From the IMG/VR virus record IMGVR_UViG_2925939204_000001: 64,000 bases of DNA; one strand, written 5' to 3'. Both the position numbers and the translations under genes were made by a program. How positions within the stretch are numbered: the first letter of the stretch is position 1; each line of letters starts with the position of its first letter. Under the pieces are notes generated by a model. It made no database searches. It saw only the letters and a list, made by a program, of their open reading frames with translations, and was not told the origin of the DNA. Below are positions 1 to 64,000 of the stretch, one piece after another. Source of the DNA: a virus. Taxonomy: Duplodnaviria > Heunggongvirae > Uroviricota > Caudoviricetes.

Positions 1-18
1 ATCCGTGGAGGAAGGACA

Positions 19-672
19 ATGGAAAAGATCGCAATATTCAGCCTGACCACCAGCAAGCCTCAAATGCTCACTGCAATACTGAAAGACGGTGCTCTCATTA
101 TTAACGAAGTAAAACCCCTTCCCGCGTCAGCATTGGAGCAAAAGCAAAAAATTCCTCCAGCCATAGCAGCCCTGCGGAAAAGCAAATTTAAGGTACTGGT
201 AGACGAAATTACGCCAACGATCTCCGCTGGCACCGGAGCAAGCCAGGTGACTCTCAAGACCCGTCATGCCGATGGCAGAGCAGCAATCATCGTCGGGATG
301 GAAAGATACAGAGAGTTAAAACTCCAGAAGCTATTATCCCTGCCGCAAAATAACAAAGGTGCTTTCGAAATCCCCGACTCTATCGTTGATACCGAATACA
401 ACGGTAACGGAGAAGAAGTCTACAGGGTGAACTGGCAGGATATCAGGCCGGAGCATATTCTGATGATCCTGTGTTGCTACGCGACCGTATACCACAACGT
501 TGCCAGTGCGGATTACGTAGAGCAGATGACCGGTACAGTCGATAAAGAGCAAAAAACAGGCATACTCGCTTCGTTCCTTTCCATTATTGGGCATGAAAAA
601 GTTAAAGCAGGCACCTCCCAGCCAAAGTCACTGGCTGGGAAAGAAGTTGATGAAGATACCGTGATACTTTGA
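19..672 (+). CDS. hypothetical protein (217 aa)
   Basis: Long ORF with GGAGG Shine-Dalgarno 5 nt upstream of ATG; no motif recognised. Confidence 0.55.
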   Translation: MEKIAIFSLTTSKPQMLTAILKDGALIINEVKPLPASALEQKQKIPPAIAALRKSKFKVLVDEITPTISAGTGASQVTLKTRHADGRAAIIVGMERYRELKLQKLLSLPQNNKGAFEIPDSIVDTEYNGNGEEVYRVNWQDIRPEHILMILCCYATVYHNVASADYVEQMTGTVDKEQKTGILASFLSIIGHEKVKAGTSQPKSLAGKEVDEDTVIL

Positions 673-905
673 TCACATTAGTAGCTTTGTTAACTCCCTC
701 AATACCAGGTAGAAGAGTAACAAAAATATTGACGCGAGTATTTGAGTGGTCAATGAAGCGTTCATAAACAGATCAATTAGCATTAATAATTCGAAGATAA
801 CATCCATGTCATTCACTCCGTTTAATTTTTAATCTAATGCCAGCAAATGAAGCTGGCCCCCGCATAAAGATTAATGAAAGTCACTTGTCACCAGTGAGGG
901 GATTT

Positions 906-989
906 ATGAACCACATCCCCCTGAACTGGTGGCCTGTCTGTTTCTCGCATTTCACACCCTGCATACAGTTTCCCCCAGGTTATGACTGA
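906..989 (+). CDS. small upstream ORF (27 aa, MNHIPLNWWPVCFSHFTPCIQFPPGYD), possible leader peptide
   Basis: GAGGGG SD 4-5 nt before ATG; not in ORF track (below 60 aa); speculative. Confidence 0.2.
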   Translation: MNHIPLNWWPVCFSHFTPCIQFPPGYD

Positions 990-1000
990 GAGGCTTTGTT

Positions 1001-1330
1001 ATGGGCTATAGCAGACTCGACGATAGGTACATTGAAGACGATATTTTTCGTGCGCTGTTTCACCAGGAAATGATTAAGCGGGTATCGGAGTATCACTCTG
1101 ATAATTTCCAGTACACGATAAAGATTGATGAAGTATATCGTTCAGACCTTGCAGCCTACAGGGCGTATGGCAATGCAGATTTGCGCTGGGTATTCCGGGT
1201 GCTGGTGGGCCATGAGTCAGAAATGGAAGAAATGCCCGCCGGGACCACGTTAACTCTTCCTGATGTGGCATGGCTGAGGAACAAGATCCGTGATTACGCG
1301 AGCGCGGAACCGGAGATAGAAAATGCCTGA
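1001..1330 (+). CDS. LysM-like phage tail protein X family candidate (109 aa)
   Basis: Motif Y..DL..YRAYGN...WVFRVL...MPAGTTLTLPDV resembles P2 gpX-type LysM-like tail proteins; overlaps next gene by 8 nt. Confidence 0.5.
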   Translation: MGYSRLDDRYIEDDIFRALFHQEMIKRVSEYHSDNFQYTIKIDEVYRSDLAAYRAYGNADLRWVFRVLVGHESEMEEMPAGTTLTLPDVAWLRNKIRDYASAEPEIENA

Positions 1331-2516
1331 TTTCCTGAAAAACCAGGACGGGCGCTATATCACTGACGGCCTGTCCTCTAAGGACTTCACGCGTTTATTC
1401 GAGCTTATCAGGAAAGAACAAACCCGTAAGCGCCGACAAGCTCACCGGACGCTGACGCCAGGTAGACTGAGGAACAAATCCGCCGAAGATATTCTCAAGT
1501 TAGGGAAGAAAAAAGGCGGCACGTTCTTCACGCGAGACGACCTGAAAGGTTTCGAAAAGCTACGGAGTAAAACGCGCGAAAAATATGACAGCAAGACGGC
1601 TGGCATCACATACGCCCAGCTGGTGGCATCCAGCCAGGCAATCGATATTAAGCGTGCAAATAACGCCGTGGATGACGGATCTGGTATCAAAAGAGCTACA
1701 CCCGTATCTCTTCGCCACAACGTGATTAATATCCGCGTAGAAGCATCGGATATATCCGTCCACCAGCACCATATCGTCCGGATACGCTTTGAAGAATGGG
1801 ATCAGATGGTCGATAACATCGCAGAAGACGATAAATCAGCTCTGAAAATCACTAAATCACTGTGCGCCGGGCGGGTGTCTTTCGATTGTGACTGTGGTCG
1901 TCATCAATACTGGTATCGTTACATCGCTACTGCGGGTAACTTTGCCCTGGCCCCGCCAAAAGAATACGCCTATCCAAAAGTTCGCAACCCGAAGCTGCAA
2001 GGCGTCGCCTGTAAACACGTGATCCACTCAATGACGCGGTTACAGTCCGCCAGTTGGCAAATGAGTATTGCTCGTGCGCTACAAAAGGCTGCAACGCAAA
2101 TTGCATTTGGTGACGATCGCCGCCGTACAACCAAACACTTCTCAAAAGAAGACGAGAAGGAGTTTAATCGCAATCGTAGCAGTAAAACGAACGTTGAAGC
2201 CGCCAAACGCGAATGGAGGCTCTATCAGAAGCGCCAGGCAGCTTTAAGTACAAAACTGGCAAAGGACAACGGCAAGATCGACAAACTACGTGACCAATTG
2301 ACCAAGGCCAGAAAGTTGTCAGATGCACAGAAAAAACGGGCGGCAGCAAAAGAAGCGGCCTTGCAACGTGAGAAACAGAAAAACAAGGAGCTTCAGCAAC
2401 GCCTTGCCGATCAGTTCGCACTGAAGAAGCAGGCGTTCATTGATGCGCTTGTCATGGCTGGAACACCACCAGCACAAGCTGAAAAAATGTTCATGGAGTA
2501 TGTAAAAAAAGCATAA
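1323..2516 (+). CDS. hypothetical protein with CxC...CxH zinc-finger-like motif and basic coiled-coil C-terminus (397 aa)
   Basis: FDCDCGRHQYWYRY...CKHVIH resembles a SWIM-type zinc finger; C-terminal K/R/Q-rich coiled coil. Confidence 0.55.
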   Translation: MPDFLKNQDGRYITDGLSSKDFTRLFELIRKEQTRKRRQAHRTLTPGRLRNKSAEDILKLGKKKGGTFFTRDDLKGFEKLRSKTREKYDSKTAGITYAQLVASSQAIDIKRANNAVDDGSGIKRATPVSLRHNVINIRVEASDISVHQHHIVRIRFEEWDQMVDNIAEDDKSALKITKSLCAGRVSFDCDCGRHQYWYRYIATAGNFALAPPKEYAYPKVRNPKLQGVACKHVIHSMTRLQSASWQMSIARALQKAATQIAFGDDRRRTTKHFSKEDEKEFNRNRSSKTNVEAAKREWRLYQKRQAALSTKLAKDNGKIDKLRDQLTKARKLSDAQKKRAAAKEAALQREKQKNKELQQRLADQFALKKQAFIDALVMAGTPPAQAEKMFMEYVKKA

Positions 2517-2523
2517 ACCACAC

Positions 2524-2560
2524 ATAGCCTAGCTGCCTAGGCTAGGCTTTCATCTTTTTG
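2524..2560 (+). terminator. stem-loop (AGCCTAG/CTAGGCT) followed by T-rich tract
   Basis: Inverted repeat 2526-2543 then ...TTTCATCTTTTTG after stop at 2516. Confidence 0.5.
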
Positions 2561-3278
2561 AAAAATCAATTTCCGTTTTATCAAATAAATTTGAAATATC
2601 AGCAACCAATTTATTAAAATCATGATCGCCATTATAAAGCGAAGTCTTCTTTATTGCCATTACAAAATCATATAACTTTTCTGGGGAGTCAATACCAACC
2701 CCTCTACTTTTAAAAAGCTCAATGATAACTCCAACATCATCATATAATAACTTTATTGCCGCCATAATCTCTTTTTGCTGCCTAAGCAATCTCTCAAGTT
2801 CATTTTTATTTTCATCCATAATTCTTTTGTTGAATTGTGTATCATTAATACTTTTTATTATTTCAGCCTCTTTTATTTGCAACGCCTTTCTTTTATTTTG
2901 ATCCATGTCAGCATCCAAATACCTTATCTCTGTGTATATTTTACTTGTTAGCTTTGATACGCAAAGAGTGACAATCGGAGCTGCAATTGATGCAATAATT
3001 CCAAAAATAAATGGCAAGAAAAAATGATAAAACCAAGGAGACAAAACGCCTTCATAAACTAGAGGAATCTTACCTCCAACAAATGTTACAGATAAAGTAT
3101 ATAGGATATCATCCTTTGACTTCATCAATATTAGTATATCTTTCCAATTAATAATTAGAAAAGAAATTAATATATATGCAAACACTTTATTAAAAAGCTT
3201 GTCTTTTATGGCATCTCCAAAAGATACTTTGATTAGATCATTTTCAGTCAATTTTTCTGTTGATGAATCTGTATTCAT
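2550..3278 (-). CDS. AT-rich two-TM membrane protein with long helical cytoplasmic domain (242 aa); candidate exclusion/abortive-infection effector
   Basis: Two hydrophobic segments (VFAYILISFLIINW, WFYHFFLPFIFGIIASIAAPIVTLCV); gene visibly far more AT-rich than flanking DNA. Confidence 0.6.
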   Translation of the reverse strand: MNTDSSTEKLTENDLIKVSFGDAIKDKLFNKVFAYILISFLIINWKDILILMKSKDDILYTLSVTFVGGKIPLVYEGVLSPWFYHFFLPFIFGIIASIAAPIVTLCVSKLTSKIYTEIRYLDADMDQNKRKALQIKEAEIIKSINDTQFNKRIMDENKNELERLLRQQKEIMAAIKLLYDDVGVIIELFKSRGVGIDSPEKLYDFVMAIKKTSLYNGDHDFNKLVADISNLFDKTEIDFSKR

Positions 3279-3340
3279 ATAAACTACCGTGATTTCTAAT
3301 ATCTATTTTATGAAAATAGCTGTCATCCAGACCGCCAAAC

Positions 3341-3700
3341 TCAAATACCAACCAAGCTTTCAAGAGGAATGCCAAACTGGGAATGTAAACGGCGAATCAT
3401 AGGTAACGTCAAATTTCGTGTCCCATTTAGCACTTCGTAAACACGATTTGACTTACCAATCGCCGGCTCCAGATCCTTCACGGTCAGCCCTTGCTGTTCC
3501 ATACGGAATTTAATGGCCTCAATAGGTGATGGTGGCTCAATTGGGTAATGTTTTTTCTCGTACTCCTCAATGAGAAGACTCATAACCTCAAAGAAATCAC
3601 CTTCCGGAGTATTCATTTCCGGTTCGTTATCGAACATCGGTTCGACCGCACGCAGTGCGGCCTCATAATCTTGTTCTGTACGGATAGGTTTAATGTTCAT
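3341..3700 (-). CDS. HigA-family (E. coli K-12 type) HTH antitoxin-like regulator (119 aa)
   Basis: N-terminal EQDYEAALRAVE...LIEEYE plus C-terminal HTH LTVKDLEPAIGKSNRVYEVLNGTRNLTLPMIRRLHSQFGIP typical of K-12 HigA-type antitoxins; no cognate toxin adjacent. Confidence 0.65.
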   Translation of the reverse strand: MNIKPIRTEQDYEAALRAVEPMFDNEPEMNTPEGDFFEVMSLLIEEYEKKHYPIEPPSPIEAIKFRMEQQGLTVKDLEPAIGKSNRVYEVLNGTRNLTLPMIRRLHSQFGIPLESLVGI

Positions 3701-3712
3701 TAATTACAAAGG

Positions 3713-3741
3713 AAAGCCCACTTGCTAAGTGGGCTTTTTGT
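3713..3741. terminator. stem-loop AAAGCCCACT-TGCTA-AGTGGGCTTT with flanking T/A tracts (possibly bidirectional)
   Basis: Perfect 10-bp inverted repeat followed by TTTTTG on plus strand; lies between higA and the second HTH gene. Confidence 0.45.
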
Positions 3742-3756
3742 ATGTGTTTTACTATA

Positions 3757-4095
3757 TCAGGCTGCTTTTTTATTCAGGTTCCGCTGAGAAATAAATTTTT
3801 CAGCAGTATTGATACGACTTAACTCTTCCTGGACGCGCATATCATTTTCGACTTCCCACAGATCTACTGCGGTCTGAAGATTAATCCAAAAATCTACAGA
3901 AGTATCGAATGCTTTTGCCAGGCGATATGCCATATCCATCGTTAGCTTACGATTGTTATTAACAAGAGCGCTTACGGTGTTACGATGAACATGAAGTATT
4001 TCTGCTAACTCGTTGATCTTCAGCTCTAACGGCTCCAGGTATTCGTACAGCAGGATATCACCTACGGTCGTCGGTTTTCTGGTTGCCTGTTTCAT
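3757..4095 (-). CDS. higA: HigA antitoxin (XRE-type HTH, VapI-like)
   Basis: GDILLYEYLEPLELKINELAEILHVHRNTVSALVNNNRKLTMDMAYRLAKAF...FWINLQ matches VapI/HigA antidote HTH pattern; immediately downstream of higB. Confidence 0.8.
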   Translation of the reverse strand: MKQATRKPTTVGDILLYEYLEPLELKINELAEILHVHRNTVSALVNNNRKLTMDMAYRLAKAFDTSVDFWINLQTAVDLWEVENDMRVQEELSRINTAEKFISQRNLNKKAA

Positions 4096-4165
4096 TTTTT
4101 GCCCTTACTAGCGTGCGTATTAAGTGGACTCTGGTCAGAACCCGGTCCGTAACCGGGTATCTGTT

Positions 4166-4468
4166 TTAGTATTTGTGAGGGTCGAGATACAAGTCCTCGG
4201 CCTTTCCGTTAACCCACTTAAAAATTAACCTATATTGCTTATTCACCCTTACTGATGAATAGCCATTTAGCTTCCCTGACAGTTCCTCATACCGATTACC
4301 TGGTGGTGATCTTAAATCCTTACAGGTAGTTGCGGCATTGATAATGTCCAACTTCCGTGACAATGTCATATGAATATCAGGAGGTATCTTTCTATGTGGT
4401 GTTGAAAATTCAAAAAAATCATCAAGCCACGCATCCCTGAAATCCTTTATGTTAATTTTTTTGGTCAT
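4166..4468 (-). CDS. higB: HigB toxin (RelE/ParE superfamily killer protein)
   Basis: C-terminal YSSVRVNKQYRLIFKWVNGKAEDLYLDPHKY typical of HigB-type mRNA interferases; toxin-first gene order. Confidence 0.8.
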   Translation of the reverse strand: MTKKINIKDFRDAWLDDFFEFSTPHRKIPPDIHMTLSRKLDIINAATTCKDLRSPPGNRYEELSGKLNGYSSVRVNKQYRLIFKWVNGKAEDLYLDPHKY

Positions 4469-4567
4469 TAGTCATTTGATCCTCCGTGATGATTACCGAA
4501 TGCCATAACTATAGCGCACCGTTGCACTGTGCGCAAGTGCATTTTATGAATTCCCCCTCCTTCATCC

Positions 4568-4589
4568 AAAATCACAATCTCCCGAAAAT
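4568..4589 (+). promoter_or_regulatory. late-promoter-like element AAAATCACA-N7-GAAAAT
   Basis: One of about eight intergenic copies of AAATCACA followed 7 nt later by a -10-like hexamer; upstream of 4619 operon. Confidence 0.35.
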
Positions 4590-4618
4590 CTTCCTTTCGA
4601 TACCTGACAGATCGACCT

Positions 4619-5422
4619 TTGAGGATGCTTATGGGCCGTTTTGACGAATGGTTTGCTGACGATGCAAACCTGGCAAGTAAGGAGTCAGAACATGACAGCA
4701 CGCAGAGAGAAACGCCAGCGCCGATTGAAGCGAATGCAGGAGGCGCGCCGGAACATGGCAATACCGGTTCGGATTCATTCAGCATTCTGGAAGAGCAACC
4801 CGCCGCCAAAGCTGATAGCCATGATAATTTTGCTGATAGCAACGGTGGCCTTACTCCGGATGCTGGCGAATCAGATATAGCCATACTTCCATCTTCCCTG
4901 GCTGGCAGAGAACCGACTCCACAGTTAAAAGCACGCTATAACGGGCATAAAGCCTTTAACGACCAAATCCGCGCAGACTGGATGCTGATTATTGAATCCA
5001 GCCCAGACGCGTTTCAGGCTCTCTTATATCGACCAGATGTTGGCACATATGGGGTAGTCAGCGACGAAACAGGAGAAGAGTCATTCACTGAACTGGATAA
5101 CAACCAACGCGAACTGACTTACCAGGAACCTGAAATCGTTTATGTGCTGGATAACCCTGACGGGCGTGACTCTTTCCATGCGATTGACGCAGACGGTGAG
5201 CAGGATGGCTTAACCGATGATGTTCTGATTCTGCGTATTGCAGCAAATAACGTCCCCGTCGGCTCAATTCTTGAATGGAATGAAGAGATGGTAAACGGCG
5301 TAGCGCGCCGCTGGTGGTACGTGCACCGTATTTTTAGCTACGGCACACAGCATGTTGGTTCGCTTTACTACTGCATACCTGCCAGGAATTTTGATACGAC
5401 TCAAAACGGAGTGATCGAATGA
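4619..5422 (+). CDS. acidic protein, probable virion/baseplate-module component (267 aa)
   Basis: GAGGA SD before ATG; D/E-rich N-terminus; first gene of a four-gene overlapping plus-strand operon. Confidence 0.5.
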   Translation: MRMLMGRFDEWFADDANLASKESEHDSTQRETPAPIEANAGGAPEHGNTGSDSFSILEEQPAAKADSHDNFADSNGGLTPDAGESDIAILPSSLAGREPTPQLKARYNGHKAFNDQIRADWMLIIESSPDAFQALLYRPDVGTYGVVSDETGEESFTELDNNQRELTYQEPEIVYVLDNPDGRDSFHAIDADGEQDGLTDDVLILRIAANNVPVGSILEWNEEMVNGVARRWWYVHRIFSYGTQHVGSLYYCIPARNFDTTQNGVIE

Positions 5423-6186
5423 CTTCAAATAAAACCCTCCTGGCGCGAACAGGTGAATGGCAAACCTCACGTACAGGAAAATTCCAGACCACGGGCTTTG
5501 AAAACGTGGATAACGCGTTTGCGACGCTAATCAGCAACATTTTTTCTGATATCTTACTGGTGGCCCCCGCGCCGGAAGAAAAACGCTTTGCGTCATTCCT
5601 GAATCGTCCACCAGCAGAGCGTGTCTATGTGGCCCGTTTCGACAATGCGATCGAGTTTCTTAAAGCAGTTCGTCGCGCAAATGCCGGGCAAGGGAGAAAA
5701 CCTGAAAACCAGAACATTAACCGGGATGCTCTCCCCCTGGTCAATATCTCACGCACTATGGATATCAATTATATCAACGATGATCAGCAGATTGACCGCA
5801 AAAAAGTAGCCAGTTTTTGCGAACCGGATACCGGAATGCCTTTAGCAGAACTGGAATACACCCAGGCCATTCTGACGTATGACGTTACGTTAATGGCAAC
5901 TGATAAAGCGACCATGAGTCTGATGTGTAATTCGCTGGGCGCACGGCTTCGCCTGATGACAGGTACACAATTTGAAGCAACCACTCACCTTGTTCGTGTC
6001 CCGGTCCCGCTGATTTGCTCGATACAGGATGCCAAAGAAGTCGGCTTTACGGATGTTTCAGCACCAATTGGAGAAGAGCGTATTTATGCCACACAAGCGC
6101 CGATAAGTGTGATTGCAGACGTGATCACAGCATGGGAGTTGGACGCAAAACGTATTATTACCGAAACCTCGATATCTATGGGGTGA
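5419..6186 (+). CDS. hypothetical protein, tail/baseplate module (255 aa)
   Basis: 4-nt start/stop overlap with upstream gene (translational coupling). Confidence 0.5.
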   Translation: MTSNKTLLARTGEWQTSRTGKFQTTGFENVDNAFATLISNIFSDILLVAPAPEEKRFASFLNRPPAERVYVARFDNAIEFLKAVRRANAGQGRKPENQNINRDALPLVNISRTMDINYINDDQQIDRKKVASFCEPDTGMPLAELEYTQAILTYDVTLMATDKATMSLMCNSLGARLRLMTGTQFEATTHLVRVPVPLICSIQDAKEVGFTDVSAPIGEERIYATQAPISVIADVITAWELDAKRIITETSISMG

Positions 6187-6189
6187 TAA

Positions 6190-7170
6190 GTGGCCCAGGA
6201 GTTACAACAATATTTTCTACAGTCAGTGCTCATTAACGATAACAAAGTGCCACGAGACTGGATTTTTACCGCAGTATATGTAGAAAAAACCAGCCTCAAA
6301 GCCCCTTTGCTAAAACTGGAAATTCATGACGCTACCGGCACCGTAATTGATGACTGGAAAGCCAAATACGGTGCATCGCTGGTGGCTGAAATGGGCGATC
6401 CAAACGGTAATGCAGGCACTTTTAAAACAGATTTCTTTGTTACGTCTGCAATGCTGGCTGGTGATGTTGTTACCGTTATTGCTGTCAGTGAAGACGTGCG
6501 CAGGTTTAAGATCCCCTCCCCGCGCACAAATTTACATACCAACAAAACACCAGACGCTATATTCAAGGCATATTCCGGCAAACTTAAAATTACCAGCAGC
6601 GTGCTAAAACGCGCAGTTACATATCATCTGAATGCCGGTGACAAACCGTCAAAAATGCTTTCGGAGATAGCGCGAGACAAAGGTGCATTGTGTTGGGTAT
6701 GTCGGGGGGAATTTAACTTTTACACCCTGGCTGATCTGATGAAGCAAACGCCATCATTTACCTACGAGGGGAATAACCCTAAAGCAGAATACACTTTGTC
6801 CAAAATGCGCCTACTCCAACAGGAACATGCGACAACAGCAAAGAATCAATATCGTTTTGTTGGGTATTCCATGACCGATGGCTACGTCGAATATGGCGAT
6901 AGCTCACTCCCAGTGCGTTATATATCCGACTCTGATATGGAAACTCTTCGCAATATGCAGCTGTCTCTCGTCCCCAAAATGGATATAGAAGTCGCAGGCA
7001 ATCCTGATATAAAACCGGGGATGGTAATAGAGATTATCGTATACCGCTATGACCAGGAAAACCGCATTGATGAATCAATGCCCCGTAAGCTGATAGTAAA
7101 AAATGTTGCGCACTTTGAGGACCGCGTAGGCTACACAACACGAATGATATTGGGAGTGCCTAACAAATGA
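6190..7170 (+). CDS. hypothetical protein, tail/baseplate module (326 aa)
   Basis: Operon context; no motif recognised. Confidence 0.5.
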   Translation: MAQELQQYFLQSVLINDNKVPRDWIFTAVYVEKTSLKAPLLKLEIHDATGTVIDDWKAKYGASLVAEMGDPNGNAGTFKTDFFVTSAMLAGDVVTVIAVSEDVRRFKIPSPRTNLHTNKTPDAIFKAYSGKLKITSSVLKRAVTYHLNAGDKPSKMLSEIARDKGALCWVCRGEFNFYTLADLMKQTPSFTYEGNNPKAEYTLSKMRLLQQEHATTAKNQYRFVGYSMTDGYVEYGDSSLPVRYISDSDMETLRNMQLSLVPKMDIEVAGNPDIKPGMVIEIIVYRYDQENRIDESMPRKLIVKNVAHFEDRVGYTTRMILGVPNK

Positions 7171-7820
7171 AGCGTAGAGCGCAAATTGTTGGAACTGTGC
7201 ACCCGGCAGGGCTTATGCGTGCTCAAGTCCGTGTTTTACCTGACTGGAATGGCGTTCCTGATGACGATCTACCCTGGGCGGAATACCAGTTACCCATCGG
7301 GAACGCTTTTGTACCTACAGTCAAAGGTGACCTGGTCTGGGTAGAGTTTCCTTATTTAGATGTTAACGGTCGAATAGACACCAGACGCCCAATGATAGTT
7401 GGTGCCGCTCAGGATGCACCGGGAGGAATTCCAAACGTTGCACCAGAAGCATCTGGTAAAGGCAACGGCTGGACGCCGCCGGAAGTAGATGGAGCACCTC
7501 CCCGCCCCCAAATCTCAGCAACGAAAGACTTCGTTATTCACCGCAACAATATTCTTGAAGTACGAACTGCTGGTGGCGGCTATGAAATTGCCAATACGGC
7601 AGCAGGCTCAAGGATTGGCATGAATGAGTCCGGGCAGATATATATCATTGGTCCGGCTGATGTAATCGTGAATGCAGGAGGGAGTGTTAACGTCAAATCA
7701 GCCAACAACATCAATGTTAATGGGGAAAATATAGCTGTCACCGCTAACGGAGACATAGCTTTCAAGGCAGGAGGAACCTTTCAGGCCACTGCTGGCAACT
7801 TCGATTTCAAGAAAGGATAG
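7167..7820 (+). CDS. baseplate spike-like protein candidate (217 aa)
   Basis: 4-nt overlap with upstream gene; Gly/Asn-rich repeats (NAGGSVNVKSANNINVNGENIAVTANGDIAF) suggest a beta-helical spike. Confidence 0.45.
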   Translation: MKRRAQIVGTVHPAGLMRAQVRVLPDWNGVPDDDLPWAEYQLPIGNAFVPTVKGDLVWVEFPYLDVNGRIDTRRPMIVGAAQDAPGGIPNVAPEASGKGNGWTPPEVDGAPPRPQISATKDFVIHRNNILEVRTAGGGYEIANTAAGSRIGMNESGQIYIIGPADVIVNAGGSVNVKSANNINVNGENIAVTANGDIAFKAGGTFQATAGNFDFKKG

Positions 7821-7830
7821 AAAATGCACC

Positions 7831-7872
7831 CATTTGTGTTAGATAATTAATATGTATTTTCTAACACAAATG
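7831..7872. promoter_or_regulatory. operator-like 13-bp perfect inverted repeat CATTTGTGTTAGA-N16-TCTAACACAAATG
   Basis: Arms 7831-7843 and 7860-7872; AT-rich spacer TAATTAATATGTATTT; 8 nt upstream of rdgC start. Confidence 0.6.
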
Positions 7873-7879
7873 GTGAGAC

Positions 7880-8785
7880 ATGAGATCAGTCGCTTTCAAA
7901 AATATCTTCATCTATCGTCTTTCACGCGAAGTTAGCTGGGATACTGCAGAAGTAAATGCAGCCCTTAGCAAGTTTGTGTTTACCCCATGCGGTTCTCAGG
8001 ATATGGCTAAAGCTGGTTGGACCTCCGTTCTTGGTGACAACCTCACCCATGAATACCAGGGTTTTCTTCTGATACAGCATAAACGAGAGGAAAAAATCCT
8101 ACCTTCTCAAGTGCTCAAAGAAGAGTTACAGAAAAAAATCCTGACACTTGAAGAAGAGCAAGACAGAAAGCTGAAGAAGACCGAAAAAGATTCGCTGAAG
8201 GATGAAGTGCTTCACTCTCTTCTTCCTCGTGCTTTCACGAGAAAATCACTCGCCAAAATCCTGATCGACCGCAGCAACCATCTGGTATTCGTTGAGGCAA
8301 GCAGCGCCAAAAAGGCAGAGGACCAGCTGGCTTTATTGCGAAAATCGCTCGGCAGCCTGCCTGTCATTCCATTCACACCACGCGAACCGCTGGAAATTAC
8401 AATGACCGAGTGGTTTAAAAACGGCTTCCCTGCCGGATTTACAGCAGGTGAAGACGCCACATTAAAGGGTCTGCTCGATAATGGTGGTGCCGTTCGCTGC
8501 AACAAAGTTGATCTACAGTCCGACGAGATTATGTCTCACATTGAGGCGGGGAAAGTAGCTACGACCGTTGCAATTAACTGGATGGACCGCGCGTCGTTCA
8601 GAGTCAACGATGATATGAGTATCAAAGCCCTGACATTCTGTGATGATCTCTATGACCAGAACGACGATATCGACCGGGAGGATGTAGCACAACGATTTGA
8701 TGCTGATTTCGTGCTCTTTACGGGCGAATTATCTGCACTGTTTAACGCGCTGGTGGAGGCCATTGGCGGTGAAGCAGAACGTTAA
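7880..8785 (+). CDS. rdgC: recombination-associated protein RdgC
   Basis: Near-colinear match to E. coli RdgC ([51 protein letters not shown]-terminal [16 protein letters not shown]...GGEA). Confidence 0.9.
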
Positions 8786-10925
8786 CCTTCGATATGGTTC
8801 AGTTTGCAGTGGAATTGAAGCCGCGAGCATTGCCTGGGAACCGTTGGGTATGCGTCCGGCGTGGTTTGCTGAAATTGAGCCTTTTCCATCTGCCGTTCTT
8901 GCGCACCGCTGGCCTCATATCGCCAACCTTGGCGATATGACAAAACTTGCCAAAAAAGTCCTGGCTGGGGAAATCGAATCCCCTGATGTGCTCGTCGGGG
9001 GAACACCTTGTCAGGCATTCAGTATCGCGGGATTACGTGGTGGGCTTGATGATGAGCGCGGCGCGCTAACTTTGAAGTATGTGGAGCTTGCAAATGCAAT
9101 TGACGACAAACGGTCTGAGTCCTTCCTCAAACCGACAGTTATCGTCTGGGAAAATGTCCCAGGAGTCCTGTCATCGGCAGATAACGCCTTCGGATGTTTC
9201 CTTGCCGGATTGGCTGGAGAAGATGCACCATTTGAACCAGGTGATCGACCTGAATCAGGAAAAAGTAACGCGTTCTGGCGGTGGGATGGCAAAACCGGTT
9301 GCCATGCTCCAAAGTGGCCGCAGTGTGGTTGTATTTATGGACCGCAGCGAAAGGTGGCCTGGAGAATACTTGATGCCCAATACTTCGGAGTGGCACAACG
9401 ACGCCGACGCGTGTTTGTTGTCGCAAGTGCTCGAACAGACCTCGATCCCGCAACGGTACTTTTTGAGTTCGAAGGCGTGCGCCGGGATATTGCGCCGAGC
9501 AGAGGCGAGGGGAAGGAAGTTGCCGGAAATGTTGGAAATGGCATTAAAAGCGGGAGCCATTGGGATAACCCTGTAAATCCTCACCCGACACTTGCCCGAT
9601 CGCACAATACCGGCGGGACGGGTGCAAGCAACCAGGAGATTTTTTCACAGCGCGGAAGTGGGCTTGTCGGTGCTTACCGGATGGTAGCATTTGGTGAGTA
9701 TGCGGATGATGAGGCGGCTTCCACGGTCAAGGCCAGAGATTTTAAGGATGCAACCGACCTGGCTGTTTTTGACAGTGCGAACGTCGGAGTGGCAGTACGT
9801 CGCTTAACGCCTGTCGAGTGCGAACGCCTGCAGGGCTTTCCTGACGGGCACACGTTGATCCCTACGGAAAAGCGTAAAAAAGTTTCTTCAGATGAACTGG
9901 CATACCTTCGCAATCACTATCCAGATTTAAGCGAAGAAGAGGCCGCGATGCTTGCAGCTGACGGACCGCGTTACAAAGCGATCGGCAACAGCATGGCAGT
10001 TCCTGTTATGCAATGGATAGGGTGTCGCATTCTTGCGACCGTAGCGGATAAACAGCAAAAAACAATAAATACCATTACCTACACAAGAAAACTCCGGACT
10101 CCGGATGAATATGAACGCCCAATATTCAAATGGGTAGGCGGTAAATTCTCAGAGTTGCCTACAGTGCTTGAGCATCTACCACACGGCAAGCGGTTAATAG
10201 AACCATTCGTTGGTGGCGGTTCCGTATTTACGAATGCAGGATTTCGCCACAACCTGCTTAATGATATTAACGGTGACCTGATTAACTTCTATCAGACATT
10301 GCAGCGAGAGGGACATTCGCTCGTCACGCTGGCATATAGTTTTTTCAAAAATTACAACAACGCTGACGCTTACCTCGAAGTGCGCGAGGCATTTAACAGA
10401 GGAAAGTATGACCAGCTACATCATGCTGCCGCCTTTTTGTACCTTAATCGGCACTGTTTTAATGGCGTAACGCGGTACAACCAAAATGGCGAGTTCAACG
10501 TGGGGTATGGCAAATACAAAGCGCCCTACTTCCCACATGCAGAGATGGAGGCATTTTTGGCTGATGACGTACTCAAAAACACGTCCTTTGTATCAGGTGA
10601 CTTTGCTGGCGTCATCGAGGCGGCTGGTGAAGGCGATGTGATTTTTTGCGATCCGCCGTATGAACCGCTGCCGGATACAGAAGGGTTTACCAGTTATTCA
10701 GGAAATAGCTTCCGTTTCGACGAACAGAAACGGCTGGTATCTCTATTGGTGGAAGCCCACCAGCGCGGCGCTAAGGTAGTGATAACAAATAGTGGTGCGC
10801 CAAACATCCGTGAACTATATGAACGAAACGGGTTTAAAGTACATCATATGGCAGCCAGACGGTCGGTGTCCTGCAAGGCGTCAACACGTGTAGTTGCTAA
10901 CGATATAATTGCAATAATGAAGTAA
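8697..10925 (+). CDS. dmt: bifunctional DNA methyltransferase: N-terminal C5-cytosine MTase fused to C-terminal Dam-like N6-adenine MTase (P1 Dmt-like)
   Basis: C5 motifs [23 protein letters not shown] (PCQ), VWENVPG (ENV); Dam-like KWVGGK and FCDPPYEP (DPPY). Start uncertain: in-frame GTG at 8769 or TTG 8763 more likely than 8697/8700, which overlap rdgC by ~86 nt. Confidence 0.85.
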
Positions 10926-10957
10926 AAAACGCCGCAGTAGCGGCGTTTACTTTTTTA
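10926..10957. terminator. bidirectional rho-independent terminator (AACGCCGC-AGTA-GCGGCGTT flanked by A- and T-runs)
   Basis: Perfect 8-bp stem with TTTTTT after and AAAAA before; sits between convergent dmt and glnS. Confidence 0.7.
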
Positions 10958-10973
10958 TGTGGCGAAATACCTA

Positions 10974-12635
10974 TTAACCTAACTTCGCCCAGGTATCACG
11001 CAGCCCAACGGTGCGGTTAAATACCGGTTTTTCCGCCGTAGAATGGCGGCTGTCGAGGCAGAAATAACCTTCACGCTCAAACTGGAATGCTTTACCCGCT
11101 ACCGCTTCTTTCAGCGACGGTTCAGCAAAACCCTGTTTGATCACCAGCGATTCCGGGTTAATCACCGACAGGAAATCATCCGCAGCACCTGGGTTCGGCA
11201 CGCTGAACAGACGATCGTACAGGCGGATTTCAACCGGCAGCGCATGTGCCGCGCTCACCCAGTGAATAACGCCTTTCACTTTACGACCATCTGCCGGATC
11301 TTTGCTTAAGGTGTCGGCGTCATAAGTACAGAAGATGGTGGTGATATTGCCTTCGGCATCTTTCTCCACGCGTTCAGCCTTAATGACGTAAGCATTACGC
11401 AGACGCACTTCTTTACCCAGCACCAGACGTTTGTACTGCTTGTTAGCTTCTTCGCGGAAATCGGCGCGGTCGATCCAAATCTCACCGCTAAACGGCACCT
11501 GACGGCTACCCATTTCCGGTTTGTTTGGATGGTTCGGCATGGTGACCATTTCGCCTTCGCCCTGGTAGTTTTCGATAACCAGTTTCACCGGATCGATAAC
11601 CGCCATTGCGCGCGGCGCATTTTCGTTGAGATCTTCACGGATGCAGGATTCCAGCGACGCCATCTCAATGGTGTTGTCCTGCTTGGTCACGCCGATGCGT
11701 TTGCAGAACTCACGAATAGAAGCCGCAGTGTAACCACGACGACGCAGACCGGAAATGGTCGGCATACGCGGGTCATCCCAGCCTTCAACGTGCTTGTCGG
11801 TCACCAGCAGGTTCAGCTTACGCTTGGACATCACAGTGTATTCCAGATTCAGGCGCGAAAATTCGTACTGGCGCGGGTGAACAGGAATGGTGATGTTGTC
11901 CAGTACCCAGTCATACAGACGACGGTTGTCCTGGAACTCAAGCGTACACAGAGAGTGCGTAATACCTTCCAGCGCATCGCTGATGCAGTGGGTGAAGTCG
12001 TACATCGGGTAGATGCACCACTTGTTGCCAGTCTGGTGATGTTCAGCAAACTTAATGCGGTACAGCACCGGGTCGCGCATCACGATAAACGGCGAAGCCA
12101 TGTCGATTTTCGCACGCAGGCAGGCTTTACCTTCTTCAAAACCACCGGCACGCATTTTTTCGAACAGCGCCAGGTTCTCTTCAACGCTGCGGTCGCGGTA
12201 CGGGCTGTTTTTACCCGGCTGCGTCAGGGTGCCGCGGTATTCGCGGATCTGTTCCGGCGTCAGTTCGTCAACATACGCCAGGCCTTTGTTGATCAGTTCA
12301 ACAGCATAGGCATGGAGTTTGTCAAAATAATCGGAGGAGTAACGGATGTTGCCAGACCAGTGAAAACCTAACCATTCAACGTCGTTTTTAATCGACTCGA
12401 CGTACTCGATATCTTCTTTTACCGGGTTAGTGTCGTCGAAACGCAGGTTGCACTGGCCTTTATAGTCCTGGGCGATCCCGAAGTTCAGGCAGATAGATTT
12501 CGCATGACCAATATGCAGATAGCCATTCGGTTCCGGCGGGAAACGGGTATGTACTGTGGTGTGCTTACCACTGGCCAGATCTTCATCGATGATCTGACGA
12601 ATAAAGTTAGTCGGGCGGGCTTCTGCCTCACTCAT
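10974..12635 (-). CDS. glnS: glutaminyl-tRNA synthetase (host-like, full length 553 aa)
   Basis: Essentially colinear with E. coli GlnRS from [20 protein letters not shown], incl. class I HIGH motif (PNGYLHIGH) and VMSKR (KMSKS-type) motif. Confidence 0.95.
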
Positions 12636-12802
12636 TGTGGATTCCTCAAAGCGTAAACAACGTATAACAGCGTATGATCTTATAAGCCGAATAGGCTGAC
12701 AACCACTAGTTGATTAGAAATTACTTTCTATCGTTATTTCAATAATGAGCTTTTTCATGAAGCCCACTTTTGCGCATAAGTAAATTAATGACAAATGGTA
12801 CA

Positions 12803-12868
12803 CAATTGGAACCAAAAAGGATGTAAAGGTGCACCAAATTAGTGGTGTATTGGTGCACCTTTGGTTCA
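12803..12868. repeat. palindromic element AAAGGTGCACCAA-N12-TTGGTGCACCTTT with flanking TTGGAACC/GGTTCAA arms
   Basis: Perfect 13-bp inverted repeat (12825-12837 / 12850-12862) just downstream of the parA/RHH operon; candidate centromere or operator. Confidence 0.4.
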
Positions 12869-12903
12869 AGACTTTTTAAGTTCTAAAACCAACCTGAAAG
12901 ACT

Positions 12904-13191
12904 TTATTTTGCTTCCTCAGACTCCGCTAACATGAGGATAGCATGGCGGATCATATTCAATTTGCTGCGATTATGCTTTTTGCTCAACGCATCAAGTACC
13001 TGGTACTCGTATTCATTGAAACCAACACGAATAGATTTAAAATCACGTGGAGCGTCCTTATCGAGCACTTTGTTGTCTTCTGGTTGCTCACCCGGCACCA
13101 AATCAGCCTTACTTGCAAAATCCTCAATTCGGCGTTCAAGATCGGGGTCTTTTACTTCGGGGGCTTTTACCGATTTACGAGGCTTAATCAC
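12904..13191 (-). CDS. ParG/ParB-like ribbon-helix-helix centromere-binding protein (95 aa)
   Basis: Small basic protein with C-terminal RHH-like segment (SIRVGFNEYEYQVLDALSKKHNRSKLNMIRHAILML); overlaps parA stop by 8 nt. Confidence 0.65.
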   Translation of the reverse strand: MIKPRKSVKAPEVKDPDLERRIEDFASKADLVPGEQPEDNKVLDKDAPRDFKSIRVGFNEYEYQVLDALSKKHNRSKLNMIRHAILMLAESEEAK

Positions 13192-13825
13192 TTAATAACT
13201 CCTTAACCAACATCTGGATTTCACCTTTAGCTTTCCCGTTGTCCATCTCAACAACGCCCTTCCCTTCAGCCATGCAATCGCGGTAAACCTTACGATCACG
13301 AATGATGGTTTTCAGCAACTTCAGTTGCGGATATTCAGCCAGGTACTCTTTGGCCTCATTGGTTTCATTCACAACCGGATTGGATGGGGCCATTGTTAAG
13401 ACTGCGAACGCCTTAATGCTAGGATTAGGCATCAGGTCCAAAGCCTCTTCAAACACTTCAACAAAGTGTGCCAGCGTGTCTAAATCTGGTTGAGATGGTC
13501 TGAATGGGACCAACACAATATCTGCAGCGGTTATGCCTGTACGCATCTCTTTGCTATCGCGCCCGGCTGTATCAACAACAACAAATTCATAACGCTTATC
13601 CAGATCGAGAAGTGTTTCTCGAATATTACCAAACTTCTGGACACAATGAATTACAGGAGAAACCTCTGCCGTGTTACGGTCAGCTGCCCAGCGGGCAGCT
13701 GTTCCTTGCTTGTCTGCATCTAGTAACACTACATCCTTATTTGCGCGGGCAAGCTCCGCACAGATGTTTACGCTTGTGGTTGATTTTCCACAGCCACCTT
13801 TTTGGCTGACTACCAATATAATCAT
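13184..13825 (-). CDS. parA: ParA-type partition ATPase (small, type Ib)
   Basis: Deviant Walker A VVSQKGGCGKSTTS; likely start is the ATG giving MIILVVSQKGG with GAGGAA SD (track start 13855 is an upstream TTG). Confidence 0.85.
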   Translation of the reverse strand: MIILVVSQKGGCGKSTTSVNICAELARANKDVVLLDADKQGTAARWAADRNTAEVSPVIHCVQKFGNIRETLLDLDKRYEFVVVDTAGRDSKEMRTGITAADIVLVPFRPSQPDLDTLAHFVEVFEEALDLMPNPSIKAFAVLTMAPSNPVVNETNEAKEYLAEYPQLKLLKTIIRDRKVYRDCMAEGKGVVEMDNGKAKGEIQMLVKELLSD

Positions 13826-14112
13826 ATCCGTTCCTCGGTGTGATTTTGGTATCAAAACGGTTCCAGATAAGAGCCTTTTTGATGCGGGACAGGCTCTATA
13901 ATGGAGTCATGAATGTTTGGCAAAGTATAACATCAATCAGACCAAATACACCTTATATTGCATCCTATTTAACACGAAATCAGCCCTAAATTGGAACCAG
14001 ATACAAAATTGCACCATAACAGCACCTAAATGGTGCCAGTTCAACACTAATTAGACACCATTAAGGCACAAAAAGGGCTGCAATTTGCAGCCTTAAACCA
14101 GCACATCTTCTG

Positions 14113-14457
14113 TCAATCAGGTAGAGAGTCAGCCAGATTGCGCGCCGACGCGCTTTTGGCAACAACTTGCTCCTTCACTGGCTCAATGGAGGCAGGGCGC
14201 TCCTCAACCGCAGCTGGTAGTTCCAGGAAGGATGCCAGCATTTTTCGGATCAGCTCCGGGTTATTGTCTTCGGTCAGCAGGGAAGCCAGTAATCCTGGAA
14301 GCCTGCTATCGACTTCTCCCAGCGCAAGCCCTGCCAACAATGCAGTTCTTGCCATATCGCTATGTTTTTTTATCTTCTCGCTCGCCGCCTTTTCATTGGC
14401 ATAAGCCTCTGGGCGAAGATAAATCATCACTTTCTTACGTTCCTGAGACATGGACAT
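14113..14457 (-). CDS. parR: ParR/StbB-like centromere-binding protein
   Basis: RTALLAGLALGEVDSRLPGLLASLLTED resembles R1 ParR (RAALTAGLALYRQDPRTPFLLCELLTKE); directly downstream of parM. Confidence 0.7.
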   Translation of the reverse strand: MSMSQERKKVMIYLRPEAYANEKAASEKIKKHSDMARTALLAGLALGEVDSRLPGLLASLLTEDNNPELIRKMLASFLELPAAVEERPASIEPVKEQVVAKSASARNLADSLPD

Positions 14458-14463
14458 ACCTCG

Positions 14464-15420
14464 TTAACCGATTGCTTTCAGGCCATGAACAAGAGCAAGT
14501 TGCGGGTCATCCGCCACGAAGAAACGGTCATCACGAATATTAACTTGCTCGCGAATTGCATCTGCCACCAGCGGTGCGCCACCACCGATCACCATGACAT
14601 GCGTATATCCTTTAAAGTCGCCAATCACATCAAGAACGCGGGTACGCAGACGGTCAATGCTTGCGGCAATGGCCTTTTTCACATCACCAATCGCTGATGG
14701 GTCATTGATATTGTCGTTCAGATAATCTTCATCGTGGCGGTTAATAATGAGCTGATCAACATTGTAATTTGACGTTTCGGTATTGGCTCTGGCAAGTGCT
14801 TGCCTTACTTCCCTGGTAACCAGAGAGACGCCAAGATTCGAATCGCCAAAAACACGGGAAACTGCCGTCATTTGCCCGGCGACCATTGAAACATCAAGGG
14901 TAGTTCCACCCAAATCGACGATAAGAATAGAATGGGCAGGGTTCAGATTGTCGCACAGGCCAATTCCTGCCGGAATAGACTCCGGTCGTACCGTAACTTT
15001 CTTAATCGTGAACACATTGCCTTTATTCAGCGTGACGGGGCGCATAAGGCTGGCTTTCTTGCGCTCGATGTTATCGAGATTGTATTGCGCGTCGTCGTCG
15101 TAAAACTCCGCCAGAGGCAGCGTGACCACAATTTCTACTTCCTGCGGCTCAATGCCACTTGTCAGCAGGGCATGGTGAACAGCCAGGACGTTAAGCGGGC
15201 TGTATTGCCATTCCACGTTATTCGTCGGCAGAACATCTGGCGAGATCAAATCATACGAATACTTTTCGTCGTCAATGACATAGTTAAACGGCTTGCCAGC
15301 ACCAAATGTTGCTGACCATCCGCGCTTAAAGCTGTTAGGGCTGATGTGAGTGCGAGTTTCCCCGTCGTGCTCCCACAGCATTTTGATATTGGTTGAACCA
15401 TCATCGATAAAAATGCGCAT
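14464..15420 (-). CDS. parM: ParM/StbA actin-like segregation ATPase
   Basis: N-terminal MRIFIDDGSTNIK and IVDLGGTTLD actin-fold phosphate motifs; start taken at internal ATG with GGAG SD. Confidence 0.85.
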   Translation of the reverse strand: MRIFIDDGSTNIKMLWEHDGETRTHISPNSFKRGWSATFGAGKPFNYVIDDEKYSYDLISPDVLPTNNVEWQYSPLNVLAVHHALLTSGIEPQEVEIVVTLPLAEFYDDDAQYNLDNIERKKASLMRPVTLNKGNVFTIKKVTVRPESIPAGIGLCDNLNPAHSILIVDLGGTTLDVSMVAGQMTAVSRVFGDSNLGVSLVTREVRQALARANTETSNYNVDQLIINRHDEDYLNDNINDPSAIGDVKKAIAASIDRLRTRVLDVIGDFKGYTHVMVIGGGAPLVADAIREQVNIRDDRFFVADDPQLALVHGLKAIG

Positions 15421-15445
15421 CTTCTTGCTCCACTTCTGAGACACA

Positions 15446-15601
15446 TTTGAGAATCAAAATGTAATTTTAAAAGAGAAGCACCCAAAAATCCACACCAAAC
15501 GAGATAAAGAAGAGCGATTGTTGAGTTTATTTTGAGAATATCTTGATCACCCACCGAATGATGGTCTGACAGTGAGATTTATTTGAGAACGAATTGAGAA
15601 T
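15446..15601. repeat. parC-like centromere: six TTGAGAA(T/C)-type repeats, paired 10-11 bp apart
   Basis: Copies at 15447, 15522, 15532, 15573, 15583, 15594 immediately upstream of parM. Confidence 0.5.
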
Positions 15602-15686
15602 GCAAAAATATTCCGAAATTTAACTCTCCGTTTGAATGACGAAATAACAAAGTGATGACAATAGGAGGATAACCAGGAGGTGAAGA

Positions 15687-15971
15687 ATGAGCGCAATAGC
15701 CACCAGCGACACCCTTTGTTCTGGTCACGGAGGATTTCCGCCGCGACTGGTAGCTGAAACCGTTCCCTGGTTCACCGTTAACGGTAAGCCAGTTGTTGTA
15801 GATGGTGCCATGTTTCCCAGTCACACTGACGGTAACAGTGCACATCCAGGGGCAGCTGTATCGACGCGAGTATGGTTTTCGATAGGTGGAAAGGGAGTTG
15901 TCTGTGTAGGCGATCCGCTTTCTTGTGGTTCTGTTATCGCCAACGGCGAGGATATTTTTCAGGTTGCATAA
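15687..15971 (+). CDS. PAAR-like (spike-tip-like) small protein (94 aa)
   Basis: Repeated NGKPVVVDGA / GGKGVVCVGDPLSCG pattern typical of PAAR folds; very strong SD (AGGAGG); stop overlaps next start (TAATG). Confidence 0.45.
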   Translation: MSAIATSDTLCSGHGGFPPRLVAETVPWFTVNGKPVVVDGAMFPSHTDGNSAHPGAAVSTRVWFSIGGKGVVCVGDPLSCGSVIANGEDIFQVA

Positions 15972-16777
15972 TGCTTGATTCAATAGGTGAAGTTAAAGCC
16001 TTCAAAATTCTGTCAGATGCCGGTATCTCTACACCAGAATCTATAACCATAAGCCGGGCAGCTTCTGTAAAAGCCTCATCGCTCGCCAGCGCCATACAGG
16101 GAATAGTTCACGCCGATAAAACCTATCCTGATTCTGTTTCGGCCTGGACTACTCAATTGCTTGGCTTTTCTGAACAGCTCAATGAGGCCAGCAAAGCGTC
16201 TTCATCACTGGCTGATTCTCTTTCCCCATACACCAAGCCATCAGAGCTGTTACAGATGAAGATTGGCTGGGAATGCTACGCAAAAGGTAACGAGCTGACC
16301 CCCATACCTGCTTTCGCCCTTGTTGAGGGAATGGGGAATGTTTCCATTCCGCAATCTCTAACGGACGCATTGACGGCGCTAAAACTTGATGCTCTGAAAA
16401 CCGCCATGAACGCCATTAACGCAAAAATTGAAGCTGCCGGAAGTGCTGGTGGTGGTGATAGCAATGGTGGACAGGGTGGTGCTGGGGGCGCTCAGGCTCC
16501 AGTCATTACTCAGGATGAAATTGATGCTTTACGGGAAGCAGTGACAGCCGCCGAAGCTTTACTCTCCGAAATTAACTCAGCAAGTGAGAGTGTCGTAGCC
16601 CTTACAGGTCGCATTAAAACGTCAACCACTCAGGCAACCAAAGGTTTAGAGAACGCTGTCGCCATCACGTTAACTGGTTCTCTACTGGATGATGCAGTAA
16701 TGAGTCCGGCACTCAGTTTAATCATGCCACAAGGCGTTATCGATGCGCTCCAAAAGAACACCAAAAAGGAACCATAG
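15971..16777 (+). CDS. hypothetical protein with Gly-rich linker (268 aa)
   Basis: Translationally coupled to PAAR-like gene; no motif recognised. Confidence 0.5.
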   Translation: MLDSIGEVKAFKILSDAGISTPESITISRAASVKASSLASAIQGIVHADKTYPDSVSAWTTQLLGFSEQLNEASKASSSLADSLSPYTKPSELLQMKIGWECYAKGNELTPIPAFALVEGMGNVSIPQSLTDALTALKLDALKTAMNAINAKIEAAGSAGGGDSNGGQGGAGGAQAPVITQDEIDALREAVTAAEALLSEINSASESVVALTGRIKTSTTQATKGLENAVAITLTGSLLDDAVMSPALSLIMPQGVIDALQKNTKKEP

Positions 16778-16832
16778 CAACACCACTTAGGCACACAAAA
16801 GGATGTAAATTGGCACATGTTTAACACCAAAA

Positions 16833-17306
16833 ATGAACCTGAAGAGGATGGTTTTGAAAAAGATAATTTTGATTGTAATTGCGCTTTTAGCCATTTCTGG
16901 AATTTACCGAACAACGACGGCAGTTATCGAACACATCAGGTATGTCCGATCGCTTGAAGACTCAAAATCACAACTGGAAAGCACGAACAACACGCTTTCT
17001 GCCGCATTACAGTTAAGTGAGAACGCTCGCTCAGCCATGCTGACCGAAAACGAAAGAATTAAAGCACTGGAAAAGGAGTACCAGCGCAAAACAGCAGAAC
17101 TGAATGCCAACCTAATCAAACAACGAGAGGAAAGCCAGAATGAAATCACTCGCCTTGAAAATGCGTTACGCCGTGCTGGGATTAACGATGTGCGTGTGCC
17201 TGATGACGTTATCAGGATGCAGCGGGAACGGGCAAAAGCCATCAACCAGCGTGCCAGTGAAAATTACCGTAGAAGCCACCAGCAAGCCGCAGGCAAATCT
17301 GATTGA
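16833..17306 (+). CDS. i-spanin-like (Rz-like) protein
   Basis: N-terminal TM anchor (ILIVIALLAISGIY) followed by long coiled-coil periplasmic domain. Confidence 0.5.
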   Translation: MNLKRMVLKKIILIVIALLAISGIYRTTTAVIEHIRYVRSLEDSKSQLESTNNTLSAALQLSENARSAMLTENERIKALEKEYQRKTAELNANLIKQREESQNEITRLENALRRAGINDVRVPDDVIRMQRERAKAINQRASENYRRSHQQAAGKSD

Positions 17307-17466
17307 TTACTCCCCTTGTTTAGTGCCAGAGGACACGCCAGTGCTGTTAAACAAGTATCCGACATACGCTGAACAGTTATTCAGCACGATCGACGAATGC
17401 AACCAACGAAACGCACTGAATAACCAAAGAAACAGGGAGATTTGGGAAGGGAAGGGGCGGCAGTGA
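17140..17466 (+). CDS. o-spanin-like (Rz1-like) lipoprotein, overlapping i-spanin in +1 frame
   Basis: Signal peptide with lipobox LSGC; gene starts inside and extends beyond the i-spanin gene. Confidence 0.5.
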   Translation: MKSLALKMRYAVLGLTMCVCLMTLSGCSGNGQKPSTSVPVKITVEATSKPQANLIDYSPCLVPEDTPVLLNKYPTYAEQLFSTIDECNQRNALNNQRNREIWEGKGRQ

Positions 17467-17493
17467 GCTTCACAAAATCTATATAGCTATTTT

Positions 17494-17505
17494 ATGTTAG
17501 AAAAA
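17494..17505 (+). promoter_or_regulatory. operator-like motif ATGTTAGAAAAA
   Basis: Member of dispersed TGTGTTAGAAAA family; ~55 bp upstream of the locus-A promoter. Confidence 0.4.
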
Positions 17506-17557
17506 TAATTTGAATTTTCGAACATAAACAATAAAATAAATCATCAAAAATTTGATG

Positions 17558-17586
17558 TTGATCTTCCATGTTTTCAGGCTTATATT
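17558..17586 (+). promoter_or_regulatory. sigma70-type promoter TTGATC-N17-TATATT of immunity locus A
   Basis: Near-consensus -35/-10 with 17-nt spacer; identical promoter at 51207-51235. Confidence 0.6.
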
Positions 17587-17592
17587 CACGCC

Positions 17593-17833
17593 GTTGCAGC
17601 AAATTCTGCGACCGGGTTTAGCAGCCTGAATGTACATGCGGACAACCGCAGATATCCGATATTGCGGTATTTTTGTGTCCGTAAAACCATGTTACGCCCG
17701 AATTATGGTGGGGCGTGATGGGGAGGCTTCGGCCTGCTGGTTTCATGTACGCCAGTCTGCTAACCCCGTCACGTCCTGCCACCCGTTTAGCAGCGGGTAG
17801 CAGGTTGTTAAACCTGTACATGAGGCCGTAACT
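17593..17833 (+). ncRNA. c4-like antisense RNA / leader region of immI-like locus A
   Basis: Sites a1/b1 (17617-17638), complementary b'/a' (17744-17763) and a2/b2 (17786-17822) overlapping the SD of the next ORF; all six sites co-vary in paralogue B. Confidence 0.5.
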
Positions 17834-18049
17834 ATGGTTAATGCCAATCCTTGCGCACGCCCGGAATTTATCTGGCGCTTTTATTCCTGCACAAAACACA
17901 CCTACATCAGCGTAATGGCAGCTACTGAGGCTGAAGCGCGTTCATTTCTTCCTACAGATCCATGCATTTTTGCCGCTCGCTTTAAACTCGATGCTCTGGA
18001 CGTTTTGACCTACTGGAACCGCCCAATGAACTGCGTGGAGGTGCATTAA
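17834..18049 (+). CDS. Icd-like small protein (71 aa)
   Basis: SD overlapped by b2 site; N-terminus MVNANPCARPEFIWRF conserved with paralogue at 51483; stop overlaps ant start. Confidence 0.5.
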   Translation: MVNANPCARPEFIWRFYSCTKHTYISVMAATEAEARSFLPTDPCIFAARFKLDALDVLTYWNRPMNCVEVH

Positions 18050-19047
18050 TGGACGCAGTAACTATCAATAACAAACCATTCCCGACTCTCGAATATAAAA
18101 ATCAGCGTGTAGTGACCTTTGAGATGATTGATGAGGTGCACGAACGTGTTGATGGGGCAGCCAGGGGAACATTTAAGCGAAACAGAAGTCGTTTCATTGA
18201 AGGGGTGGATACTTATGTTATTGATTATTCTGAAAAGGGCTTTTTAAGCCCATTTGGAATTGATGTCCCCCCGCGCGGTTTGCGCGTGTTCACTGAGTCC
18301 GGCTATCTGATGATTGTTAAGTCATTCAATGACGATCTGGCCTGGCAAGTGCAACGTGAGCTGGTAAACAGCTATTTTCGTATTAAGCAATTAATACCGG
18401 AGCACTCACCGCTAAAATCAAAAGCCGAAATCCTGGCCGAAATGGCGCAAATGCATCTTGAGCATGAACGCCGGATCAACGCCGTAAATGCCCAGGTAGC
18501 CGAGGTATCAGCACAAGTATCGATGGTCGCTGAAACACTCGAGCAAATCAAGAAAGGCAATATTCCGGAAGGCTACATTGGCTACCGCCAGCTGGCGGCG
18601 AAATGTGGCCTGACTGAAGCAAAATGTCGCAACCTGGTCAACGCTTACCGGATTCCCACCGATACGCATGAGTTTTTAACTCCCGATGGTTTGCTTGCGC
18701 GACGCTCCATTGTGGCCCTGGCCCCCTTCCGGAAAGCCTTTAAGCAGGTGATGTCGGAGGCAGAACCACGCAATAAACGCTGGTATCATCCAAAGATGGG
18801 GATGTTTCAGGCAATCCACCATCCTGTGCCTGAAAGCCCAAAGGATAATCTGTCACTACATACCGTCAGAGAGAAGATCAGGACTGGATACGCAACAGTG
18901 TGTCGTCGTTCTTCCTGGCCTGAAGGTATATGGGTGTGGCCCGAAGGTGGATCACGAAAGCACTGGCGCACTATCCGGGACGGGAAAATCCATGCTATTG
19001 ATTTAGCGCCAGAGGATATTGTTGCTACGGACTGGATTGTTAGTTAA
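18049..19047 (+). CDS. antirepressor (Ant)-like protein with C-terminal DUF2829-like segment (332 aa)
   Basis: N-terminal Bro-N/ORF6N-like region; central block KKGNIPEGYIGYRQLAAKCGLTEAKCRNLVNAYRIPTDTHEFLTP shared with 51707 paralogue; C-terminus ATVCRRSSW...LAPEDIVATDWIVS. Confidence 0.6.
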   Translation: MDAVTINNKPFPTLEYKNQRVVTFEMIDEVHERVDGAARGTFKRNRSRFIEGVDTYVIDYSEKGFLSPFGIDVPPRGLRVFTESGYLMIVKSFNDDLAWQVQRELVNSYFRIKQLIPEHSPLKSKAEILAEMAQMHLEHERRINAVNAQVAEVSAQVSMVAETLEQIKKGNIPEGYIGYRQLAAKCGLTEAKCRNLVNAYRIPTDTHEFLTPDGLLARRSIVALAPFRKAFKQVMSEAEPRNKRWYHPKMGMFQAIHHPVPESPKDNLSLHTVREKIRTGYATVCRRSSWPEGIWVWPEGGSRKHWRTIRDGKIHAIDLAPEDIVATDWIVS

Positions 19048-19053
19048 TTACTG

Positions 19054-19082
19054 TTGCCCCGGCCTGTCCGGGGCTTTCGTGA
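19054..19082 (+). terminator. rho-independent terminator (GCCCCGG-CCTGT-CCGGGGC + TTTCGT)
   Basis: GC-rich 7-bp stem followed by T-rich tract right after ant stop. Confidence 0.6.
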
Positions 19083-19487
19083 CTAAAAATCTGTTCGCTG
19101 TCGCCATGCGTTTTTTAACTCAGGAATATCCGCCATTTCAATTAACTTGCGAAGTCCAGCACTGACTTTCCCATTGCCAACCATAGCAAGCCAATCTCTT
19201 ACTGCTTTCGGCATGTAGAGCGTTGCAGTTACCGGCTCTTCAACCCTGGCAGGACATCCGCATACAGGCCATTTAACTGATTCCATAACTTCGGATGCCG
19301 GGGTGAGGGCGGGGACATTGAGTATATCTCTACCAGAAAACTGGATAACGATCCGTTCAGCGAGCGAGAGTATCTCACTTTCGGCAAGAATTGATGCCAA
19401 CTGCGCCTCAACAAGAAAGCGACTTGTTGTGTTCAGAGAGTGGCTCTTAGCGCCATTTTTATACGAAACAAAGATTCGATACGCCAT
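19083..19487 (-). CDS. hypothetical small regulator candidate (134 aa)
   Basis: Operator-like motif lies 12-25 nt upstream of its start; contains KWPVCGCP cysteine pair. Confidence 0.5.
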   Translation of the reverse strand: MAYRIFVSYKNGAKSHSLNTTSRFLVEAQLASILAESEILSLAERIVIQFSGRDILNVPALTPASEVMESVKWPVCGCPARVEEPVTATLYMPKAVRDWLAMVGNGKVSAGLRKLIEMADIPELKNAWRQRTDF

Positions 19488-19500
19488 AACTCTAATGATT

Positions 19501-19512
19501 TGTGTTAGAAAA
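19501..19512 (+). promoter_or_regulatory. operator-like motif TGTGTTAGAAAA
   Basis: In divergent intergenic region between 19487 gene and capsid gene; adjacent to AAATCACA element at 19521. Confidence 0.4.
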
Positions 19513-19575
19513 CTAAAATTAAATCACATAACAACATGCGTGTTAATAGATTTTATTTTACTAAACCTATTGACT

Positions 19576-19596
19576 AAATCACAAAGTAGGTATTGT
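19576..19596 (+). promoter_or_regulatory. late-promoter-like element AAATCACA-N7-TATTGT
   Basis: ~50 nt upstream of capsid gene start. Confidence 0.4.
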
Positions 19597-19645
19597 TAGC
19601 CCGTCAAAAGAACCTTCACGCCGCGCCCGAATTTAGGGCTTAACC

Positions 19646-21343
19646 GTGAATAAAAACATTCAGCCAGCTCGTGATCGCGAGCGCGAGATTATGAATCGGG
19701 CGGCAAGCGTCATGGCTATGACCGTCGATCCGACCACCGATGCAGCAGGCAACATGATTGCTGACCAGGCAGTAATGATGGAAAACCTGGATAAAGCAAT
19801 CCAGAAAGTGCCTATGTTTGAAGGCGTAAATCCAGAGGTCGCTCGTCAGATCACTGGTGGGTGGGCTATGTCTCTGCATGAGTATAAACGTCAACATGGT
19901 CATTACCCGGCAAGTGACATCCTGGCGAACGCACACATGGCTCTTGAGCGCCTGATGACTGAATGTGCCAGTGATACCCATGAAGGCACGGGTAAGGCAA
20001 TGTTTGAGTCTGTCGCGCAATCAATGCGTAGCTCTGACGGCGTAATGAAAGTTGCTCAATATGCTGCTCTAATTCTGCCTGCCTCTCTGGGCGCTGCTAC
20101 CAGTGATGCCTGTACTTTTGTTCCTTGTGATCGTGACGAGTCAAATATTTATGAACTGGTCAACGTAGCAGGCACAAAATTCGGCACCTTCAAACAAGGT
20201 GACGAACTGAATATGCAGTCAGCTGGTGTTTATTCTCAAATGAAGCGCCTGTATACCCTTTCCACTAAAGGGGATGGCAGCACCAAAACCTTCCAGTTCG
20301 ACATCCAAAATTTTGAGGGACAATCCTGCCCGCTTCGCGCTGGTTATAACAAACTGCTGATCAACCGCAAACCGTCCAAAGTTGACGACGGCGATGGCAA
20401 CCTTTATTTCAATGCTAAAGACAGCAAAGGTAATGCTTTCTCAGCGACTGCCAAAGTTGCCTATGACACTGGTGTCATTGACATTACATTTACCCAGGCT
20501 CCGCCAGTAGGTACTGAAATTGCTGTTCAGGTCGAAATTAACATCGAGCGCAATCCAAGCCTGATTCCGGTGATCAACCAGGCTATGCGTAAGTACGAAG
20601 TTCGTCCGTCCCAGTACGTACTTGCTTCCGAACACACGGTAATGTCCGCATCCGATTTAAGCCGTGAGCACGGCCTTGAATTAGCGGCACTTCAGTTCTC
20701 CGCGATGCGTAACTGGATCTCCCATGAAACCGACATCATGCGTCTGCGCACCCTGGTATTCCATACCGTTTATGGTCGTGAATTTGATGTGGCTCTGCCG
20801 GAAGCTCAAAACTATGAGTCCTGGGTCGGCCTCCTGCGTCACGCAGTAAACGCTCTGTCTCAAGAAATGGCAAATCGTACCCTGACAACGGGTATTCGTG
20901 GCGGCTTTGCTGGTAGTGACGCCGCGAACTTCCTGCGCTCTCTGCCTCCACAGCACTTCCAGATCGCACCAGGTTACGTTCAGTCGCCGTATGTACAGTA
21001 CATCGGCACCCTGTTTGGCACGATTCGTATTTACGAAGTGCCGCAACCTGTCTGTGAGCAATTCCTGGCACAGGGATATGACTTCGGGCTGGATGACATC
21101 TTCTTCTATGGGCGTGGCGAAGGCATCGGTAAAGCCGGTCTGATTGCTGGTGATGCAGTCCCAGCAATCCCTTACGTTCACGAAACCAATCCGTCTCTCG
21201 TTAACCGTACCACTCTCTGGGGCAGTGCCATCAACGAAGTACATCCTCGCAACGGTGAAAACTACTTCACCCGCCTGCGTCTGACTCGTGCCAAAGAAGG
21301 TGCTATCGACATGCTGACAGGCAAGGTTAACGAAAAAAAGTGA
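19646..21343 (+). CDS. major head (capsid) protein candidate (565 aa, GTG start)
   Basis: Size and position (followed by Ig-like ORF, terminator, sheath gene) fit a P1-like head-sheath-tube block; ends with slippery A_AAA_AAG before the stop. Confidence 0.5.
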   Translation: MNKNIQPARDREREIMNRAASVMAMTVDPTTDAAGNMIADQAVMMENLDKAIQKVPMFEGVNPEVARQITGGWAMSLHEYKRQHGHYPASDILANAHMALERLMTECASDTHEGTGKAMFESVAQSMRSSDGVMKVAQYAALILPASLGAATSDACTFVPCDRDESNIYELVNVAGTKFGTFKQGDELNMQSAGVYSQMKRLYTLSTKGDGSTKTFQFDIQNFEGQSCPLRAGYNKLLINRKPSKVDDGDGNLYFNAKDSKGNAFSATAKVAYDTGVIDITFTQAPPVGTEIAVQVEINIERNPSLIPVINQAMRKYEVRPSQYVLASEHTVMSASDLSREHGLELAALQFSAMRNWISHETDIMRLRTLVFHTVYGREFDVALPEAQNYESWVGLLRHAVNALSQEMANRTLTTGIRGGFAGSDAANFLRSLPPQHFQIAPGYVQSPYVQYIGTLFGTIRIYEVPQPVCEQFLAQGYDFGLDDIFFYGRGEGIGKAGLIAGDAVPAIPYVHETNPSLVNRTTLWGSAINEVHPRNGENYFTRLRLTRAKEGAIDMLTGKVNEKK

Positions 21344-21490
21344 TGGTGGCGAACGTGTCGGTATCACCAACGTCACTTGACGTAGATGAAGGTGAAACTA
21401 TCGCCGCGAACACTTCAAAGGCACAGAAAAAAACAAAGCAGAAGTAAGGCAAAAACACGCCCCTGATTAAGGGGCGGTAAGGAGAAAAAA

Positions 21491-21769
21491 ATGGCAAACA
21501 TTCAAGTAACTATCACGCCACCTGACGCAACAGACAAATCTTTCACTGTTGAGTCAGATCACCCTGATATTGTCCAGGTTGATGGCACTACATGTACCGC
21601 TCTTAAGGCCGGGCAGGCAGTGCTGACAATCAAAACAAATGACGGCAATAAAACCGCACAGTGCACAGTCACTGTTAGGGAGGCACATAAAAGCGTAAGC
21701 ACCGTCAGTGTTGAACCAACTACGAAAGAAGTAACTGTAGGCGATAACTTCACGGTAAGCGAATCCTGA
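21491..21769 (+). CDS. Big_2-type Ig-like domain protein (92 aa)
   Basis: VESDHPDIVQVDGTTCTALKAGQAVLTIKTNDGNKTAQCTVTV matches bacterial Ig-like domain pattern; strong SD AAGGAG. Confidence 0.55.
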   Translation: MANIQVTITPPDATDKSFTVESDHPDIVQVDGTTCTALKAGQAVLTIKTNDGNKTAQCTVTVREAHKSVSTVSVEPTTKEVTVGDNFTVSES

Positions 21770-21774
21770 TCAGA

Positions 21775-21815
21775 GGCTGCCCATTAACCGTGGGCAGCCT
21801 TGCCTCGTTCTCTCG
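21775..21815 (+). terminator. rho-independent terminator (AGGCTGCCCA-TTAACCG-TGGGCAGCCT + T-rich)
   Basis: Perfect 10-bp stem after Ig-like ORF stop. Confidence 0.55.
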
Positions 21816-21836
21816 CTTTAGAGGATAAGAACCAGC

Positions 21837-23495
21837 ATGAATAAGATTAGTTTTTCGGTAGGGCAGGCAGCTGGCGTTGCTGTAATGTCAGTAAATGCTG
21901 ACGCTAACCTCACCAATACCAGCGGTGGCGCATCCGTCTTTGCTGGGCTTGTAATATCGCGTCGTGGCGCACCGGGTAAGGTACTGAAAGTTGACGATAC
22001 GACTTATCAAAGCGTATTAGGTTCACCGATTCACCCTCGCCTGGGCGCGGCATTTGAACCATATCGCCACGTGGAGCGTGCAGTAAAAGGCGGCTCTGGA
22101 TATGTCGTTCGAGTTTGCGCTAAAGACATGAAGGTGCCGGGTATTTCTGTTTCCGTTGTGGGCAAAGCAAAAGCGGCAAAGGCGAGCAAAGAACTTTCCG
22201 TTGAACCTACTGAAACCACAGCAAATCTAGGTGACACATTAAGCGTTGGTGTTGCTCCAACTGCAACGACTCAATCAGTGACCTTCACACCCAAAGAGAC
22301 GCCCCAGATTAAAGGTGGAGAGAAGGCATTATTCTTCATCAAAGATGGTGATGCATCTCAAAATCGCACGTTATCACTAACTCGCGATGATGAAGAAAGC
22401 AAACTCTTTACGCTGACGCTGAAAGAAAAACAAACCGATGGGTCCATTGAGGTGCTGGAAAGCCACCAAGTGTCTTTCAATCCAGAAGGCACCAACGACA
22501 TGGGCCAACCAGCATGGATTCCGACACTGCTTGAAAGCCAGTCCGCTCGCATTGGTGCCGTACTGGCAGATAATGCAGAAGCATCCGCTGCTCAACTCAT
22601 TTTTGAGGATGTGGCTTTTGAAGGTGGTACTGATGGAAATCTGTCCGAAATTGCCGCTGCAGACTATCTGGAAGCATTAAAGGTTCTCGAAGCTTCAGAG
22701 GTTAATTACACCGCATTGCTGTCATTGGGTTGTTATGACGCATCCGCCTTAGCCGCAATCAAAAAGCTGGCTGAAGATGTTCGCGTAGACATGTTCTATG
22801 ACCTGAAGGGCAACCAGACACCTGAAAACGCTATTTCAGAAGCGAAAAGCCATAGTTTTGGCGGCTCACATCAACCAAGCCGTTACTACTTCCCGCTCTC
22901 CTGCCGAGATACTTTCACTGGAATGAATGTCGTCTATGGCATTAGCTGCGACGCATTCGTAGCGAAGGCAAAAGGAGTGGCGCTGGTACCGGATGTTGGT
23001 GGTTGGCATTACGCACCGGCAGGTATATCACGCGCGATTATTGATCGACAGAACATTGCCCGAATTCCAAATATCGGTGCAGTTGATCGTGAAGCGTTCG
23101 TTCTTGCGCGCATTAATCCAGTTTCAGTTGCTGCTGACGGGTCCGTTTACATTGACGACTCTTTAACAACTTACAGCAAAAACAACTATCTGCGATTCCA
23201 GCATGTGTCTTCCTTGATGAACGCCATCGCCAGAGATTTCTATGAAGTAGCTCAGGCGATTAAGCACGAACCGGATGGCATTACCAAAGAAGCGCTAATG
23301 AAAGCAATGACTGAATTGCTTGACCGTTACGTTGCAGCCGGTGCGCTGGTTACTCCACGTGACAAGTCCCAGGGTGAAGATCCATATGTTGTTCAGGTTG
23401 TCCAAAAGGACATCGATCTGTGGGAAGTGCCCTGGTCTGTTTGTCCGACCGGTACAGCTCGCCGAATCGCCGGTAAGCCAATTCTGATGCGCTGA
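21837..23495 (+). CDS. tail sheath protein candidate (552 aa)
   Basis: N-terminal SGGASVFAGLVISRRGAPGKVLKV resembles sheath N-termini; size ~60 kDa. Confidence 0.5.
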   Translation: MNKISFSVGQAAGVAVMSVNADANLTNTSGGASVFAGLVISRRGAPGKVLKVDDTTYQSVLGSPIHPRLGAAFEPYRHVERAVKGGSGYVVRVCAKDMKVPGISVSVVGKAKAAKASKELSVEPTETTANLGDTLSVGVAPTATTQSVTFTPKETPQIKGGEKALFFIKDGDASQNRTLSLTRDDEESKLFTLTLKEKQTDGSIEVLESHQVSFNPEGTNDMGQPAWIPTLLESQSARIGAVLADNAEASAAQLIFEDVAFEGGTDGNLSEIAAADYLEALKVLEASEVNYTALLSLGCYDASALAAIKKLAEDVRVDMFYDLKGNQTPENAISEAKSHSFGGSHQPSRYYFPLSCRDTFTGMNVVYGISCDAFVAKAKGVALVPDVGGWHYAPAGISRAIIDRQNIARIPNIGAVDREAFVLARINPVSVAADGSVYIDDSLTTYSKNNYLRFQHVSSLMNAIARDFYEVAQAIKHEPDGITKEALMKAMTELLDRYVAAGALVTPRDKSQGEDPYVVQVVQKDIDLWEVPWSVCPTGTARRIAGKPILMR

Positions 23496-23532
23496 TTTAT
23501 AACCCCCGCTAAATGATGCGGGGGAGAGAGGT

Positions 23533-24273
23533 TTGAATATGAAAAATTATACTGCTGATCCGTTTATGCGTGCGATTTTCGGTTCTGGCTGCTTTGAAAG
23601 CGGTGATAAATCCACTCAGGACAATAATGATAACGCCATGCTGGAAAGCGCAGGACAGAAAGGAAAGGACACTCAACCAAAGCCCAAAGACGACATTGAA
23701 ACCGCGATGATGGAAGCGGTTGAATCCCGTGCACAAGGTGATATGCGCAGCCTGGCAGCGTCCATGCTTGCTGGTTGGGTTGAAGATGGTGATCCGGAGG
23801 CTGACTCATTTGATGCATTAGCAATCACTATGGCTGGCCTGGCTGATATCGATGAAGGCACCGATTTCACCGATGAACAAATCGATGCTTATAACGATGC
23901 TCTCGCAGCTCTTGCTGATGCAGCTGTTGCGCTTGGCGCTGATCAGGACGATGTAACCGAAATGATCGACGATGAAGATGACTCAGCTGCCGAACGTGTT
24001 TATGACGCTCTTTCCGAAAGCGACACCGACATGATGGAAACAGCTATTGCCATTTACACCGTTGCTGGTGGTGATAGCGCAATGCTGGAAGCGGTACGTA
24101 AAAAAGTGGTTCGTGATGGCAAGGTTACCATCATCCGTAAACGCCCGCGTCCTCGCCGCATGACGTCATTGCAAAAACAGGCGCTGAAAAAAGCACGCCG
24201 CAAAGCACATACATCCGTAGCGAATATCAACCGCAAAAAATCAATGCGCATTCGCAAAAAACGCGGTTTGTAA
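23533..24273 (+). CDS. acidic protein with strongly basic C-terminal tail (246 aa)
   Basis: D/E-rich body; C-terminus RKRPRPRRMTSLQKQALKKARRKAH...RIRKKRGL. Confidence 0.5.
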   Translation: MNMKNYTADPFMRAIFGSGCFESGDKSTQDNNDNAMLESAGQKGKDTQPKPKDDIETAMMEAVESRAQGDMRSLAASMLAGWVEDGDPEADSFDALAITMAGLADIDEGTDFTDEQIDAYNDALAALADAAVALGADQDDVTEMIDDEDDSAAERVYDALSESDTDMMETAIAIYTVAGGDSAMLEAVRKKVVRDGKVTIIRKRPRPRRMTSLQKQALKKARRKAHTSVANINRKKSMRIRKKRGL

Positions 24274-24321
24274 GTGACATAGGCCGCCTGCAAAGGTGGC
24301 CTCTACCTGGGAGAAATAGCT

Positions 24322-24918
24322 GTGTATTGCGGAGCAAGTTTAGCTGATGGCATAAGCCCTTTTTTAAAGGTTTATATTATAAACGAGTCCAATACAGATA
24401 TGGTGGTCGGCTATATTGGAGAAGGTTCGTCGGCGGAATTAGCATCACTATGGCAATCCCCATTTGAAGATAAAGCTATGGGAAGTTTGTTAGGCTCAAT
24501 TAGTGAAGCAGCGTCATCATTTGCCAGCATAGTTCAAAATTTAAGTGGACTGACAAGCAAAAGCCGATTCAATTCCACGTTAATCTGGGAAGGACAACAG
24601 CCACCAGAGTTCAATCTTGTGCTGGATTTCTTAGCAACATCCAATGCAAAAATTGAAGTTAATGACGCAATTACAACCTTATTGAAAATGGCCTCTCCAG
24701 AGTTAAATGACGTTGCGCCAATGGGAAGGATTCCTGAAACAGTCACAATTAATATTGGCAGAAACGTCCTGCTAACTGGCGTTGTTATCAAAAGCGTGAG
24801 TTACCAACTGGACGCCCCGCGCACACCAGAAGGCTATTTCACTCATAACACGGTAACCCTGCAATGCAGCGGTAATACATCGATCAACCGTAGCAATATC
24901 TCATCTGTTTTTGTGTAG
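24322..24918 (+). CDS. hypothetical structural protein (198 aa, GTG start)
   Basis: GGGAGAAA SD before GTG; tail-module context. Confidence 0.45.
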   Translation: MYCGASLADGISPFLKVYIINESNTDMVVGYIGEGSSAELASLWQSPFEDKAMGSLLGSISEAASSFASIVQNLSGLTSKSRFNSTLIWEGQQPPEFNLVLDFLATSNAKIEVNDAITTLLKMASPELNDVAPMGRIPETVTINIGRNVLLTGVVIKSVSYQLDAPRTPEGYFTHNTVTLQCSGNTSINRSNISSVFV

Positions 24919-24926
24919 GAGTATTT

Positions 24927-25418
24927 ATGTCCGGTTTTGCAAATACAAAAGCCGATATGGCCTTTCTAAAATCCCGGTTTAATAAAAACCTGGCTGCAGG
25001 CGAAAAACTTATTGGTTCTGAATATTGGATGACCATTAAGGGTTACGAACATCTGTCTGTACTTGTTCGTTCCACTCAGTTACCAGAAATGACACGCGAA
25101 GATGTGGAGGATTACGCCCCTGGCGGCATGAAATTCAACCAGCACGGACCATTACGCAACTCTGGTGAATTTCAGGTCACATGCGCGGAAACTATCGAAG
25201 GCGCAGTTCTCGCCGCTGTAAAACAGATGGTATACGGAAAAGAATATCTGGAAATTACCTTACAGGCGGCGGCTGAATCGAATAGCGGTAACCATAAAGG
25301 TCTGATCCGCACATATTCTCATTGCAAAGTGTATTCCGACGCCGTGGACTTCTCATCCGAAGACGTAACGGCGGTCGTTAAACCTTCCCTGCGCATTGTT
25401 TACAACTGGGCGGAATAA
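24927..25418 (+). CDS. tail tube protein candidate (163 aa)
   Basis: Size and position downstream of sheath gene; no direct motif. Confidence 0.4.
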   Translation: MSGFANTKADMAFLKSRFNKNLAAGEKLIGSEYWMTIKGYEHLSVLVRSTQLPEMTREDVEDYAPGGMKFNQHGPLRNSGEFQVTCAETIEGAVLAAVKQMVYGKEYLEITLQAAAESNSGNHKGLIRTYSHCKVYSDAVDFSSEDVTAVVKPSLRIVYNWAE

Positions 25419-25472
25419 TCCCTATCCCGCCCTTGTGGCGGGAACATCCTTGTTATTGAGTTGTAGGCAACA

Positions 25473-26024
25473 ATGACACCAATTGAATTATTAGAAAGCG
25501 TTAAAGAGCGATTTAATCCGCTGCTTGTGCGTGAAGAAGAAACGTTGAAAGCATTCCTGATCAAAGCTCTGACCACGTATCAGGACAGGGCAGGGGTAGT
25601 GAAAACGTTAAAACTTGAAAAAGCTGGTGGTACTGCAATCCCGTTGCCAGAAGATTATCTCTCTTTGGTTCATGTTACCGACAACAACGGCTTGTTGGTC
25701 TATTCGGATGAATTATCCGGATTTATTGAATTAGAACTAACAGGTTCAGAACGCTGGCCTTTTCGAATGCTGTATCTGGTTAATCTACGCGACAGAGAGC
25801 TGGATGAATGGCAAGTGCCTCCTGCAATCATTGGAATGCTGGAGGAATATCTGGAGGCGCTTATCAATGTAAGAAATGTCGCCCGGCAGCGTAGAGCGTC
25901 CATCGACGGGAAATTTGACTACTCCGATCTGCCCGATGAAGCCACGCTATATGCCCGCGTGCAGGAGATTGAGGAAAAAATGTCCTCAAACCGGGCCATT
26001 ATTCCGGGGGCTACCATTTTTTAA
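25473..26024 (+). CDS. hypothetical protein (183 aa)
   Basis: ORF with upstream intercistronic hairpin TCCCGCC-CTTGT-GGCGGGA. Confidence 0.5.
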   Translation: MTPIELLESVKERFNPLLVREEETLKAFLIKALTTYQDRAGVVKTLKLEKAGGTAIPLPEDYLSLVHVTDNNGLLVYSDELSGFIELELTGSERWPFRMLYLVNLRDRELDEWQVPPAIIGMLEEYLEALINVRNVARQRRASIDGKFDYSDLPDEATLYARVQEIEEKMSSNRAIIPGATIF

Positions 26025-26039
26025 CGCTGGAGGCGCAGA

Positions 26040-26747
26040 GTGAGTATTTTCAGCAGCGTTGGTAGAACGTTGACCACCGCATTGTCATTTAACACGAAAT
26101 CATTCACCAGCAACCTCATTAGCGACATTCTTGATAAAGCCATATCAGGCGGCGGGGTAAGCGGGAATTACAGTAGCGATATTGCCTACGGGAAAAATAT
26201 TGTTGCTGCCGCTATGCGTATCCGTTACGCCCAGGGGTGGCAGTGGACCGTTGAAGTGGATGGTCTGAACGGCTTCGATATGTTCGTGAAGGATATCACC
26301 TACAGCAGTGGGAACATCGAGACAGAAAGCAAGGTGATCGGCAGCGTAGAATTCAGCAAGCCAACCTATGTTAGCGCCGGACCGGTCACTATGACCGTGA
26401 GGGATACCGAAGATGGCAAGATCATGGACTGGTTCAAAGAGCGTCGTTCTCGTGTAACAAATCCTGATGGAACAATAAACCTTCCTCCGGAATATCTGAT
26501 GAAAATCCGTGTCTACCGGGTAACTCAGGACGGCGGAAAAGAACTGGAAGAAGAAATGCGCGTATTTCCTACTCAACTTGGGGAAATCACCCGCTCACGT
26601 GATCAGGTGTCAGAGTTCTTGTCATACCCAATCACTTTCCAGAAATACACATCCGCAGGCTCAGGTGTTTCTGCTTTGGTCAACGGTGCCGCTGGCATGG
26701 CTACAAGTGCGTTAAAGGGGGCTGTGAGTGGAGTGATCAAATTCTGA
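26040..26747 (+). CDS. hypothetical protein (235 aa)
   Basis: ORF in structural block. Confidence 0.5.
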   Translation: MSIFSSVGRTLTTALSFNTKSFTSNLISDILDKAISGGGVSGNYSSDIAYGKNIVAAAMRIRYAQGWQWTVEVDGLNGFDMFVKDITYSSGNIETESKVIGSVEFSKPTYVSAGPVTMTVRDTEDGKIMDWFKERRSRVTNPDGTINLPPEYLMKIRVYRVTQDGGKELEEEMRVFPTQLGEITRSRDQVSEFLSYPITFQKYTSAGSGVSALVNGAAGMATSALKGAVSGVIKF

Positions 26748-26836
26748 ATAGCTTTAATTATGTGTGCTGGAGGGTTGCTCATTTCCCGTCAGCACCCACG
26801 ACCTCAACGATAGCGGGTAGGGAAGGTAGCGCAATG

Positions 26837-27132
26837 TTGAGGGCATTTTTTACATCATCAATCCATCAGCAATGAAGGCATTCTTTACATATTTCAATAA
26901 TATCAATCAGTTAACACAGTGAATGATAATAAAAAAGCGCAATAAGAATGCACGATACGCACGATATTGGTTGAGGGCGATTTTTACATAATCCTTACAT
27001 ATCAATATGTTATATAAAAACACAACTTGCTAATAACGAGATACATGCAATTAAGATGTAAAAATTGCCCTCAATTGCCGATCGTTAAGGGCAAATTCTA
27101 CACCTTGAGAGGGGTGTAAAAATTGCCCTTAA
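26837..27132. repeat. incA-like iteron cluster downstream of repA (mixed orientation)
   Basis: TTGAGGGCATTTTTTACATC (26837), TTGAGGGCGATTTTTACATAATCC (26971), inverted copies at 27055 and 27112, partial at 27085. Confidence 0.7.
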
Positions 27133-27884
27133 GACTGCTGATAGGTAAATTTTATCCTGGTAACTTTGCCGCCTTCCGTCACCTCTGAGAAGACTATTTT
27201 CATTTTTGTATTTTTTTCAATCTCTGCTACAGCCTTCGTTAAAAAACTTCTCTTAAATTCGGCATACCGCTGATAGCTTTTTGGTAACCCATAACGCTCC
27301 CGCATCCATTCGACGCCAAGTATGGCAAAGCCGCTTCCATCATCCTTCCTGTACTGGCATAAGGACTCATAAAGCCGCATAGAATAAGGATTTGTAAGGC
27401 GAGATACTTCGGTAAAATTCAGCCTTGTGAATCTCTTATCAAGCAGAGTAAAAAACGGCATGAGATATGGATTAAGATGAATAATGTAAGTCCCGCGCCG
27501 TGGTGAATAGGCATCCTTAATCATCCAGGGATAAGACTCATAACTGTCTTCTGATTCGGTCGATTCATCAGGGTTATATATCGTAACTTTCTTCTCGCTA
27601 AGACCTGAAATGGCCTTACGAATATCCTTGCTGGCTTCAGCAGAGGGCAAATTATACATCTCTGCATATTCGTTGACCGTCAACTCACAGGCACCTGAAC
27701 CAAGAACGCCATCCTTAGAAGCATAGCGAAGTCTTCCCACCACAATAAACAACAGTCGCTTTTGGTCGCGAGTCAGGTGATAAGCAGCCTCCGTGATCTC
27801 ATTGGCTTGTGCCAGACTACGACTAATAGGTGTCGCTGACTCAATCAGGCTGACGGCTTTTGCTGTTAATTCCGCTCTGTTCAT
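27129..27884 (-). CDS. repA: iteron-binding plasmid replication initiator RepA
   Basis: Flanked on both sides by iteron arrays; start set at internal ATG (MNRAELTAK...) because the track start at 27917 would overlap the first origin iteron. Confidence 0.8.
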   Translation of the reverse strand: MNRAELTAKAVSLIESATPISRSLAQANEITEAAYHLTRDQKRLLFIVVGRLRYASKDGVLGSGACELTVNEYAEMYNLPSAEASKDIRKAISGLSEKKVTIYNPDESTESEDSYESYPWMIKDAYSPRRGTYIIHLNPYLMPFFTLLDKRFTRLNFTEVSRLTNPYSMRLYESLCQYRKDDGSGFAILGVEWMRERYGLPKSYQRYAEFKRSFLTKAVAEIEKNTKMKIVFSEVTEGGKVTRIKFTYQQS

Positions 27885-27906
27885 AACCCTGTGTGATCCT
27901 TCAAAT

Positions 27907-28026
27907 GGTGAGGGCAATTTTTACACCACTTTGAGGGCAATTACTACACCTTTTGAGGGCAAATCTTACACCTTCTGAGGGCAAATCTTACACCGATCGT
28001 ATTTAATTGAGGGCAAATCTTACACC
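27907..28026. repeat. origin iterons: five direct repeats of TGAGGGCAA(A/T)TCTTACACC at 22-23 bp spacing
   Basis: Copies start 27909, 27932, 27954, 27976, 28008; followed by A-tract repeats, DnaA-box-like CTGTGGATATG and inverted iteron at 28149-28167. Confidence 0.8.
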
Positions 28027-28213
28027 AGCCTCCTCTACAGCCCGCGCCACTACTGGCCCCAGCGACGCCTAAAAAGGATCTAAAAAGGATTAAAAATGGA
28101 AAAAGGTTTATAAAAATACTCTGTGGATATGTGAGTAGCGTCACTTAAGGTGTAAAAATCACCCTCAATAATCGCTTCTCGACCGGCAAAGATCTTCATT
28201 CAATCCCCATCGC

Positions 28214-28234
28214 AAATCACACACTCCCTATCCT
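28214..28234 (+). promoter_or_regulatory. late-promoter-like element AAATCACA-N7-TATCCT
   Basis: ~40 nt upstream of 28273 gene. Confidence 0.4.
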
Positions 28235-28272
28235 CTGGAAAATGAACAGATACCTGCTTTTCGGAGGAATAA

Positions 28273-29094
28273 TTGAACATTCCAAAATTCCCATTGCCTT
28301 CCCGTCCTGAGACAGAAATTCAGTTCCACGCCCCTACCGTGAAGGATGCGCTGAAATATTCTGACCTGAACCCGGCAGAAGATGAGGCAACGACTACAGA
28401 GTACCTTAACTCTATGCAGGATGGTGAAATTAACGACAGTGCTAACTGGACAGTTCAGGACCGCAGAACTGCTCTTTGGTGGATATTTGTTAATTCGCGC
28501 CCCGATGCAGTAATGACCTACTCCTATGAGTGCAGTCACTGCGGTAATACGCATCATGCAGATATTAACCTGAGCGACCTGGCCCAAACAGTAGAAATAC
28601 TCACTGTACCTCCTTACGTGAAAACCAACGTACCAGTAAATGGAGTACCAACTGACTGGATACTTAAACCATTAACCGGGAAAGGCGCGGAACTCCTTGA
28701 ACGAATGCGAGCGTCACTTCCTGATATGAAAACTCCCGAATACAGTGCTGGCGTAGCACGGATGCGAATTGCTGAACTCGCTTTATGCACGGCGCTTGAA
28801 GACGATCCGGAGGACTTCACGCAGGCCGCTAACCGACGCTTTGACATCATTGAAAGCATGGCGCTTGAAACCGAATTTACCCCGCTTGTGGCTCGCATAC
28901 AGCTTATGCAAAAAGACCTACGCCACGGCCTGAAAATGTCTATTGAGAGAGGCTCAAGCCGACTGATCCTGCCTCCGCAACATTGCAAAAACGCTAAGGA
29001 GGGTGCAGATGTGACAACCACACTGTACGTCCCCTTTCTCAATAGAGAGTTTATCCCATCAATTAGATCTGAATGGATGGCTAACCATTATTAA
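28273..29094 (+). CDS. hypothetical tail-module protein with CxHC zinc-ribbon-like motif (273 aa, TTG start)
   Basis: GGAGG SD; YECSHCGNTHH motif. Confidence 0.5.
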   Translation: MNIPKFPLPSRPETEIQFHAPTVKDALKYSDLNPAEDEATTTEYLNSMQDGEINDSANWTVQDRRTALWWIFVNSRPDAVMTYSYECSHCGNTHHADINLSDLAQTVEILTVPPYVKTNVPVNGVPTDWILKPLTGKGAELLERMRASLPDMKTPEYSAGVARMRIAELALCTALEDDPEDFTQAANRRFDIIESMALETEFTPLVARIQLMQKDLRHGLKMSIERGSSRLILPPQHCKNAKEGADVTTTLYVPFLNREFIPSIRSEWMANHY

Positions 29095-29148
29095 CAACCT
29101 GACTCTGTATGGATATCAGCCCGTTAGTGACGTTGAACAATTGCCACA

Positions 29149-32100
29149 ATGGCGAGCACTCCATATGTCAAAAGCCCTGGAAGAAAAATACAAAGCTCAA
29201 GCCGGGAAACGTTGATCGCCGCTGGCAAAAGAGAGGTTATTTTGAAAGAGAATAAAGACCGTATCGCAATAATTGACGCTATTCAGGGGGCGAGCACAAA
29301 CGAACTTAACGCTCTTGCTGAGATCAAAGACGCCATTCTCTCTGGTAGAGGGTCTATAACTCAACTTGGTGAAAATCAAGGTAATGTAAGTCAAAGACTA
29401 TCCCGTAGACTCATAGCAAGCGAACCCTATGTCTCTGATGATGCCAAGAATACCCAAGCTAACCCATATATAAAACGCCTTCCGATGAAAAAAGGGAGGA
29501 CGCAGATCAACAACGGAGAAGAACGTCTCATTGTTGCAACCAACACATCAGAGCGCGTTCATTTTGCGTCATCACGCCAGTCAGCCCAAAAGTTGAAAGG
29601 TTCTGTGCCAGTAGCCGCTAATTCTGCTCCTCTTGAACCACAATCCCCCCAAAGCCAAAAAGGACCGCTTCGGGATAGTAACGGACGCTTTGTATCCCAG
29701 AAAAACAACGAAGATATAGCCAGAAAAAAAGAATGGCAGAAAGCACGTAAGGCTGACGCCAAACTACAAGAAGGCTTCCTCCGAAAATTAGGCTCCATTA
29801 TAGGGGTAGATGGCAATCAGTCTTCCAGTGAAGAGTCTTTAACAGATGCCGCAGGTGTTGGCGCTGGTGGTCCGTTGTGGATGGCTGCTCGCGGCATGTA
29901 CGACATTACTAAAGAGATCACAGGTAAAGCAGAATCTCTTAAAGAATGGGTAGAAAAGGGGAAAGGTGAGGCTTCACCTTCGAAAGCGACATCTCCAGCT
30001 ATCACTTATCCGGCGGTGGTGAACACTCAAAAAGCAACCTCTGCAACAGCATTTAATACTGCTGTTGAGACAAAATCAGCACAAGCAGTAGAAGAGCAAA
30101 CAAAAATTCTTCAGACCAATGACAACAAAATCATTGATGGTCTGGAAAATGTCTCCGACGAAGTAGTTAAGCTACGCAAATCAGTATCTTCTGGGGATAA
30201 GTTCGGCTTAAGTGATCTCTGGAAAAATCGAGCAAGCAGAAGAAATAAAATCAATATTGGCGATCAGGCTGGTAAAAATAAACGGAACAAACCGAAAAGG
30301 AAAGGTCGCAATCTGGGGAAAAAAGCCCTTTCTGTTGGTGAAAAAGCCGCTGCCGGAACCGCTGCTGCTGGAGCTGGTGCCGGAGCTGCAAAGGCTGTTA
30401 AAACAAAGGTTAGTAAAGCCAAAGACATCAGCACCACAAGCGACGCATCTAAGGGTATTGCTAAAGAAACAAAAAACACAACAAAGGCAGTTAAGCCAGC
30501 AGGTGTTGTTGCCGAAGAGGCCACAATTAAAACAGGTGAAACTGTTGCAAAGAAAAAAACCGAATCCTTAGCCCTCAAAAGTGCTGCAAAAATAGGTGTT
30601 AAATCAGCTGCTTCTACAGCTGCAAGAGCTATCCCGATCATCGGCTCGGTGGCTATGGCGGGATATGACGCTATAGATGGTTACACTGATACAGATGCGC
30701 AAAAGGCAGCCTTTGGATTAAGTGACGATGATGCTGTATCCGAACAGCAAAAAACGGCTTACGCAACAGCTAATGTGCTCGATATGGGGGGCTTGGTGTC
30801 GGGCGCAACTAACTTGATAGGGAAAGGAATTTCTGCGCTAGGATTTGAAAGAGCAGGTGAAAAACTTCAGGATTTTGATACCGGAGATATTGCTCGTGGT
30901 GTTAACGGCGCGGTAGATATCACCAAATCTGTTTTTGGTAGCCTTAAGGATACATTTTTATCCACTGACGAAAACACGAAACAAGTAAAAAAAGCTGTTG
31001 AAGACGGCACCAAAAAAACTGTCGATGCGATTCATTCTCTAGGTGAACAATTACAAGGTGGGCGTAATGGCGAGGATGGAGTTGGTGAGCACGGGTATAC
31101 TTCTCCAACTGAATTTAGTGCACCTGCCAACAACACCATTGCAGCGGATCTGAATATTGGTGGCAGCAACGCTAAAAACCGCAATTACCGAAATAATAAT
31201 CTCGGCAATCTTGTTTTTGCCAACCAGGAAGGGGCGATACTGGAATCGCCAAATGCAAAAGGTGAACAACGTTTTGCGCGATTTAACACACCTGAAGAAG
31301 GGATCAGGGCACTGGCAAACCAGGTTTCCAGCTATTACAACGGCACCAGTGCCGCAGCGGGATATCAGAAGTTGCAGACGGTATCCAGCATCATTTCAAA
31401 ATGGGCACCGCCAAATGAGAACAATACTAACCAATACATTGATAACGTCAGTAAATATCTTGGTGTATCGCCTAATGAAAAAATAGATGTCAGCAAACCA
31501 GAGGTTATGACGCAATTAGTTCGTGCAATTGCGACGAAAGAAGGCGGAAATCCGGCAGTTAATAATGAGTTCATTAAGAACGCACTTGGAGCATTTAACA
31601 CAAACACTGGTCGATGGGAGGGACAATTCTCTGACGAAACATTGGCGCGGATTAATAAAATTCAGAAAGAAAATGGTGGTCAGCTAATTGCCCGCGATTC
31701 GCAATATAGTGTTGGTCGTAAGGTAAAATATGCTAATGGAAAATCTCCAGCTCAACCAGTTTTGAATGCCGTTCCGACAGCAACACAACAGCCAATTGAG
31801 GTTGCACAACATGCCCAGGCAGTCAAAAAGCCACAAAAAACAGGCAACCAACCACAACCGATTAATCCAGAGAGCGCTGATGTTAATACCGGCTCTCCAT
31901 CGAGTTTGCTTGAGCGGTTAATCGCAATAAATGAAAGCGGAATCAGTGGTGCAAGTAATTTATTTGGCGGCGCGGCTACCAGCCTTGCTGGAACAAGTCT
32001 GGACCTGGTAAAGGATTTTGCGTTGGCTACTTCGTTTGGTTCTATATCTTCGCTTTCCGAAAAAGCGAAAGGAATGGATCAGGCTCTTACTGAAAAGATA

Positions 32101-33354
32101 TCCGGCTTAACCGGTAAATCTTTTGGATTTAAAAAAGCTTCTCAAGTGGCTGATATCGCAACAGCCATACAACAAAAACGCACTGTTAATCACGATACAG
32201 AAATCATTGATCTACTTCCGGGAGATCAAGTATCCCCTTTTACTCCGAAAACCCCACAGCAGGAGCAGGCTCTAGCAATCAGCCAGGCTATGGAGGGCTT
32301 TTCGTCTGCAGCGCCAGCACCGAAAACCCCACAGCAGGAGCAGGCTCTAGCAATCAGCCAGGCTATGGAGGGCTTTTCATCTGCAGCGCCAGCACCGAAA
32401 ACCCCACAGCAGGAGCAGGCTCTAGCAATCAGCCAGGCTATGGCGGGCTTTTCATCTGCAGCACCAGCACCGAAAACCCCACAGCAGGAGCAGGCTCTAG
32501 CAATCAACCAGGCTATGGCGGGCTTTTCGTCTGCAGCGCCAGCACCGAAAACCCCACAGCAGGAGCAGGCTCTAGCAATCAGCCAGGCTATGGCGGGCTT
32601 TTCATCTGCAGCACCAGCACCGAAAACCCCACAGCAGGAGCAGGCTCTAGCAATCAACCAGGCTATGGCGGGAGCTGCGCCAGTAGTTACCTCTGGAAAA
32701 CGAACTGTCACGGCACCAAGTGATGTGCAGATTTATGACAACGGCTACAAGGTGGTTACAGGTGAGGATAAGAGCTTCTTTGGTTCGCTATTTGATTCCA
32801 CGGTGTCAGGGCTTAAACAGGCAGGGACCGCAGTAATTCCTGCCGTTGGCGATAACCTTTCACGACTTGTTGGGGGGATTGATAGTACAGGGATATTGAA
32901 CGATCTTGTAATGCAGTCTACTGGGCAGAATAGTGCGATTGCGCGAGCTATTAGCCCATTAACAAGAAATGTTGGAGACTGGCTGAATGGAGGGATTCAA
33001 CAAACCGCTAATAGCATTAGGGGAATAGCAACTGGTGCCAATAACGCCATATTTGGCTCTGCTTCAGCTGTGCAAGAACCTTTTCTTGCTATGCCGCCAC
33101 AACTCCCTACTGTAACCGATCTCGCACGAAGCGGAATAAGACAACCATTAACTACTGACACTATAAATAACGATCCTGCTATGTTGAAGGCGCTGGATAA
33201 CATCTGCTCTATCCTGAACGATCTGCTGAATGTGAACAAGAACAATACAAAAGGCGATCCGGATAATGTTGTCAAAACATCGCAGCCGCAGCCGCGACCA
33301 CGTGCGAGCACAACTATTAATGACCAGTCGCTGGATGCTCTGCTTGAGGATTAA
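29149..33354 (+). CDS. tape-measure-like / injection protein with putative cell-wall-hydrolase domain (1401 aa; P1 Sit-like)
   Basis: Very long Ala/Lys-rich helical protein; central domain (NLGNLVFANQEG...EEGIRALANQV...KWAPPNENNT) looks glycosidase/transglycosylase-like; six tandem 25-aa repeats. Confidence 0.6.
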   Translation: MASTPYVKSPGRKIQSSSRETLIAAGKREVILKENKDRIAIIDAIQGASTNELNALAEIKDAILSGRGSITQLGENQGNVSQRLSRRLIASEPYVSDDAKNTQANPYIKRLPMKKGRTQINNGEERLIVATNTSERVHFASSRQSAQKLKGSVPVAANSAPLEPQSPQSQKGPLRDSNGRFVSQKNNEDIARKKEWQKARKADAKLQEGFLRKLGSIIGVDGNQSSSEESLTDAAGVGAGGPLWMAARGMYDITKEITGKAESLKEWVEKGKGEASPSKATSPAITYPAVVNTQKATSATAFNTAVETKSAQAVEEQTKILQTNDNKIIDGLENVSDEVVKLRKSVSSGDKFGLSDLWKNRASRRNKINIGDQAGKNKRNKPKRKGRNLGKKALSVGEKAAAGTAAAGAGAGAAKAVKTKVSKAKDISTTSDASKGIAKETKNTTKAVKPAGVVAEEATIKTGETVAKKKTESLALKSAAKIGVKSAASTAARAIPIIGSVAMAGYDAIDGYTDTDAQKAAFGLSDDDAVSEQQKTAYATANVLDMGGLVSGATNLIGKGISALGFERAGEKLQDFDTGDIARGVNGAVDITKSVFGSLKDTFLSTDENTKQVKKAVEDGTKKTVDAIHSLGEQLQGGRNGEDGVGEHGYTSPTEFSAPANNTIAADLNIGGSNAKNRNYRNNNLGNLVFANQEGAILESPNAKGEQRFARFNTPEEGIRALANQVSSYYNGTSAAAGYQKLQTVSSIISKWAPPNENNTNQYIDNVSKYLGVSPNEKIDVSKPEVMTQLVRAIATKEGGNPAVNNEFIKNALGAFNTNTGRWEGQFSDETLARINKIQKENGGQLIARDSQYSVGRKVKYANGKSPAQPVLNAVPTATQQPIEVAQHAQAVKKPQKTGNQPQPINPESADVNTGSPSSLLERLIAINESGISGASNLFGGAATSLAGTSLDLVKDFALATSFGSISSLSEKAKGMDQALTEKISGLTGKSFGFKKASQVADIATAIQQKRTVNHDTEIIDLLPGDQVSPFTPKTPQQEQALAISQAMEGFSSAAPAPKTPQQEQALAISQAMEGFSSAAPAPKTPQQEQALAISQAMAGFSSAAPAPKTPQQEQALAINQAMAGFSSAAPAPKTPQQEQALAISQAMAGFSSAAPAPKTPQQEQALAINQAMAGAAPVVTSGKRTVTAPSDVQIYDNGYKVVTGEDKSFFGSLFDSTVSGLKQAGTAVIPAVGDNLSRLVGGIDSTGILNDLVMQSTGQNSAIARAISPLTRNVGDWLNGGIQQTANSIRGIATGANNAIFGSASAVQEPFLAMPPQLPTVTDLARSGIRQPLTTDTINNDPAMLKALDNICSILNDLLNVNKNNTKGDPDNVVKTSQPQPRPRASTTINDQSLDALLED
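32245..32690 (+). repeat. six tandem 75-bp in-frame repeats (PKTPQQEQALAISQAMEGFSSAAPA)
   Basis: Units start 32245, 32320, 32395, 32470, 32545, 32620; minor variants ME/MA and IS/IN. Confidence 0.85.
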
Positions 33355-33359
33355 TACTG

Positions 33360-33734
33360 ATGCTTTACGAAATAGACGCAAGACTTCAAACGAATGAGAG
33401 CGGTGTCATTATTGCAGAAGGAAGTACCGCAGCATGGATGGCCCGACTTGACGAGTGGCTACGAACCCCTGAAGGGAGTGTTTATGGTTTACCCTCTTGG
33501 GGGAGTCCAATGGAAGAATTTAAGCACGAACCATTCGGTTCTGAAACTTCGCATATAGTTGAAGTGGCTATCGAAGGGAGAATGATGACAAAACTACGAC
33601 AAGACCTACCCGGTTTAGATGTTCAGGGGATTCGCTGTACATCCATTTCTGAAGATTCTTTATTAATCAGTTTTTATGCGAAAGGTGGGAGCATGGATAT
33701 TGTTATGCAGAAATCAAGCGAGGTGGGTGCGTGA
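33360..33734 (+). CDS. hypothetical tail/baseplate protein (124 aa)
   Basis: Immediately after tape-measure gene; 4-nt overlap with next gene. Confidence 0.5.
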   Translation: MLYEIDARLQTNESGVIIAEGSTAAWMARLDEWLRTPEGSVYGLPSWGSPMEEFKHEPFGSETSHIVEVAIEGRMMTKLRQDLPGLDVQGIRCTSISEDSLLISFYAKGGSMDIVMQKSSEVGA

Positions 33735-35161
33735 CGATTACCGAATTACTCGACAAATTTAATACCAAGCTGAATGAAAATCCCTGGTGGTCACGGTTTG
33801 TAAACAGTCAGTTTGTACAGATGCAGGCGGTGTTCGGTGCGCAGGTGATTTATATTGCACGCACATTTGCAAGTCGTGCTCTGACCGAGGGATTTATTTC
33901 AACTGCCACACGGAGAGCAAGCATTTTAGCGGGAGCTGAAGACCGCAGTTACGTCGGGAGATTTGTGAGTGCTTCATACGGCACAACTTCGATAACGAAT
34001 AAAACAGATCGGGATATAACGTTGCCTGCGGGAGCTGAGTTGCTTGCCAGCGACCAAACGCCACTTGCAATTATTAACAGTGTTGTTGTTCCAGCCGGGG
34101 GGGCTGTACACGGTGTCGAAACCAAACAGCATGAAGCTGTGAGCGTGACATTTGATGTTGAAAAAGAAACCCCCTTTCTTACGCTGTTGCTTTCCAGGGA
34201 ACTGACAAAAGAAGTGTCCAGCCTCGATGTTACTGTGATTATTAATGGTGCAGAAGAGAAATGGACCTACAACCCATTATTTCGAATGTCAAGGGACAAG
34301 AGCAAACACTATGTATTGGCATATAAGCCAACGGAACAACTTGGCGTTAAATTTGGCGATGGTTCTATGGGTATGATGCCGCCAGCTGGGTGCCAGGTGC
34401 GAATTGATGTAATGGCAAGCCTCGGTGACTACACTTTGGCTGAAGGTCAAAAGTTAGAACCTGCTGGAAATATTGCGCAATATGTGGAGTCACTGGAATT
34501 TAAAACCGATTCGATTATTACCGGAGGCGGTGGAATGGAAACCACAGAAGAAACCCGAAACCGTGCACAGTATTATGTTGCCTACGATGAACAAGTCGTA
34601 TGGGGAGGTGATTATCGTCAATTCATTCAGAACGCGGTACACGGTACGTCATGGCTTAACGTTTGGGGTGAAGCGTTACAAGAAAAAATAACCGGATTTG
34701 ATGTGCGCAACATCAATAAGATTTTCTTTTGTGGGCATAAGCCGGGCGTAAGCCAGGAACAATTAAAGTCAGAAATACTTAAATCCCTGGAGAATGTGCC
34801 AAATGAATTGAACAAGCGGTTCGAATATGTGGACACAAATGAACAGCCATTTACTATAAATTTCACAGGTATTGCACGTAAAAACGTTCTGATAGATGAC
34901 GCCAAAAACGCCATTAAAAAGGCGTTAGAGGATAATTTTGGTCGTGATTCATCTTCATTTAGTTTGTTGTTACAGAGTGATGATGATTCCCAGCAATGCT
35001 ATGCGCAGGTAAAAGTTAAAGATATTTGGCGTGTTATAGAATCACTGGATATGTTTCTCTCTTACGATATTACAACACAGAATATGAAGGATGCTGTTTA
35101 CTTCAATGACTTTATTTATCTTGACGTAAATTCATCTGCATTCAATATTTCCTATCCGTAA
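33731..35161 (+). CDS. hypothetical baseplate protein candidate (476 aa)
   Basis: Operon position between tape measure and fibre. Confidence 0.5.
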   Translation: MTITELLDKFNTKLNENPWWSRFVNSQFVQMQAVFGAQVIYIARTFASRALTEGFISTATRRASILAGAEDRSYVGRFVSASYGTTSITNKTDRDITLPAGAELLASDQTPLAIINSVVVPAGGAVHGVETKQHEAVSVTFDVEKETPFLTLLLSRELTKEVSSLDVTVIINGAEEKWTYNPLFRMSRDKSKHYVLAYKPTEQLGVKFGDGSMGMMPPAGCQVRIDVMASLGDYTLAEGQKLEPAGNIAQYVESLEFKTDSIITGGGGMETTEETRNRAQYYVAYDEQVVWGGDYRQFIQNAVHGTSWLNVWGEALQEKITGFDVRNINKIFFCGHKPGVSQEQLKSEILKSLENVPNELNKRFEYVDTNEQPFTINFTGIARKNVLIDDAKNAIKKALEDNFGRDSSSFSLLLQSDDDSQQCYAQVKVKDIWRVIESLDMFLSYDITTQNMKDAVYFNDFIYLDVNSSAFNISYP

Positions 35162-35171
35162 TGAGGCTGAA

Positions 35172-36017
35172 ATGAAAGAGAATTGGTTTAAGGAGCGGTT
35201 AACTAAAGCAAAACAGGATTCTAAGCTCTGGAGCGCCTTTATAGGCGCTTTACATGAAGTCTGGGATGAAGCTGTAGAACCAATATTAACAAGAATAAGT
35301 AACAGAAAATCCTTCTTCACTATGGACAGTGAGGATATGGATGCCCGCATTGCTGAATACGGGCGTTTTTTCGTTATCACTGAAAAAGATAAGGCCCGTA
35401 GGCCAATGCTTCTGGCACAACGTTTAGATGAAGTGCACTTTAAAGGCACTATCCTGCCTATTGAGCAGACATTCTGGCGTGAATTCGGTTGTATTCCTGT
35501 AAGTTGGGAACCGCTGTATGCTCCTGTAAATATAGAAAAACACCCCTATGGTTCATATTTTGCGACCGAAATAGAGATACCAACTGCACAGTCTCAATTC
35601 GGTGAGTTCTTCCTGACATCAAGGGGGCTGGTCGTTGTTGATCAGAACAAGCTATATCGCTCATATGGAGAGCAGGATCGAGAAGCTGCTGTGCAGAAAT
35701 TGTTATCTGACTTCGAAACAGTAATAGCCCCATTGTTGCCATTGCATATTATTTTTGATGGCGTCTCGTTTCGGCTTAGTGCAGTATTCCCTGAAGTGGC
35801 AGAAATACTAAATTGCTTGTCTACGGATATTTCGGTAATTGAAGGTGTTTATGTTACTGAGAGTATGGCTGATATGCTATCCCATAGTGATACCTCCTGC
35901 CAGGCAGACAATATTTCTCTTAACGCCATACCGAACCGAACGGCAGAAAAGCAATTACATCTTGATGTAACCCCACTCGATGCGTGGCCTTTGGATTACC
36001 ACCTTCAACCTGTTTAA
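35172..36017 (+). CDS. hypothetical baseplate protein candidate (281 aa)
   Basis: Operon position. Confidence 0.5.
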   Translation: MKENWFKERLTKAKQDSKLWSAFIGALHEVWDEAVEPILTRISNRKSFFTMDSEDMDARIAEYGRFFVITEKDKARRPMLLAQRLDEVHFKGTILPIEQTFWREFGCIPVSWEPLYAPVNIEKHPYGSYFATEIEIPTAQSQFGEFFLTSRGLVVVDQNKLYRSYGEQDREAAVQKLLSDFETVIAPLLPLHIIFDGVSFRLSAVFPEVAEILNCLSTDISVIEGVYVTESMADMLSHSDTSCQADNISLNAIPNRTAEKQLHLDVTPLDAWPLDYHLQPV

Positions 36018-36049
36018 TAATTCTTCCCCCGCATTTGGGGGAACAACGG

Positions 36050-36070
36050 AAATCACAAACTGAGCATACT
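36050..36070 (+). promoter_or_regulatory. late-promoter-like element AAATCACA-N7-CATACT
   Basis: Preceded by hairpin TTCCCCC-GCATTT-GGGGGAA; upstream of 36109. Confidence 0.4.
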
Positions 36071-36108
36071 CTCCTTTGGTTCATTGCTTATGAAGGGGCT
36101 ATGTTCGT

Positions 36109-36555
36109 ATGGCTGAAAATTTAAAGGCAAGAGATGGTAACCGCCTGTATAAGGCGCAATTGCTTTCCTACTATTATTCACGCCGCGCTGAGTCGGCGAT
36201 CGGCAAAGGTGCGCGTTTTGTTATCTCTAAGGCGTATTGGTGCAAATCTAGTCTGGTAACTGCTAATGGTGCAGGAGGCTGGAATATAGCGGACATTCCA
36301 CTCGATTTTAAATTGAGTAAAGCTCAACAGTTTGCTGTGTCCGATCTGATATTGTCCAGTGTGGATGGGATTATCACTATCAATGCAGCCTTCCCTCAAG
36401 AAAGAATGCCGGATAACACGCCTTACGACTTTAACACGCTTGTGCTTGTTGATGCTGAGGAACAGGCTTTTGCTGTGCTTTGCACCCAGCAAGACACCCT
36501 CTATAAAGGTAAACGTTACAGTATTCTCATGACAATCGAGCAAGTTGAGGGTTGA
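36109..36555 (+). CDS. hypothetical protein preceding tail fibre (148 aa)
   Basis: 4-nt overlap with fibre gene start. Confidence 0.5.
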   Translation: MAENLKARDGNRLYKAQLLSYYYSRRAESAIGKGARFVISKAYWCKSSLVTANGAGGWNIADIPLDFKLSKAQQFAVSDLILSSVDGIITINAAFPQERMPDNTPYDFNTLVLVDAEEQAFAVLCTQQDTLYKGKRYSILMTIEQVEG

Positions 36556-39542
36556 TTATGAATGCTGATAAAACGAACAACATAATGACACTATCCTCTG
36601 GTGTCTCACAGCCGTTGCTTGCTGATGTTCAATATTTCGAACTCTATAGTAGTCTGGCTCTTAACAGAAAACTAAAAAATATTGTTTTGCCTGGCTTTTA
36701 CTGTGGATTTGAACCGGTTCCCGGCACAGGGTTGAGTGTCCGTATAACTTCTGAAAACTCAGAAGGTAAAGGGGCTGCTTCAGTAGATGTAAATAATGTT
36801 CAGATATCCGTTCAGCAAATAGAAGATGTGACTGTCTCGGTAAAGGCAGGGGCTACCAACATTATTGTGCTGGAAGCCAATTTTGAACATGGTGTAAAAA
36901 CGACACAGGTAGATAGCGCATCTTTTGTCAGTGCTGCAAGAATTTACGCGCGTACGGACAATACTATTGGGCAGAATCAAATTGAATTATGTCGAGTTAT
37001 CGTGCCTAGCGGCGCAACGGCTGTGACTAAAGAAATGATTGTGCTTAAATACCGGGTTAACCGTGCTGTTGGTGTCGAATTCTCTAATGAAATAAGCAGT
37101 ACAGAAGAAAGAAAAGCGGCTACACCTCTGGCTGTCAAAACTCTCCATGATTTGGTTGATACAAAAGCCCCGATCAACAGCCCGAATCTGACAGGAACGC
37201 CAACAACACCAACAGCGACACAGGGGACTAATAATACCCAGATCGCAAGCACGGCTTTCGTTATGGCCGCGATTGCCGCACTTGTAGATTCGTCACCTGA
37301 TGCACTTAACACTCTGAACGAACTGGCCGCCGCGCTTGGTAATGATCCGAACTTTTCCGCGACAGTGACTCGCCTGATTGGGGAAAAAGTTGCCAAAGAT
37401 GGCGACACCATGGAAGGTAAACTTAATCTGCCGCAGACCTCTGCATTCGGCATCAATACCGACAACAGACTGGGGGGGAACTCTCTGACGCTGGGCGATC
37501 ACGATACCGGAATTAAACAGGAAGGAGACGGCGTATTGTCCGTGTTCGCCAACGGCCAGCGTGTGTTCCTTTTCACGGAAAGAAGTATTACCTCATTAAA
37601 AGAGCTTCTGATAGGTGATGCACGTTATAGCACCGGTGGTGATGTGTATGGCAGTCAGTGGGGAGACGGTTGGTTGAGTTCCTGGTTAAGTGCCCGCTTT
37701 GCAGAGTGTGCCAACGCCAGCCATAACCACCCTTGGAGCCAGATTACCGACGTACCAGCAGCCAGCCTCACTCAGAGCGGCATTGTACAACTTAGTAGTG
37801 CCACCAACAGCACTTCTGAAACATTAGCTGCAACGCCAAAAGCGGTTAAAGCTGCATACGATCTAGCAGCCGGAAAGGCACCATCCAGTCATACACATCC
37901 CTGGAATCAGATCACCGGTGTGCCAACAGCTTCATTGACAGCGAAAGGCATCACTCAGCTCAGTAGTGCCACTAACAGCACGTCCGAAGTGCTGGCCGCC
38001 ACACCGAAAGCTGTCAAGGCCGCATATGACCTGGCTAACGGGAAGTATACGGCCCAGGATGCAACCACGACACAAAAAGGGATAGTTCAGCTCAGTAGCG
38101 ACACCAACAGCACTTCTGAAACATTAGCTGCAACGCCAAAAGCGGTTAAAGCTGCATACGATCTAGCAGCCGGAAAGGCACCATCCAGTCATACACATCC
38201 CTGGAATCAGATCACCGGTGTGCCAACAGCTTCATTGACAGCGAAAGGCATCACTCAGCTCAGTAGTGCCACTAACAGCACGTCCGAAGTGCTGGCCGCC
38301 ACACCGAAAGCTGTCAAGGCCGCATATGACCTGGCTAACGGGAAGTATACGGCCCAGGATGCAACCACGACACAAAAAGGGATAGTTCAGCTCAGTAGCG
38401 ACACCAACAGCACTTCTGAAACATTAGCTGCAACGCCAAAAGCGGTTAAAGCTGCATACGATCTAGCAGCCGGAAAGGCACCATCCAGTCATACACATCC
38501 CTGGAATCAGATCACTAGTGTGCCAACAGCTTCATTGACAGCGAAAGGCATCACTCAGCTCAGTAGCGACACCAACAGCACGTCCGAAGTGCTGGCCGCC
38601 ACACCGAAAGCTGTCAAGGCCGCATATGACCTGGCTAACGGGAAGTATACGGCCCAGGATGCAACCACGACACAAAAAGGGATAGTTCAGCTCAGTAGCG
38701 ACACCAACAGCACTTCTGAAACATTAGCTGCAACGCCAAAAGCGGTTAAAGCTGCATACGATCTAGCAGCCGGAAAGGCACCATCCAGTCATACACATCC
38801 CTGGAATCAGATCACTAGTGTGCCAACAGCTTCATTGACAGCGAAAGGCATCACTCAGCTCAGTAGCGACACCAACAGCACGTCCGAAGTGCTGGCCGCC
38901 ACACCGAAAGCTGTCAAGGCTGCATATGATTTGGCTAATGGAAAGCAAGCGGCAGACACTACGCTCACTGCTCTAGCGGCACTAGCTACAGCAGCAGATA
39001 AACTCCCTTATTTCACAGGGGTTGATCGTGCCGCGTTAACTGCATTGACAAGTGTTGGACGCGCCATTCTTGGTAAGACCAGTATTCAGAGCGTTCTTGA
39101 TTACCTTCAATTGGGAGAAGCGGCAAAAAGGGGCGTGGGCACCGGTAGCAATCAACTCCCTGACATGTCCGCATTTGGTATGTCGCGAAACGGACAAACT
39201 GCCTGGGATATTCTCCCAAATGGTATGATTCGACAGGCTGGCACTGTGACACTGACACCAGTTGGTAACTTCAACGCGCAGGTGCTTGGTGGGGTGACGT
39301 ACTACACCCATTACTACAGGATTAATTTCCCCAGACAATTCCCAAATGCACAAATAGCAACGCTGGCTACACTAGCGAGTTACGCCTATTCGAACCAGGC
39401 AACAATGGCTGGAAAATCACTGGCAACGCATCGCGATACTGATTCTGGCACTGACGTATCAAGAACGCGATTCACTGTGGCGTATACGACACCCAATCTC
39501 GGCGAAATACCGACAGTGCATTTTGAATCAATAGGGTACTAA
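36552..39542 (+). CDS. tail fibre protein (996 aa)
   Basis: Eight copies of the ~50-aa phage tail-fibre repeat (QLSS.TNSTSE.LAATPKAVKAAYDLA.GK) flanked by HTHPWNQIT segments. Confidence 0.8.
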   Translation: MIMNADKTNNIMTLSSGVSQPLLADVQYFELYSSLALNRKLKNIVLPGFYCGFEPVPGTGLSVRITSENSEGKGAASVDVNNVQISVQQIEDVTVSVKAGATNIIVLEANFEHGVKTTQVDSASFVSAARIYARTDNTIGQNQIELCRVIVPSGATAVTKEMIVLKYRVNRAVGVEFSNEISSTEERKAATPLAVKTLHDLVDTKAPINSPNLTGTPTTPTATQGTNNTQIASTAFVMAAIAALVDSSPDALNTLNELAAALGNDPNFSATVTRLIGEKVAKDGDTMEGKLNLPQTSAFGINTDNRLGGNSLTLGDHDTGIKQEGDGVLSVFANGQRVFLFTERSITSLKELLIGDARYSTGGDVYGSQWGDGWLSSWLSARFAECANASHNHPWSQITDVPAASLTQSGIVQLSSATNSTSETLAATPKAVKAAYDLAAGKAPSSHTHPWNQITGVPTASLTAKGITQLSSATNSTSEVLAATPKAVKAAYDLANGKYTAQDATTTQKGIVQLSSDTNSTSETLAATPKAVKAAYDLAAGKAPSSHTHPWNQITGVPTASLTAKGITQLSSATNSTSEVLAATPKAVKAAYDLANGKYTAQDATTTQKGIVQLSSDTNSTSETLAATPKAVKAAYDLAAGKAPSSHTHPWNQITSVPTASLTAKGITQLSSDTNSTSEVLAATPKAVKAAYDLANGKYTAQDATTTQKGIVQLSSDTNSTSETLAATPKAVKAAYDLAAGKAPSSHTHPWNQITSVPTASLTAKGITQLSSDTNSTSEVLAATPKAVKAAYDLANGKQAADTTLTALAALATAADKLPYFTGVDRAALTALTSVGRAILGKTSIQSVLDYLQLGEAAKRGVGTGSNQLPDMSAFGMSRNGQTAWDILPNGMIRQAGTVTLTPVGNFNAQVLGGVTYYTHYYRINFPRQFPNAQIATLATLASYAYSNQATMAGKSLATHRDTDSGTDVSRTRFTVAYTTPNLGEIPTVHFESIGY
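37725..38945 (+). repeat. tandem 300-bp (100-aa) repeats, about four near-identical units
   Basis: Lines at 37801, 38101, 38401, 38701 are near-identical; each unit has two related ~150-bp half-units. Confidence 0.85.
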
Positions 39543-39544
39543 AT

Positions 39545-39778
39545 ATGGAGAATATCTATTTCAGCCCAACGACCGTTGGTTTTTATGTTTCTGAACAAGA
39601 GCGACCTGATGATGCGGTTGAAGTCTCGCCAGAGGTGGAGGCATTTTTGAGGGAGTGTGTTATCTGGGGAGCGGATACATTTAACGTAGAGCGAGATGCA
39701 GCAACGGTGACATATCCAACAGAACTGCTTGAATATGTCACCACCTACAACGCCCCCGTTAAATATCCTGCGGATTGA
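39545..39778 (+). CDS. tail fibre assembly (Tfa)-like N-terminal domain protein (77 aa)
   Basis: N-terminus [18 protein letters not shown] matches Tfa pattern; lacks conserved Tfa C-terminus. Confidence 0.45.
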
Positions 39779-40169
39779 CAGGCCATACGGGTTTTGCTGT
39801 ATCAACGCGCATCAGCAAGACCCGGTATTTTTTCCATTCAGATAACGCGGCGGTTTCTTCTGCCGTCGCGATTTCCGCATCAAAAGCATCCTGTCTCTAG
39901 GCTATTTCCTTATCAGCCATAGAACGCAATACCGTTCTTTTCTGTTCAGCCTGAATAATCTGTTGTTCAGCGGAGAGTGGCGGGATATCAATCCACGCAG
40001 GATTACCATTTTTATCAGCCCCCAGCGTTTTGCCTTGTGGCGCTACGCCTGTGTAAATTGCCATTGTTTCATCATCAACATCAACGCCATTTTCAGGCCA
40101 TGAACCGGCGCTGATATATACCTCTTTTAGTGCTTTCGGATAGAAAGAGCCTTTATAAAATTTATTCAT
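39744..40169 (-). pseudogene. tail fibre assembly (Tfa/U-like) gene interrupted by in-frame amber codon
   Basis: MNKFYKGSFYP...AWIDIPP...RSMADKEIA, then TAG at 39897-39899, then in-frame [39 protein letters not shown] (conserved Tfa C-terminus). Confidence 0.5.
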
Positions 40170-40643
40170 TCTTAATACCCCAGCGCGATAAAACAACAAT
40201 CTTTGGTGCCCTCTCCGGATGGCGACCAGTTCTGAATACTGATATGCGTTCTGCTGGCAATACGCACATTCATCGCGGCATTGTAGCCAGATGTTCCACG
40301 GTTTCCGGTCGCAAATAAGCCTGCATAGGGAAAAGCAAATGGTAAGCCGCTCTAACTGCTATACGACCAAGGCTTCATCTCTGGAAAACATACGCAGAAC
40401 CTTTTTTAACCCTTGGCGTTTAGCCTTTTTGCCACTCGCTTTGCCCTCAAAAATTAGCTCACATCCTGCGCTTTCAAGGGGGCGTTGCAAAGCGGTGTTT
40501 TGGTCATTTGTTGATATGCGAATGTATCTAATAAGCATATGTCTCCCCTTGTATGTTAAGGAAGGAGATTTTAGAAGATGTCCTGTAAGGAAATAACAAA
40601 CTGACTAAGGTAGTGGCGCATTAGATGTTATTTCTGGAGGGGT

Positions 40644-40970
40644 ATGTTTGCAGATTATGAAAATCTGGCTGTAGTAGTCATAACATCCCTACTAAGTGGA
40701 ACCGGCGTATTCCTTCTCGGAGTTAGAGACGGGCGCATTTCTGCGTCCCTGCTCAATCTTGCGAGTGAATTGTTTACTGCGGTAACAGCCGGGCTTGCGG
40801 GGTATGGGGTGGCGGTTAGCCAAGAATGGCCTGAAGGTATCATTTTCTGCGTTGTTCTGATTGCCAGTAACAACGGTAGTGAAATTTTACAGGGCTTGAA
40901 GTCCAGAGCTAGTAACGTCTTGAATCTCTTAAGCGTAATAGCGAATGGGGGAAAAGGTGGAGAGAAATAA
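40644..40970 (+). CDS. small three-TM membrane protein, holin-like (P1 LydA-like?)
   Basis: 108 aa with three hydrophobic segments; first gene of operon. Confidence 0.4.
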   Translation: MFADYENLAVVVITSLLSGTGVFLLGVRDGRISASLLNLASELFTAVTAGLAGYGVAVSQEWPEGIIFCVVLIASNNGSEILQGLKSRASNVLNLLSVIANGGKGGEK

Positions 40971-41416
40971 TGGGTAACTTTGGAAATTATTTCATTTTTA
41001 TCATGGCATTTGTTGCCATCATTGACCGTTTCATTTTTCGTCGCAAGAGTGTTGAGATTTTGAGTATTGGTGACGCTGTAGTGAAAGAATCCGCTATAGC
41101 ATTTCCTGTTTCGCTACGTGTTAAGCGAAGCTGGTTCAGCAATGCTCAAATCGAATATTGGTTGCAAGACCTGAAAAATCCATCTGTGGTTATTTCAGGG
41201 AAAACGCGACCAGTTGACGCTTCAAAACGCGGTGAGAGAGAAGAGTATTTGCTCATCGATACGAAATATCTTGAGCCAACGAAGTGGGATCTGAAAGTCA
41301 CATTGACTAACGGTAACTGCCGACTGAATCCGCTTTATCGCATTTTCCCTATCAATGACTGCATAGAGCGCCAGTTTACGATCGAAAAGCGTGAAGGAGA
41401 CTGGGATGTCAAATAA
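40970..41416 (+). CDS. N-terminally anchored membrane protein (148 aa; LydB-like?)
   Basis: Single N-terminal TM (YFIFIMAFVAIIDRFIF); start overlaps upstream stop. Confidence 0.4.
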   Translation: MGNFGNYFIFIMAFVAIIDRFIFRRKSVEILSIGDAVVKESAIAFPVSLRVKRSWFSNAQIEYWLQDLKNPSVVISGKTRPVDASKRGEREEYLLIDTKYLEPTKWDLKVTLTNGNCRLNPLYRIFPINDCIERQFTIEKREGDWDVK

Positions 41417-42026
41417 GAATAATTATGTTCTTCTTAATTATGATGAGTTAAACGAAAAGGGGCTGGCAAAACTCGTCAAAGAAATCAGCAAAGGTGGTTA
41501 CAAGATAGCGAGGGTGATCCCTGCAAGTAATGGCAGGAAGAAAGATGGGATCATGACGCGCACGTTTACCCTTATTGGTATTGATGAACAGACAATGGAA
41601 GTTCAGGTTAACGATACCGGTGATATATCTGGGATCAAACTGAATGGTAAAACAGTACCGTTCAAGCCAGTAAAAACAATGTCGTCTTTGGGGCAATCTC
41701 TTGCGGCTTTATTTAATCGTGGAGCAACTTCTTTCCAGAAGTCATTAGCTCGAAAACTTGCTCGTGCAGCAAAAAATATTGACGACGGAAATAAGAAGCG
41801 GCAGGGAGTTAAATCTAGCGCTCAGAAATTAGCTGAAGCGAAAGAATCACGTGATGCACTCCGTGAAGATATCGCTAATGCTAACGACAAACTGTCTAAA
41901 CTCCAGAGCAAGTCAGACAAAGTAATGCAAGATACGGGTAATGTTAAAGCTGCCTTGTCTCAGGAAGTAGCTAAGACACGTGCTCTTAAAGAAGAAATCG
42001 CGCGCCTGGAGGATGAGCATGATTAA
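41406..42026 (+). CDS. hypothetical protein with C-terminal coiled coil (207 aa)
   Basis: Start taken at MSNKNNYVLL; operon member. Confidence 0.5.
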   Translation: MSNKNNYVLLNYDELNEKGLAKLVKEISKGGYKIARVIPASNGRKKDGIMTRTFTLIGIDEQTMEVQVNDTGDISGIKLNGKTVPFKPVKTMSSLGQSLAALFNRGATSFQKSLARKLARAAKNIDDGNKKRQGVKSSAQKLAEAKESRDALREDIANANDKLSKLQSKSDKVMQDTGNVKAALSQEVAKTRALKEEIARLEDEHD

Positions 42027-43956
42027 CAATCCTTTACGAATTAATATTCAGTCTACTTTTGCTGATACGATCCCCGGCTATATGCCAAGTCGCTGGTCTT
42101 CAGAAGAATTAAGCGAAGATGACCTGATTTTTGAGGCGGCGACCTTAGAAGATATTGAGCTTGCCTATATGGGCAATGAAATTCTGGTTGTGTCTGACGA
42201 AGCTATGTTTGAGTCCATAACTACAACCAGAATTCGGTTAGCTCAAACAATGCGAGCTTTCGTCCGTGCGCTGAATCGTGGCCTGAATGGTACGAATATT
42301 ATGGCAGGGACTGATGAAGCTGGGACCGATGAAAATGGACGTAATTGTATTGGTGGTGCGATTATCGGTCGTGTACGTCGGGTAGCTAATATCCCTGTTT
42401 TGACCGCGCAGATACCGCTTACTGACGGGCAGAGTACAAGCATAATTTTCCACTCTCCAACAGCTGACGGGGCAAAAATAAAGAGTAACGACGAGCTTGT
42501 TGCATTTCAGTTTTTACTTAATAAGCGTAACGTAACTCACGTTGTCGCCCCGATTGGTGGGAGAGATGTTTCTTTAAGCCAGGTATGCCAGGCGCTATCT
42601 AATTTGATTGAGCGTAACAGCGAAAAATTTAAGAAAGCAAAAGAGCGCCAGGATAAAATGAAGGCAGATATTGAGAGTTATCTCAATGAAGCAGATAAAC
42701 TGGCAGAAGAACGGTCAATAATGATTGATCAGGTGGACGTTGCGCAACGTGGGCTGACTGAAAAGCGTGCTGCTCTTACGGAGATGCAAAAAAAACTTGA
42801 TGCCCAGAAAGCCATCAACGAGGAATTACAAGAAAAACGCGATAAATTGTTGTCTGCTAAAGGTGAAAAAACGAAGGAACGAGCGTTTAGTGACCAGCTG
42901 CGACATGTAAAACATAATCTTGCCATTGACGGAAAAACAGTGCTGGATAATGGCGCTGAAGTTAATTATATCACGTCCGGCAGTGACAATTTCGTTACGA
43001 TAATAGCACCTGAAGGTAAATTCAGTATTGATGCCAGTGCTGTCAAAGGAGGCAGTTTGGCAGATGCTGCAACCAAATTACTTAAAGCCTACCGAGAGCA
43101 TAACGCAGATAAATATAAAGTTGATGTGTTACCAGGCCAGCAGGAAGACCCCGAACCACCACAGACAGACCCCGAGACGAACCCAGTATCACAACCAGAG
43201 AGCCAGGATGTAGGTAAATACCACTATGCACTTCAATCTCGCCCGGCTGGTGTTGGTGCTGTGCCGGATGGAAATAAAGCCGTGCTTGATCGTCCTGACC
43301 AGGCTGATCAGTATTACGAATATGCTCGTCACGGTATCATTACGTATGACCGTAAACTGACAGATGAAGAAGTCAGCCAGTACGAGTTGCTCTATCTTCC
43401 TGATGAAGATGAGCTGAAAGATTTTGCAGACCAATTGGTTGCGTCCAGCATGTCGAAACATATTGATGGCTATGTGGACCTGTTTGGCAGTGACCTGAAA
43501 ACATTCAAGGCGCAAGTGAAAATTCTTTTCCGCAAAGAGTTTCCGAACGTGGCTTATCCGCTTGGTGATGGGGAGAACCTTTTCATTATGGACGTATATA
43601 ACGCCCTTCAAAATCATTCAAACGAAGCAACGCCAGAGCCTGAATTAGCACCTGTAGTTGAGCCAGAATCCCACCCACAAACAGAACCAGAGCAACAGCC
43701 AACGCCGGAAGACGCTGGAGAAGCGGCAACTGAAGCAGATCAGGAAGCAGATAAAGCGTTGGAGTACCTTAAATCCGTCCCGGTGCAGTTTACATCCCGC
43801 GATCTGACGGTAATCAGTGCCGAACTTGACCATGTGCAGGAAGCTGCAAACGCTCTTATCAGTGCTGGTCGATACGACGAGAACGAATCAACGGTTGGCG
43901 CAGCAGTTGACTACCTGATCAACATCCTGGCTGAAATTCAGCAGGGAGGTGCTTAA
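42019..43956 (+). CDS. large virion-associated protein candidate (645 aa; DarA-like by size and context)
   Basis: GGAGG SD 6 nt before ATGATT; overlapping stop/start with neighbours; coiled-coil and acidic Pro/Glu-rich segments. Confidence 0.5.
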   Translation: MINNPLRINIQSTFADTIPGYMPSRWSSEELSEDDLIFEAATLEDIELAYMGNEILVVSDEAMFESITTTRIRLAQTMRAFVRALNRGLNGTNIMAGTDEAGTDENGRNCIGGAIIGRVRRVANIPVLTAQIPLTDGQSTSIIFHSPTADGAKIKSNDELVAFQFLLNKRNVTHVVAPIGGRDVSLSQVCQALSNLIERNSEKFKKAKERQDKMKADIESYLNEADKLAEERSIMIDQVDVAQRGLTEKRAALTEMQKKLDAQKAINEELQEKRDKLLSAKGEKTKERAFSDQLRHVKHNLAIDGKTVLDNGAEVNYITSGSDNFVTIIAPEGKFSIDASAVKGGSLADAATKLLKAYREHNADKYKVDVLPGQQEDPEPPQTDPETNPVSQPESQDVGKYHYALQSRPAGVGAVPDGNKAVLDRPDQADQYYEYARHGIITYDRKLTDEEVSQYELLYLPDEDELKDFADQLVASSMSKHIDGYVDLFGSDLKTFKAQVKILFRKEFPNVAYPLGDGENLFIMDVYNALQNHSNEATPEPELAPVVEPESHPQTEPEQQPTPEDAGEAATEADQEADKALEYLKSVPVQFTSRDLTVISAELDHVQEAANALISAGRYDENESTVGAAVDYLINILAEIQQGGA

Positions 43957-44330
43957 TGACTATCTCTGTTTTAGACCGTCTGAAATTGGGTAAAGAGCTA
44001 TCAGATTTAATGCAGGCGCAGAAAACCGCGCCAGTATTACAACGCGTCGCAATTGGTAAGCAGATTGTTGATCTGATGCTTAAGCTGGGGCTGGGTGCTG
44101 CCGCTCAACCGATATCGGAACCGCAACCGCACCCACAGTCTGATCCTGTTGCAGATGAAGTTCCTAAGATAGTGACTGACTTCCTGGGCGGTGTGTTCAC
44201 AAAGTCCACACAAATGGAATTTATTGATGCGCTGCGTGGGATCTCAAACTATGTTGGCGAGTTCCTTACGTTGGAGCAGGCTAAAGAGCAGACCATCGGT
44301 TGGGTTAAAGCCAACGGATATGCCGGATAA
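43956..44330 (+). CDS. hypothetical protein (124 aa)
   Basis: Start overlaps upstream stop (TAATG). Confidence 0.5.
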   Translation: MTISVLDRLKLGKELSDLMQAQKTAPVLQRVAIGKQIVDLMLKLGLGAAAQPISEPQPHPQSDPVADEVPKIVTDFLGGVFTKSTQMEFIDALRGISNYVGEFLTLEQAKEQTIGWVKANGYAG

Positions 44331-44375
44331 TCCAAAGGGGCTGAAATACCCCTTTCACTTATCCAGTGCGCCATA

Positions 44376-45730
44376 AAACCCCGTCCTTCAGGGCGGGGAT
44401 ATAAGGCGCGGTTTTCCACCTAAATTTTTTTGTTTAAAATAGCGGGATGAAACGACTACAGGCATTTAAATTCCGGTTAAGACCAGATGGTCAACAGGAG
44501 CGAGAAATGAGGCGCTTCGCGGGAGCTTGTCGTTTCGTTTTCAATCGTGCTCTGGCGCTTCAGAATGAGAATCATGAAGCCGGGAACAAATATATTCCTT
44601 ACACAAAAATGGCTTCCTGGCTGATTGAGTGGAAAAATGCCTCTGAAACGCAATGGCTTAAAGATTCTCCCTCACAGCCATTGCAGCAATCACTGAAAGA
44701 CCTTGAGCGGGCCTACAAAAATTTCTTCCAGAAGCGTGCGGCTTTCCCCCGATTCAAAAAGCGGGGACAGAATGATGCATTCCGCTACCCGCAGGGCGTT
44801 AAGCTCGATCAGGAAAACAGCCGTATTTTTCTGCCGAAACTGGGCTGGATGCGCTACCGGAACAGCCGTCAGGTCACGGGTGTTGTGAAAAATGTCACTG
44901 TCAGCCAGTCCTGCGGTAAGTGGTACATCAGTATTCAGACAGAAAGTGAAGTATCAACTCCGGTTCACCCTTCAGCATCAATGGTCGGGCTGGATGCTGG
45001 CGTGGCTAAACTCGCCACGCTGTCAGATGGCACAGTCTTTGAGCCTGTAAACAGTTTTCAGAAAAACCAGAAGAAGCTGGCGAGACTTCAGCGACAGTTA
45101 AGCCGCAAGGTCAAATTCAGCAACAACTGGCAGAAGCAGAAACGCAAAATACAGCGACTGCATTCCTGTATCGCAAATATCCGCAGGGACTACCTTCACA
45201 AAGTCACAACGACCGTCAGCAAAAACCACGCAATGATAGTCATTGAGGATTTGAAGGTCAGCAACATGTCAAAGTCAGCAGCGGGTACGGTCAGCCAGCC
45301 GGGGCGCAATGTCCGGGCAAAATCAGGTTTAAACCGTTCGATACTGGATCAGGGCTGGTATGAAATGCGCCGCCAGCTTGAGTACAAGCAGCTCTGGCGT
45401 GGCGGTCAGGTGCTTGCTGTTCCGCCAGCGTACACAAGCCAGCGTTGCGCGTACTGTGGTCATACAGCGAAAGAAAATCGCCTGTCACAAAGTAAATTCG
45501 AGTGCCGGGCATGTGGATATACAGCGAACGCCGATATAAACGGCGCTCGTAACATTTTAGCGGCGGGACACGCCGTTCTTGCCTGTGGAGGGATGGTGCA
45601 GTCAGGCCGCCCGTTGAAGCAGGAACCCACCGAAATGATTCAGGCAACAGCCTGAGCGTAGCAGGAATCCATGTTCTTGAGGGCGTGGAGGATGTCAACT
45701 GTTCTCACATAAATCACACACTTTTTACAC
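44376..45730 (+). mobile_element. IS200/IS605-family element carrying only tnpB (IS609-like); boundaries approximate
   Basis: Subterminal hairpin CCCCGTCC-TTCA-GGGCGGGG at 44379-44398 before tnpB; no tnpA ORF. Confidence 0.6.
44447..45655 (+). CDS. tnpB: IS605-family TnpB (OrfB) RNA-guided nuclease-type protein
   Basis: Near-identical to E. coli K-12 InsQ/YdcM as recalled; C-terminal zinc-finger [25 protein letters not shown]. Confidence 0.9.
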
Positions 45731-45731
45731 T
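45711..45731 (+). promoter_or_regulatory. late-promoter-like element AAATCACA-N7-TACACT
   Basis: ~30 nt upstream of 45762 gene, near IS right end. Confidence 0.35.
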
Positions 45732-45761
45732 TCCAGCTTTCTCTATAGGGGGGAGTGTATT

Positions 45762-47147
45762 TTGAACAAGTCAGTTACTTCTGCGCTTTCCGAGGCCGCA
45801 GATATTAACAGCGTCATTGCTCTGGTTTCTTCATTAGAGAGGAAAGAAACACGCCTTGGGCGAAGTAGCTACGTAGTCACCAGCAAAGGTGCAGAGGTAA
45901 AGACGGCTTTTAAGGTCGTTGATGCCAGCAGTCTGATCATTTCGAACAACCTTGACGGTACGATTAACCTGGCCTTCCCGGAAGAACTCCAACCACGAGA
46001 TCGTACCCGGCTATCCAGCAAACTCCAGGTTAACCGTATTGCCTCCAATTTACGCCCGGCACAATTAACGGATTCCGGTATGAGCAGCCACGGAGCGCCG
46101 ATAGTTGGTCCGGACAACGTTGTAGAATCCGGCAACGGAAGGAGTATGGGTATCTGGCGTGCCTATGAGCAAGGACAGGCGGATGAGTATCGCCAGTACC
46201 TGATCGACCATGCGAAAGAGTTTGGTCTGAATCCTGACGAAATTTCGCAAATGTCTATGCCCGTACTGGTGCGAGAAAGACTCACAGATGTAGACCGCGC
46301 TCAATTTGCCCGCGATTCAAACATTAGCGATCTGCAAGAGATGGCAGCAAGTGAAAAAGCGTATGCGGATGCGCAATTTCTCACTGAGAGCGTCATGGCG
46401 CTATTTAATCCTTCAGATGATGGAAATCTGCTGGCGCGGTCCAATGATGCGTTTATTCGTGCGTTTTTGCGCGAAATTGGCGATACAGCGACGGCAGGCT
46501 TGCTTACTGCCGATGGGCGTCCCACGAAACAGCTTATCGATCGCATCCAGAATGCAATTTTTGCCAAAGCGTACAAGGATGAAAGGCTTGTTCGGCTGGT
46601 GTCGGAAGAGCCAGATCCGGAAATGCGTAATATCCTGACCGCATTAAATACGGCAGCCAGCGATTTTGCGCAAATGCAGTCGCTGTCTGGCGACGCTCAC
46701 CATGACGCAGTAACAGGCTTAGTGGACGGTATAGAGCAGGTTAATGGCCTGGATACACAGGCGATAGCAGCACTCCAGGAAGCAATTAATCTTGTACGTG
46801 AAGCCAAAGACAACGGTCAGGCCGTTGAAGAAGTGATCGCCCAAAGGGGGTTATTCGGCGACAGTACACCGGAAGCTGAGGCATTGGCGCTATTCATCGT
46901 AGCAAATAATCGCAGTGCGAAGCGTATGGGGGCCGCATTCAAAAAAATGGCGCAAAAAATCAACGACGAGCTGACTCATAAACAACAGGCATTGGGCGAT
47001 ATGTTCGGCGGTGGCGATGTTGATCTGCGTCGTATTTTGTCTGCTGTATCTGATGAAATTGAGGGTGAATTTGGCGAAGGGAAAGGTCTGAACTTTGCTA
47101 TGCTTGAAAATTCTACAGATCTAAATAATTGCAGTATGGAAAACTAA
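45762..47147 (+). CDS. hypothetical protein, head-module candidate (461 aa, TTG start)
   Basis: GGGGGGAG SD 8 nt upstream of TTG. Confidence 0.55.
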   Translation: MNKSVTSALSEAADINSVIALVSSLERKETRLGRSSYVVTSKGAEVKTAFKVVDASSLIISNNLDGTINLAFPEELQPRDRTRLSSKLQVNRIASNLRPAQLTDSGMSSHGAPIVGPDNVVESGNGRSMGIWRAYEQGQADEYRQYLIDHAKEFGLNPDEISQMSMPVLVRERLTDVDRAQFARDSNISDLQEMAASEKAYADAQFLTESVMALFNPSDDGNLLARSNDAFIRAFLREIGDTATAGLLTADGRPTKQLIDRIQNAIFAKAYKDERLVRLVSEEPDPEMRNILTALNTAASDFAQMQSLSGDAHHDAVTGLVDGIEQVNGLDTQAIAALQEAINLVREAKDNGQAVEEVIAQRGLFGDSTPEAEALALFIVANNRSAKRMGAAFKKMAQKINDELTHKQQALGDMFGGGDVDLRRILSAVSDEIEGEFGEGKGLNFAMLENSTDLNNCSMEN

Positions 47148-47158
47148 ACCAACCGCTG

Positions 47159-47179
47159 AAATCACATACTGATTATGCT
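47159..47179 (+). promoter_or_regulatory. late-promoter-like element AAATCACA-N7-TATGCT
   Basis: ~35 nt upstream of 47212 gene. Confidence 0.4.
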
Positions 47180-47211
47180 GCCGCAAAACTGGAAACAATT
47201 TGCGGTGATTC

Positions 47212-48894
47212 ATGGCAACGAAAGACAAAAACAAAGGCTTTCTGTCAGCATTGAAGAAAGCCTTCAACGGTGGTGATGTTACGCCCGCCGATCCGGTCGT
47301 TTTTACGAGCGGGCATAGTGTCGTTGCTCGTTCCGGCCTGTCTGCTTTACGTCCAGGTATACTGGGGAGCAACAGCGATGGCATGACGAGTGCAGCAGAT
47401 TCAATTTCTTTATCCGCTGAACTGCCCGGCGAGCGCCTGCAAAAGTACAACATCCTGGAAACGATGGCTAAAAGCCCGACTATCTCGACGGCTTTAAACA
47501 TTCACATTGCACATGCGCTTGCGCCTTCAAAAAAAACCGGACAAGCATTCATCCTTTCGCCAAAGGATGGTTCCGATGCCGAGGCAGTAAGTAGATGTGA
47601 AGAGTTAACCGCTGATTTGGGGGCGATGATTAATGACGGACTTCCTTCATGGGCCATGATTATGGCTATCTTTGGGGTGTCTTATGTCCGACCTTATGCT
47701 GAACAGGGCAGGGGGATAACAGGCATTGAGTCCAGTTATTACACTCTGCCACACTTCGTCCAGGAGTTTTATCGTGGTAGCCAGCTGGTAGGTTTCAGTG
47801 GTGATTACATTCTGGATACGCATAGTTTGCGCAGAGTAATAACCGAACCGTGGAATCTGGTTTCCATGAAAAATCCCTATTGGACGCCACAGCATAAAGT
47901 TATTCCGGTTAGCTACGGCACAAAAGGGTACTCACTGTTAAGTGATCAGGCTGATAAGCCGTTAATGGAGACGCAGAATTACGGAACTTCATTCCTGGAA
48001 TACAGCTATGAACCTTACCTTAATTTATGTGCTTCGCTCGCCGCGCTGAAATCAACGCGAAATAATGCAGCCAAAATTGACCGCCTGATTGCTCTTACGA
48101 CGAACACACTGGACCCGGTTAATGCGGCGAACTATACGCGTGGCGTCAGCCAGGCATTGAAGCGTCATAGTGACCTGGTGGCGCAAAGGTCGATTAATGC
48201 CAACGCTATTCCGACTGTGCTTAACCATCTGATACCTGTTATGGGAGACGGGAAGAACGGCATCACCATTGATACGCAATCCATACCCGCAGATATCAGT
48301 GGTATCGAAGACGTTATGTTTCACCTCCGGCAGCTTGCTGCAAGCCTCGGCATTGACGCAACAATGCTTGGCTGGGCTGATCAGATGAGCGGAGGGCTTG
48401 GAGAAGGCGGCTGGCAGCAAACTGCTATCCAGGCTGCATTGCGTGCGAACTGGATCAGACAGGCCGCCCAGCGAACTATTTATCGGCTTCTGGACATTCA
48501 CCTCGCTTATAAATACGGCAAGGTTTACACCGAAACAAACCGCCCTTATGACGTGCAATTCAACTCAATGAACACTGCTATCCAGGAAGAGGAAAACCGA
48601 GAACTGGATGCACGCGCCAACTTTGTTGCTGTCATCTCCCAAATTATGGACCAGATCCAGAACAACCCGAAACTGGCTGGTAGTGACGCGTTTATGCGTT
48701 ATCTGTTCACCGAGCAGTTGCACATCGACGATGACACTCTCAACACCATGATCAAAGAGTTTAAGGCGAATGAATCAGAGCAAAACAGCGAGCATGGTAT
48801 GTACGAATCCGCGCCGTTGTCGTCCGGTGACGATCCGGAAAACTGGACGCCAGAACAGTTAATAAACTTTGCAAAATTTGTGATGAGCAATTAA
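47212..48894 (+). CDS. portal protein candidate (560 aa)
   Basis: Size and position before a protease/scaffold-like gene; no motif confirmed. Confidence 0.4.
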   Translation: MATKDKNKGFLSALKKAFNGGDVTPADPVVFTSGHSVVARSGLSALRPGILGSNSDGMTSAADSISLSAELPGERLQKYNILETMAKSPTISTALNIHIAHALAPSKKTGQAFILSPKDGSDAEAVSRCEELTADLGAMINDGLPSWAMIMAIFGVSYVRPYAEQGRGITGIESSYYTLPHFVQEFYRGSQLVGFSGDYILDTHSLRRVITEPWNLVSMKNPYWTPQHKVIPVSYGTKGYSLLSDQADKPLMETQNYGTSFLEYSYEPYLNLCASLAALKSTRNNAAKIDRLIALTTNTLDPVNAANYTRGVSQALKRHSDLVAQRSINANAIPTVLNHLIPVMGDGKNGITIDTQSIPADISGIEDVMFHLRQLAASLGIDATMLGWADQMSGGLGEGGWQQTAIQAALRANWIRQAAQRTIYRLLDIHLAYKYGKVYTETNRPYDVQFNSMNTAIQEEENRELDARANFVAVISQIMDQIQNNPKLAGSDAFMRYLFTEQLHIDDDTLNTMIKEFKANESEQNSEHGMYESAPLSSGDDPENWTPEQLINFAKFVMSN

Positions 48895-48907
48895 CCGGAG
48901 GGAAATA

Positions 48908-49906
48908 ATGCAATCACTGAATACTGTTACGGATCGCTTCTCCCTGGTAGAGAAAATCCGCAAACACACACCGCAGAACAACCGAAATTACGTCATTCAG
49001 TCGGTACGAGACACATTCAACTCGCCAGAAACAAAAGAGCGTATCGCGCTGGGTGAGATGTATGGTTATTACGGTCATGGTCGCCGGGCGATGCACTATA
49101 ACAAAACGAAAAGCCTGAACTTGCCGGAAGTCTCTGTTGTGATGGTAGATGGGAAGCCTGTTGTATTGGAGAACGTGCCGTCAAACAGGACTATCAACAT
49201 TTCGATTGACGACAACGGCATTGTTACTCATACGCAGGAAATACTGGATACAGACACCGGGCGTATTGTTCAGGGCATGATTAATTCTGGTGCTGGTGGT
49301 TGGTCGTGGGCTACATCTGGCCCAGATTCATCGGTATCCCTGGTAAAGTCTTTCCACGGCTTTGATTACGTAACTGTGCCTAACTATATCAGCCTCGACA
49401 AGAAAAGCCTGATGCTTGAATCAGCAGAAGAGCGCGATGCGGCTATTCATGCAGCACTTATCGAACAAGGTTTTACCGATAACGCTGCTACGGATCTGGT
49501 TCACCACTTTTCAGCAATGAAAAATCAGCAAGCCATGCTCGAATCTGCACATCGTGAAGCCCTGGAATCAGAATTGATGCTCCTTGAAGTGGAAAACATA
49601 CAGCTTCGAGATAAGCTGCGCGCTCAAACAGCGATGATGGAAAGCCAGGGGGAAAATGCAAAGCAATGCCGCCGGATTTTGCGTGACGCTATCCAGGAAA
49701 TGCCTGTTTTTATCAGCGCAGAACAGCGCCGGGCGCTCTGCCGTATGCAGTCTGAAGATGATGCCCGCATAGTGGCTGCGATGCTTGAATCTCTTGGGGC
49801 AAATGCTACTTATGGCTTACCGGTATCAGGCAAGAAAGAACCAGAGTTATCACCGAAGGAGAACAAAAACACCACCCCGTTACTCTTCGTTTCCAGAAGG
49901 GGGTGA
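48908..49906 (+). CDS. head maturation protease/scaffold-like protein candidate (332 aa)
   Basis: Globular N-terminal domain followed by long coiled coil; inference from context. Confidence 0.35.
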   Translation: MQSLNTVTDRFSLVEKIRKHTPQNNRNYVIQSVRDTFNSPETKERIALGEMYGYYGHGRRAMHYNKTKSLNLPEVSVVMVDGKPVVLENVPSNRTINISIDDNGIVTHTQEILDTDTGRIVQGMINSGAGGWSWATSGPDSSVSLVKSFHGFDYVTVPNYISLDKKSLMLESAEERDAAIHAALIEQGFTDNAATDLVHHFSAMKNQQAMLESAHREALESELMLLEVENIQLRDKLRAQTAMMESQGENAKQCRRILRDAIQEMPVFISAEQRRALCRMQSEDDARIVAAMLESLGANATYGLPVSGKKEPELSPKENKNTTPLLFVSRRG

Positions 49907-49924
49907 TCGCCTCGTTAAGTTAAA

Positions 49925-49934
49925 TTTCTAACAT
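49925..49934 (-). promoter_or_regulatory. operator-like motif (ATGTTAGAAA on minus strand)
   Basis: TTTCTAACAT next to near-palindrome AGTGTAT-TTAT-ATACACT. Confidence 0.35.
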
Positions 49935-50019
49935 AGTGTATTTATATACACTGTTGATCCTGGTGGATGGGATCGAGTAGGATCGCGGTCACTGCTCCGG
50001 TAGCGACTGCCAAAAAAGC

Positions 50020-50046
50020 AAAAGCCGCTGAGAAGCGGCTTTTTGG
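50020..50046 (+). terminator. rho-independent terminator (AAGCCGCT-GAGA-AGCGGCTT + TTTT)
   Basis: 8-bp stem then TTTTGGG; followed by inverted repeat GTATAAATC-N10-GATTTATAC. Confidence 0.6.
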
Positions 50047-50106
50047 GTGTATAAATCCACTGCCATAGATTTATACGGTAGATAGATTTTTTCACGGAAC
50101 TATCTG

Positions 50107-51069
50107 GTGAGTATTTTAAATTCAGTTTCAGTAACTTTCAACACTTCTGAGTATAAAAACAACACTGAATACCACAAAAAAATCAAAGGTCATCAGTTGA
50201 GTTTTTTTGCTCGTCATAGCGGTCTTCTTTCCCCTTCACATAGCGCCATTATTGCCGAGTTCGCCAACCTGGCAGGGGCTACCGATGAATACATGATCCG
50301 TCGCTCATATGCTGATATGTCCGAGATTACAGGACGCAGTATTTCTACTGTGCGCCGGGCATTTGCTGAAGCGACGAAGTGCGGAATGCTTGTTAAGCAA
50401 CATCAGGTAGCGAATAACAATGCCCAGGTGTGTAACGTATATCGGTTTACGACACAATTTCTCCACTTCATTCATGTAGCAATGGAGATAGGGGGTAAGC
50501 AGGGCATCAAATTTGCCAACGCCACAAAACTGGTTAAGCAGTTGATTTCAAAGGTTCGTTATTTTTTTGAAACTGGGAACCCCCTGTTCAAATTGAACAA
50601 GTCCCCCCATGTTCAAAATGAACAGCCAATAGAAAATAAGAGTCACTCTATAGCCAAAAGAAGAGAAAGATCATGCGCGGTTCAGCCAAAGGCTTCACCA
50701 GCAGATAGTTCTCAAGCGGATAATGGGGGACTGGATAAAAAACCAGTAATCAGGGAAGAACATACCAACCACTGCCTGGCGGCGGCAAAAGCGAGAGCTG
50801 CAAAGCGTCGTTCAGACGAGGGTCACGCAAAACGGCAGGCTCTGTATCGTACCGCTGAAAAGCTGGCAAAAAAATTTGCATGGATACGTAGTGCAGCTAC
50901 CGCAGTGAATAAGCCTAAACAATCCAGTGCCCTGGATTTCTCAATGGATTATTCTGGCTCCCAGGGGTGTGCAACCATTGGTGAAGCCTTTGACCTGATG
51001 AAACAGCGTGGCTATCGGTCTGAATTTGACCGTGAGGATTGGTCAATCCCGGCTGGCTTTAGGGGATGA
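50107..51069 (+). CDS. DNA-binding protein candidate, possibly lytic-replicon initiator-like (320 aa, GTG start)
   Basis: Predicted HTH-like segment (MSEITGRSISTVRRAFAEATKCGMLV); Lys/Arg-rich C-terminus; RepL-like assignment is inference. Confidence 0.45.
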   Translation: MSILNSVSVTFNTSEYKNNTEYHKKIKGHQLSFFARHSGLLSPSHSAIIAEFANLAGATDEYMIRRSYADMSEITGRSISTVRRAFAEATKCGMLVKQHQVANNNAQVCNVYRFTTQFLHFIHVAMEIGGKQGIKFANATKLVKQLISKVRYFFETGNPLFKLNKSPHVQNEQPIENKSHSIAKRRERSCAVQPKASPADSSQADNGGLDKKPVIREEHTNHCLAAAKARAAKRRSDEGHAKRQALYRTAEKLAKKFAWIRSAATAVNKPKQSSALDFSMDYSGSQGCATIGEAFDLMKQRGYRSEFDREDWSIPAGFRG

Positions 51070-51122
51070 CCTGTGCGTCTACAAAACATCCCAATGATCG
51101 GAAAATGCTCGCTCGATAATTT

Positions 51123-51134
51123 GTGTTAGAAAAT
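51123..51134 (+). promoter_or_regulatory. operator-like motif TGTGTTAGAAAA with partial inverted partner TTTCTAA
   Basis: ~70 bp upstream of locus-B promoter. Confidence 0.4.
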
Positions 51135-51206
51135 TAATTTGCTGTTTCTAAATCGGAATGTATGATCTGCATCATCGACTGAAGTCATCCATTGCTGAAA
51201 TTTTTA

Positions 51207-51235
51207 GTTGATCTTCCATGTTTTCAGGCTTATAT
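51207..51235 (+). promoter_or_regulatory. sigma70-type promoter TTGATC-N17-TATATT of immunity locus B
   Basis: Identical to locus A promoter. Confidence 0.6.
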
Positions 51236-51241
51236 TCATGC

Positions 51242-51482
51242 CGTCGTAGCAAATTCTGCGACCAGGTTTGACAGCCTGAATGTTAGTGCGGACAACCGCA
51301 GATTTCCGATATTGCGGTATTTTTGTGTCCGTAAACCGCGTTACGCCCGAATTATGGTGGGGCGTGATGGGGAGGCTTCGGCCTGCTGGTTTCACTAACG
51401 CCAGTCTGTCAACCCTGTCACGTCCTGCCACCTGTTTGACAGCGGGTAGCAGGTTGTTAAACCTGTTAGTGAGGCCGTAACT
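51242..51482 (+). ncRNA. c4-like antisense RNA / leader region of immI-like locus B
   Basis: Sites a1/b1 (51266-51287), b'/a' (51393-51411), a2/b2 (51434-51470) with compensatory differences from locus A. Confidence 0.5.
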
Positions 51483-51707
51483 ATGGTTAATGCCAATCCT
51501 TGCTCACGTCCAGAATTCATCTGGCGTTTCCACTCCCTGCAAAAACACTGCGATCACTTCGCAATTGCCGCAACCGAAAAAGAAGCCCGTTCTCTGATCC
51601 CTGATCAGTATGGTGTTCTTACTGGTCGTTTCTCTACTTCCCCACAACCAAACACTAATCCCTGGTATCGCAATATTACCAATCCCGGAATTGCGGAGGC
51701 ACACTGA
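51483..51707 (+). CDS. Icd-like small protein (74 aa)
   Basis: N-terminus MVNANPCSRPEFIWRF paralogous to 17834 ORF; stop overlaps next start. Confidence 0.5.
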   Translation: MVNANPCSRPEFIWRFHSLQKHCDHFAIAATEKEARSLIPDQYGVLTGRFSTSPQPNTNPWYRNITNPGIAEAH

Positions 51708-52414
51708 TGGAAATCTGCATTCTTGAAAAGCCATCAATGACCAGCATTGAGATCGCTGAGCTGGTGGGAAGTCGCCCTGATAACGTTAAACGCACTATTG
51801 AACGCTTGAGTAAATCAGGTGTTATTCCACTTCCTCCAATGGAGGTTTCCGAAAATATCAATAACTTAGGATTTAAAGTTAAAAATTCACACTACGTCTT
51901 CGAAGGCGAGCAAGGCAAGCGTGACAGTATCATTGTCGTTGCGCAGCTTTCTCCCGAATTTACCGCCCGGCTGGTGGACCGCTGGCGCGAACTGGAAGAA
52001 CAAGCACGCCAGCCGTTGACCGAAATAGAGATGATCGCCGCAATGGCTGCAAATGCAGTTCAGCAGCAAAAGCGGCTTCATGTTGTTGAGTCAAAGGTTA
52101 GCCAGGTGGTAGAAACCGTTGAGCAAATCAAGAAAGGCAATATGCCGGAAGGCTACATTGGCTACCGCCAGCTGGCGGCGAAATGTGGCCTGACTGAAGC
52201 CAAATGCCGTAACCTTGTCAACGCTTACCGGATTCCCACCGATACGCATGAGTTTTTAACTCCAGAGGGGGTATTGTCGCGTCGTTCCATCGTGGCCTTA
52301 TCTCCCTTCATGAATGCTTTTAACCGGATGATGTCGGAGGCTGAACACCGAGGAAAACGCTGGTATCACCCCAAAATGGGGCAATTCCAGGTGATCGGTT
52401 GGGGAGGTGAGTGA
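51707..52414 (+). CDS. antirepressor-like protein (235 aa)
   Basis: N-terminal HTH-like SIEIAELVGSRPDNVKRTIERL; shares KKGNMPEGYIGYRQLAAKCGLTEAKCRNLVNAYRIPTDTHEFLTP block with 18049 gene. Confidence 0.55.
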   Translation: MEICILEKPSMTSIEIAELVGSRPDNVKRTIERLSKSGVIPLPPMEVSENINNLGFKVKNSHYVFEGEQGKRDSIIVVAQLSPEFTARLVDRWRELEEQARQPLTEIEMIAAMAANAVQQQKRLHVVESKVSQVVETVEQIKKGNMPEGYIGYRQLAAKCGLTEAKCRNLVNAYRIPTDTHEFLTPEGVLSRRSIVALSPFMNAFNRMMSEAEHRGKRWYHPKMGQFQVIGWGGE

Positions 52415-52611
52415 TGGACATCATGCAGGCGGTAAAAAAAATCAGGGAAGGACAGGCTGAAGTGTGCCGCCGTAAAGCATGGAGTATTGATGTATGGGCC
52501 TGGCCTGATAATTACTCTACTACCGGATGGTTTTGTATTAATGGACTCAAGATCCGGGAAGTTTATTTATCGACGGCTGATATAGTCGGTAATGATTGGA
52601 TCGTGACTTGA
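52411..52611 (+). CDS. DUF2829-like small protein (66 aa; Tad2-like candidate)
   Basis: Pattern ...QAEVCRRKAW...LSTADIVGNDWIVT (R..W near N-terminus, DxxxxDW(I/E)V C-terminus). Confidence 0.45.
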   Translation: MMDIMQAVKKIREGQAEVCRRKAWSIDVWAWPDNYSTTGWFCINGLKIREVYLSTADIVGNDWIVT

Positions 52612-52617
52612 AGCGTG

Positions 52618-52646
52618 ATGCCCCGGCCTGGCCGGGGCTTTTTTCA
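52618..52646. terminator. bidirectional terminator (GCCCCGGCC-TG-GCCGGGGC + TTTTTT)
   Basis: 9-bp GC stem with T-run; between convergent genes. Confidence 0.7.
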
Positions 52647-53129
52647 TGCCTCATTAGTTGAGGTTGCTGCGTCTCCGACTGGTAACAGAGCGGTATTGCG
52701 TGGTTCGCCAGCAGGCCAGCGATAGCCAGACACTCTTGATGTTGGGAATGCGCGAATATTAACCGCATCCCCCTGGTTCCCACCCAGGACAAGCAGATCG
52801 CCATTGGCGCGGCGTCCGACAACGAAGCCTACGTGCCCACCGCCTACGCGGGTAAATACAACGATACATCCGTATGCCGGTGTATCTAATTTCTCGCCCC
52901 AATCCAGATAGGATTTTGCCGACTCAAATCTTGTTGAGCGGATGCCTACACGTTCCAGCATTGCACCGACAAATGCTGCGCACCACGGCGTTTCATCGTC
53001 TTTAATTCCGCCGCGCTTGATGTCGCGCCAGAACTGAACGATTTCAGGGTTGTGTTTAGCGCCTTTTATTTCAGTCAGGCCAATGTGCTTACGGGCTTCA
53101 ATTAGCCAGCGAGGTTCAATGTTTGCCAT
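52644..53129 (-). CDS. NlpC/P60-CHAP-like putative cell-wall hydrolase (161 aa)
   Basis: WCAAFVGAML (Cys) ... GCIVVFTRVGGGHVGFVVG (His) ... LGGNQGDAV arrangement typical of Cys-His peptidoglycan peptidases. Confidence 0.55.
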   Translation of the reverse strand: MANIEPRWLIEARKHIGLTEIKGAKHNPEIVQFWRDIKRGGIKDDETPWCAAFVGAMLERVGIRSTRFESAKSYLDWGEKLDTPAYGCIVVFTRVGGGHVGFVVGRRANGDLLVLGGNQGDAVNIRAFPTSRVSGYRWPAGEPRNTALLPVGDAATSTNEA

Positions 53130-53204
53130 ATTTTTCTCCCGGTCATGGGTTAATAAGTAGGCAAACTATGGGGAGTATGTGATTTTGACGGTAGTATCGT
53201 CCCC

Positions 53205-56200
53205 GTGAAAATAACATTCTCCATACCCTCTCAACCGTACCGCATAGCGGAATTTTTACGGTTTAGAGGGGGAAATCCTTTGGACAAACTACTTCATTCA
53301 ATCAGTGAAGCCTCCAGCTTAGGCGAACTGATTGAAATTGTTAGTCGGTTGCATAAATTACGAGCTGTTGCGACCTTTGGCGTCAGGAAAGCCGATGGCG
53401 TCAGTATTCAGAAAACACGCCGGGCAGCAAACAATGCCGCAGTAAATCTTCTTAATTCCCTTCCGCCCGGCTTCGATGGGGCGAAATTAACTGACGAACA
53501 ACGTCAGATTCTTGCCGGGTATACCGGTGAAGGCGGCCTGACAGATGGTGAGGGCAGCCAATACGAATACTACACGCCACAGTTTATGGCTGAAGGTATA
53601 TGGGATCTGTTTGCTGACTACGGTATTGATGGCGGGCACGTACTGGAACCATCAGCGGGCACAGGTATTTTCCAGGAGACAAAACGACAGGGCATGATAA
53701 TGACCAGCGCCGAACTGTCTCCGATTTCCGGTCGAATAAACCAGCTTTTGCACCCGGAAGACGATGTGAATATCGGGGCGTTTGAGGCGCTGGCGGCGAA
53801 AGACGCAATGTATGATCACGCTGTTGGTAACGTACCGTTTGGTGAAGGGCGTTCCGGTGTCGCCGGGCTTGATCCGGCATATGCAAACGAGAAGAACGTT
53901 GGCAATTACTTTGTGCTGCGCACGATCGACAAGGTTAAGCCTGGTGGGCTTATCGTATTGGTGGTGCCGAATGGCATGACCGATGGTGCGAAATATAAAA
54001 AATTGCGCGATAAAGTCAGCCGTAAAGCGGAATTTTTGGGCGCGCATCGTATGCCTTCCGGTACGTTCAGTGAATCAGGTACAGATACCGTGGTGGACGT
54101 ATGGGTATTGCGTAAACACCCGGAAGCCTTCCTGGAGATGATCCCCGATACGGATGATTCGACGCTCAAATCGGCAAACGTCCTTTGGGATACCTTCCTC
54201 AAAGGAAAATGGTTTACAACCGAAGGGAAGCGATTTGTTTACGGCGACATGGAACGTACCAGCTTCCGCAATACCCTGGTGGTGAAAAAAGACGGTCGTG
54301 TATCCAATGAGTCGATGAAAACCGCGCTATCTCGTCGCTTTGATAGTCGCATCAATTGGGATTTGCTCGGCGTAACTACTCAGGCATGGCAGGGCGCGAA
54401 AGTGGGCGATAAACGCCTTGTAGGCGGTATCTGGCATGAGTTTGATGGTCTGAAATGGGTTAAGGACACGACAACCAAATCCTCCGCGCTTGATGTAAGT
54501 CGATATGGTGTTTCGACGTTTGGCGATCTGCAGATCGCGTTTCAGTCAACAAATGGCATTCTGGCTTTGTCATGGGACCAGATATCGGCGATCGCGTCTG
54601 ACTACCCATCGGTTGTCAGTGATGAAGTGGCAGCAATGATTCGCTTTGCTGGCAAGCAGCGAGAAAAAGACAGGGAGCGCGTTATGCGCGGTGCACTGAT
54701 AGGTCAGTTGATCAACAAGGCACTTGATTTGCGTAACCTGGGGGTGAACGTTGATGACAAACTGGCAGATGCATCCCGCCTGGCGGCAGCAGAAGTTGCG
54801 AAGTATGGACCACCGCACGCGATTAAGCTGAATGGGCTTGCTGAAGCTGGCGCTAAAAACTGGATGACGTTCACTGGCAATGTGAAACAGGATGGTTCCA
54901 CTTCTGACCTTCTGGCAGGGCGACTTGATGTAACGGATGGTGCTGCCGGTATTGACTTTACGCGTCCTGAACAAGTGATAGCACATCTTTTTAGTGATGT
55001 AGCCCTTAATCCTATAACGCTTGGCGACTTTCGTGAGGCGTTTGCTGGTGAACTGCCAGAGGACGACGACGCGGCCCTTGAATACCTGGCGAAATTTGAT
55101 GATATCGCTATTGATGGGTATGGCTGTCTGCTGCCGATGGACCGCGCCACCAGCGGCGATGTTGCAACCAAAACAGCACTGCTGGTGGGCTGGCGTGATG
55201 CGTCAACAGGTGAGCAGAAAGCGAACTTTGAGCGTCAGTTGGCGAAAATCGAAGAGAAACGCATTTTCACGCCACTAAATAAAGTCACCGTTAATCTGAA
55301 TGCCCGCTGGCTGGATCGCCGCTTGATAAAAGAGTTCCTGGCAGAGCAGGGCTATGACGAGTTTAAGTACACTGAACCTGATCTGAAGGTCGTCGATGGC
55401 ATTCTGGTATCTCCGGACGATTACGAAGGTAAGGACGGTGTATTTACCGGCTACCAGCTACGAACCGTAAACGGCAAAAACGGGAATGAGTTCAAGAAGG
55501 CCAACAATAAAGACGGCTTCCTGAACCAGTTAGAAAACTACCTGAACGGTGTTAAACCGCGTGGGCAGAATGCTAACGAGTACCTGGATAAAATTGCTCA
55601 ACTGGAAGTTAGCTTTAACGACTGGTTACGCACCCACCCGCAGGCGGATCAGATAGCCCGTGACTATAACGACGCATTCAATGGTTTCATTCCGTTCACA
55701 CATTCTGACGCACCGCTAGGCCTGGAAGGGATTAGTGGAAAGCGCATTCCTCTGACTTATCAGAATGAAGAAGTTCGCCGCTTGTCAGAAGATGGGCGTG
55801 GCATCATGGGATTTGGTACCGGGCTGGGTAAAACCACGACCGCGCTTGCGCTTGAGGCGTATAACTTCGAAACAGGTCGCACTAAACGCACGTGTATTGT
55901 TGTTCCGAAGGCGGTTTATCAGAACTGGTATCACGAGGCACAGAGTTTCTACAGTGCTGATGCCTTCGCCAATATGATGTTTATCGGTTTGGATGAAGTT
56001 CGTGATGACGGCGGAAATATTCTTACCGCGCCAGTGCTTGATGAAAATGGCGAACCACGCCTCGACAGTAACGGGCAGCCTCTTACCAGAAATGTTGTGA
56101 AAGAGTCCGCCAGCGCCGTTATCGTTCAGCGCATGAACATGATCCCGTCGTCAAATTGGCGAACGGTCATCATGACAAAAGAACAATTCGCGTCTATCCC

Positions 56201-59200
56201 GCTACGAGAAAAAACCATCGAGGAGAACTCACAGCAAGCTGTCTTTAATGCTGTGGAAATGGGGCGTCTTGACCTGGCCTCCGGTAAACACCGTGATGCG
56301 CAGAAGAAGAACAAGATTAAGGATCAGGCCGCGAATACCGGTACAACGAAGAAGCAGAATATCCCGTACTTTGAGGATATGAACTTCGATAGCGTGATTG
56401 CCGACGAGGGGCATAACTACCGCAACTCCTTTAATGCCGGGCGTGAAGCGGGACAACTGGCATATTTGCCTAACCCGGCAGTATCCAAGATGGCCCGCGA
56501 CATGGCTGTAAAAGCTGCGTACATGATGAAACGCAACAACGGGCGTGGTGTAGTCATGCTGACGGCAACTCCGCTGGTGAACAGTCCGATTGATGCCTTC
56601 AACATGCTGTCTACTGTCATTCCGCAGGAAGAGTGGATGCGCATGGGTATTGTTACGCCGGATGATTTCGTTCGCGTGTTCGGCAAAACAGCCACAGTTC
56701 AGGTTCAGAAAATTTCCGGTGAGGTGGAAGAGAAGCAGGGGCTGGTGGGCTTCCAGAACCTTGATGGTCTGCGTGGTATTTTCCACCGTTGGACCACTCT
56801 GAAGACTGCCGCAGATGTCGGAGCGACGGTTAAAATTCCCGATATCATCGAGAACACCTTGCAGATCCCGATGACAGGGGAGCAGGAGGCTGCTTATGAA
56901 GAGCTTCGTAAGCGTGCTCAGGAGTTAAGTCGCAATGATGAGCTGACAGTCGATGAAAACGGGCATATCACTAACGACAAACCGGATGATTTCATCTTCT
57001 CCATCATCCGCGACATGGATAAGGTTGCTATAGATCCGGATCTGTATGCCAGTGCGATTACATTCCAGTTCCCCGTTGAGCTTGCAGACAAGGTAAAAGC
57101 TATTGCTGATGCCCTGCCAAAAGTCGCAGGCGGTAAAGTGGCAGATGATGCAGACGAGGCCGAAGAAGACGGCGCTGGTGGACTGGTCAGTACGCGTACC
57201 AGCAAGGTAGTGAAGACCACCTTTAGTGCACATCCGGCGCATGTTGAAATACGCGCCAGCATTGAACTGGAAGCTGAAATACTGAAGGCCATTGCTGCCG
57301 CCGGGATTGATCTGCAGCAGGTATCACACCCCATCCCACCGAAGTATGCCGCGCTGATCGAAAACCTTCGTGAAGGTCTGAAGAACGGTAAACAAATTGT
57401 CTTCATTGATGAAAAAGCCCAGCACCAGAAGCTGCGCCGTATTATCGCCAGTGCACTGCAAATGCCGGAGCAGGAGATAGGCATTATCAATGCGACGACC
57501 GTTAGCCAAGCTGGCGGCATCAAGCTGAAGAAGGTGAATAAACCGACTGAACCTACTCCGAATAAAAACGGTGAATACAAAGAAGGGGCATGGGAAACCT
57601 ACTACAGCAAACTTGCCCAATATGAGGATTATCTCTCAGCTAAAAATGATGCTGGCCTTGAGGGCATGGAAGGTATTGCCGCCGACTATAACGAAGGTCG
57701 CACGCGCATCATAATCTGTAACAAGAAGGCTGAAGTAGGTATTAACCTGCACATCGGGACAACCGATATCCACCACCTGACACTACCCTGGACACCAGCC
57801 AGTATCGACCAACGAAATGGTCGCGGTGCGCGCGTAGGGTCACCGCAAGAGAAGGTCAATGTTCACTACTATTGTGGCAAAGGCACATTCGATGACTTCC
57901 GTCTGGATACGCTTAAACGTAAGAAAGACTGGATCAAGATGGTGATGACCTCCGACATGTCAGAGATCGCCAATGGTGATGCGGATGATGCTGATGAACG
58001 CGCCATTATGCTGGCGGCAAACCCGGAAGAACGCCGCGCAATCATGGCTCGCCAGGCGCAAGAGCGTGAAGAACGTCTGAAACTGAAAGCACAGCGCGAG
58101 GCCAACAATGCTCTCGATATCTACCTGAAAGCGGCAAACGCCGCCGGAAAAGATATCGGCATGATGGAGACAGAACTGAAAAGCGCGATGGAACAGATAG
58201 AGTATTACCAGCGAAATCTTGACGACCTGATAAAAGCGGGTACGAACAGGAATGGGCAAAAATACGCACTTGAGCAGTTGAGTAGCTACAGAAAACGTGC
58301 GCGGGTGCTGCGGTTTGCGATCACCAGGGCAAAAGACGCGGATACCATAATGAAACGCTCTCGTGGTGATGTGGAGCGCGCTATTAAGTCTGGTGTGCTG
58401 GATATCAGTATCGATGTTATTCAGAACCCACAGGAGTATATGCGCACTGACAAGAATATCCTGTTGCATAAAGGTAGTTATTACCGTGCAGTCATTGATG
58501 ATCGCGAAACAACAGCGATTGTCCGGGTGGAAAAAATTGACGGTGAAAAAGCACAATACCTCTGCCGTATCGCCTGGCTGGATAGAGCAAGTCGTTACGC
58601 TCGAGCACCGGGGTCAATCGTTACATTGCCGTTTGACTCTGTGATTGAAGCGGTAACTTTTGAAGAGGGGGTAGCTGAATCGCGCGCAACGGCTGCGCGA
58701 GGTGTTCAGTGCCACCAGCTATCAACAATACTTACTCGCGATCAGTTCTATGATGCTATTCGCAATGGGGTAATGAATGTTATTGCTGGTAAACCTGGTA
58801 ATGCATGGGGCGGTGGGTCAGCTATTAAATACTGGGCATATCGCACAGATGATGGTCAGATCGCGCTGTCATCGGCCTATGATGGCGTGATAGGCCAAAA
58901 AATCGGGCGAGCATCGGATATAGCACCTGAGCGATGGATATATCCTGATGGCAACGACGAGGCGCTGAAGCGTGAAGTAGCAAAAATACAAGCCAGTGAT
59001 AACCCGCTGAATATCGTGGACGGCGAGGGATTCCTCCAGGCATTGTATGGGTATGATTACATCCAGGGAATGCAGGCATGGGGCGCACAGGCAACGATGG
59101 ATGATGTTGCCCAGGAGTTCGAAAACTGGATGGCTGGGCGTGGTCTGTCAGGTCGTTCGCTTAATAAAGTCACTTCTGAAGATATTCTTAGCTTGTTCCG

Positions 59201-60116
59201 CAAACCGTCCGGAGAAGGTCTGGAATCATTCTGGAGGACCGTGCTGGCATACCGTTTATTCCAGGGCAGGATGAAAGCCTTTAGCAATATCGATGATATT
59301 GAACGGATGTTTAATCAGGTCAAGATCGCGAAAATTAAGGCGAAGATCGAAAAAACACGTTCTGCGCTGGTGGCCTGGCGCGATGCATTGTTTGAGCAAT
59401 ATAAATCACTCAGTGATGCAGATGGATGGGCGGCATTGGAACAGCTGGCGAATAATGGGGTAGATGGAGCTAAACTCGCCATTGTTCAGGCTGATAACCC
59501 CCTGGAATCACCGGCAGCACAGTGGATTAAGGTGGGGGCTGTCATCAATGCATTTGATGAAAAACACATTAGTAAGGACGATTTTGCTGATGCTGTTTCT
59601 GTTAATCGCCTGGTAGAAATGGCTACCCGCCGCGCCCGTGAGTTGAAAGACGGCGACTATGTGAATGAGTTGCCGGATACGCTCAAATCGGCAACGTGGC
59701 AGGACTATGTATCGCTGAAAAACGGCGGGGCCACTGAATCAGAGATCGCGGAAAGGCTTGAGCAGGCTGAAAGCAAAAGAGAAGAGCAGGCGGCAGTGGC
59801 TGAAGCCAGAGCTGATGAAGCGGCGAATGATGACTATATCATTGTGGTTAATGATAAGCCGATTCGCGCTAAGGCGCGTGTTCGCGGGCGCTGGTGGAGC
59901 GTCAGCGAGGACGTTGGCGCGGTTTATCTCATTGCCGACCAACCAGGTTCCTCGACAATACGGAACGCCAAAGACGCGATTAAGAAGATTGGCGGGCGTT
60001 TCTGGAATTTTGAAGCAAACCCGGTTGCTGATGTGAACTTTGACCGTCCTGCATGGATGGTATCTACGCGTTACTCGGTAGATGAACTGCGTAAAATAAT
60101 CGCCGATGCGGCCTAA
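53205..60116 (+). CDS. darB: giant methyltransferase-helicase, DarB-like virion antirestriction protein (2303 aa, GTG start)
   Basis: N-terminal N6-adenine MTase motifs (LEPSAGTGIF, GNVPFG); central SF2 helicase motifs (GFGTGLGKTT, ADEGHNYRN, LTATPLVNSP, QRNGRGARVG); architecture matches P1 DarB as recalled. Confidence 0.8.
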   Translation: MKITFSIPSQPYRIAEFLRFRGGNPLDKLLHSISEASSLGELIEIVSRLHKLRAVATFGVRKADGVSIQKTRRAANNAAVNLLNSLPPGFDGAKLTDEQRQILAGYTGEGGLTDGEGSQYEYYTPQFMAEGIWDLFADYGIDGGHVLEPSAGTGIFQETKRQGMIMTSAELSPISGRINQLLHPEDDVNIGAFEALAAKDAMYDHAVGNVPFGEGRSGVAGLDPAYANEKNVGNYFVLRTIDKVKPGGLIVLVVPNGMTDGAKYKKLRDKVSRKAEFLGAHRMPSGTFSESGTDTVVDVWVLRKHPEAFLEMIPDTDDSTLKSANVLWDTFLKGKWFTTEGKRFVYGDMERTSFRNTLVVKKDGRVSNESMKTALSRRFDSRINWDLLGVTTQAWQGAKVGDKRLVGGIWHEFDGLKWVKDTTTKSSALDVSRYGVSTFGDLQIAFQSTNGILALSWDQISAIASDYPSVVSDEVAAMIRFAGKQREKDRERVMRGALIGQLINKALDLRNLGVNVDDKLADASRLAAAEVAKYGPPHAIKLNGLAEAGAKNWMTFTGNVKQDGSTSDLLAGRLDVTDGAAGIDFTRPEQVIAHLFSDVALNPITLGDFREAFAGELPEDDDAALEYLAKFDDIAIDGYGCLLPMDRATSGDVATKTALLVGWRDASTGEQKANFERQLAKIEEKRIFTPLNKVTVNLNARWLDRRLIKEFLAEQGYDEFKYTEPDLKVVDGILVSPDDYEGKDGVFTGYQLRTVNGKNGNEFKKANNKDGFLNQLENYLNGVKPRGQNANEYLDKIAQLEVSFNDWLRTHPQADQIARDYNDAFNGFIPFTHSDAPLGLEGISGKRIPLTYQNEEVRRLSEDGRGIMGFGTGLGKTTTALALEAYNFETGRTKRTCIVVPKAVYQNWYHEAQSFYSADAFANMMFIGLDEVRDDGGNILTAPVLDENGEPRLDSNGQPLTRNVVKESASAVIVQRMNMIPSSNWRTVIMTKEQFASIPLREKTIEENSQQAVFNAVEMGRLDLASGKHRDAQKKNKIKDQAANTGTTKKQNIPYFEDMNFDSVIADEGHNYRNSFNAGREAGQLAYLPNPAVSKMARDMAVKAAYMMKRNNGRGVVMLTATPLVNSPIDAFNMLSTVIPQEEWMRMGIVTPDDFVRVFGKTATVQVQKISGEVEEKQGLVGFQNLDGLRGIFHRWTTLKTAADVGATVKIPDIIENTLQIPMTGEQEAAYEELRKRAQELSRNDELTVDENGHITNDKPDDFIFSIIRDMDKVAIDPDLYASAITFQFPVELADKVKAIADALPKVAGGKVADDADEAEEDGAGGLVSTRTSKVVKTTFSAHPAHVEIRASIELEAEILKAIAAAGIDLQQVSHPIPPKYAALIENLREGLKNGKQIVFIDEKAQHQKLRRIIASALQMPEQEIGIINATTVSQAGGIKLKKVNKPTEPTPNKNGEYKEGAWETYYSKLAQYEDYLSAKNDAGLEGMEGIAADYNEGRTRIIICNKKAEVGINLHIGTTDIHHLTLPWTPASIDQRNGRGARVGSPQEKVNVHYYCGKGTFDDFRLDTLKRKKDWIKMVMTSDMSEIANGDADDADERAIMLAANPEERRAIMARQAQEREERLKLKAQREANNALDIYLKAANAAGKDIGMMETELKSAMEQIEYYQRNLDDLIKAGTNRNGQKYALEQLSSYRKRARVLRFAITRAKDADTIMKRSRGDVERAIKSGVLDISIDVIQNPQEYMRTDKNILLHKGSYYRAVIDDRETTAIVRVEKIDGEKAQYLCRIAWLDRASRYARAPGSIVTLPFDSVIEAVTFEEGVAESRATAARGVQCHQLSTILTRDQFYDAIRNGVMNVIAGKPGNAWGGGSAIKYWAYRTDDGQIALSSAYDGVIGQKIGRASDIAPERWIYPDGNDEALKREVAKIQASDNPLNIVDGEGFLQALYGYDYIQGMQAWGAQATMDDVAQEFENWMAGRGLSGRSLNKVTSEDILSLFRKPSGEGLESFWRTVLAYRLFQGRMKAFSNIDDIERMFNQVKIAKIKAKIEKTRSALVAWRDALFEQYKSLSDADGWAALEQLANNGVDGAKLAIVQADNPLESPAAQWIKVGAVINAFDEKHISKDDFADAVSVNRLVEMATRRARELKDGDYVNELPDTLKSATWQDYVSLKNGGATESEIAERLEQAESKREEQAAVAEARADEAANDDYIIVVNDKPIRAKARVRGRWWSVSEDVGAVYLIADQPGSSTIRNAKDAIKKIGGRFWNFEANPVADVNFDRPAWMVSTRYSVDELRKIIADAA

Positions 60117-60152
60117 CAGATAAGGAGCGGCCCCAACTGGGGCCGAATTTGA

Positions 60153-60587
60153 ATGACGACATTAATTGACACTGTAAAACAGACGGAATCCTACCTTGAG
60201 GACATTTTGCCGCAGGCGCTCAATGGCAGGAGTGAAGAGGCGTTTCTGGATGCATATCTGAAAGGCATGGTGGAAAGGCTGAAACGAGATCCACAGCTTT
60301 ATCACCTTTATGGGCCGTGGTGGCCTGCGCTTAAAACGTTATTGCTGGAGCGCGGCGACATATCATTTGGACAAGTTGTAGATAGTGATGTGGCAGAGAT
60401 CTACAAAATGAGTCGCCCGGCGCTTACGGTTTTGGCTGGGCATCTGTATTCGAGCGATCGCCTGGAAAATGACGCGGTATACAATCCTGTTCATGCTCTG
60501 GAAGTCGCACCTTATGCCGATGATACAGAGCCATACGTGTACACAAGTTACGACGAGTCTATAGAGAAATATCGAATTATGGGGTAG
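60153..60587 (+). CDS. acidic hypothetical protein (144 aa)
   Basis: ORF directly after darB; D/E-rich. Confidence 0.5.
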   Translation: MTTLIDTVKQTESYLEDILPQALNGRSEEAFLDAYLKGMVERLKRDPQLYHLYGPWWPALKTLLLERGDISFGQVVDSDVAEIYKMSRPALTVLAGHLYSSDRLENDAVYNPVHALEVAPYADDTEPYVYTSYDESIEKYRIMG

Positions 60588-60589
60588 CC

Positions 60590-60850
60590 ATGCGAAAGAA
60601 TCGTAGGTTTACGGTCGAAGACCTAAAGGAATATTCCATATCGAAGGGGTATATCCTTGAGTTCCACCGATACAAGAAGGTTTTTACGCTGCGAAAAGCA
60701 GAAAACCCTGCGAACTGGAGCTGGATATACTTTCCTCACACCGATGATAAGTTGGTAGAACTTGTTGATGATTTAACCTATGAAGGTTGGTTGATCGCAA
60801 TCGACAAGACAATCAAAGAATTATCCGAACAGGATAAAATAACCCTTTAA
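60590..60850 (+). CDS. hypothetical protein (86 aa)
   Basis: 3-nt spacing after upstream gene. Confidence 0.5.
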   Translation: MRKNRRFTVEDLKEYSISKGYILEFHRYKKVFTLRKAENPANWSWIYFPHTDDKLVELVDDLTYEGWLIAIDKTIKELSEQDKITL

Positions 60851-60854
60851 AAAT

Positions 60855-60894
60855 AACAGGTTGGGTAAATGCCATGCGATTTACCCAACCTGTT
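60855..60894. other. perfect 16-bp stem hairpin AACAGGTTGGGTAAAT-N8-ATTTACCCAACCTGTT
   Basis: Directly after stop of 60590 gene; no T-run on plus strand, T-rich on minus. Confidence 0.5.
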
Positions 60895-60986
60895 GATTAA
60901 GGTCACTCTTTACTCTAAAAGCAAATCCGACCTGTTGCATATAGACCATCCTTGAGTAGTATCTCTCTTGTTTTACAAATCTAACG

Positions 60987-61481
60987 TTGTTGTTATTATT
61001 TCGCATATTTACTATCAATGTGTGTGTTAGAAAAATAGCGCGAAAGAGAAGGCGTCGCAGTGAATATTCTGAAACATCCCCACATGCCGCAGCTCTTAGA
61101 GAACTGGAGAAAAACCCAGATCTAATCAAAAGGAACCATGAGCATTACGAGCAGGTTCGCGTCCTGGACTGGATGTATCGCAATATGCGTTATGTGTATG
61201 AGCATACTCACGCCACTCCAAACGGTGGCCTGCGAGGCATAAGGACGGCAATAAAAATGGTGGCAGAGGGCCAAAAGAAGGGATATCCCGATCTTTCTAT
61301 AGACCTTGCTTGTGGGGGATACCACGGAATGCGCATTGAGATGAAACATGGGAGAAATCGCCTGACTCCCGAACAACTCGTCTGGATGACTCGCCTCACA
61401 GAAGCCGGTTACTACTGCTTTGAGGCGCGCAGTGCCGCTGAAGCCATAAAAGCTATCACGGAGTATGTTTGTCTTGATTAA
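60987..61481 (+). CDS. VRR-NUC domain nuclease (start uncertain)
   Basis: EQVRVLDWMYRN...HATPNGGLRG...GYPDLSIDLACGGYHGMRIEMKHGRNRLTPEQLVWM fits VRR-NUC (PD-(D/E)xK) pattern; only TTG 60987 or GTG 61020 in frame upstream, no SD, operator-like motif overlaps the 5' end. Confidence 0.55.
   Translation: MLLLFRIFTINVCVRKIARKRRRRSEYSETSPHAAALRELEKNPDLIKRNHEHYEQVRVLDWMYRNMRYVYEHTHATPNGGLRGIRTAIKMVAEGQKKGYPDLSIDLACGGYHGMRIEMKHGRNRLTPEQLVWMTRLTEAGYYCFEARSAAEAIKAITEYVCLD
61023..61035 (+). promoter_or_regulatory. operator-like motif TGTGTTAGAAAAA
   Basis: With partial inverted partner TCTAAC at 60981. Confidence 0.4.
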
Positions 61482-61495
61482 ACGGAGAAATCGTT

Positions 61496-61696
61496 TTGCG
61501 TTTACTTAACGTGGCAGAACTTATCCCTGCAGGAACTAATGCTATCGCTCGTCGTCGCTCATGGCAGCAGGCTCTATGTATTGAGATCTCGAAACGTATC
61601 AATGGAAGTTTTGAAGCTCGCAATATTGTTACTGGCGATAAGGTTCACATAACCCCGGAAAGTGCAAGCGCTGATGATTGGGAGTTTGTACATTGA
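61496..61696 (+). CDS. DUF2829-like small protein (66 aa; Tad2-like candidate)
   Basis: ...AIARRRSWQQ...ITPESASADDWEFVH. Confidence 0.45.
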   Translation: MRLLNVAELIPAGTNAIARRRSWQQALCIEISKRINGSFEARNIVTGDKVHITPESASADDWEFVH

Positions 61697-61992
61697 GCAA
61701 AAAATATTATGTGAGTCTGGCGTTCGCTGACGATGCGGGGAGGACGCGGAGTATCACGTTGAGCACACCGGTTAAGGCTGTGACAGCACCGTTAATCCGT
61801 GAAGCTCTCAGAGAGCTGGAATTGGGGGAAAACTCGGCACTGTTGTCGGTTAGTTGGTTCGGGAAAATGTCAGAGAAACAATACGTGGATGGAGTTACCC
61901 CAATAACAGTAATGAGGCTACTTTCATTGCTGCAATGGGCCATCGTACCTGTATTTATCGCGTATCTTATTTATCAGGCTGCAACACAGTAA
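61678..61992 (+). CDS. small tail-anchored membrane protein (start possibly TTG 61693)
   Basis: C-terminal TM helix VMRLLSLLQWAIVPVFIAYLIYQ; GGGAG SD before TTG at 61693. Confidence 0.5.
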   Translation: MGVCTLSKKYYVSLAFADDAGRTRSITLSTPVKAVTAPLIREALRELELGENSALLSVSWFGKMSEKQYVDGVTPITVMRLLSLLQWAIVPVFIAYLIYQAATQ

Positions 61993-61999
61993 TTGCATA

Positions 62000-62030
62000 A
62001 AAACCCGCCAATTAGCGGGTTTTTTGTTTA
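62000..62030 (+). terminator. rho-independent terminator (AAACCCGC-CAATTA-GCGGGTTT + TTTTGTTT)
   Basis: Perfect 8-bp stem with T-run right after stop. Confidence 0.7.
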
Positions 62031-62066
62031 TTGCATCTTCCGATACTGTCATCAAACTAATAAAAT

Positions 62067-62077
62067 ATGTTAGAAAA
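62067..62077 (+). promoter_or_regulatory. operator-like motif ATGTTAGAAAA
   Basis: ~30 nt upstream of 62106 gene. Confidence 0.4.
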
Positions 62078-62105
62078 CTAATTTAACAAAGTAACGGGAA
62101 TAGCA

Positions 62106-63314
62106 ATGAGTCAACACACTGATACTTCTAATCTGGAAATTATCTCGACAGCAATTGAAACGCTGCGCACACAAATCGCTCTTATACAGAAACGGAATCC
62201 GGGTGATGACCTGTCAAAGCGACTGCACGAGAGTGTCATTGCCACTACAGATAACCTGGTGGCGGAAATCAACAAGCTGCTTGATGATGGGGCAGTTGAT
62301 TACAATAAGCTGGTGGATCAGTTTGAGGAATACCAACAAGCCGTTAATGATGGCTTGATCCGTTTTTCACAAGTCACAGGCGTATCAGCGACAGTTGAAA
62401 GCCTGGGTGATGCAGTTAATCAATTTGCCGCGAATATGCGTAATGAGATCGGCAATCTGGAAGCGCGTCTTGAACAGGCAAATACACTGCGTAAATCTGC
62501 CGAAGCCGATTTGAACCGTTACAAAAAAGACTATCCGCCCAGCCTGACAAAGCGGCTGGATGTTGCGGAGAAGGATAACCGCACGCTGAAAAGAGAGCGC
62601 CGGGAACTAAAAGAGCGTTTAACCAAGCTCAATCAGAAATGCATTGATTATCAAGGCGAAGGCGTCACACTGCGTAAAAAGTTGGCTACAGCGCAGAGCA
62701 TTATCGAAACATTAAAGCGAGAGTGCTCACAGCTTGGTCACGATCTGAACCGTGCTTGTGGCATGGGACAAAGACCAGAGACATTTCCACTTATGTATGA
62801 TGGAAGGGATGCCATTGCCTACATCCATGAGTATCCACACGGCCTGGTTGCGGAAACTGGGCAGCGTGGCGAAGCACTGCTGACGGCTAATTACCATCAA
62901 CAAATCAGAACCAATCGCCTGTTAACGATGGATGTGATCCCATCGGTATGGGGAACGCCGCTTTACTATCGCCTGCCGGGCTTCGAAAAGGACTGGAATA
63001 CCGACATAGACGAATGTCTCGCAGATAAAATTATGGCGTACCTGGAGACGGATTTTCCGCGCTTATATCGCCGGATTATGGACTCTAAGGATGCGCCAAT
63101 CGATGAATTAAAAATGCGTCCGGAGACGCTGGAGGCAATCAAGCAGACGGAGTTTGATACTGTATTCAGTGTGGCCTGCATTCCAAGCTGTTTCCATGAA
63201 AGCATCCCGTTCATGCAAGGAGATCGTCGTCAGGAAATCATTGACGCTTGCCGGGTATGGGCGAACGAATGGGATAAGAAGAATGGGGGTGTAGAAGATC
63301 TTTACGGGAAATAA
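62106..63314 (+). CDS. hypothetical protein with N-terminal coiled coil and C-terminal globular domain (402 aa)
   Basis: Operator-like motif in its upstream region; no motif recognised. Confidence 0.55.
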   Translation: MSQHTDTSNLEIISTAIETLRTQIALIQKRNPGDDLSKRLHESVIATTDNLVAEINKLLDDGAVDYNKLVDQFEEYQQAVNDGLIRFSQVTGVSATVESLGDAVNQFAANMRNEIGNLEARLEQANTLRKSAEADLNRYKKDYPPSLTKRLDVAEKDNRTLKRERRELKERLTKLNQKCIDYQGEGVTLRKKLATAQSIIETLKRECSQLGHDLNRACGMGQRPETFPLMYDGRDAIAYIHEYPHGLVAETGQRGEALLTANYHQQIRTNRLLTMDVIPSVWGTPLYYRLPGFEKDWNTDIDECLADKIMAYLETDFPRLYRRIMDSKDAPIDELKMRPETLEAIKQTEFDTVFSVACIPSCFHESIPFMQGDRRQEIIDACRVWANEWDKKNGGVEDLYGK

Positions 63315-63315
63315 T

Positions 63316-63350
63316 ATGTTAGAAATCTAAAATCACAATTCGAATGTATT
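63316..63350 (+). promoter_or_regulatory. operator-like motif ATGTTAGAAA adjacent to late-promoter-like AAATCACA-N7-TGTATT
   Basis: Same juxtaposition as at 19501-19528. Confidence 0.4.
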
Positions 63351-63386
63351 GATTGTGAAGGTGACTTAACATAGAATTTTCCTTGC

Positions 63387-63458
63387 TGGTGGGCGGTACC
63401 CACGTTTCGCTTGCTGGGCTTGATAGTCACTTATTGGTTATTGTTCGCCCACCAGCAT
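63387..63458. other. 12-bp inverted repeat TGCTGGTGGGCG-N48-CGCCCACCAGCA
   Basis: Perfect arms enclosing a 48-nt segment. Confidence 0.5.
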
Positions 63459-63471
63459 TTAACAAATTAAA

Positions 63472-63482
63472 GTGTTAGAAAA
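63472..63482 (+). promoter_or_regulatory. operator-like motif GTGTTAGAAAA
   Basis: Second motif copy ~155 bp after the one at 63316. Confidence 0.4.
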
Positions 63483-64000
63483 GTATAGTAACGCAAGAGC
63501 ACGCTTTGGCACCGTGCAGGCCAAAGTTCAGCAGGTTTAGTGCGGAAAGTGGTTTCAGAGAGAGCACTTTGCGGAGTAAACGACAATACATGTTGAGCCA
63601 CGGAAGGTCTTTTTAAGGTGTTCATTGATGATGGTCCGGCAGAGAGTAACGGTACATGCTGCATCTAATCATCAATGCACATCTTCAACATTAAGGAGGC
63701 ATAGGGATTTTTGTGGCGGTTACCTTTTGCCCTGAGTCTCCTTAATGTTGCGGTAATGCACCTATGCGGATGTGGCCTTGCATTGTGTCTTGAAAGAATG
63801 GGGTAAGGCCGGGGATATCCCCAGGGGGAGGCACCCCCGCTGCAACGAACAGCCACAGACGGCAGTCGAGTGATGGGAACGTGCAAAGACTTTAAACCTC
63901 GTTATGGCTGGCGTGGCAAACGCGACAACCGAGACAGAGCGGTGACGGGCGGAGAGAGTGCCGCATCAAGAAAGAAGCCGACTTGTGATCCCTTTCAGCG

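Follow-up and report, generated by a model that had tools for sequence, protein, structure and literature searches.

Two adjacent genes on the minus strand of a 64-kb stretch of viral DNA (the window, by which we mean the whole stretch that was analysed) raise the question of whether they belong together. One, at positions 3341..3700, encodes a 119-aa HTH protein, and the other, at 2550..3278, a 242-aa predicted membrane protein; the latter gene is called mem below. Both ORFs are present as first described. The initial annotation had read them as a two-gene module, in which a regulator or antitoxin is combined with a membrane effector. This reading did not hold, as the tests of conserved co-occurrence and of co-evolution both failed. 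We propose that the HTH gene and mem are two unrelated neighbours, and not a matched pair. Taken as a whole, with a role of mem in conflict included, this explanation stands at about even chances.

A minus-strand island among the tail genes

The window is a phage-plasmid of the P1 type, similar to phage D6. Its late tail operon is interrupted by a minus-strand island of 2.1 kb, which lies between the P1 gene 25 homologue (1323..2516) and that of gene 7 (4631..5422), two plus-strand tail protein genes. In phage P1 these two genes abut, gene 7 starting 3 nt past gene 25, so the island found in the window is an insertion. It consists of higB, higA, the 119-aa HTH gene and mem, all on the minus strand, with plus-strand tail genes on either side; the ORF layout and the comparison with P1 agree here with the four-gene island between virion genes that had been reported. 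The GC content of mem is 0.292; that of the window overall is 0.475, and genes 25 and 7 on either side of the island reach 0.49-0.50. The gene was described as AT-rich on a background of about 50% GC, and it does deviate in this way from the rest of the element. The island is acquired cargo, as had been suggested for mem. The mem gene lies in slots where mobile elements keep accessory and defence-type genes. A bidirectional, terminator-like hairpin (2525..2548) lies where the gene 25 homologue (stop at 2516) and mem (stop at 2550) converge. No match to the P1 C1 operator was found in the window when up to 3 mismatches were allowed, and an Rfam scan of positions 2000-5000 returned nothing close to gathering thresholds.

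The first two genes of the island form a toxin-antitoxin (TA) pair of the Rts1/Proteus vulgaris HigBA type (3757-4468, minus strand), with the toxin gene first. The HigB toxin (4166..4468, 100 aa) matches PF05015 (E 4.4e-35) and phrog_3066, and the HigA protein (3757..4095, 112 aa), whose HTH is N-terminal, matches TIGR02607 (E 7.9e-30), HTH_3 and phrog_1381. This pair lies outside the two genes in question, and is the cassette that displaced the original higB, as argued in the next section.

Origin of the 119-aa HTH gene

The 119-aa protein has an N-terminal domain followed by a C-terminal HTH_3 domain (residues 63-115). It is homologous to E. coli K-12 HigA (PDB 5ifg/5ycl) over residues 6-112, with an E value of ~8e-8, which supports its early assignment to the K-12 HigA type. 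Both of its domains align with the antitoxin of the K-12 HigB-HigA pair (YgjN-YgjM), which is longer (138 aa versus 119 aa in the window); with the 138-aa HigA from locus L011, the identity is 32%. In the PADLOC search it matched PD-Lambda-2_B partially, over profile positions 1-119 of 402 (E 4e-43).

The initial annotation had also noticed that no cognate HigB adjoins the HTH gene. We confirm this, and no PF09907 HigB was found elsewhere in the 64-kb window either (tblastn with the HigB of sister locus L005 as query, best E 0.99). Such a partner is present in sister elements. In loci L005-L007, L013-L015 and L017, the order is a PF09907 HigB, then a 119-aa HigA that is 97-98% identical to the protein of the window, then a mem homologue; L019 also carries a PF09907 HigB directly before HigA. 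The HigB of these sister loci matches PD-Lambda-2_A (E 1e-41) and HigA starts 4 nt downstream of it, an arrangement shared with K-12 HigBA. Since its near-identical copies follow a PF09907 HigB of their own, the 119-aa protein is the HigA antitoxin of a K-12-type higBA pair.

Alignment with the sister loci delimits a replaced segment at 3701..4568 (minus strand), of which the left junction, at ~4568, is approximate. In the window this segment holds the Rts1-type higBA, its upstream region and its terminator. The corresponding interval of L005 and L013 contains solely the PF09907 higB with two TCCCA-N3-TGGGA palindromes upstream, which are putative operator sites. The right junction falls exactly at the ATG of the HTH gene, where the alignment passes from GGAGTAAATCATG in L005 to TTTGTAATTAATG in the window. 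Reading of the upstream sequences showed that mem and the 119-aa HTH gene both lack a good Shine-Dalgarno (TTTGTAATTA-ATG and CACGGTAGTTTAT-ATG), as had been stated; for the HTH gene, this is because the replacement junction lies at the ATG. Upstream of the orphan higA we find a terminator-like hairpin with a perfect stem (3711..3739), which marks the 3′ end of the incoming higBA and ends ~10 nt before the orphan higA ATG, and no operator-like palindromes. The situation differs from that of K-12 HigBA, in that the window retains the antitoxin gene alone, having lost the toxin gene together with the promoter and the palindromic sites. No exact TCCCA-N3-TGGGA palindrome occurs in the window; two sites with one mismatch were detected, which is the level expected by chance, and neither is in the spacer between the HTH gene and mem.

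We consider it very probable that 3341-3700 is the orphan antitoxin gene of a K-12-type (PD-lambda-2A/B-like) higBA, whose partner was replaced by an Rts1-type higBA. The incoming cassette, with its own terminator, has taken the place of higB, its promoter and its putative operator up to the HTH ATG. The orphan higA, placed directly past a terminator and devoid of a Shine-Dalgarno, is decaying in sister plasmids. Most of the 116 plasmid matches belong to the L002-type variant, where the HTH protein is cut short at 66 aa, without its HTH motif, next to an intact mem; elsewhere the HTH gene is missing beside an intact mem. The damaged higA versions, truncated or frameshifted, measure 66 aa, 86 aa and 75+48 aa. 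A comparable remnant of HigA is found in a second phage-plasmid lineage, where it was left by a TacAT cassette. Selection for retained N-terminal remnants of HigA (66 and 68 aa) was considered and rejected, as in L008 the 5′ end of the remnant is degraded too, with a GTG start after a terminator. The apparent system of an orphan HTH and a membrane effector is then very probably a scar of TA cassette turnover: the toxin half of a resident pair gave way to an incoming cassette, and the antitoxin gene stayed behind and decays.

The mem gene and its family

Kyte-Doolittle hydropathy of the 242-aa protein, averaged over 19 residues, gives peaks centred at residues 41-43 (1.9) and 91-103 (2.3), and two hydrophobic segments are predicted in the N-terminal region, at about residues 32-52 and 81-107. 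The AlphaFold2 model (22 sequences, pLDDT 74.4) contains a single unbroken helix from residue 81 to 193 and a small C-terminal helical bundle. The two transmembrane segments and the long helix of the initial description were thus recovered; the cytoplasmic location that it gave to the helical domain is a putative one. Four residues, N44, P89, G93 and P101, are invariant in the family.

The protein matches phrog_8191 over its full length (residues 1-242 versus profile 1-242, E 4.7e-114), and phrog_13369 and phrog_4780 weakly. As phrog_8191 carries no assigned function in PHROG, membership says nothing on the mechanism of mem. The family comprises 53 cluster representatives. The loci that were compared are all AT-rich (GC 0.28-0.41). 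No named family could be attached to the protein, as anticipated: it belongs to no Pfam or NCBIfam family (the best Pfam match, TniB, has an E value of 0.054 and is below the cutoff), it has no match among the PADLOC 2023 models at E <= 1, and no relation in sequence or fold to a PDB or BFVD entry was detected. A few hits were obtained and set aside. A search of PDB sequences with the mem profile gave coiled-coil noise alone (best E 0.026), and a Pfam scan of 37 diverse family members gave coiled-coil families alone, each in 1-2 members. One homologue had PADLOC matches (LmuB, JetC and similar) in its coiled-coil region, and these were discounted as compositional.

The HTH stop and the mem start are separated by a 62-bp spacer (3279..3340, minus strand). 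It contains a degenerate hairpin at 3313-3336 (GGCGGTC..GACAGC, one mismatch), whose counterpart in the sister loci has an intact stem followed by TTTT. A weak promoter-like site precedes mem, with a −35 ATGACA at 3326-3321 and a −10 GATATT at 3303-3298 (9/12 matches), but the scan yielded 9 sites where 6.6 are expected by chance, and this site is merely a hint. No operator-like palindrome is found before mem in the window, nor a TCCCA-N3-TGGGA inverted repeat before mem in L005.

Comparison of sister loci revealed a sharp contrast between mem and its neighbours. In the D6-type slot, HigB and HigA are 97-100% identical while the mem alleles are 38-48% identical, and in the Citrobacter-type slot the figures are 99-100% for HigB and HigA and 34% for mem; low identity in the coiled-coil-like region may stem from relaxed constraint, and not necessarily from diversifying selection. 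At the DNA level, identity is 30-75% within the mem ORF and 90-100% in the flanks, and the drop is confined to the ORF. Within one allele type, 14 synonymous and 14 non-synonymous polymorphic codons were counted, in keeping with a moderately constrained coding gene.

A mem copy is present in 71 of 5,426 complete E. coli genomes, in all 71 cases on a plasmid; the plasmids listed are of about 60-216 kb, mostly ~90 kb. A tblastn search of 50,697 phage records identified D6 as the sole carrier of a family member. All contexts examined for the family are phage-plasmids, prophages or island-like cargo regions. Several relatives have neither a TA nor an HTH neighbour. Some are in Klebsiella P2-like prophages, in the V-S slot (P2 orf30 position), which is known to take horizontally acquired genes (PMC3091744, PMC6823313). 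Others lie beside UmuC, near an integrase and an IS element, or after a C39-ABC exporter, and one comes after an AAA_21/AAA_15 ATPase and a Dcm (C-5) methylase, a defence-like context. Two scans of genome contigs and one viral scan found no additional genomic contexts for the distant mem groups, whose alignments were too diverse for pattern searches. In P1-like phage-plasmids, on the other hand, mem invariably comes next after a TA cassette, on its 3′ side and on the same strand, in two different backbones and slots. The cassettes are of five kinds, including PF09907 HigBA (in three diverged versions), PF05015 HigBA, ParE/RelE+HTH and TacA with a GNAT toxin. This constant order counts against full autonomy of mem.

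On balance, we think it likely that mem is an autonomous and hypervariable accessory ('moron') gene. Its alleles swap as a cassette, the ends of which coincide with the ORF ends, and do so independently of the HTH gene. The predicted protein combines a conserved N-terminal membrane module of two segments with a long, fast-diverging helix and a small C-terminal domain.

Possible roles of mem

On sequence grounds, mem is a reasonable candidate for a role in phage-phage conflict, as its deeply diverged alleles are swapped while the flanks remain nearly identical, which is often seen in genes that take part in conflict. We suggest tentatively, at somewhat less than even chances, that this role is in superinfection exclusion or abortive infection (Abi). 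The protein probably forms oligomers through its long helix, within the lysogen's inner membrane, and would act there in conflicts between mobile elements; specificity would come from its variable part, and the conserved module would target the membrane. Small inner-membrane exclusion or Abi proteins, such as SieB of P22 and lambda, Imm of T4 and RexB of lambda, are products of AT-rich accessory genes of temperate elements. The mem gene sits in like slots, for instance in the P2 orf30 region, but it differs from these proteins in having no sequence or fold relation to any Pfam, PADLOC, PDB or BFVD entry. To our knowledge, none of SieB, Imm and RexB has a helix of ~110 residues followed by a C-terminal domain, as predicted for mem. 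If mem proves to be an exclusion or Abi protein, a new single-gene membrane family would join the known defences of P1-like and P2-like elements. Elements of both types are frequent in clinical Enterobacterales.

Alternatively, mem could be a factor of lysogenic conversion or maintenance unrelated to defence, involved in envelope modification, in conjugation or entry exclusion, or in host fitness. Its position in accessory slots of this kind, its expression from the strand opposite to the late genes and the lack of a match among the defence models of PADLOC 2023 would suit such a factor. However, when deeply diverged alleles are exchanged and the flanks stay nearly identical, a conflict gene is the more typical case, and the relative that follows the ATPase and the methylase points in the same direction. 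We regard this possibility as unlikely.

A further proposal, to which we give rather less credit, is a three-part system resembling PD-lambda-2, where the TA pair would be the sensor or regulator and mem the accessory or effector component, the Rts1-type higBA having taken over the TA role. Both systems have three genes in a row, the sister HigB and HigA match PD-Lambda-2_A and PD-Lambda-2_B, defence by PD-lambda-2 needs the third gene (Vassallo et al. 2022, PMC9519451), and mem always follows a TA cassette in the P1-like phage-plasmids. The components nevertheless differ one by one. There is no component A in the window, where HigB belongs to PF05015 and has no PADLOC match; the HigA of the window ends at residue 119 and has no C-terminal peptidase domain; and mem matches neither PD-Lambda-2_C nor any other PADLOC model. 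Moreover, identical TA pairs adjoin mem alleles that are merely 34-48% identical, which argues against co-adaptation, hairpins part higA from mem in three diverged versions, and mem persists despite the loss of higB and the decay of higA, and has no such neighbours where it occurs in P2-like prophages and other islands.

The invariable order of TA and mem in two unrelated slots would be accounted for if mem were a generic partner of whichever type II TA adjoins it upstream (HigBA of two kinds, ParE/RelE+HTH or TacAT). It would then couple toxin release to a membrane event, or sense infection via its variable part. We hold this to be improbable.

The module that was proposed initially, with the HTH protein as the dedicated antitoxin or repressor of mem in a two-gene TA or Abi system, is largely refuted already by the comparative data, and is very improbable: the two genes do adjoin on the same strand, 62 bp apart, and neither has a strong ribosome-binding site, but the HTH protein is paired with a HigB of its own in sister elements, it has lost its motif in the variant to which most plasmid matches belong and in which mem is intact, mem alleles were swapped independently of it, no operator-like palindrome precedes mem, and distant mem relatives have no HTH neighbour. 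Equally hard to sustain is a function of mem in the lytic machinery of the element itself (holin, spanin or morphogenesis type), which its position among tail genes could suggest, as P1 has nothing between genes 25 and 7, D6 is the only carrier among the phage records, and mem is opposite in strand to the late operon, strongly deviant in GC and variable in its alleles, with some copies even frameshifted (L018 and L050).

The island in the tail operon and the exchange of mem alleles

Over its first 8 kb, the window shares 99.3% identity with a P1-like phage-plasmid, Escherichia phage D6, whose annotation agrees with our ORF list on the layout of the region. The plus-strand homologues of the P1 tail genes mat, 26 and 25 are followed by four minus-strand genes, namely a 242-aa membrane-protein gene, called mem below (2550-3278), a 119-aa HTH gene (3341-3700), and higA (3757-4095) and higB (4166-4468) of the Rts1 type. 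Plus-strand homologues of P1 7, 24, 6 and 5 come next. As only 3 nt separate the end of gene 25 from the start of gene 7 in P1 itself, this 2.1-kb minus-strand block is an insertion splitting the late tail operon. GC content was 0.292 in mem, 0.444 in the 119-aa gene, 0.422 in higA and 0.383 in higB, with genes 25 and 7 at 0.49-0.50. The description of the sequence in the initial annotation was right wherever it could be tested (ORF list, GC by gene, hydropathy, HTH_3 motif, lack of a PF09907 HigB).

A 138-aa ORF (4468-4884, minus strand), unannotated in D6, lies directly upstream of higB and shares sequence with the 5′ end of the gene 7 homologue. It is probably spurious, and its 3′ part spans the likely higBA promoter region. 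Just beyond the tail genes (7880-8785 and downstream; D6 annotation) come a gene for an RdgC-like product resembling P1 hrdC and two genes for DNA methyltransferases; D6 also has one for a glutaminyl-tRNA synthetase. These are further accessory cargo, unrelated to the question of higA and mem.

An AT-rich accessory gene from an uncharacterised family, mem is exchanged independently. Among elements carrying it in the D6-type slot (L005, L006, L013 and the window), HigB and HigA are 97-100% identical, while the adjoining mem proteins share only 38-48% identity. In a 60-nt profile, identity was 90-100% in higA and gene 25 and 30-75% within the mem ORF, the transitions falling at the ORF ends. The pattern recurred on another phage-plasmid backbone (Citrobacter, Pseudocitrobacter and metagenomic contigs), whose slot is a different one, flanked by structural genes of 164 and 187 aa; the proteins to either side are 80-91% identical there. 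Between loci L011 and L051, HigB and HigA are 99-100% identical, and the mem proteins 34%. Polymorphic codons within a single allele type numbered 14 synonymous and 14 non-synonymous (a rough count, with no formal test), which suggests a coding gene under moderate constraint.

A mem copy was detectable in 71 of 5,426 complete E. coli genomes, in all 71 on plasmids (among the matches listed, these measured about 60-216 kb, most of them close to 90 kb). The window allele accounted for only 3 of these copies. In two elements a frameshift or stop interrupts the gene (L018:5001-5731 and L050:4001-4691, giving 147+83 aa and 187+58 aa), and mem is therefore dispensable for carrying the element.

Genomic contexts of mem

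In every context examined, members of the mem family were found in phage-plasmids, prophages or island-like cargo regions. In phage-plasmids, mem invariably follows a type II TA cassette, directly on its 3′ side and in the same orientation, and the kind of cassette varies: PF09907 HigBA in three diverged versions (L005 type, L019, L011/L051), PF05015 HigBA plus an orphan higA (window, D6), a ParE/RelE-type toxin with an HTH protein (L012), or TacA with a GNAT toxin (L008-L010, L038, L050). An extra 159-aa ORF, without Pfam match, separates mem from the gene 25 homologue in one D6-like viral contig (L016:5832-6311).

Outside phage-plasmids, family members have no adjoining TA partner or HTH gene. 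In Klebsiella P2-like prophages, the interval from gpV to gpS contains a lone relative on the opposite strand. The slot corresponds to P2 orf30 and is a documented home of horizontally acquired genes (PMC3091744, PMC6823313), and a 741-bp hypothetical ORF was reported at this position in phage R18C (PMC6823313). In this slot (L040:5001-6576, also L041-L044), the relative, of 216 aa, is accompanied by a 247-aa gene on the late-gene strand, for which no Pfam match was obtained. Other relatives were found after UmuC, beside a P2 gpD homologue and, in a Pantoea islet, with an integrase and an IS element as neighbours. Another is near DUF1294, where a HicAB pair occupies the other strand, and one follows a C39-peptidase ABC exporter. 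A 218-aa relative on a 5.8-kb viral contig (L034:1744-5451) comes after an AAA_21/AAA_15 ATPase of 603 aa and a C-5 cytosine methylase of 349 aa, all on the same strand, a neighbourhood that looks like a defence-island context.

The mem protein and its candidate function

A word-indexed search recovered only 10 relatives of the mem protein. When 1.84 billion cluster representatives were searched exhaustively with a profile, 53 matched at E <= 0.001, including 24 at E <= 1e-10. Conservation is mostly N-terminal; N44, P89, G93 and P101 are invariant in a 20-sequence alignment, and Y35, S39, W45, S54 and Y189 nearly so. Hydropathy bore out two hydrophobic segments, annotated initially as two N-terminal TM helices. 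In the better AF2 model (pLDDT 74.4, pTM 0.33), short helices extend to residue 66 and are followed by a single unbroken helix at 81-193 and by two more at 199-211 and 219-234. The protein would be anchored in the inner membrane and oligomerise through its long helix, with the conserved membrane module as the acting part and the variable part conferring specificity.

We tentatively propose that the mem protein acts in conflicts between mobile elements, by superinfection exclusion or abortive infection. From the pattern of allele exchange, the unnamed family is a fair candidate for a new family of single-gene membrane systems for exclusion or abortive infection; uncharacterised accessory genes of this kind are numerous. 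A conversion function of mem other than defence seems unlikely. It is improbable, too, that the upstream TA cassette matters to mem in a looser, three-part arrangement: the constant order, TA then mem, speaks for it, but very different mem alleles are found beside identical TA pairs, hairpins lie between the TA cassette and mem, and some family members are solitary.

The HTH gene, a stranded HigA antitoxin

The 119-aa protein has an HTH_3 motif at residues 63-115, and the E. coli K-12 HigA structures 5ifg/5ycl align with its residues 6-112 (E about 8e-8). It matches positions 1-119 of the 402-position PADLOC model PD-Lambda-2_B (E 4e-43). PD-lambda-2 is a three-gene system with a HigB-like A component, a B component made of a HigA-like HTH fused to a peptidase, and a third component, C, needed for defence (PMC9519451). 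A look-up of mem-protein relatives led to sister D6-like elements (L005, L006, L007; then L013-L015, L017), where the same slot contains a 100-aa PF09907 HigB matching PD-Lambda-2_A (E 1e-41), then the 119-aa protein, 97-98% identical to that of the window, and a mem homologue. No PF09907 HigB is present anywhere in the 64-kb window, and its 119-aa gene is a stranded HigA antitoxin.

When the window was aligned with L005 and L013, identity was seen beside gene 7, gave way to divergence, and returned precisely at the start codon (ATG) of the 119-aa gene. Before this gene, L005 reads ...GGAGTAAATCATG, with a Shine-Dalgarno sequence within the end of higB at 4-nt spacing. At the same junction the window reads ...GGGCTTTCCTTTGTAATTAATG, the tail of a perfect hairpin (3711-3739) that is part of the Rts1-type higBA cassette (PF05015, E 4.4e-35; TIGR02607, E 7.9e-30). 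The lack of a cognate toxin and of a good ribosome-binding site, both correctly noted at the outset, thus result from replacement of the resident toxin half by another TA cassette. Two TCCCA-N3-TGGGA palindromes, separated by 16 nt, precede the PF09907 higB in L005 (5200-5243) and probably serve as the HigA operator of this subfamily. No exact copy exists in the window, whose two one-mismatch sites, a chance-level number, are upstream of neither the 119-aa gene nor mem.

A second, independent case was found at the TacA/GNAT loci of Citrobacter-type P1-like phage-plasmids (L008:5710-5916; also L009, L010, L038, L050), so that higA was orphaned by TA cassette replacement at least twice. There, mem is separated from the TA pair by a 68-aa ORF, a remnant of a 138-aa K-12-type HigA (54% identity, E 2e-27), degraded at both ends and preceded by the terminator of the TacA/GNAT cassette. 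Such a scar is tidy but unsurprising TA turnover, and the higBA parts are ordinary.

The island had matches in 116 PLSDB plasmids, 85 of them in the 80-90% identity band; most of the matches listed were a variant at about 86% coverage and 89-90% identity. In this variant (e.g. pKY1497_2, locus L002), the 119-aa gene is identical over the first ~60 codons, then diverges and stops at 66 aa, ahead of the HTH motif; mem is an intact 242-aa allele, 57% identical in protein to that of the window, with its own AGGA ribosome-binding site. Further variants carry higA fragments of 86 aa or 75+48 aa, and the stranded gene is thus in decay. An intact mem beside a truncated HTH gene means that mem is kept without a functional HTH protein. 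Comparison essentially excludes the two-gene toxin-antitoxin or abortive-infection module of HTH and membrane protein proposed in the initial annotation.

Follow-up and report, generated by a model that had tools for sequence, protein, structure and literature searches.

A D6-type recognition box marks probable Lpa-type late promoters in a P1-family plasmid prophage

The window (the whole stretch of 64,000 nt analysed here) belongs to a D6-like, P1-family plasmid prophage, plasmid NZ_CP020051.1 of E. coli AR_0118, and is 87-99% identical to phage D6. Ten copies of a short element lie in it, every one of them preceding virion, lysis or anti-restriction genes. They are given below as putative promoters, with box, gap and hexamer followed by the start codon:

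4569-4589, plus strand: gene 7-24-6-5 tail/baseplate operon; AAATCACAATCT-ccc-GAAAAT; ATG at 4631, 41 nt past the hexamer
15642-15662, plus strand: upfC (PAAR)-upfB operon, variant promoter; AAATAACAAAGT-gat-GACAAT; ATG at 15687, 24 nt past the hexamer
19576-19596, plus strand: major capsid gene (P1 gene 23 homologue); AAATCACAAAGT-agg-TATTGT; GTG at 19646; position of P1 LP23
28214-28234, plus strand: pmgB-sit-pmgA-bplA-16 tail operon; AAATCACACACT-ccc-TATCCT; TTG at 28273; P1 LPsit counterpart
36050-36070, plus strand: tail-fibre operon R-S-U; AAATCACAAACT-gag-CATACT; ATG at 36109; P1 LPs counterpart
40591-40611, plus strand: lysis/dar operon (lydA-lydB-hdf-darA-ddrA), variant promoter; AAATAACAAACT-gac-TAAGGT; ATG at 40644; P1 LPdar counterpart
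45711-45731, plus strand: ddrB-like gene; AAATCACACACT-ttt-TACACT; TTG at 45762
47159-47179, plus strand: portal (prt) and head protease (pro) genes; AAATCACATACT-gat-TATGCT; ATG at 47212; P1 LPpro counterpart
53165-53185, minus strand: CHAP-domain endolysin gene (52644-53129, minus strand); AAATCACATACT-ccc-CATAGT; P1 LPlyz counterpart
53209-53229, plus strand: darB, variant promoter, divergent from the endolysin promoter; AAATAACATTCT-cca-TACCCT; TTG at about 53280

A TnpB insertion is located immediately upstream of the promoter at 45711.

The original prediction was of a recurrent AAATCACA-N7-TANNNT element upstream of virion genes. Its coordinates hold, except that the first AAATCACA starts at 4569 and not at 4568. 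Taken literally, the pattern is present only at 19576, 28214, 45711 and 47159 (4 matches for 0.05 expected); the sites at 4569 and 36050 carry GAAAAT and CATACT, which, though not TANNNT, retain the A and the T of positions 2 and 6, respectively. On the two strands of the window together, AAATCACA occurs 12 times for 3.35 ± 1.75 expected, and the 5 copies left once 7 full sites are removed are at chance level. With the refined pattern AAAT[C/A]ACA-NN-[C/G]T-N4-A-N3-T (AAATMACANNSTNNNNANNNT), 10 matches were obtained for 0.08 expected and 0 of 100 shuffles reached 10. A PWM score of at least 17 was likewise attained by 10 sites, against 0.09 per shuffle. Recurrence upstream of virion genes, and the motif enrichment proposed as a check of it, are thus confirmed, but the list of sites was incomplete: those of the endolysin (53185, minus strand), lydA (40591), upfC (15642) and darB (53209) were missing from it.

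In the D6-type element an asymmetric 12-nt box, AAAT(C/A)ACA-n-A(C/G)T, is followed after 3 nt by a weak -10 hexamer of the sigma-70 kind, nAnnnT, usually TAnnnT or CAnnnT. TANNNT is found in 5 of the 10 window sites, and A2 and T6 are preserved in each of the other five (CATACT, CATAGT, GAAAAT, GACAAT and TAAGGT-like variants). Among 38 sites from five genomes, A2 of the hexamer is present in 37 and T6 in all 38; counted over the whole element, positions A0, A5, C6, A7 and T20 never vary, and A16 is found in 37. Several sites have poor hexamers (GAAAAT, GACAAT, TAAGGT). The predicted lack of a recognisable -35 holds, the best match being at most 4/6, for all sites but that of the capsid gene, where a -35-like TTGACT stands at 15-nt spacing.

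All ten window copies are intergenic and co-oriented with the next gene, with 24-50 nt between the end of the element and the start codon. In the D6 genome all 11 sites are intergenic, although its non-coding share is 10.2%, and 10 of the 11 end 24-51 nt 5′ of a co-oriented CDS, a situation shared by 1.6% of positions. Seven sites match the annotated P1 promoters LP23, LPsit, LPs, LPdar, LPpro, LPlyz and LPmat, the mat site lying just outside the window. No site was found upstream of lpa-pacAB in D6 or in the source plasmid, D6 having only a degenerate TTTTAACATTCTcatTATCAT there, and a PWM scan of 27.7 kb of the source plasmid, almost all of it outside the window, gave nothing above 9.1. One further position in the window was considered:

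949-969, plus strand: candidate weak promoter of gene 26; ATTTCACACCCT-gca-TACAGT; ATG at 1001

Its PWM score is only 9.0. The position is that of P1 LP26 and pEF-4 keeps the sequence, but it keeps the whole region too; we tentatively consider it a possible weak late promoter of gene 26.

Conservation was followed in relatives whose Lpa proteins are 80%, 43% and 35% identical to that of D6, and the D6-type element was found at orthologous promoters in all of them. In plasmids pEF-4 (E. fergusonii), pEuc3 and pE1_003 the element cores are conserved while the flanks have diverged. The 4569 site is kept in pEF-4 as AAATCACAATCTccaGACAAT with a diverged upstream flank, and the 28214 core is identical there, again in a diverged flank, with AAATTACAGACCgctTACCCT as the Leclercia version. 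The 15642 site is kept in D6 and pEF-4, and the Leclercia PAAR gene is preceded by AAACCACAACCTcccTATCCT; holin genes of Pantoea and Leclercia are preceded by AAATTACAGACTcctTACGCT and AAATCACAGACTcccTACCAT, respectively, corresponding to the 40591 site. The endolysin promoter core is kept in pEF-4, Pantoea and Leclercia within unrelated flanks, and the darB promoter reads AATTAACACACTccaTACCCT in pEF-4.

A search for the activator gene, as the original prediction had proposed, was positive. A single lpa gene lies on the source plasmid, outside the window (NZ_CP020051.1, 74814-75206), and its product is identical to D6 Lpa at 130 of 130 residues. Compared with Pfam PF25716 (BPP1_LPA), D6 Lpa gives a score of 192 bits; it matches phrog_1704 and shares 31% identity with P1 Lpa. 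A profile search of solved structures with Lpa gave no match. Searching genomes with Lpa gave one match in each. The AAAnnACAnACT box occurs in genomes with a D6-clade Lpa (window, D6, pEF-4, pEuc3, pE1_003 and loci L018-L021), whereas those with a P1-clade Lpa (P1, Cronobacter JK004) use ACAAGTGACTT-N4-TANNNT. A genome-contig profile search with the D6-clade Lpa alignment returned only Pantoea/Enterobacter-type loci. In the genomes compared, the P1 supercluster shows at least two co-varying putative specificity classes of Lpa and promoter, in a sample of two deep clades between which everything else also co-varies.

In P1, sequence-specific binding of Lpa to the late-promoter box and its joint action with SspA have been reported (PMC1891329, PMC10695390); according to these two articles, the first citing Hansen et al. 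2003, P1 late transcription needs both Lpa and host SspA. We consider it very probable that the element marks Lpa-type late promoters of the D6-like prophage, activated through Lpa and SspA. Binding of the box by Lpa, dependence on SspA, the points of transcription start and the timing are here inferred by homology with P1. Lpa, made after C1 repression is lifted, would bind the box, which would occupy the spacer at about -27 to -16, in place of the -35 contact that would otherwise be required. SspA, associated with host RNA polymerase, would co-activate, and the sigma-70 polymerase would start about 7 nt past the hexamer. Head, tail, tail-fibre, lysis and anti-restriction operons would in this way be switched on together.

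That the promoters are read by another factor (the Mat 'maturation control' protein or a second activator), or are constitutive and simply lack a -35, appears improbable. In its favour are the asymmetry of the box, unlike the P1 inverted repeat, the -35-like TTGACT of the capsid promoter, and a link of D6 Lpa to the box that is drawn from homology and covariation. Against it, P1 counterparts at the same positions are reported to be Lpa-dependent (PMC10695390, PMC1891329), a single lpa match was found per genome searched, and the type of box tracks the Lpa clade. A weak -10 deprived of a -35 is unlikely to work unaided.

Still less credit can be given to a role of the motif at the RNA level, as a translation or processing leader, or as a C1-type repressor operator, even though it always lies in 5′ regions near start codons. 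The spacing from the box to the A2/T6 hexamer is fixed, whereas the start codon may follow at anything between 24 and 51 nt, as fits a promoter and not a ribosome-proximal element. The operator variant draws on two bare copies of AAATCACA that lie beside operator-like 17-mers:

19503-19519, plus strand: C1-operator-like 17-mer TGTTAGAAAACTAAAAT, between the divergent orf52 and the capsid promoter
19521-19528, plus strand: bare AAATCACA, adjoining this 17-mer; AAAACACA in pEF-4
63317-63333, plus strand: C1-operator-like 17-mer TGTTAGAAATCTAAAAT, 3′ of pmgS
63330-63337, plus strand: bare AAATCACA, overlapping the 3′ end of this 17-mer

The operator-like motif noticed at both places is real in the sense that TGTTAGAAAnCTAAAAT has 9 copies at up to 3 mismatches for 0.97 expected, some as inverted pairs. 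Its consensus, TGTTAGAAAAnTAAwwT, is distinct from the AAATCACA motif and found at early-gene positions, and AAATCACA is not part of it, following only 2 of the 9 copies. In pEF-4 the 63330 copy is gone (AAATTGGCA) while the adjoining operator-like motif is retained. The two bare copies, proposed as late-promoter elements, have neither the nACT extension nor a -10 hexamer and are at chance level in number, and we rejected them as promoters as well as Lpa/operator composites. No ORF lies downstream of the 63330 copy, and Rfam gave no match on 63200-64000. A chance or compositional repeat devoid of function, with which 5 of the 12 AAATCACA copies are compatible, is effectively refuted by the enrichment of the refined pattern, the perfect placement and orientation, and conservation down to 35-43% Lpa identity.

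In addition to its putative D6-type promoters, the window carries a promoter-like sequence of the P1 type:

868-888, minus strand: orphan P1-type late promoter, ACAAGTGACTT-TCAT-TAATCT, facing a 44-aa ORF
673-807, minus strand: 44-aa hydrophobic ORF (D6 orf77, phrog_38362) with a GGAG Shine-Dalgarno sequence, downstream of this promoter

The 868-888 sequence has a PWM score of 22.4, whereas 0 of 300 shuffles reach 22, and is identical in pEF-4 at 20 of 21 nt. The ORF is found in about 92 plasmids of D6-like size (75-97 kb) and lies under no annotated feature in the 40 listed. A second P1-type candidate, at 63359-63377 with one mismatch, is not significant alone and was rejected. P1, like other P1-like phages, in turn carries one D6-type late promoter, upstream of lydC (a non-essential holin homologue). 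These orphans suggest that P1-like and D6-like prophages which circulate together may interact at the level of regulation. More speculatively, and with little expectation that it will prove correct, the two classes may be incompletely insulated, and each resident prophage could use the late activator of a competitor as a trigger for a membrane-damaging peptide, the outcome being premature lysis or an abortive infection of the superinfecting heterotypic phage. This would amount to a promoter-level sensor of rival phages, or to reciprocal trans-activation of the P2/P4 kind.

The D6 records MF356679 and AY753669 annotate zero promoter features. Since neither these nor the RefSeq records examined annotate late promoters, the map given here should improve operon annotation. 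It can serve as a working map for the D6-like phage-plasmids frequently met in E. coli, Salmonella and Shigella; PLSDB has about 120 plasmids with a D6-type Lpa. A search of literature full text gave no relevant match for AAATCACA, Lpa and D6, and the D6 genome paper may already print the consensus. The two classes also offer a natural system for how Lpa reads DNA and orthogonal late-gene switches for P1-based vectors.

The closest known system is that of P1, whose late promoters LPs, LPsit, LP23, LPpro, LPlyz, LPdar, LPmat, LP26, LPpmgL, LPhot and LPpac depend on Lpa (gp10) and host SspA (boxes taken from the annotation of NC_005856). Both types have a -10 with A2 and T6 and a box centred near -22, within the spacer, that replaces the -35; both serve the same late operons, 20-50 nt from the start codon, with a protein of the PF25716 Lpa family on the same element. 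They differ in the box itself. That of P1, (AC)AAGTGACTT, is a 9-bp inverted repeat 4 nt from the -10, whereas the D6-type AAATCACAnACT is 12 nt long, asymmetric and 3 nt away. The P1 design proposed in the original prediction thus stands as to geometry, positions, conservation and activator gene but not as to the box: none of the ten sites has the AAGTGACTT dyad with a 4-nt gap, and within the window an exact P1-type box occurs solely in the orphan at 868-888. A hidden dyad or shifted P1 box was discarded, the best alignment of AAATCACA with AAGTGACT (about 5/8, with a 2-nt shift relative to the -10) being suggestive only. Because the box is asymmetric and has only about 5 of 8-9 positions in common with that of P1, recognition by Lpa is proposed on homology and covariation. 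The Lpa clades are separate (GYxFKVRGR in D6, PEFFRRSRAP in P1), and the D6 type adds promoters at gene 7, upfC, ddrB and darB while having no counterparts of LPpac, LPhot and LPpmgL. D6-type late promoters are therefore a regulatory feature to be expected here, in a form particular to the lineage: P1 architecture with a different recognition box.

More distant parallels exist. The late promoters of phage Mu (Plys, PI, PP and Pmom), which serve several late operons, have a weak -10 and a poor -35 and are activated by protein C, which covers the spacer/-35 region, its dyad-symmetric site lying further upstream, at about -30 to -55; this activator belongs to an unrelated family, and SspA is not known to be involved. 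In P2/P4, multiple late operons are controlled by the zinc-finger activators Ogr and delta, through a dyad near -55 and contact with the alpha subunit of RNA polymerase. Sequences and proteins are unrelated to those of the D6 type, and the reciprocal trans-activation of P2 and P4 offers a precedent in which promoters of one element are fired by the late activator of another, as considered above for the orphans. Finally, Francisella PigR with MglA-SspA also combines a DNA-bound activator with an SspA-family protein associated with RNA polymerase, and P1 Lpa has been cited as a precedent for that model (PMC1891329); there, a host virulence regulon is controlled by an unrelated activator through another promoter element.

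The sequence AAATCACA occurs 12 times in the window, against 3.35 copies expected, and the strict pattern originally predicted to mark late promoters, AAATCACA-N7-TANNNT, matches four times (0.05 expected). Side-by-side comparison of the sites revealed a longer common element, AAATCACA-n-ACT-nnn-(T/C)AnnnT, i.e. an asymmetric 12-nt box (written AAATCACAnACT) placed 3 nt from a -10 hexamer, called here D6-type. A weight-matrix scan of the window recovered the six good sites of the original prediction (4569, 19576, 28214, 36050, 45711 and 47159) and added the following:

949: weak candidate before gene 26
15642: AAATAACA variant before upfC
40591: AAATAACA variant before lydA
53165-53185, minus strand: endolysin promoter
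53209: AAATAACA variant before darB

The degenerate pattern AAATMACANNSTNNNNANNNT matches exactly ten sites, the six good ones and four of those added, against 0.08 expected, and the motif enrichment proposed as a check of the prediction was observed. Matrix matches scoring ≥17 arise 0.09 times per dinucleotide shuffle, a test with some circularity, the matrix having been derived from those very sites. The element is recurrent as claimed, except at 19521 and 63330: these two copies, which carry neither a -10 hexamer nor the ACT, were rejected as late promoters. Once the seven full sites are removed, five bare AAATCACA copies are left, equal to the chance prediction.

A 5-kb probe from the window matched Escherichia phage D6 with 98.9% identity. 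Comparison over the whole window gave collinear blocks of 87-99% identity, the window plus strand corresponding to the D6 minus strand, and one segment of 10 kb agrees at 100% identity with E. coli AR_0118 plasmid unitig_3 (NZ_CP020051.1, 91,291 bp). The intergenic enrichment on which the prediction depended was found: by the D6 annotation every one of the 11 D6 sites falls wholly between genes, the non-coding share of the genome being 10.2%. Ten of the 11 end 24-51 nt short of a start codon in the same orientation, a placement for which 1.6% of position-strand combinations qualify; the eleventh, just beyond the window edge, lies 136 nt upstream of mat. A 27.7-kb stretch of the source plasmid, nearly all of it beyond the window and given over mainly to genes for maintenance, immunity and other non-virion functions, yielded no matrix match above 9.1. 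The predicted lack of a recognisable -35 holds (≤4/6) at every site but the capsid promoter, which has TTGACT at 15-nt spacing. At 44447-45655 (+), the interval from ddrA to the ddrB late promoter holds an inserted 402-aa IS200/IS605-family TnpB (OrfB_IS605 and Cas12f1-like TNB domains); D6 is without this insertion, and the downstream promoter is intact.

The D6 records are annotated gene by gene as those of a P1 relative, D6_4 being a 'late gene transcriptional activator, similar to P1 lpa'. The activator gene whose identification had been suggested was found in the source plasmid at 74814-75206, beyond the window, and its product is identical to D6 Lpa (130/130). Each genome searched with Lpa gave a single lpa match. 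Both Lpa clades, D6 and P1, are full-length members of Pfam BPP1_LPA, and in alignment the D6 clade (NIIRxFVRS, GYxFKVRGR) stands apart from P1.

We compared E. fergusonii pEF-4, Pantoea pEuc3, Leclercia pE1_003 and Cronobacter phage JK004. In pEF-4 (Lpa 80% identical to D6) the element is kept at all orthologous promoters while flanks have diverged, and it also precedes lpa itself. Pantoea pEuc3 (Lpa 43%) carries AAATTACA-nAC(T/C)-nnn-TAnnnT before mat, the PAAR operon, holin, endolysin, pro and pacA; Leclercia pE1_003 (Lpa 35%) carries AAA(T/A/C)CACAnACT upstream of the PAAR, bplB, holin and endolysin genes, and its copies at capsid, pmgB and R are weaker. Four of four further D6-clade lpa loci (Pantoea, Enterobacter) have no P1-type site and show AAATTACAGACTCCwTACCAT at 33-34 nt from a downstream ORF of 421-438 aa, which we take, by size and position, to be putatively pacA-like. 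JK004, with a P1-type Lpa, has only ACAAGTGACTT-type sites. Box type thus follows Lpa clade, a correlation that is phylogenetically confounded because there are only two deep clades. Over 38 sites the consensus is AAATyACAaACTsmnTAynnT; counting from A0, A0, A5, C6, A7 and T20 are invariant and A16 is present in 37.

The original prediction had also remarked that at two sites the element directly abuts an operator-like motif. The 17-mer TGTTAGAAAnCTAAAAT is real, with nine copies at ≤3 mismatches in the window versus 0.97 expected, several in inverted pairs (TGTTAGAAA...TTTCTAACA):

7837, 17495/17508, 19503, 49917 (minus strand), 51124, 62068, 63317 and 63473: copies of TGTTAGAAAAnTAAwwT

Judged from the two gene maps, their positions match those of P1 C1 operators (before hrdC/dmt, immI, around repL, rlf, before pmgR/pmgS), and the set is probably a D6-type C1 operator. 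The two abutting copies were rejected as composite sites: AAATCACA follows only two of the nine copies, the one at 63330 is not kept in pEF-4 while the adjoining operator is, and that at 19521 reads AAAACACA there. Both are best read as coincidental. The dmt gene (8697-10925, +) is a single 742-aa ORF; D6 has two methylase genes (D6_63, D6_64) in the same place. The stretch 63320-64000, ~0.7 kb without a credible ORF and equivalent to the unannotated D6 region 7850-9085, contains two operator-like sites and, at 63359-63377, a weak P1-type-like AGGTGACTT-AACA-TAGAAT; Rfam returned no family for it.

Upstream of pEF-4 lpa and downstream of an operator pair, at ~11123-11143 (-), lies a good D6-type promoter (AAATAACACACTgatTAACAT), which suggests positive autoregulation of Lpa and late expression of lpa-pacAB; the corresponding D6 region (4554-4661) has only a degenerate version (TTTTAACATTCTcatTATCAT). 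The mat late promoter, 136 nt from the ATG, falls just upstream of window position 1 (~835-950 of L013, a sequence from the minus strand of NZ_CP020051.1). Within its leader a GC-rich hairpin precedes a T-run (GGCCGCCATGTGCGGCCTTTTTTT), a structure that may act as an attenuator or a terminator between promoter and gene; D6, pEF-4, Pantoea and Leclercia each have a hairpin of similar form.

One perfect P1-type promoter, ACAAGTGACTT-TCAT-TAATCT, is present in the window at 868-888 (-), with a score of 22.4 (0/300 shuffles reach 22); the sole Lpa of the source plasmid is D6-type. A 44-aa hydrophobic ORF (673-807, -; D6 orf77, phrog_38362) with a GGAG Shine-Dalgarno sequence follows 60 nt downstream. 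In pEF-4 the promoter is 20/21 identical, the peptide only 52%. The ORF occurs in ~92 plasmids, 75-97 kb long and carried by E. coli, Salmonella and Shigella, as would be expected of D6-like elements; none of the 40 plasmid records listed carries an annotation over it. Reciprocally, a D6-type site, AAATCACAAAGT-aca-TACCGT, is present in P1 at 31571-31591 (-), with lydC, a holin homologue, following 38 nt later; the site is kept in SJ46 and vB_EcoM-813R1. lydC was non-essential in a CRISPRi screen (PMC10695390). These orphan promoters are possibly fossils of mosaic exchange, or possibly reflect relaxed Lpa specificity; reciprocal heterotypic trans-activation is improbable.

According to passages of PMC1891329 (citing Hansen et al. 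2003) and PMC10695390, P1 Lpa binds the late-promoter box in a sequence-specific manner and, with the RNAP-associated host protein SspA, activates sigma-70 RNA polymerase. By analogy, the D6-type element would use the same mechanism, Lpa occupying the spacer box (~-27 to -16) in place of a -35 contact at promoters whose -10 hexamers retain just the essential A2 and T6. Apart from that of P1, the GenBank and RefSeq records examined carry no late-promoter annotation, and no mention of the motif appears in the searchable literature; the consensus may have been published already.

Eleven late promoters are annotated in the P1 RefSeq record, all composed of a 9-bp '-22 region', 4 nt and a -10; on extraction they read (a)ACAAGTGACTT-N4-TANNNT. 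Seven occupy the same genomic positions as sites described here:

LP23: capsid site
LPsit: pmgB-sit site
LPs: R-S-U site
LPdar: lydA site
LPpro: prt-pro site
LPlyz: endolysin site
LPmat: mat site (outside the window)

The spacing between hexamer and start codon likewise agrees with P1. The boxes differ: the window box measures 12 nt, is asymmetric and leaves 3 nt to the -10, that of P1 measures 9 bp and leaves 4 nt, and their best match is 5/8 positions (AAATCACA vs AAGTGACT) with a 2-nt shift. The predicted likeness to P1 thus extends to design and position and stops at the box sequence. The original observation is partly confirmed, and sequence comparison supports reading these elements as the D6-lineage version, putatively Lpa-dependent, of the activator-dependent late promoters of P1, an expected feature in variant form.

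Follow-up and report, generated by a model that had tools for sequence, protein, structure and literature searches.

Motif sites in a D6-like plasmid prophage

The analysed window (64,000 nt) belongs to a phage D6-like plasmid prophage, a relative of P1, and is 98.8% identical to coliphage D6. A short A+T-rich word is dispersed over nine loci in it, close to rdgC-dmt, two immI-like modules, the major capsid gene 23, repL, a VRR-NUC (pmgM-like) gene, a pmgS-like gene and a leader that exits the window. All nine loci had been reported in an earlier note made from the letters of this DNA, and all were recovered here within 1 nt:

7830..7873 (no strand), putative divalent dyad operator upstream of rdgC/hrdC-dmt, cores 10 bp apart; half-sites 7835-7846 (+) TGTGTTAGATAA and 7857-7868 (-) TGTGTTAGAAAA
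17491..17528 (no strand), putative divalent operator at the head of the first immI-like module; half-sites 17493-17504 (+) TATGTTAGAAAA and 17515-17526 (-) TATGTTCGAAAA
19501..19512 (+), monovalent site between a divergent orf52-like gene (19083-19487, minus strand) and gene 23
49924..49935 (-), monovalent site between pro and repL (50107-51069), in inverse orientation to the latter
51122..51155 (+), putative operator at the head of the second immI-like module; strong half-site 51122-51133 TGTGTTAGAAAA, weak inverted partner 51144-51155
61023..61034 (+), monovalent site that immediately precedes the VRR-NUC (pmgM-like) gene or coincides with its 5' end
62066..62077 (+), monovalent site ahead of the pmgS-like head morphogenesis gene (62106-63314), at a distance of 28 nt
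63315..63348 (+), site directly after the pmgS stop codon; half-site 63315-63326 TATGTTAGAAAT, weak partner 63337-63348
63471..63482 (+), second site of the tRNA-tci leader, AGTGTTAGAAAA

The window contains 8 exact copies of the degenerate word TRTGTTAGAAAW (0.02 expected) and 11 when one mismatch is allowed (1.4 expected), and neither count was reached in any of 100 shuffles, in agreement with the earlier statement that the word recurs beyond chance. The 11 half-sites correspond exactly to the nine loci plus two inverted partners. Only four exact copies of the strict 12-mer TGTGTTAGAAAA were found (7857-, 19501+, 51122+ and 61023+; 0.02 expected), the remaining copies being variants of it (TATG..., AGTG..., ...GATAA, ...AAAT). 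At two mismatches the signal of the 12-mer is diluted (13 found versus 7.4 expected), so that significance rests on the core. In an unbiased de novo count, TGTTAGAAAA was the top-ranked 10-mer of noncoding DNA in the window and in D6 alike; the same ranking applied to P1 as a positive control returned the experimentally known C1 operator as top word. The consensus is roughly wwT-TRTGTTAGAAAA-yTAAwTT, within a conserved block of about 19 bp. PWM scores are bimodal, with 17 strong half-sites (about 15 loci) in D6 and none in P1.

When ORFs of at least 60 aa were masked, which leaves 8.4% of the window, 9 of the 11 half-sites, or 7 of the 9 loci, fell outside any ORF. The claim that every copy is intergenic thus stands for seven loci, while the sites at 61023 and 63471 overlap ORFs under this mask. 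The former reaches into the VRR-NUC ORF, at its first codons, only when translation is taken to begin at an upstream GTG/TTG; alignments of this ORF to PHROG begin at residue 28 or later, and the gene likely starts at the GTG at 61060 and ends at 61481. The latter overlaps an unsupported 65-aa ORF on the minus strand. The earlier note had taken an equal frequency inside coding regions as evidence against an operator family; since 16 of the 17 half-sites in D6 are intergenic (intergenic DNA being 10.5% of that genome), the word does not have such a distribution.

The sites had also been described as asymmetric and AT-rich. They are A+T-rich, but not purely asymmetric: they occur either singly or as 34-bp dyads whose half-sites lie 22 bp apart, centre to centre. 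The perfect 13-bp inverted repeat noted before (7831-7843/7860-7872) was confirmed and extends to 18-nt arms (7830-7847/7856-7873) that are 94% complementary. A second inverted pair in the window (17491-17504/17515-17528) had gone unmentioned. Weaker inverted partners with the same 10-bp gap follow the sites at 51122 and 63315, and the lpa site in a Shigella plasmid of 80% overall identity is a clean dyad.

Genetic context and P1 counterparts

In P1, repL and lpa are under the control of C1, which binds 22 scattered operators, each asymmetric and 17 bp long (PMC8546580). The window sites occupy the positions of annotated P1 operators at Op51/c4, Op53/repL, Op68/dmt, Op82-83/pmgM, Op86/pmgS and Op72/tRNA-tci. 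The promoter-like sequences mentioned below are consensus matches, no commoner than in shuffled sequence.

The dyad at 7830..7873, the counterpart of Odmt/Op68, precedes the rdgC ATG at 7880, and its left half-site is overlapped by a sigma-70-like promoter (TAGAAA-18-GATAAT, 7818-7847). In the Shigella plasmid both half-sites are unchanged and the spacer is different. Two promoter-like sequences (17469-17498 and 17510-17537) overlap the operator-like pair at 17491..17528. Behind this pair come c4-a1b1 (17580-17632), C4 RNA (17701-17786), an icd-like gene (17834-18049) and an anti-repressor gene (18049-19047), the same layout as Oc4/Op51-c4-icd-ant in P1. The site at 51122..51155, also a counterpart of Oc4/Op51, heads a second series of c4-a1b1 (51230-51282), C4 RNA (51350-51435), icd (51483-51707) and a Rha/Ant-like anti-repressor gene (51707-52414). 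Two complete c4-a1b1/C4 modules are thus present, and the motif precedes each by about 90-110 nt, as at Op51 in P1.

The site at 19501, 13 nt from the start codon of the orf52-like gene and ahead of gene 23 (19646-21343), is conserved at 12 of 12 positions in the Shigella plasmid and is also found in D6 and p95_MLI121; it has no counterpart in P1, where parS occupies this position. The site at 49924 lies 171 nt ahead of repL, between the pro stop codon, 18 nt before it, and a hairpin, and is retained in the Shigella plasmid. Its functional counterpart in P1 is OrepL/Op53, and the pro-repL gap of Leclercia and Citrobacter plasmids carries their own motif type, with the same orientation shown for Leclercia.

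Upstream of the VRR-NUC gene, a strong sigma-70-like promoter with an upstream TG (TTTACA-16-TATTAT, 60972-60999) would put the expected start of transcription about 17 nt ahead of the site at 61023; the P1 counterparts, O26/Oppp (Op82/83), flank pmgL-pmgM. The site at 62066, conserved at 12 of 12 positions in the Shigella plasmid, corresponds to OpmgRa/b (Op86), annotated as control of pmgR and pmgS. A terminator-like hairpin (61999-62024) lies ahead of it. The last two sites head the leader that leaves the window towards the tRNA-tciAB operon, with a promoter-like sequence (TTGATT-17-TAGAAT, 63349-63377) beyond the first; the second recurs in D6, in p95_MLI121 and in the Shigella plasmid, and no convincing ORF or Rfam family was found downstream of it within the window. 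Their D6 orthologues (9073- and 8917-) are co-directional with tRNA-Asn, tRNA-Thr, tRNA-Ser and tciA/B, a content that matches the P1 operon behind the divalent Obanab/Op72ab. Site geometry relative to promoters is mixed: some sites overlap a predicted -10, and one lies at about +17 from a predicted start.

Across the whole of D6, further sites flank ref on either side, precede lpa and lie 18 nt ahead of c1; the distance of 18 nt to the c1 ATG is the same in D6, p95_MLI121, pK91 and the Shigella plasmid. The positional equivalents in P1 are, overall, Oc4, OrepL, Odmt, O26/Oppp, OpmgRa/b, Obanab, Olpa, Oref and Op99, and the functions behind the sites are those of P1/P7: c1, lpa, c4-icd-ant, repL, ref, hrdC-dmt, pmgM, pmgR/S and the tRNA-tci operon. 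Both systems have many A+T-rich sites of about 17-19 bp, almost all intergenic, mixed monovalent and divalent, and scattered over a plasmid prophage of about 90 kb. They differ in number (22 operators in P1 versus about 15 loci and 17 strong half-sites in D6), in the extra orf52/gene 23 site, in the two immI cassettes each with its own putative operator and, possibly, in the frequency of 34-bp dyads. In addition, the annotated Obanab consists of two overlapping 17-mers, whereas the half-sites of D6-type divalent sites do not overlap and are separated by a 10-bp spacer.

Repressor gene and lineage of the motif

A search for a C1 homologue within the window found none, as the earlier note had observed; the D6 counterpart maps beyond the region of the window. 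D6 carries homologues of both c1 and lpa, and a c1 homologue is also present in p95_MLI121, a plasmid with 99% identity. The C1 proteins of D6 and P1 are distant homologues (21% identity across 240 aa, E 2e-8), that of D6 being 62 aa longer, but both fall in phrog_1678 (E 1e-170 and 1e-140, respectively). D6 C1 matched no Pfam domain and no solved relative. A homologue of the co-repressor Lxc (Bof) was not detected: the ORF at 60590-60850 directly follows ulx, the position of lxc in P1, and showed no BLASTP similarity to P1 Lxc, its PHROG being unannotated. The resemblance to the scattered P1 C1 operators that had been proposed is borne out by matching operator positions and a homologous C1.

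The distinct specificity of the repressor, also proposed earlier, agrees with reciprocal scans. The P1 consensus ATTGCTCTAATAAATTT gave no match at up to 3 mismatches in the window or in D6, whereas the same scan on P1 gave 22 matches at up to 4 mismatches, annotated operators included; the D6-type motif is absent from P1. The window sites are thus not of the P1 immunity type, that is, the specificity of P1/P7 C1, although a TTAGA/TCTAA-like core may be common to P1 and D6 operators. With lambdoid CI/Cro the system would share the idea of a master repressor with promoter-overlapping operators, control of its own gene and immunity specificity; however, lambdoid operators are symmetric 17-mers clustered at two loci and bound by HTH dimers, whereas D6-type sites are dispersed genome-wide, and neither an HTH domain nor a Pfam family nor a solved relative could be recognised for the candidate repressor.

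In the Shigella plasmid the 12-bp cores are identical at 90 of 96 positions (94%) and the flanks at 518 of 800 (65%), a pattern that points to purifying selection on the motif relative to its flanks. The D6-type word is shared by D6, pK91 and the Shigella plasmid, and plasmids whose C1 is 68-70% identical to that of D6 retain it. It is lacking from Leclercia and Citrobacter plasmids (C1 about 30% identical; maximum PWM score below 10 bits), which carry CCTTAGAAT at the same positions, namely at c1, lpa, ref, rdgC and the pro/repL gap; the corresponding word in P1 is ATTGCTCTAAT. Motif type thus appears to change with the C1 clade while positions stay constant (three types, three clades), in a comparison of only 6 replicons in which other lineage-specific proteins co-vary too. 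Such co-variation is expected for any lineage-specific regulator because whole genomes diverge together.

Candidate C1 operators and competing readings

The sites are non-random, intergenic, conserved, located at positions equivalent to P1 C1 operators and distinct from late promoters, and their motif tracks the C1 lineage. The set is genuine and belongs to a type known before. Statistics, positions, conservation and lineage tracking support the earlier proposal of a dispersed operator family for a P1-C1-like repressor encoded outside the window, and the nine-locus motif very probably serves the D6-type C1 prophage repressor as its operator and corresponds, in the D6 lineage, to the P1 C1 operators.

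That the word is instead the extended -10 of host sigma-70 early promoters (TRTGnTAGAAA), with no dedicated repressor, seems improbable. It does fit TRTG-n-TAnAAn, most copies face the downstream gene 18-35 nt before its start (c1, pmgS, VRR-NUC, rdgC), where a -10 is expected, and the rdgC variant GATAAT is a better -10; yet the hexamer ends in A where a -10 almost invariably has T, the inverted pairs are precise with a fixed 10-bp gap, several copies run opposite to what they precede (repL, lpa and the orf117 operon), and the conserved block of about 19 bp far exceeds the length of a -10. Moreover, other words replace the motif in relatives that have the same or related hosts and the same RNA polymerase. 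Promoter hexamers inside the sites are compatible with C1 operators, as P1 operators also hold them. Binding by another phage regulator, such as a Rha/Ant-type protein or the orf52-like product, is distinctly improbable. C1 is a deduced binder, and further lineage-specific DNA-binding proteins exist on the replicon, with Rha-family and HTH matches found; however, such a regulator would have had to move into precisely the positions that C1 operators occupy in P1, the autoregulatory site 18 nt ahead of c1 among them, and the orf52-like protein has no DNA-binding signature. P1 anti-repressors, in addition, target the C1 protein and not DNA (PMC8546580).

A late-promoter element for an Lpa-type activator has very little probability. 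P1 late promoters, which depend on Lpa and consist of a 9-bp -22 box AAGTGACTT plus a -10, likewise carry a dispersed, phage-specific, promoter-associated word. One site lies ahead of capsid gene 23 and two ahead of the morphogenesis genes pmgS and pmgM, a AAATCACA box immediately follows the sites at 19501 and 63315, and, as the Lpa proteins of D6 and P1 share only 30% identity, a new late box would be expected. Against this, the canonical late operons share another box, AAATCACAnAC, followed by a -10-like hexamer. It precedes gene 7, gene 23, pmgB-sit, R-S, lydA-dar, prt-pro and the peptidoglycan hydrolase gene, and occurs at the P1 positions LPsit, LPs, LPdar, LPpro and LP23, analogous to but different from the P1 box at equivalent operons. 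TRTGTTAGAAA is absent from these late operons, is not placed as a -22 box and precedes c1, lpa, ref, repL and the c4 modules, all of them early or lysogenic in P1; as a regulatory word it stands apart.

Under control by a D6-type C1 such as ASR76322.1, the repressor would be encoded on the same replicon, a few kb past the right-hand end of the window, where in D6 the gene adjoins a lox-like site. In the lysogen, C1, which we infer to be the binding protein, would occupy scattered sites that overlap or closely follow early and lytic promoters. Within the window it would repress both c4-icd-ant immunity-I modules, repL (lytic replication), rdgC-dmt, VRR-NUC/pmgM, pmgS and the tRNA-tci operon, and beyond it lpa (the late-gene activator), ref and c1 itself, presumably by promoter occlusion or as a roadblock. 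Blocking RNA polymerase, above all at lpa and repL, would keep the plasmid prophage quiescent, and the immI anti-repressors would lift the repression. Dyads would accommodate two C1 molecules binding cooperatively.

More tentatively, D6-type C1 might bind the 34-bp dyads as a dimer or cooperative pair through its longer C-terminal region, unlike the monomeric P1 C1, with half-sites exactly two helical turns apart and single half-sites as weaker, tunable operators; a TTAGA-like core would be common to the P1, D6, Leclercia/Citrobacter and Pantoea clades, with clade-specific flanks. If so, these operators would provide a natural recognition code for a repressor fold with no Pfam family or solved structure.

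Distribution of the TRTGTTAGAAA word in a D6-like replicon

The segment 7000-12000 of the window was found to be 98.8% identical to Escherichia phage D6 (MF356679.1), a plasmid prophage and relative of P1, and up to 99% identical to many E. coli, Salmonella and Shigella plasmids; P1 and P7 matched it over dmt only (approximately 83%). Gene order is that of D6 reversed: mat, tail genes, rdgC-dmt, glnS, partition genes, capsid and sheath, repA with iterons, sit, tail fibres, lysis genes, dar genes, prt-pro, repL, icd-ant, darB, ulx, pmgM and pmgS. The phage-plasmid gene glnS (10974-12635, minus strand) encodes a full-length glutaminyl-tRNA synthetase and is also annotated in D6 and related plasmids. 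According to its GenBank record, D6 has a ‘prophage repressor, similar to P1 C1’ (345 aa) as well as an lpa homologue; neither falls in the part of D6 that the window covers, and the record annotates no operator features.

The strict 12-mer TGTGTTAGAAAA occurs four times in the window against 0.02 expected, and the degenerate word TRTGTTAGAAAW eight times exactly (0.02 expected) or 11 times with one mismatch allowed (1.4 expected), numbers reached in no shuffle for either form of the degenerate word. In an unbiased ranking allowing one mismatch, TGTTAGAAAA was the top noncoding 10-mer in both the window and D6; as a positive control, the noncoding 10-mer ranking of P1 returned TTGCTCTAAT, the experimentally established core of the C1 operator. 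Scores of a 28-nt position weight matrix (PWM) were bimodal, with true sites at 19.5-34.5 bits and everything else at or below 17 bits, the highest score in P1 being 14.1. The conserved block spans about 19 bp (TRTGTTAGAAAA-yTAAwTT). All nine loci proposed in the earlier note were recovered, as 11 half-sites, and the perfect 13-bp inverted repeat that it described at 7831-7843/7860-7872 is real, with arms reaching 18 nt; a second inverted pair lies at 17491-17504/17515-17528.

The sites are listed below with their counterparts in P1, whose C1 operators were taken from the protein_bind features of its richly annotated record.

Candidate operator sites in the window and in the rest of D6
7835 (+) and 7857 (-), site 7830-7873: ahead of rdgC/hrdC-dmt; in P1, Odmt (Op68)
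17493 (+) and 17515 (-), site 17491-17528: heads a complete immI module; in P1, Oc4 (Op51)-c4-icd-ant
19501 (+): gap separating an orf52-like gene from capsid gene 23; no P1 counterpart
49924 (-): gap before repL; in P1, OrepL (Op53)
51122 (+): heads a complete immI module; in P1, Oc4 (Op51)-c4-icd-ant
61023 (+): pmgM-like VRR-NUC gene; in P1, O26/Oppp
62066 (+): pmgS; in P1, OpmgRa/b, annotated ‘controls expression of pmgR and pmgS’
63315 (+) and 63471 (+): leader that in D6 leads to tRNA-Asn, tRNA-Thr, tRNA-Ser and tciA/B on the same strand; in P1, the operon behind the divalent Obanab (Op72ab)
D6, beyond the window: 18 nt ahead of the c1 start codon; upstream of lpa; both sides of ref; ppp/pdcB gap; orf117/cre gap; mat/simB gap

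Complete D6 carries 17 strong half-sites at 15 loci. Equal frequency of the word inside coding regions would have counted against the operator reading; instead, 16 of these half-sites fall in annotated intergenic DNA, which makes up 10.5% of the genome. The remaining one overlaps the 5' end of pmgM as annotated (VRR-NUC, window 61060); the D6 start of this gene includes the motif and is probably set too far upstream, since no PHROG alignment starts before residue 28. For pmgS (62106 in the window) the D6 annotation uses a GTG lying 13 nt past the motif, which is probably also too far upstream; a pmgS ATG that has a Shine-Dalgarno sequence (GGGAA/GGAAC) is kept in the Shigella dysenteriae plasmid NZ_CP026818.

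Each immI module comprises a c4-a1b1 target, a C4 antisense RNA (Rfam RF03163 and RF01695, each exceeding the gathering score), icd and an anti-repressor gene. The first cassette (operator, a1b1, C4, icd and ant; 17491-19047) is located between spanin-like genes and the orf52-like gene, a place different from that of the second icd-ant module of D6; this immI cassette and its operator appear to move as one. The D6 genes for tRNA-Ser (UGA), tRNA-Thr (UGU) and tRNA-Asn (GUU) (MF356679.1, 7145-7850) are placed on the plus strand in GenBank but on the minus strand by ARAGORN and Rfam, and are therefore co-directional with tciA/B and both post-pmgS operator sites. No convincing ORF was found in the approximately 1 kb between the last operator and the tRNA cluster (window 63483-64000; D6 7851-8916), nor any credible Rfam match in 63300-64000 at a permissive threshold. 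Presumably this stretch forms an extended leader of a C1-controlled tRNA-tci operon or encodes an unannotated RNA belonging to it; P1 has a dicF-like region at a comparable place.

Conservation of sites and replacement of the word across C1 clades

Plasmid NZ_CP026818 matches the window at about 80% identity over 50 kb and encodes a C1 that is 70% identical to that of D6, and the motif was found in every orthologous gap of this plasmid: rdgC, orf52/gene 23, pro/repL, VRR-NUC, pmgS, two after pmgS, c1, ref, ppp/pdcB and cre. Over the eight window-orthologous half-sites the 12-bp core is identical at 90 of 96 positions, compared with 518 of 800 in the 50-bp flanks of the same half-sites, even with gapped alignment. 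Within dyads the half-sites stay fixed while the inner spacers vary, and the lpa site forms only a poor dyad in D6 but a clean one in the Shigella plasmid (AATGTTAGAAAT-N10-ATTTCTAACACT). A D6-like fragment within the conjugative resistance plasmid pK91 was used for the c1-proximal sites only.

The C1 proteins of D6 and P1 share 21% identity over 240 residues (E = 2e-8), and each matches phrog_1678 end to end; no Pfam domain was found in either, and no solved structural relative was found for D6 C1. A tblastn search detected this type of C1 in 148 PLSDB plasmids, with identities falling in bands between 100% and about 25%; a related-locus search of genome contigs with D6 C1 gave no confirmed locus. 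The D6 word is kept in replicons whose C1 is 68-70% identical to that of D6. The C1s of Leclercia pE1_003 and of a Citrobacter plasmid are 49% identical to each other and about 30% to D6, and neither plasmid yielded a D6-type site, no PWM score reaching 10 bits. Taken together, the two carry CCTTAGAAT(CTA) at c1, lpa, ref and rdgC, in the pro/repL gap and after pmgS. The leading word of the de novo ranking in Leclercia, GAGTGATCACT, was rejected as an operator, as it reflects GATC-rich repeats near pacA. In P1 the word is ATTGCTCTAATAAATTT. Positions are thus kept while the word changes with the C1 clade, a pattern expected of heteroimmune-repressor operators and not of a host RNA polymerase signal. 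The P1 operator consensus had no match in the window or D6 at up to three mismatches, so this is not P1 immunity, in agreement with the earlier proposal of a specificity distinct from that of P1.

In P1, C1 binds 22 dispersed asymmetric operators and controls repL and lpa (PMC8546580). An 86-aa ORF of the window (60590-60850, plus strand) lies directly after ulx and belongs to the function-unannotated family phrog_6844; BLASTP with P1 Lxc detected no similarity to it. This is the place occupied in P1 by lxc (bof), which encodes a C1 co-repressor, making the ORF a candidate analogue of Lxc by position.

Site architecture and alternative readings

An inverted partner at an exact 10-bp gap (22 bp centre to centre) was found at 7 of 16 loci, three strong and four weak, each weak partner reaching a score level met at only about 1% of random positions; the Shigella plasmid shows more dyads. 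This geometry differs from the divalent operator of P1, in which the sites overlap. Together with the greater length of D6 C1 (62 aa longer than P1 C1), it hints at cooperative or dimeric binding.

Promoter calls serve only as positional hints, since shuffled sequence yields consensus matches at least as often. At rdgC, a sigma-70-like promoter (TAGAAA-18-GATAAT, 7818-7847) has its -10 inside the left half-site and its expected start just before the right one, a layout that would fit occlusion. Only 18 nt separate the site from the c1 ATG, so that c1 transcription must start in or upstream of the operator; this spacing would fit autoregulation. The VRR-NUC gene has a strong match (10/12 plus an upstream TG, 60972-60999) with the site at about +17, a would-be roadblock position. 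Both immI modules contain a second promoter-like site downstream of the operator (TTGATC-17-TATATT), resembling the constitutive P51b of P1.

Three other readings of the motif, as a late-promoter element, a plain extended -10 (TRTGnTAGAAA) or the site of a different regulator, are largely excluded. P1 late promoters consist of a 9-bp -22 box (AAGTGACTT) and a -10, and a search for this box as ACAAGTGACT gave one exact match at 879 (minus strand) and otherwise noise. The window late operons instead share AAATCACAnAC, with a -10-like hexamer some 4-6 nt further on, at 4569, 19576, 28214, 36050, 40591, 45711 and 47159 (+) and 53175 (-), and also at 19521 (+). It lies upstream of gene 7, gene 23, pmgB-sit, R-S, lydA, the 45762 ORF, prt-pro and a peptidoglycan hydrolase gene; its 11 matches (5.45 expected) were reached in no shuffle. 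This box differs from that of P1 and probably marks late promoters of the D6 type, to be recognised by a diverged Lpa (30% identical to P1 Lpa). Copies also adjoin the operators at 19501 and 63315. TRTGTTAGAAA is absent from the late-operon positions carrying AAATCACAnAC, so that, as in P1, operator and late box are distinct regulatory signals. The extended -10 reading could draw on the hexamer at rdgC, but as the only function of the motif it is rejected by the dyads, the inverted copies and the lineage-linked replacement of the word, which sets the motif apart from a host signal and follows C1. The C1-operator explanation would also allow the operator to contribute promoter hexamers of its own, a dual role for which P1 offers a precedent: several P1 operators have annotated -35 or -10 hexamers inside them.

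Implications and neighbouring elements

The kind of system represented by P1 C1 and its operators is textbook knowledge, and the D6-type sites extend this paradigm without overturning it. Publications and annotation already cover the D6 lineage, its c1 gene and both of its icd-ant modules. The D6 genome was reportedly described by Gilcrease and Casjens in 2018 and that of P1 by Lobocka in 2004. In the full texts searched, neither a description of the motif nor a relevant mention of phage D6 together with the C1 repressor was found, and the D6 sites may have been described previously. Greater interest attaches to the geometry of the dyads and to an operator code that differs between clades, in a repressor family that is structurally uncharacterised. 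Plasmid prophages of the D6 kind occur commonly in E. coli, Salmonella and Shigella, some with resistance genes, and the operator word defines their immunity group, predicts a C1 regulon (lpa, repL, two anti-repressor cassettes, rdgC-dmt, pmgS and the tRNA operon), enables automatic annotation of such elements with correction of some gene starts (pmgM, pmgS), and gives ready targets for induction or curing experiments. Comparison of the three or four operator types with C1 clades could reveal how this repressor family shifts its specificity in step with some 15-20 dispersed, co-evolving sites.

Close to repL, a palindrome (GTGTATTTATATACAC, 49936-49951) that is kept in the Shigella plasmid adjoins the pro/repL operator, and a G+C-rich hairpin flanked on either side by runs of T and A (50020-50043) lies between this operator and repL. 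Finally, clusters of the repeat TTGAGGGCAA at 26837-27132 and 27908-28016, the right-hand copies spaced 22 bp, flank a repA-like gene (27129-27917, minus strand) and look like RepA iterons of the incA/incC kind.

Follow-up and report, generated by a model that had tools for sequence, protein, structure and literature searches.

The closest described counterparts of the locus considered here are found in phages P1 and D6. In the P1 genome (GenBank AF234172; annotation of Lobocka et al., 2004), the genes are arranged as Odmt(Op68)-Pdmt-uhr-hrdC-dmt. P1 dmt is repressed by C1 and strongly induced upon lytic induction (PMC4713147), and belongs to the replication/processing module of P1 genes (bioRxiv 10.64898/2025.12.28.696737). 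P1 Dmt is documented to methylate the GATC sites of pac, which pac cleavage and packaging require, and dmt is essential in Dam- hosts (PMC12707154); in a CRISPRi screen, hrdC and dmt of P1 scored as non-essential (PMC10695390). As to cytosine methylation by Dmt, the P1 record AF234172 states only "perhaps at C5 cytosine." In phage D6 (MF356679), orf65, orf64 and orf63 are annotated as hrdC/dmt homologues.

We analysed a 64,000-nt stretch of viral DNA (IMG/VR record IMGVR_UViG_2925939204_000001; Caudoviricetes), referred to as the window, and compared it with 26 D6-cluster IMG/VR loci and 2 plasmids. Judged from its sequence, the window is a D6-like plasmid prophage of the P1 family. The full-length rdgC-dmt region is 98.6% identical to E. 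coli plasmids that carry annotated rdgC and Dam-family methyltransferase genes, and NCBI already holds both exact proteins, on 117 and 251 contigs (RdgC as ARW95340.1; Dmt as ARW95341.1, present on 117 contigs). The region is the D6-lineage counterpart of the known P1 operon, genuine but ordinary. The preliminary description of this DNA had presented the coupling of rdgC with a methyltransferase as something new, a claim that the like arrangement of the P1 operon and the annotated homologues of D6 do not allow.

Layout of the rdgC-dmt locus

The genes, domains and terminator of the locus are as follows.

7880..8785, + strand: rdgC (hrdC homologue), 301 aa, Pfam RdgC PF04381
8769..10925, + strand: dmt, 718 aa, PF00145 and PF02086
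nt 8769-10058 (~aa 1-430 of Dmt), + strand: predicted C5-cytosine methyltransferase domain, N-terminal, followed by a linker
nt 10113-10922 (~aa 449-718 of Dmt), + strand: Dam-type N6-adenine methyltransferase domain, C-terminal
10927..10948, bidirectional: intrinsic terminator common to dmt (+) and the convergent glnS
10974-12635, - strand: glnS, convergent with dmt

The preliminary description had read the locus as a host-like rdgC followed by a Dmt-like bifunctional methyltransferase with C5 and Dam-like motifs, and the domain searches bear this out. The 301-aa rdgC ORF is intact and matches the PF04381 profile nearly completely (E = 6e-103, profile positions 3-298 of 298). In the single ORF that ends at 10925, PF00145 (C5 DNA methylase, E = 6e-37) is joined to PF02086 (D12 N6-adenine methyltransferase, E = 1e-55, profile positions 1-252 of 253), and the product is 79% identical to P1 Dmt overall and ~98% identical over the N-terminal 240 aa. 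The N-terminal part aligns with M.HhaI (E = 3e-9) and contains the C5 motifs GSVCSGIE (I), GTPCQ (IV), ENV (VI), QRRRR (VIII), a 15-residue motif IX and GNS (X), all six of which are unchanged in 6 homologues. The Dam domain contains the AdoMet motif EPFVGGGS and the catalytic DPPY, aligns end to end with the E. coli Dam structures (PDB 2G1P and 4GBE, E = 1e-58) and retains the DPPY and NRxxxNGxxRYN segments of E. coli Dam. GATC specificity of this domain is inferred from its similarity to P1 Dmt and E. coli Dam.

The operon structure proposed earlier also stood: the two genes overlap by 17 nt, the terminator scan made no call between rdgC and dmt, and the bidirectional terminator follows dmt. 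As in P1, an RdgC-family gene directly precedes a bifunctional C5 and Dam methyltransferase gene, and dmt begins with a GTG located within the last codons of the preceding gene. At the promoter, P1 has a C1 operator and the window a candidate C1-type operator. The two operons differ in that P1 has uhr, which is no defining part of the operon, and the window has none, the 59-nt gap from the stop codon of the baseplate gene 5 (7818-7820) to rdgC being too short for an ORF; in that the operator is monovalent in P1 but the predicted one of the window is bivalent and palindromic with a 23-bp offset, with the sequence ATTTGTGTTAGAAAATT in the window versus ATTGCTCTAATAAATTT in P1; in the length of the gene overlap, which is 4 nt (GTGA) in P1; and in the upstream neighbor, which is upfC in P1 and the baseplate gene 5 cluster in the window. 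The target-recognition (TRD) block of the window Dmt is also ~36 aa shorter than that of P1 Dmt. Phage D6 shares with the window gene 5, the palindrome, rdgC, most of the Dam domain, the terminator and glnS, but it has a 226-aa orf64 and a separate 301-aa Dam gene in place of one fused protein.

RdgC of E. coli is a ring that binds dsDNA and an inhibitor of RecA. The window RdgC is 59% identical to it over the full length (PDB 2OWL), and the finger segment LLPRAF is kept. Unlike the E. coli RdgC and Dam, the window copies are borne on a phage-plasmid under predicted repressor control, and the Dam domain forms one protein with a C5 methyltransferase. A Dam domain follows rdgC at each of the 26 D6-cluster loci as well as on both plasmids, and none of ~50 loci whose RdgC is only ~55% identical has a Dmt-like domain after rdgC. 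It could be argued that rdgC is a host-derived passenger functionally unrelated to dmt, the adjacency reflecting shared P1/D6 ancestry alone, given that the window RdgC is nearer to that of E. coli than to P1 HrdC (53% identity) and that many further phage contigs have rdgC without an adjoining Dmt. This is very unlikely, however: the ribosome-binding site and start of dmt sit inside the 3' end of rdgC and are kept there even when the downstream module is unrelated, the linkage is present at every P1- and D6-cluster locus examined, and R118 and F120 of the finger (E. coli numbering) are unchanged.

The start of dmt within rdgC

The start of dmt could be fixed from the following element.

8755..8771, + strand: dmt translation initiation region inside rdgC (GGAGG at 8755-8759, 9-nt spacer, GTG 8769)

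Ahead of motif I, the in-frame start codons are limited to TTG 8697, ATG 8700, TTG 8763 and GTG 8769. The first two were rejected on account of in-frame TAG codons downstream of them in four relatives (L023, L024, L031 and L088), and TTG 8763 is less likely because it lies merely 3 nt from the Shine-Dalgarno sequence. GTG 8769 lies 17 nt within rdgC, and motif I starts 10 codons past it. The spacing from GGAGG, the TAG stops of the relatives and the PGAP annotation, which also starts dmt at this codon, agree on the GTG 8769 guessed in the preliminary description. That description had further posed the start as either overlapping rdgC or using GTG 8769 or TTG 8763; GTG 8769 stood, but the alternative did not, since both codons themselves overlap rdgC.

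Exchange of the C5 module

In phage D6, the start codon serves another gene: orf64 of D6, unrelated to dmt, begins at the same GTG as dmt of the window, and the junction of the swap lies exactly at the rdgC stop codon.

8786..10094, + strand: mosaic segment (C5 domain and linker), P1-like, absent from phage D6, which has orf64 instead

On either side of the C5 module, the flanks are 99.3-99.4% identical to phage D6, and across 8653-9499 the nucleotide identity to P1 is 92%. Most of the D6-cluster loci are of the D6 type; the fused P1-like form, found in L010, L023, L024, L028-L031, pHX138 and pPSS-10_3, is in the minority. As far as sequence comparison can tell, the dmt start inside rdgC appears to serve as a fixed socket, downstream of which a P1-like multi-cassette C5 domain or D6 orf64 is exchanged. 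D6 orf64 itself was rejected as a C5 methyltransferase, as it has no Pfam match and just a PHROG "DNA methyltransferase" label (phrog_757).

Within the C5 domain, the block between motifs VIII and IX is hypervariable, with P-T/S/C-L cassettes present or absent and alleles of 718-854 aa. Multispecific C5 methyltransferases are encoded by the Bacillus phages SPR, phi3T and rho11s, which by description are likewise phage-borne orphan enzymes with a modular-looking variable block between motifs VIII and IX.

These features bear on the earlier proposal that the fusion methyltransferase is an antirestriction tool whose coupling with RdgC controls host recombination or SOS during the establishment of lysogeny. 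The allelic variation of the VIII-IX block is what diversifying pressure on a specificity determinant would be expected to produce, the entire C5 module is traded between P1-like and D6-like elements, and the rdgC-dmt linkage is kept although the RdgC proteins of P1 and the window are so divergent. Antirestriction by the predicted C5 domain is therefore plausible, but phage D6 lacks the C5 domain entirely, the sole documented role is pac methylation (PMC12707154), and both P1 genes were dispensable in the CRISPRi screen (PMC10695390). Moreover, the P1 operon is C1-repressed and lytically induced (PMC4713147), hence not a function of the lysogen, and the expression "during establishment" assumed in the preliminary description is not supported. 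We consider the proposal as a whole possible, if on the doubtful side.

The palindrome as a predicted repressor operator

The region between gene 5 and rdgC contains a predicted promoter and an extended palindrome, and sites related to the latter recur in the window.

7818..7847, + strand: predicted sigma-70 promoter (TAGAAA, 18-nt spacer, GATAAT; 9 of 12 consensus matches)
7830..7873, no strand: extended palindrome between gene 5 and rdgC, comprising two predicted operator half-sites
7832..7848, + strand: predicted operator half-site a, ATTTGTGTTAGATAATT; GATAAT at 7842-7847 doubles as the predicted -10 hexamer
7855..7871, - strand: predicted operator half-site b, ATTTGTGTTAGAAAATA; faces site a 3' end to 3' end, offset 23 bp
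17490..17529, no strand: second predicted bivalent operator with the 23-bp geometry, ~50 nt ahead of the first c4-a1b1/C4 RNA-icd-ant locus
51119..51135, + strand: single predicted operator, exact consensus, ~95 nt ahead of the second c4-a1b1/C4 RNA-icd-ant locus
19498..19514, + strand: single predicted operator between two divergent genes, the D6 orf52 homologue and the major capsid gene

The palindrome has an 8-nt loop and arms of 14 nt (perfect) or 18 nt (94%). A search of the window for inverted repeats with perfect arms of at least 12 nt and loops of at most 20 nt returned 11 overlapping matches at 4 loci, versus an average of 0.13 in 30 shuffles. The palindrome is retained in all 26 D6-cluster loci and the 2 plasmids examined; it is degenerate in L028-L030, and its perfect arms are lengthened to 16-17 nt in L026 and L027. 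It was rejected as a Rho-independent terminator, given that its stem is rich in A and T, that the letters after the stem, GTGAGACATG, contain no U-tract, and that the terminator scan made no call there.

In the window, the half-site 17-mer occurs 4 times within 3 mismatches, compared with 0.21 expected. Across D6-like genomes it is found upstream of c1, lpa, ref, cre, repL, both c4-icd-ant loci and rdgC, from which a D6-type operator consensus of (T)(G/A)TGTTAGAAAA(C/T)TAA was derived. An exact-core regex scan for TGTTAGAAAA(Y)TAA gave 13 occurrences in D6, and a scan that tolerated 1 mismatch gave 19-26 matches per full D6-like genome, some of them intragenic. No copy of the 17-mer lies ahead of the sheath, tube, sit, tail-fibre, holin, darA, portal or darB operons; with none before any structural late operon of the window, it was rejected as an Lpa late-promoter element. 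The P1 operator ATTGCTCTAATAAATTT had no match within 3 mismatches. A full-text literature search for the motif and for D6-like operators, which did not cover the D6 and P1 genome papers, returned nothing relevant.

Because the 17-mer adjoins genes of the P1 C1 regulon, we read the palindrome as a bivalent C1-type operator over a promoter. The earlier suggestion that the palindrome is operator-like is thus upheld by two inverted 17-mers that recur at regulatory sites of D6-like genomes, and the distribution of the motif makes a C1-type operator overlapping the promoter the most likely identity. The c1 and lpa genes are located outside the window; the D6-type C1 repressor, of 345 aa, is syntenic with P1 C1 and distantly homologous to it (21% identity, E = 2e-8 for D6 C1). 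The P1 operators Obanab/Op72ab and Oc1ab/Op99ab likewise consist of two asymmetric 17-bp half-sites, inverted with their 3' ends facing, over a sigma-70 promoter. The P1 half-sites, however, overlap (11-bp offset), whereas those of the window are 6 bp apart, their 23-bp offset corresponding to about one extra helical turn, and the window palindrome reaches past the conserved operator core into an extension that co-varies.

As to the promoter, its predicted -10 hexamer GATAAT is invariant in the relatives (alignment A2, columns 17-22), and the consensus scan would place the transcription start at ~7854, within the palindrome. Promoter-like sites found with the same consensus were no more numerous than in shuffles. 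Read-through transcription from the upstream baseplate genes may also enter rdgC-dmt.

Covariation between the palindrome arms

Recognition of an operator leaves one property of the palindrome, the symmetric covariation of its outer arms, unexplained. Among 14 distinct relatives, 6 of 17 pairs were altered on both sides and 95% of the cells remained paired, a covariation score equalled by 0 of 500 shuffles; pairing fell to ~45% when the partner was shifted by 1-3 columns. The co-varying positions are those of the outer arms, which are unconserved among the other operator copies of the same genome. A change in repressor specificity was rejected as the cause, as the other operators of pPSS-10_3 keep ATTTG or TTTTG flanks.

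The palindrome might primarily or additionally be an RNA hairpin, a stem-loop between cistrons with which the late baseplate transcript would close at its 3' end. It could stabilize or partly terminate the late mRNA and, on read-through RNA, hide the ribosome-binding site of rdgC; transcripts from ~7854 would lack the 5' arm and so be freely translated. Folded as RNA, the palindrome forms a hairpin of -23.6 kcal/mol (z = -4.3 versus shuffles), the end of the stem is the GG of the rdgC Shine-Dalgarno sequence (GGTGAG, 7872-7877), and the two-sided changes are confined to outer positions that are not operator-conserved. The altered flank of pPSS-10_3 is absent from the other operators of that plasmid, and the bivalent sites of pHX138 upstream of lpa and ref, which have the same geometry, have asymmetric flanks. 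Equal covariation counts are, however, expected from a DNA palindrome and an RNA stem, and the one-sided changes mix G-U-compatible substitutions with A-C, T-T and A-G mismatches, giving no clear RNA-strand signature. The stem lacks the U-tract of a canonical intrinsic terminator, the palindromes of L028-L030 are degenerate, and the conserved core also occurs elsewhere as single non-palindromic copies, so that a protein site is certainly part of it. Hence, we regard the hairpin as rather unlikely.

In E. coli, replication errors by template switching "correct" long quasi-palindromes into more perfect ones. The symmetry of the arms could accordingly be neutral, a flank change being copied into the other arm by such errors without selection, and the double changes do occur only where the operator consensus is free, in a structure whose 14-18-nt arms and 8-nt loop suit known substrates. 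That explanation is unlikely, given that sites of the same geometry (17490-17529 and those before lpa and ref in pHX138) show no homogenization of their flanks and that the perfect arms of 16-17 nt in L026 and L027 suggest maintenance over drift. It is also improbable that the palindrome is dual, with a core that acts as a C1-type operator in the prophage and outer arms that form a hairpin on late read-through RNA. If this were true, the hairpin would shield rdgC-dmt from late transcription: it would terminate or stabilize the late mRNA, or it would hide the ribosome-binding site of rdgC.

Proposed function and regulation

Given that P1 dmt is C1-repressed and lytically induced, the operon is expected to be off in the established lysogen. 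We propose that the 17-mer would be the operator of a D6-type C1 repressor encoded outside the window, and that two repressor molecules on the half-sites would cover the -10 GATAAT of a weak sigma-70 promoter, by which the operon would stay silent as long as the element is a plasmid prophage. Early transcription would set in once the phage infects or is induced, with translation of dmt probably coupled to that of rdgC via the dmt start that lies within the latter gene. The Dam domain, judged from its homology with P1 Dmt and E. coli Dam, would methylate GATC on phage DNA during replication. Cytosines of the DNA to be packaged would probably be methylated by the C5 domain, whose target-recognition block varies between alleles, and this DNA would thereby be protected from restriction in the next host, and RdgC, by analogy with that of E. 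coli, would probably limit RecA on replicating phage DNA. We assign this account as a whole, comprising a D6-lineage hrdC-dmt operon, C1-type repression, early transcription and the roles of Dam, C5 and RdgC on phage DNA, a probability of roughly 0.8.

With regard to packaging, the densest GATC cluster of D6 and CP066033 lies in pacA, which is outside the window, and contains 5 sites in 170 bp, for which ~0.2 would be expected genome-wide by chance. No P1 hexamers were found in the pacA GATC cluster of D6-like genomes, and with merely 5 sites in 170 bp and no hexamers the cluster was rejected as a P1-like pac site, the case for which is weak.

Implications for D6-like phage-plasmids

Nothing in this locus is new in kind: P1 documents the operon, its repressor control and its products, and D6-like plasmids have them annotated. 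What appear to be unreported are the D6-specific operator consensus, the symmetric covariation of the outer arms and the swap of C5 cassettes after a fixed start. The value of the analysis is thus chiefly for annotation, and its weight as a discovery is small. The start of Dmt is fixed at GTG 8769, and a working consensus for the D6-type repressor operator makes the early regulon predictable in a phage-plasmid family that is widespread in E. coli and Salmonella. That P1-like and D6-like elements trade the C5 module, together with its target-recognition cassettes, is relevant to how restriction is evaded and to reading the methylomes of clinical isolates.

Identity of the Element and Organization of the rdgC-dmt Operon

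Over the 3.3 kb around rdgC-dmt, identity to Escherichia phage D6 was 99.3% on either side of a replaced central segment; several ~96-kb plasmids of E. coli, on which the RefSeq gene order is baseplate protein, rdgC, Dam-family methyltransferase and glnS, matched the full length at 98.6%. In the GenBank annotation of D6, which compares D6 with P1 gene by gene, the genes upstream of rdgC are homologues of P1 7, 24, 6, and 5, and the locus itself is annotated as "similar to P1 gene hrdC" and "similar to P1 gene dmt." Judged from these identities and this annotation, the window belongs to a plasmid prophage of the P1 family that is D6-like. Its 64 kb contain neither c1, the repressor gene, nor lpa, the gene of the late activator. 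The operon features discussed here are as follows:

7880-8785, + strand: rdgC, intact ORF of 301 aa
9480-9795: hypervariable block of Dmt (aa ~238-342; Dmt alignment A3), with repeated P-T/S/C-L elements
10927-10948: bidirectional terminator between dmt and the convergent glnS

The preliminary description of this locus proved correct in every checkable respect. The RdgC that it had called host-like proved to have an undisrupted frame, matched the whole Pfam RdgC profile (E = 6e-103) and shared 59% identity with E. coli RdgC (PDB 2OWL) and 53% with P1 HrdC. The exact protein (ARW95340.1, an accession adjacent to that of Dmt) is present on 251 NCBI contigs. The C5 and Dam-like domains, whose failure in a domain search had been posed as a possible refutation, were both found in the ORF after rdgC, as PF00145 (C5 methylase) and PF02086 (D12 N6-adenine methylase). 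All six diagnostic C5 motifs were readable, as were the Dam FxGxG and DPPY motifs; none of these C5 and Dam motifs varied when the protein was aligned with P1 Dmt and four further homologues, and E. coli Dam structures matched the Dam domain along its entire length (E = 1e-58).

The dmt start had been placed in an overlap with rdgC or at GTG 8769 or TTG 8763, and GTG 8769 is now backed by several observations. C5 motif I starts ten codons past GTG 8769, and the only in-frame start codons ahead of it are TTG 8697, ATG 8700, TTG 8763, and GTG 8769. The first two were ruled out by an in-frame TAG in four relatives. GTG 8769 lies 9 nt downstream of a GGAGG, vs. just 3 nt for TTG 8763; the PGAP start is at the equivalent position, and P1 Dmt also starts with a GTG that overlaps the hrdC stop. 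The resulting 718-aa Dmt exists in NCBI as an exact protein (ARW95341.1 and others, 117 contigs). No terminator-like site was found between rdgC and dmt. The locus comprises two co-oriented, overlapping genes with intact catalytic motifs, preceded by an operator-like inverted pair and followed by a terminator.

The glnS gene (10974-12635) is convergent to dmt in both the window and D6, and a perfect palindrome with 13-nt arms (12825-12862) lies ~190 nt upstream of its start. It should be noted that two D6-like plasmids, pPSS-10_3 and pHX138.33gt_1 (loci L088 and L089), have no glnS there or anywhere else in their annotation, which disagrees with the statement that all D6-like genomes carry glnS (PMC6799933).

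Exchange of Modules at the Start of dmt

The identity to D6 was 99.4% over window positions 7000-8785 and 98.5% over 10095-12700. Between them, segment 8786-10094, which encodes the C5 domain and linker, stands in place of 731 nt of D6. This segment of the window is P1-like (92% identity to P1 over 8653-9499). The corresponding piece of D6 is orf64, whose 226-aa product has a PHROG methyltransferase hit and no Pfam C5 match; a separate Dam gene follows it. For its start, orf64 shares with dmt the GTG and Shine-Dalgarno sequence that lie within rdgC (window 8769-8785; 5070-5090 of compared locus L001). Because the unrelated orf64 uses this start, and because the divergence between D6 and the window begins exactly at the rdgC stop codon, the start site inside rdgC appears to serve as a fixed socket behind which modules are exchanged. 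At its 3' end, over ~130 nt (8653-8785), rdgC shared 92% nucleotide identity with P1 hrdC, far above the 53% identity of the whole proteins, which suggests that this gene contains an old joint formed by recombination between the lineages of P1 and D6.

A Dam domain followed rdgC in all 26 IMG/VR loci whose RdgC was at least 60% identical and in both plasmids examined, and 9 of these 28 had a fused P1-like C5 domain. No Dmt-like domain followed rdgC in ~50 loci whose RdgC was only ~55% identical. In C5 enzymes, target specificity is set between motifs VIII and IX. In the fused Dmt, the block between these motifs is hypervariable, with cassette-like insertions/deletions, and the alignable full-length fused forms have 718, 754, 762, and 854 aa. 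These indels, together with the repeated P-T/S/C-L elements, suggest a variable number of target-recognition modules and possibly a multispecific enzyme.

The Predicted C1-type Operator

The site ahead of the pair, previously described as a palindromic operator-like site, was borne out as an inverted 17-mer pair of operator-like character. The palindrome at 7830-7873 has perfect arms of 14 nt. When the window was scanned for perfect inverted repeats (arms ≥12 nt, loop ≤20 nt), 11 overlapping hits were obtained at 4 loci, vs. a mean of 0.13 in 30 shuffles. The palindrome consists of the 17-mer ATTTGTGTTAGA(A/T)AAT(T/A) twice, inverted, and this 17-mer had four matches in the window at up to 3 mismatches (0.21 expected). 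Its other occurrences are:

17490-17529: second inverted pair of identical geometry, seen with looser matching
19498 and 51119: single copies, outside the palindrome

C4 antisense RNAs with a1b1 targets (Rfam RF01695 and RF03163) were found at 17580-17786 and 51230-51435, each followed by icd- and ant-like genes. Two of the 17-mer sites thus lie at the position that the C1 operator of immI occupies in P1. The window holds two complete sets of C4/a1b1 and icd/ant loci, each with an upstream operator; duplication of the C4/a1b1 locus was already noted for pYU39_89 (PMC6799933).

The core TGTTAGAAAA(C/T)TAA occurred 13 times in D6 (exact-core regex scan) and, with one mismatch allowed, 19-26 times per complete D6-like genome, with some hits intragenic. 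In D6-like genomes, copies were found upstream of c1, lpa, ref, cre, repL, both c4 loci, and rdgC, and none ahead of the sheath, tube, sit, tail-fibre, holin, darA, portal, and darB operons. The direct targets of P1 C1 include c1/coi, cre (Oc1e), ban, dmt, ref, ssb, and kilA (P1 record; literature including PMC4713147). D6 orf1 is syntenic with P1 c1, and its product is distantly homologous to P1 C1 (21% identity, E = 2e-8). The P1 operator sequence is absent here. The half-sites have the same orientation as in P1 Obanab and Oc1ab (3' ends facing), with an offset of 23 bp here and 11 bp there. In the left half-site, GATAAT always replaces the consensus GAAAAT, invariantly in 14 distinct relatives, and this GATAAT is the -10 element of the sole promoter-like match ahead of rdgC (TAGAAA-18-GATAAT). 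The distribution of the motif and the synteny lead us to infer that the palindrome is a bivalent operator for a D6-type C1, overlapping the operon promoter.

Further copies of the operator core TGTTAGAAA(A/T) were observed at 49917-49933, 61020-61036, 62063-62079, 63312-63330, and 63468-63486. Their locations are upstream of repL, in the pmgM/pmgS region and in the direction of the tRNA cluster, and the predicted C1 regulon of D6-like elements would be wider with them. A perfect palindrome with arms of at least 18 nt (60855-60894) lies ~130 nt upstream of the operator-like site at 61020.

Co-variation of the Outer Arms

The outer seven positions of each arm (7830-7836 with 7867-7873) change together among relatives: CCATTTG, CCAATTG, CCAATTA, GCAAAACTG, and CAATG were each mirrored in the opposite arm. 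When 14 distinct sequences were aligned on the center, both partners had changed in 6 of 17 pairs, and 95% of cells were paired; 0 of 500 shuffles reached the covariation score, and pairing fell to ~45% in slid controls. The outer-arm positions are not conserved among other operator copies within one genome, the altered flank was not found on other operators of the same plasmid, and the flanks of other bivalent sites with the same geometry are asymmetric. Operator recognition alone therefore does not account for the arm symmetry. The symmetry could come from an RNA hairpin on read-through transcripts from gene 5: the palindrome folds as RNA at -23.6 kcal/mol (z = -4.3), the 3' end of the hairpin overlaps the rdgC Shine-Dalgarno sequence, and, with the predicted transcription start inside the palindrome, only gene 5 read-through RNA would form it. 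Symmetric constraints at the DNA level are an alternative, and neutral homogenization by template-switch correction of a quasi-palindrome could also produce mirrored arms.

Proposed Role and Comparison with P1

P1 dmt is under C1 control and strongly induced upon lytic induction (PMC4713147), and P1 hrdC and dmt move together within a replication/processing module (bioRxiv 10.64898/2025.12.28.696737). By analogy with P1, the operon would be silent in the plasmid-prophage state and switched on early once the prophage is induced or a cell is infected, and its Dam domain would methylate GATC. In P1, dmt is essential in Dam- hosts because pac cleavage requires GATC methylation (PMC12707154). The densest GATC cluster of D6 and plasmid CP066033 lies in pacA, a weak signal of 5 sites/170 bp (~0.2 expected by chance). 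In D6 it occupies the 5' third of pacA (3715-3885 of compared locus L006, outside the window), the same region as the methylation-controlled pac site of P1, and the P1 hexamer motif is absent from the D6-like cluster. We conjecture that the C5 domain may shield packaged DNA from restriction and that RdgC may curb RecA on replicating phage DNA. On a wild-type host, P1 hrdC and dmt were dispensable in a CRISPRi screen (PMC10695390). The functional reading offered previously is only partly supported: antirestriction by the C5 domain stands as conjecture, and, as for coordinated control of recombination or SOS during establishment, the operon would, as in P1, be off in the prophage.

In the P1 GenBank record, Odmt (former Op68), Pdmt, uhr, hrdC, and dmt are annotated as one unit. 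Compared with that operon, the present locus lacks uhr, has a bivalent operator of other sequence and a gene overlap of 17 nt, lies in a different genomic neighborhood, and encodes a more host-like RdgC and a shorter target-recognition block. These six differences are lineage variations of a known system. The rdgC-dmt finding is real and already known in kind, and the new details that it adds are modest: the operator consensus, the co-varying palindrome and the proposed module socket inside rdgC.
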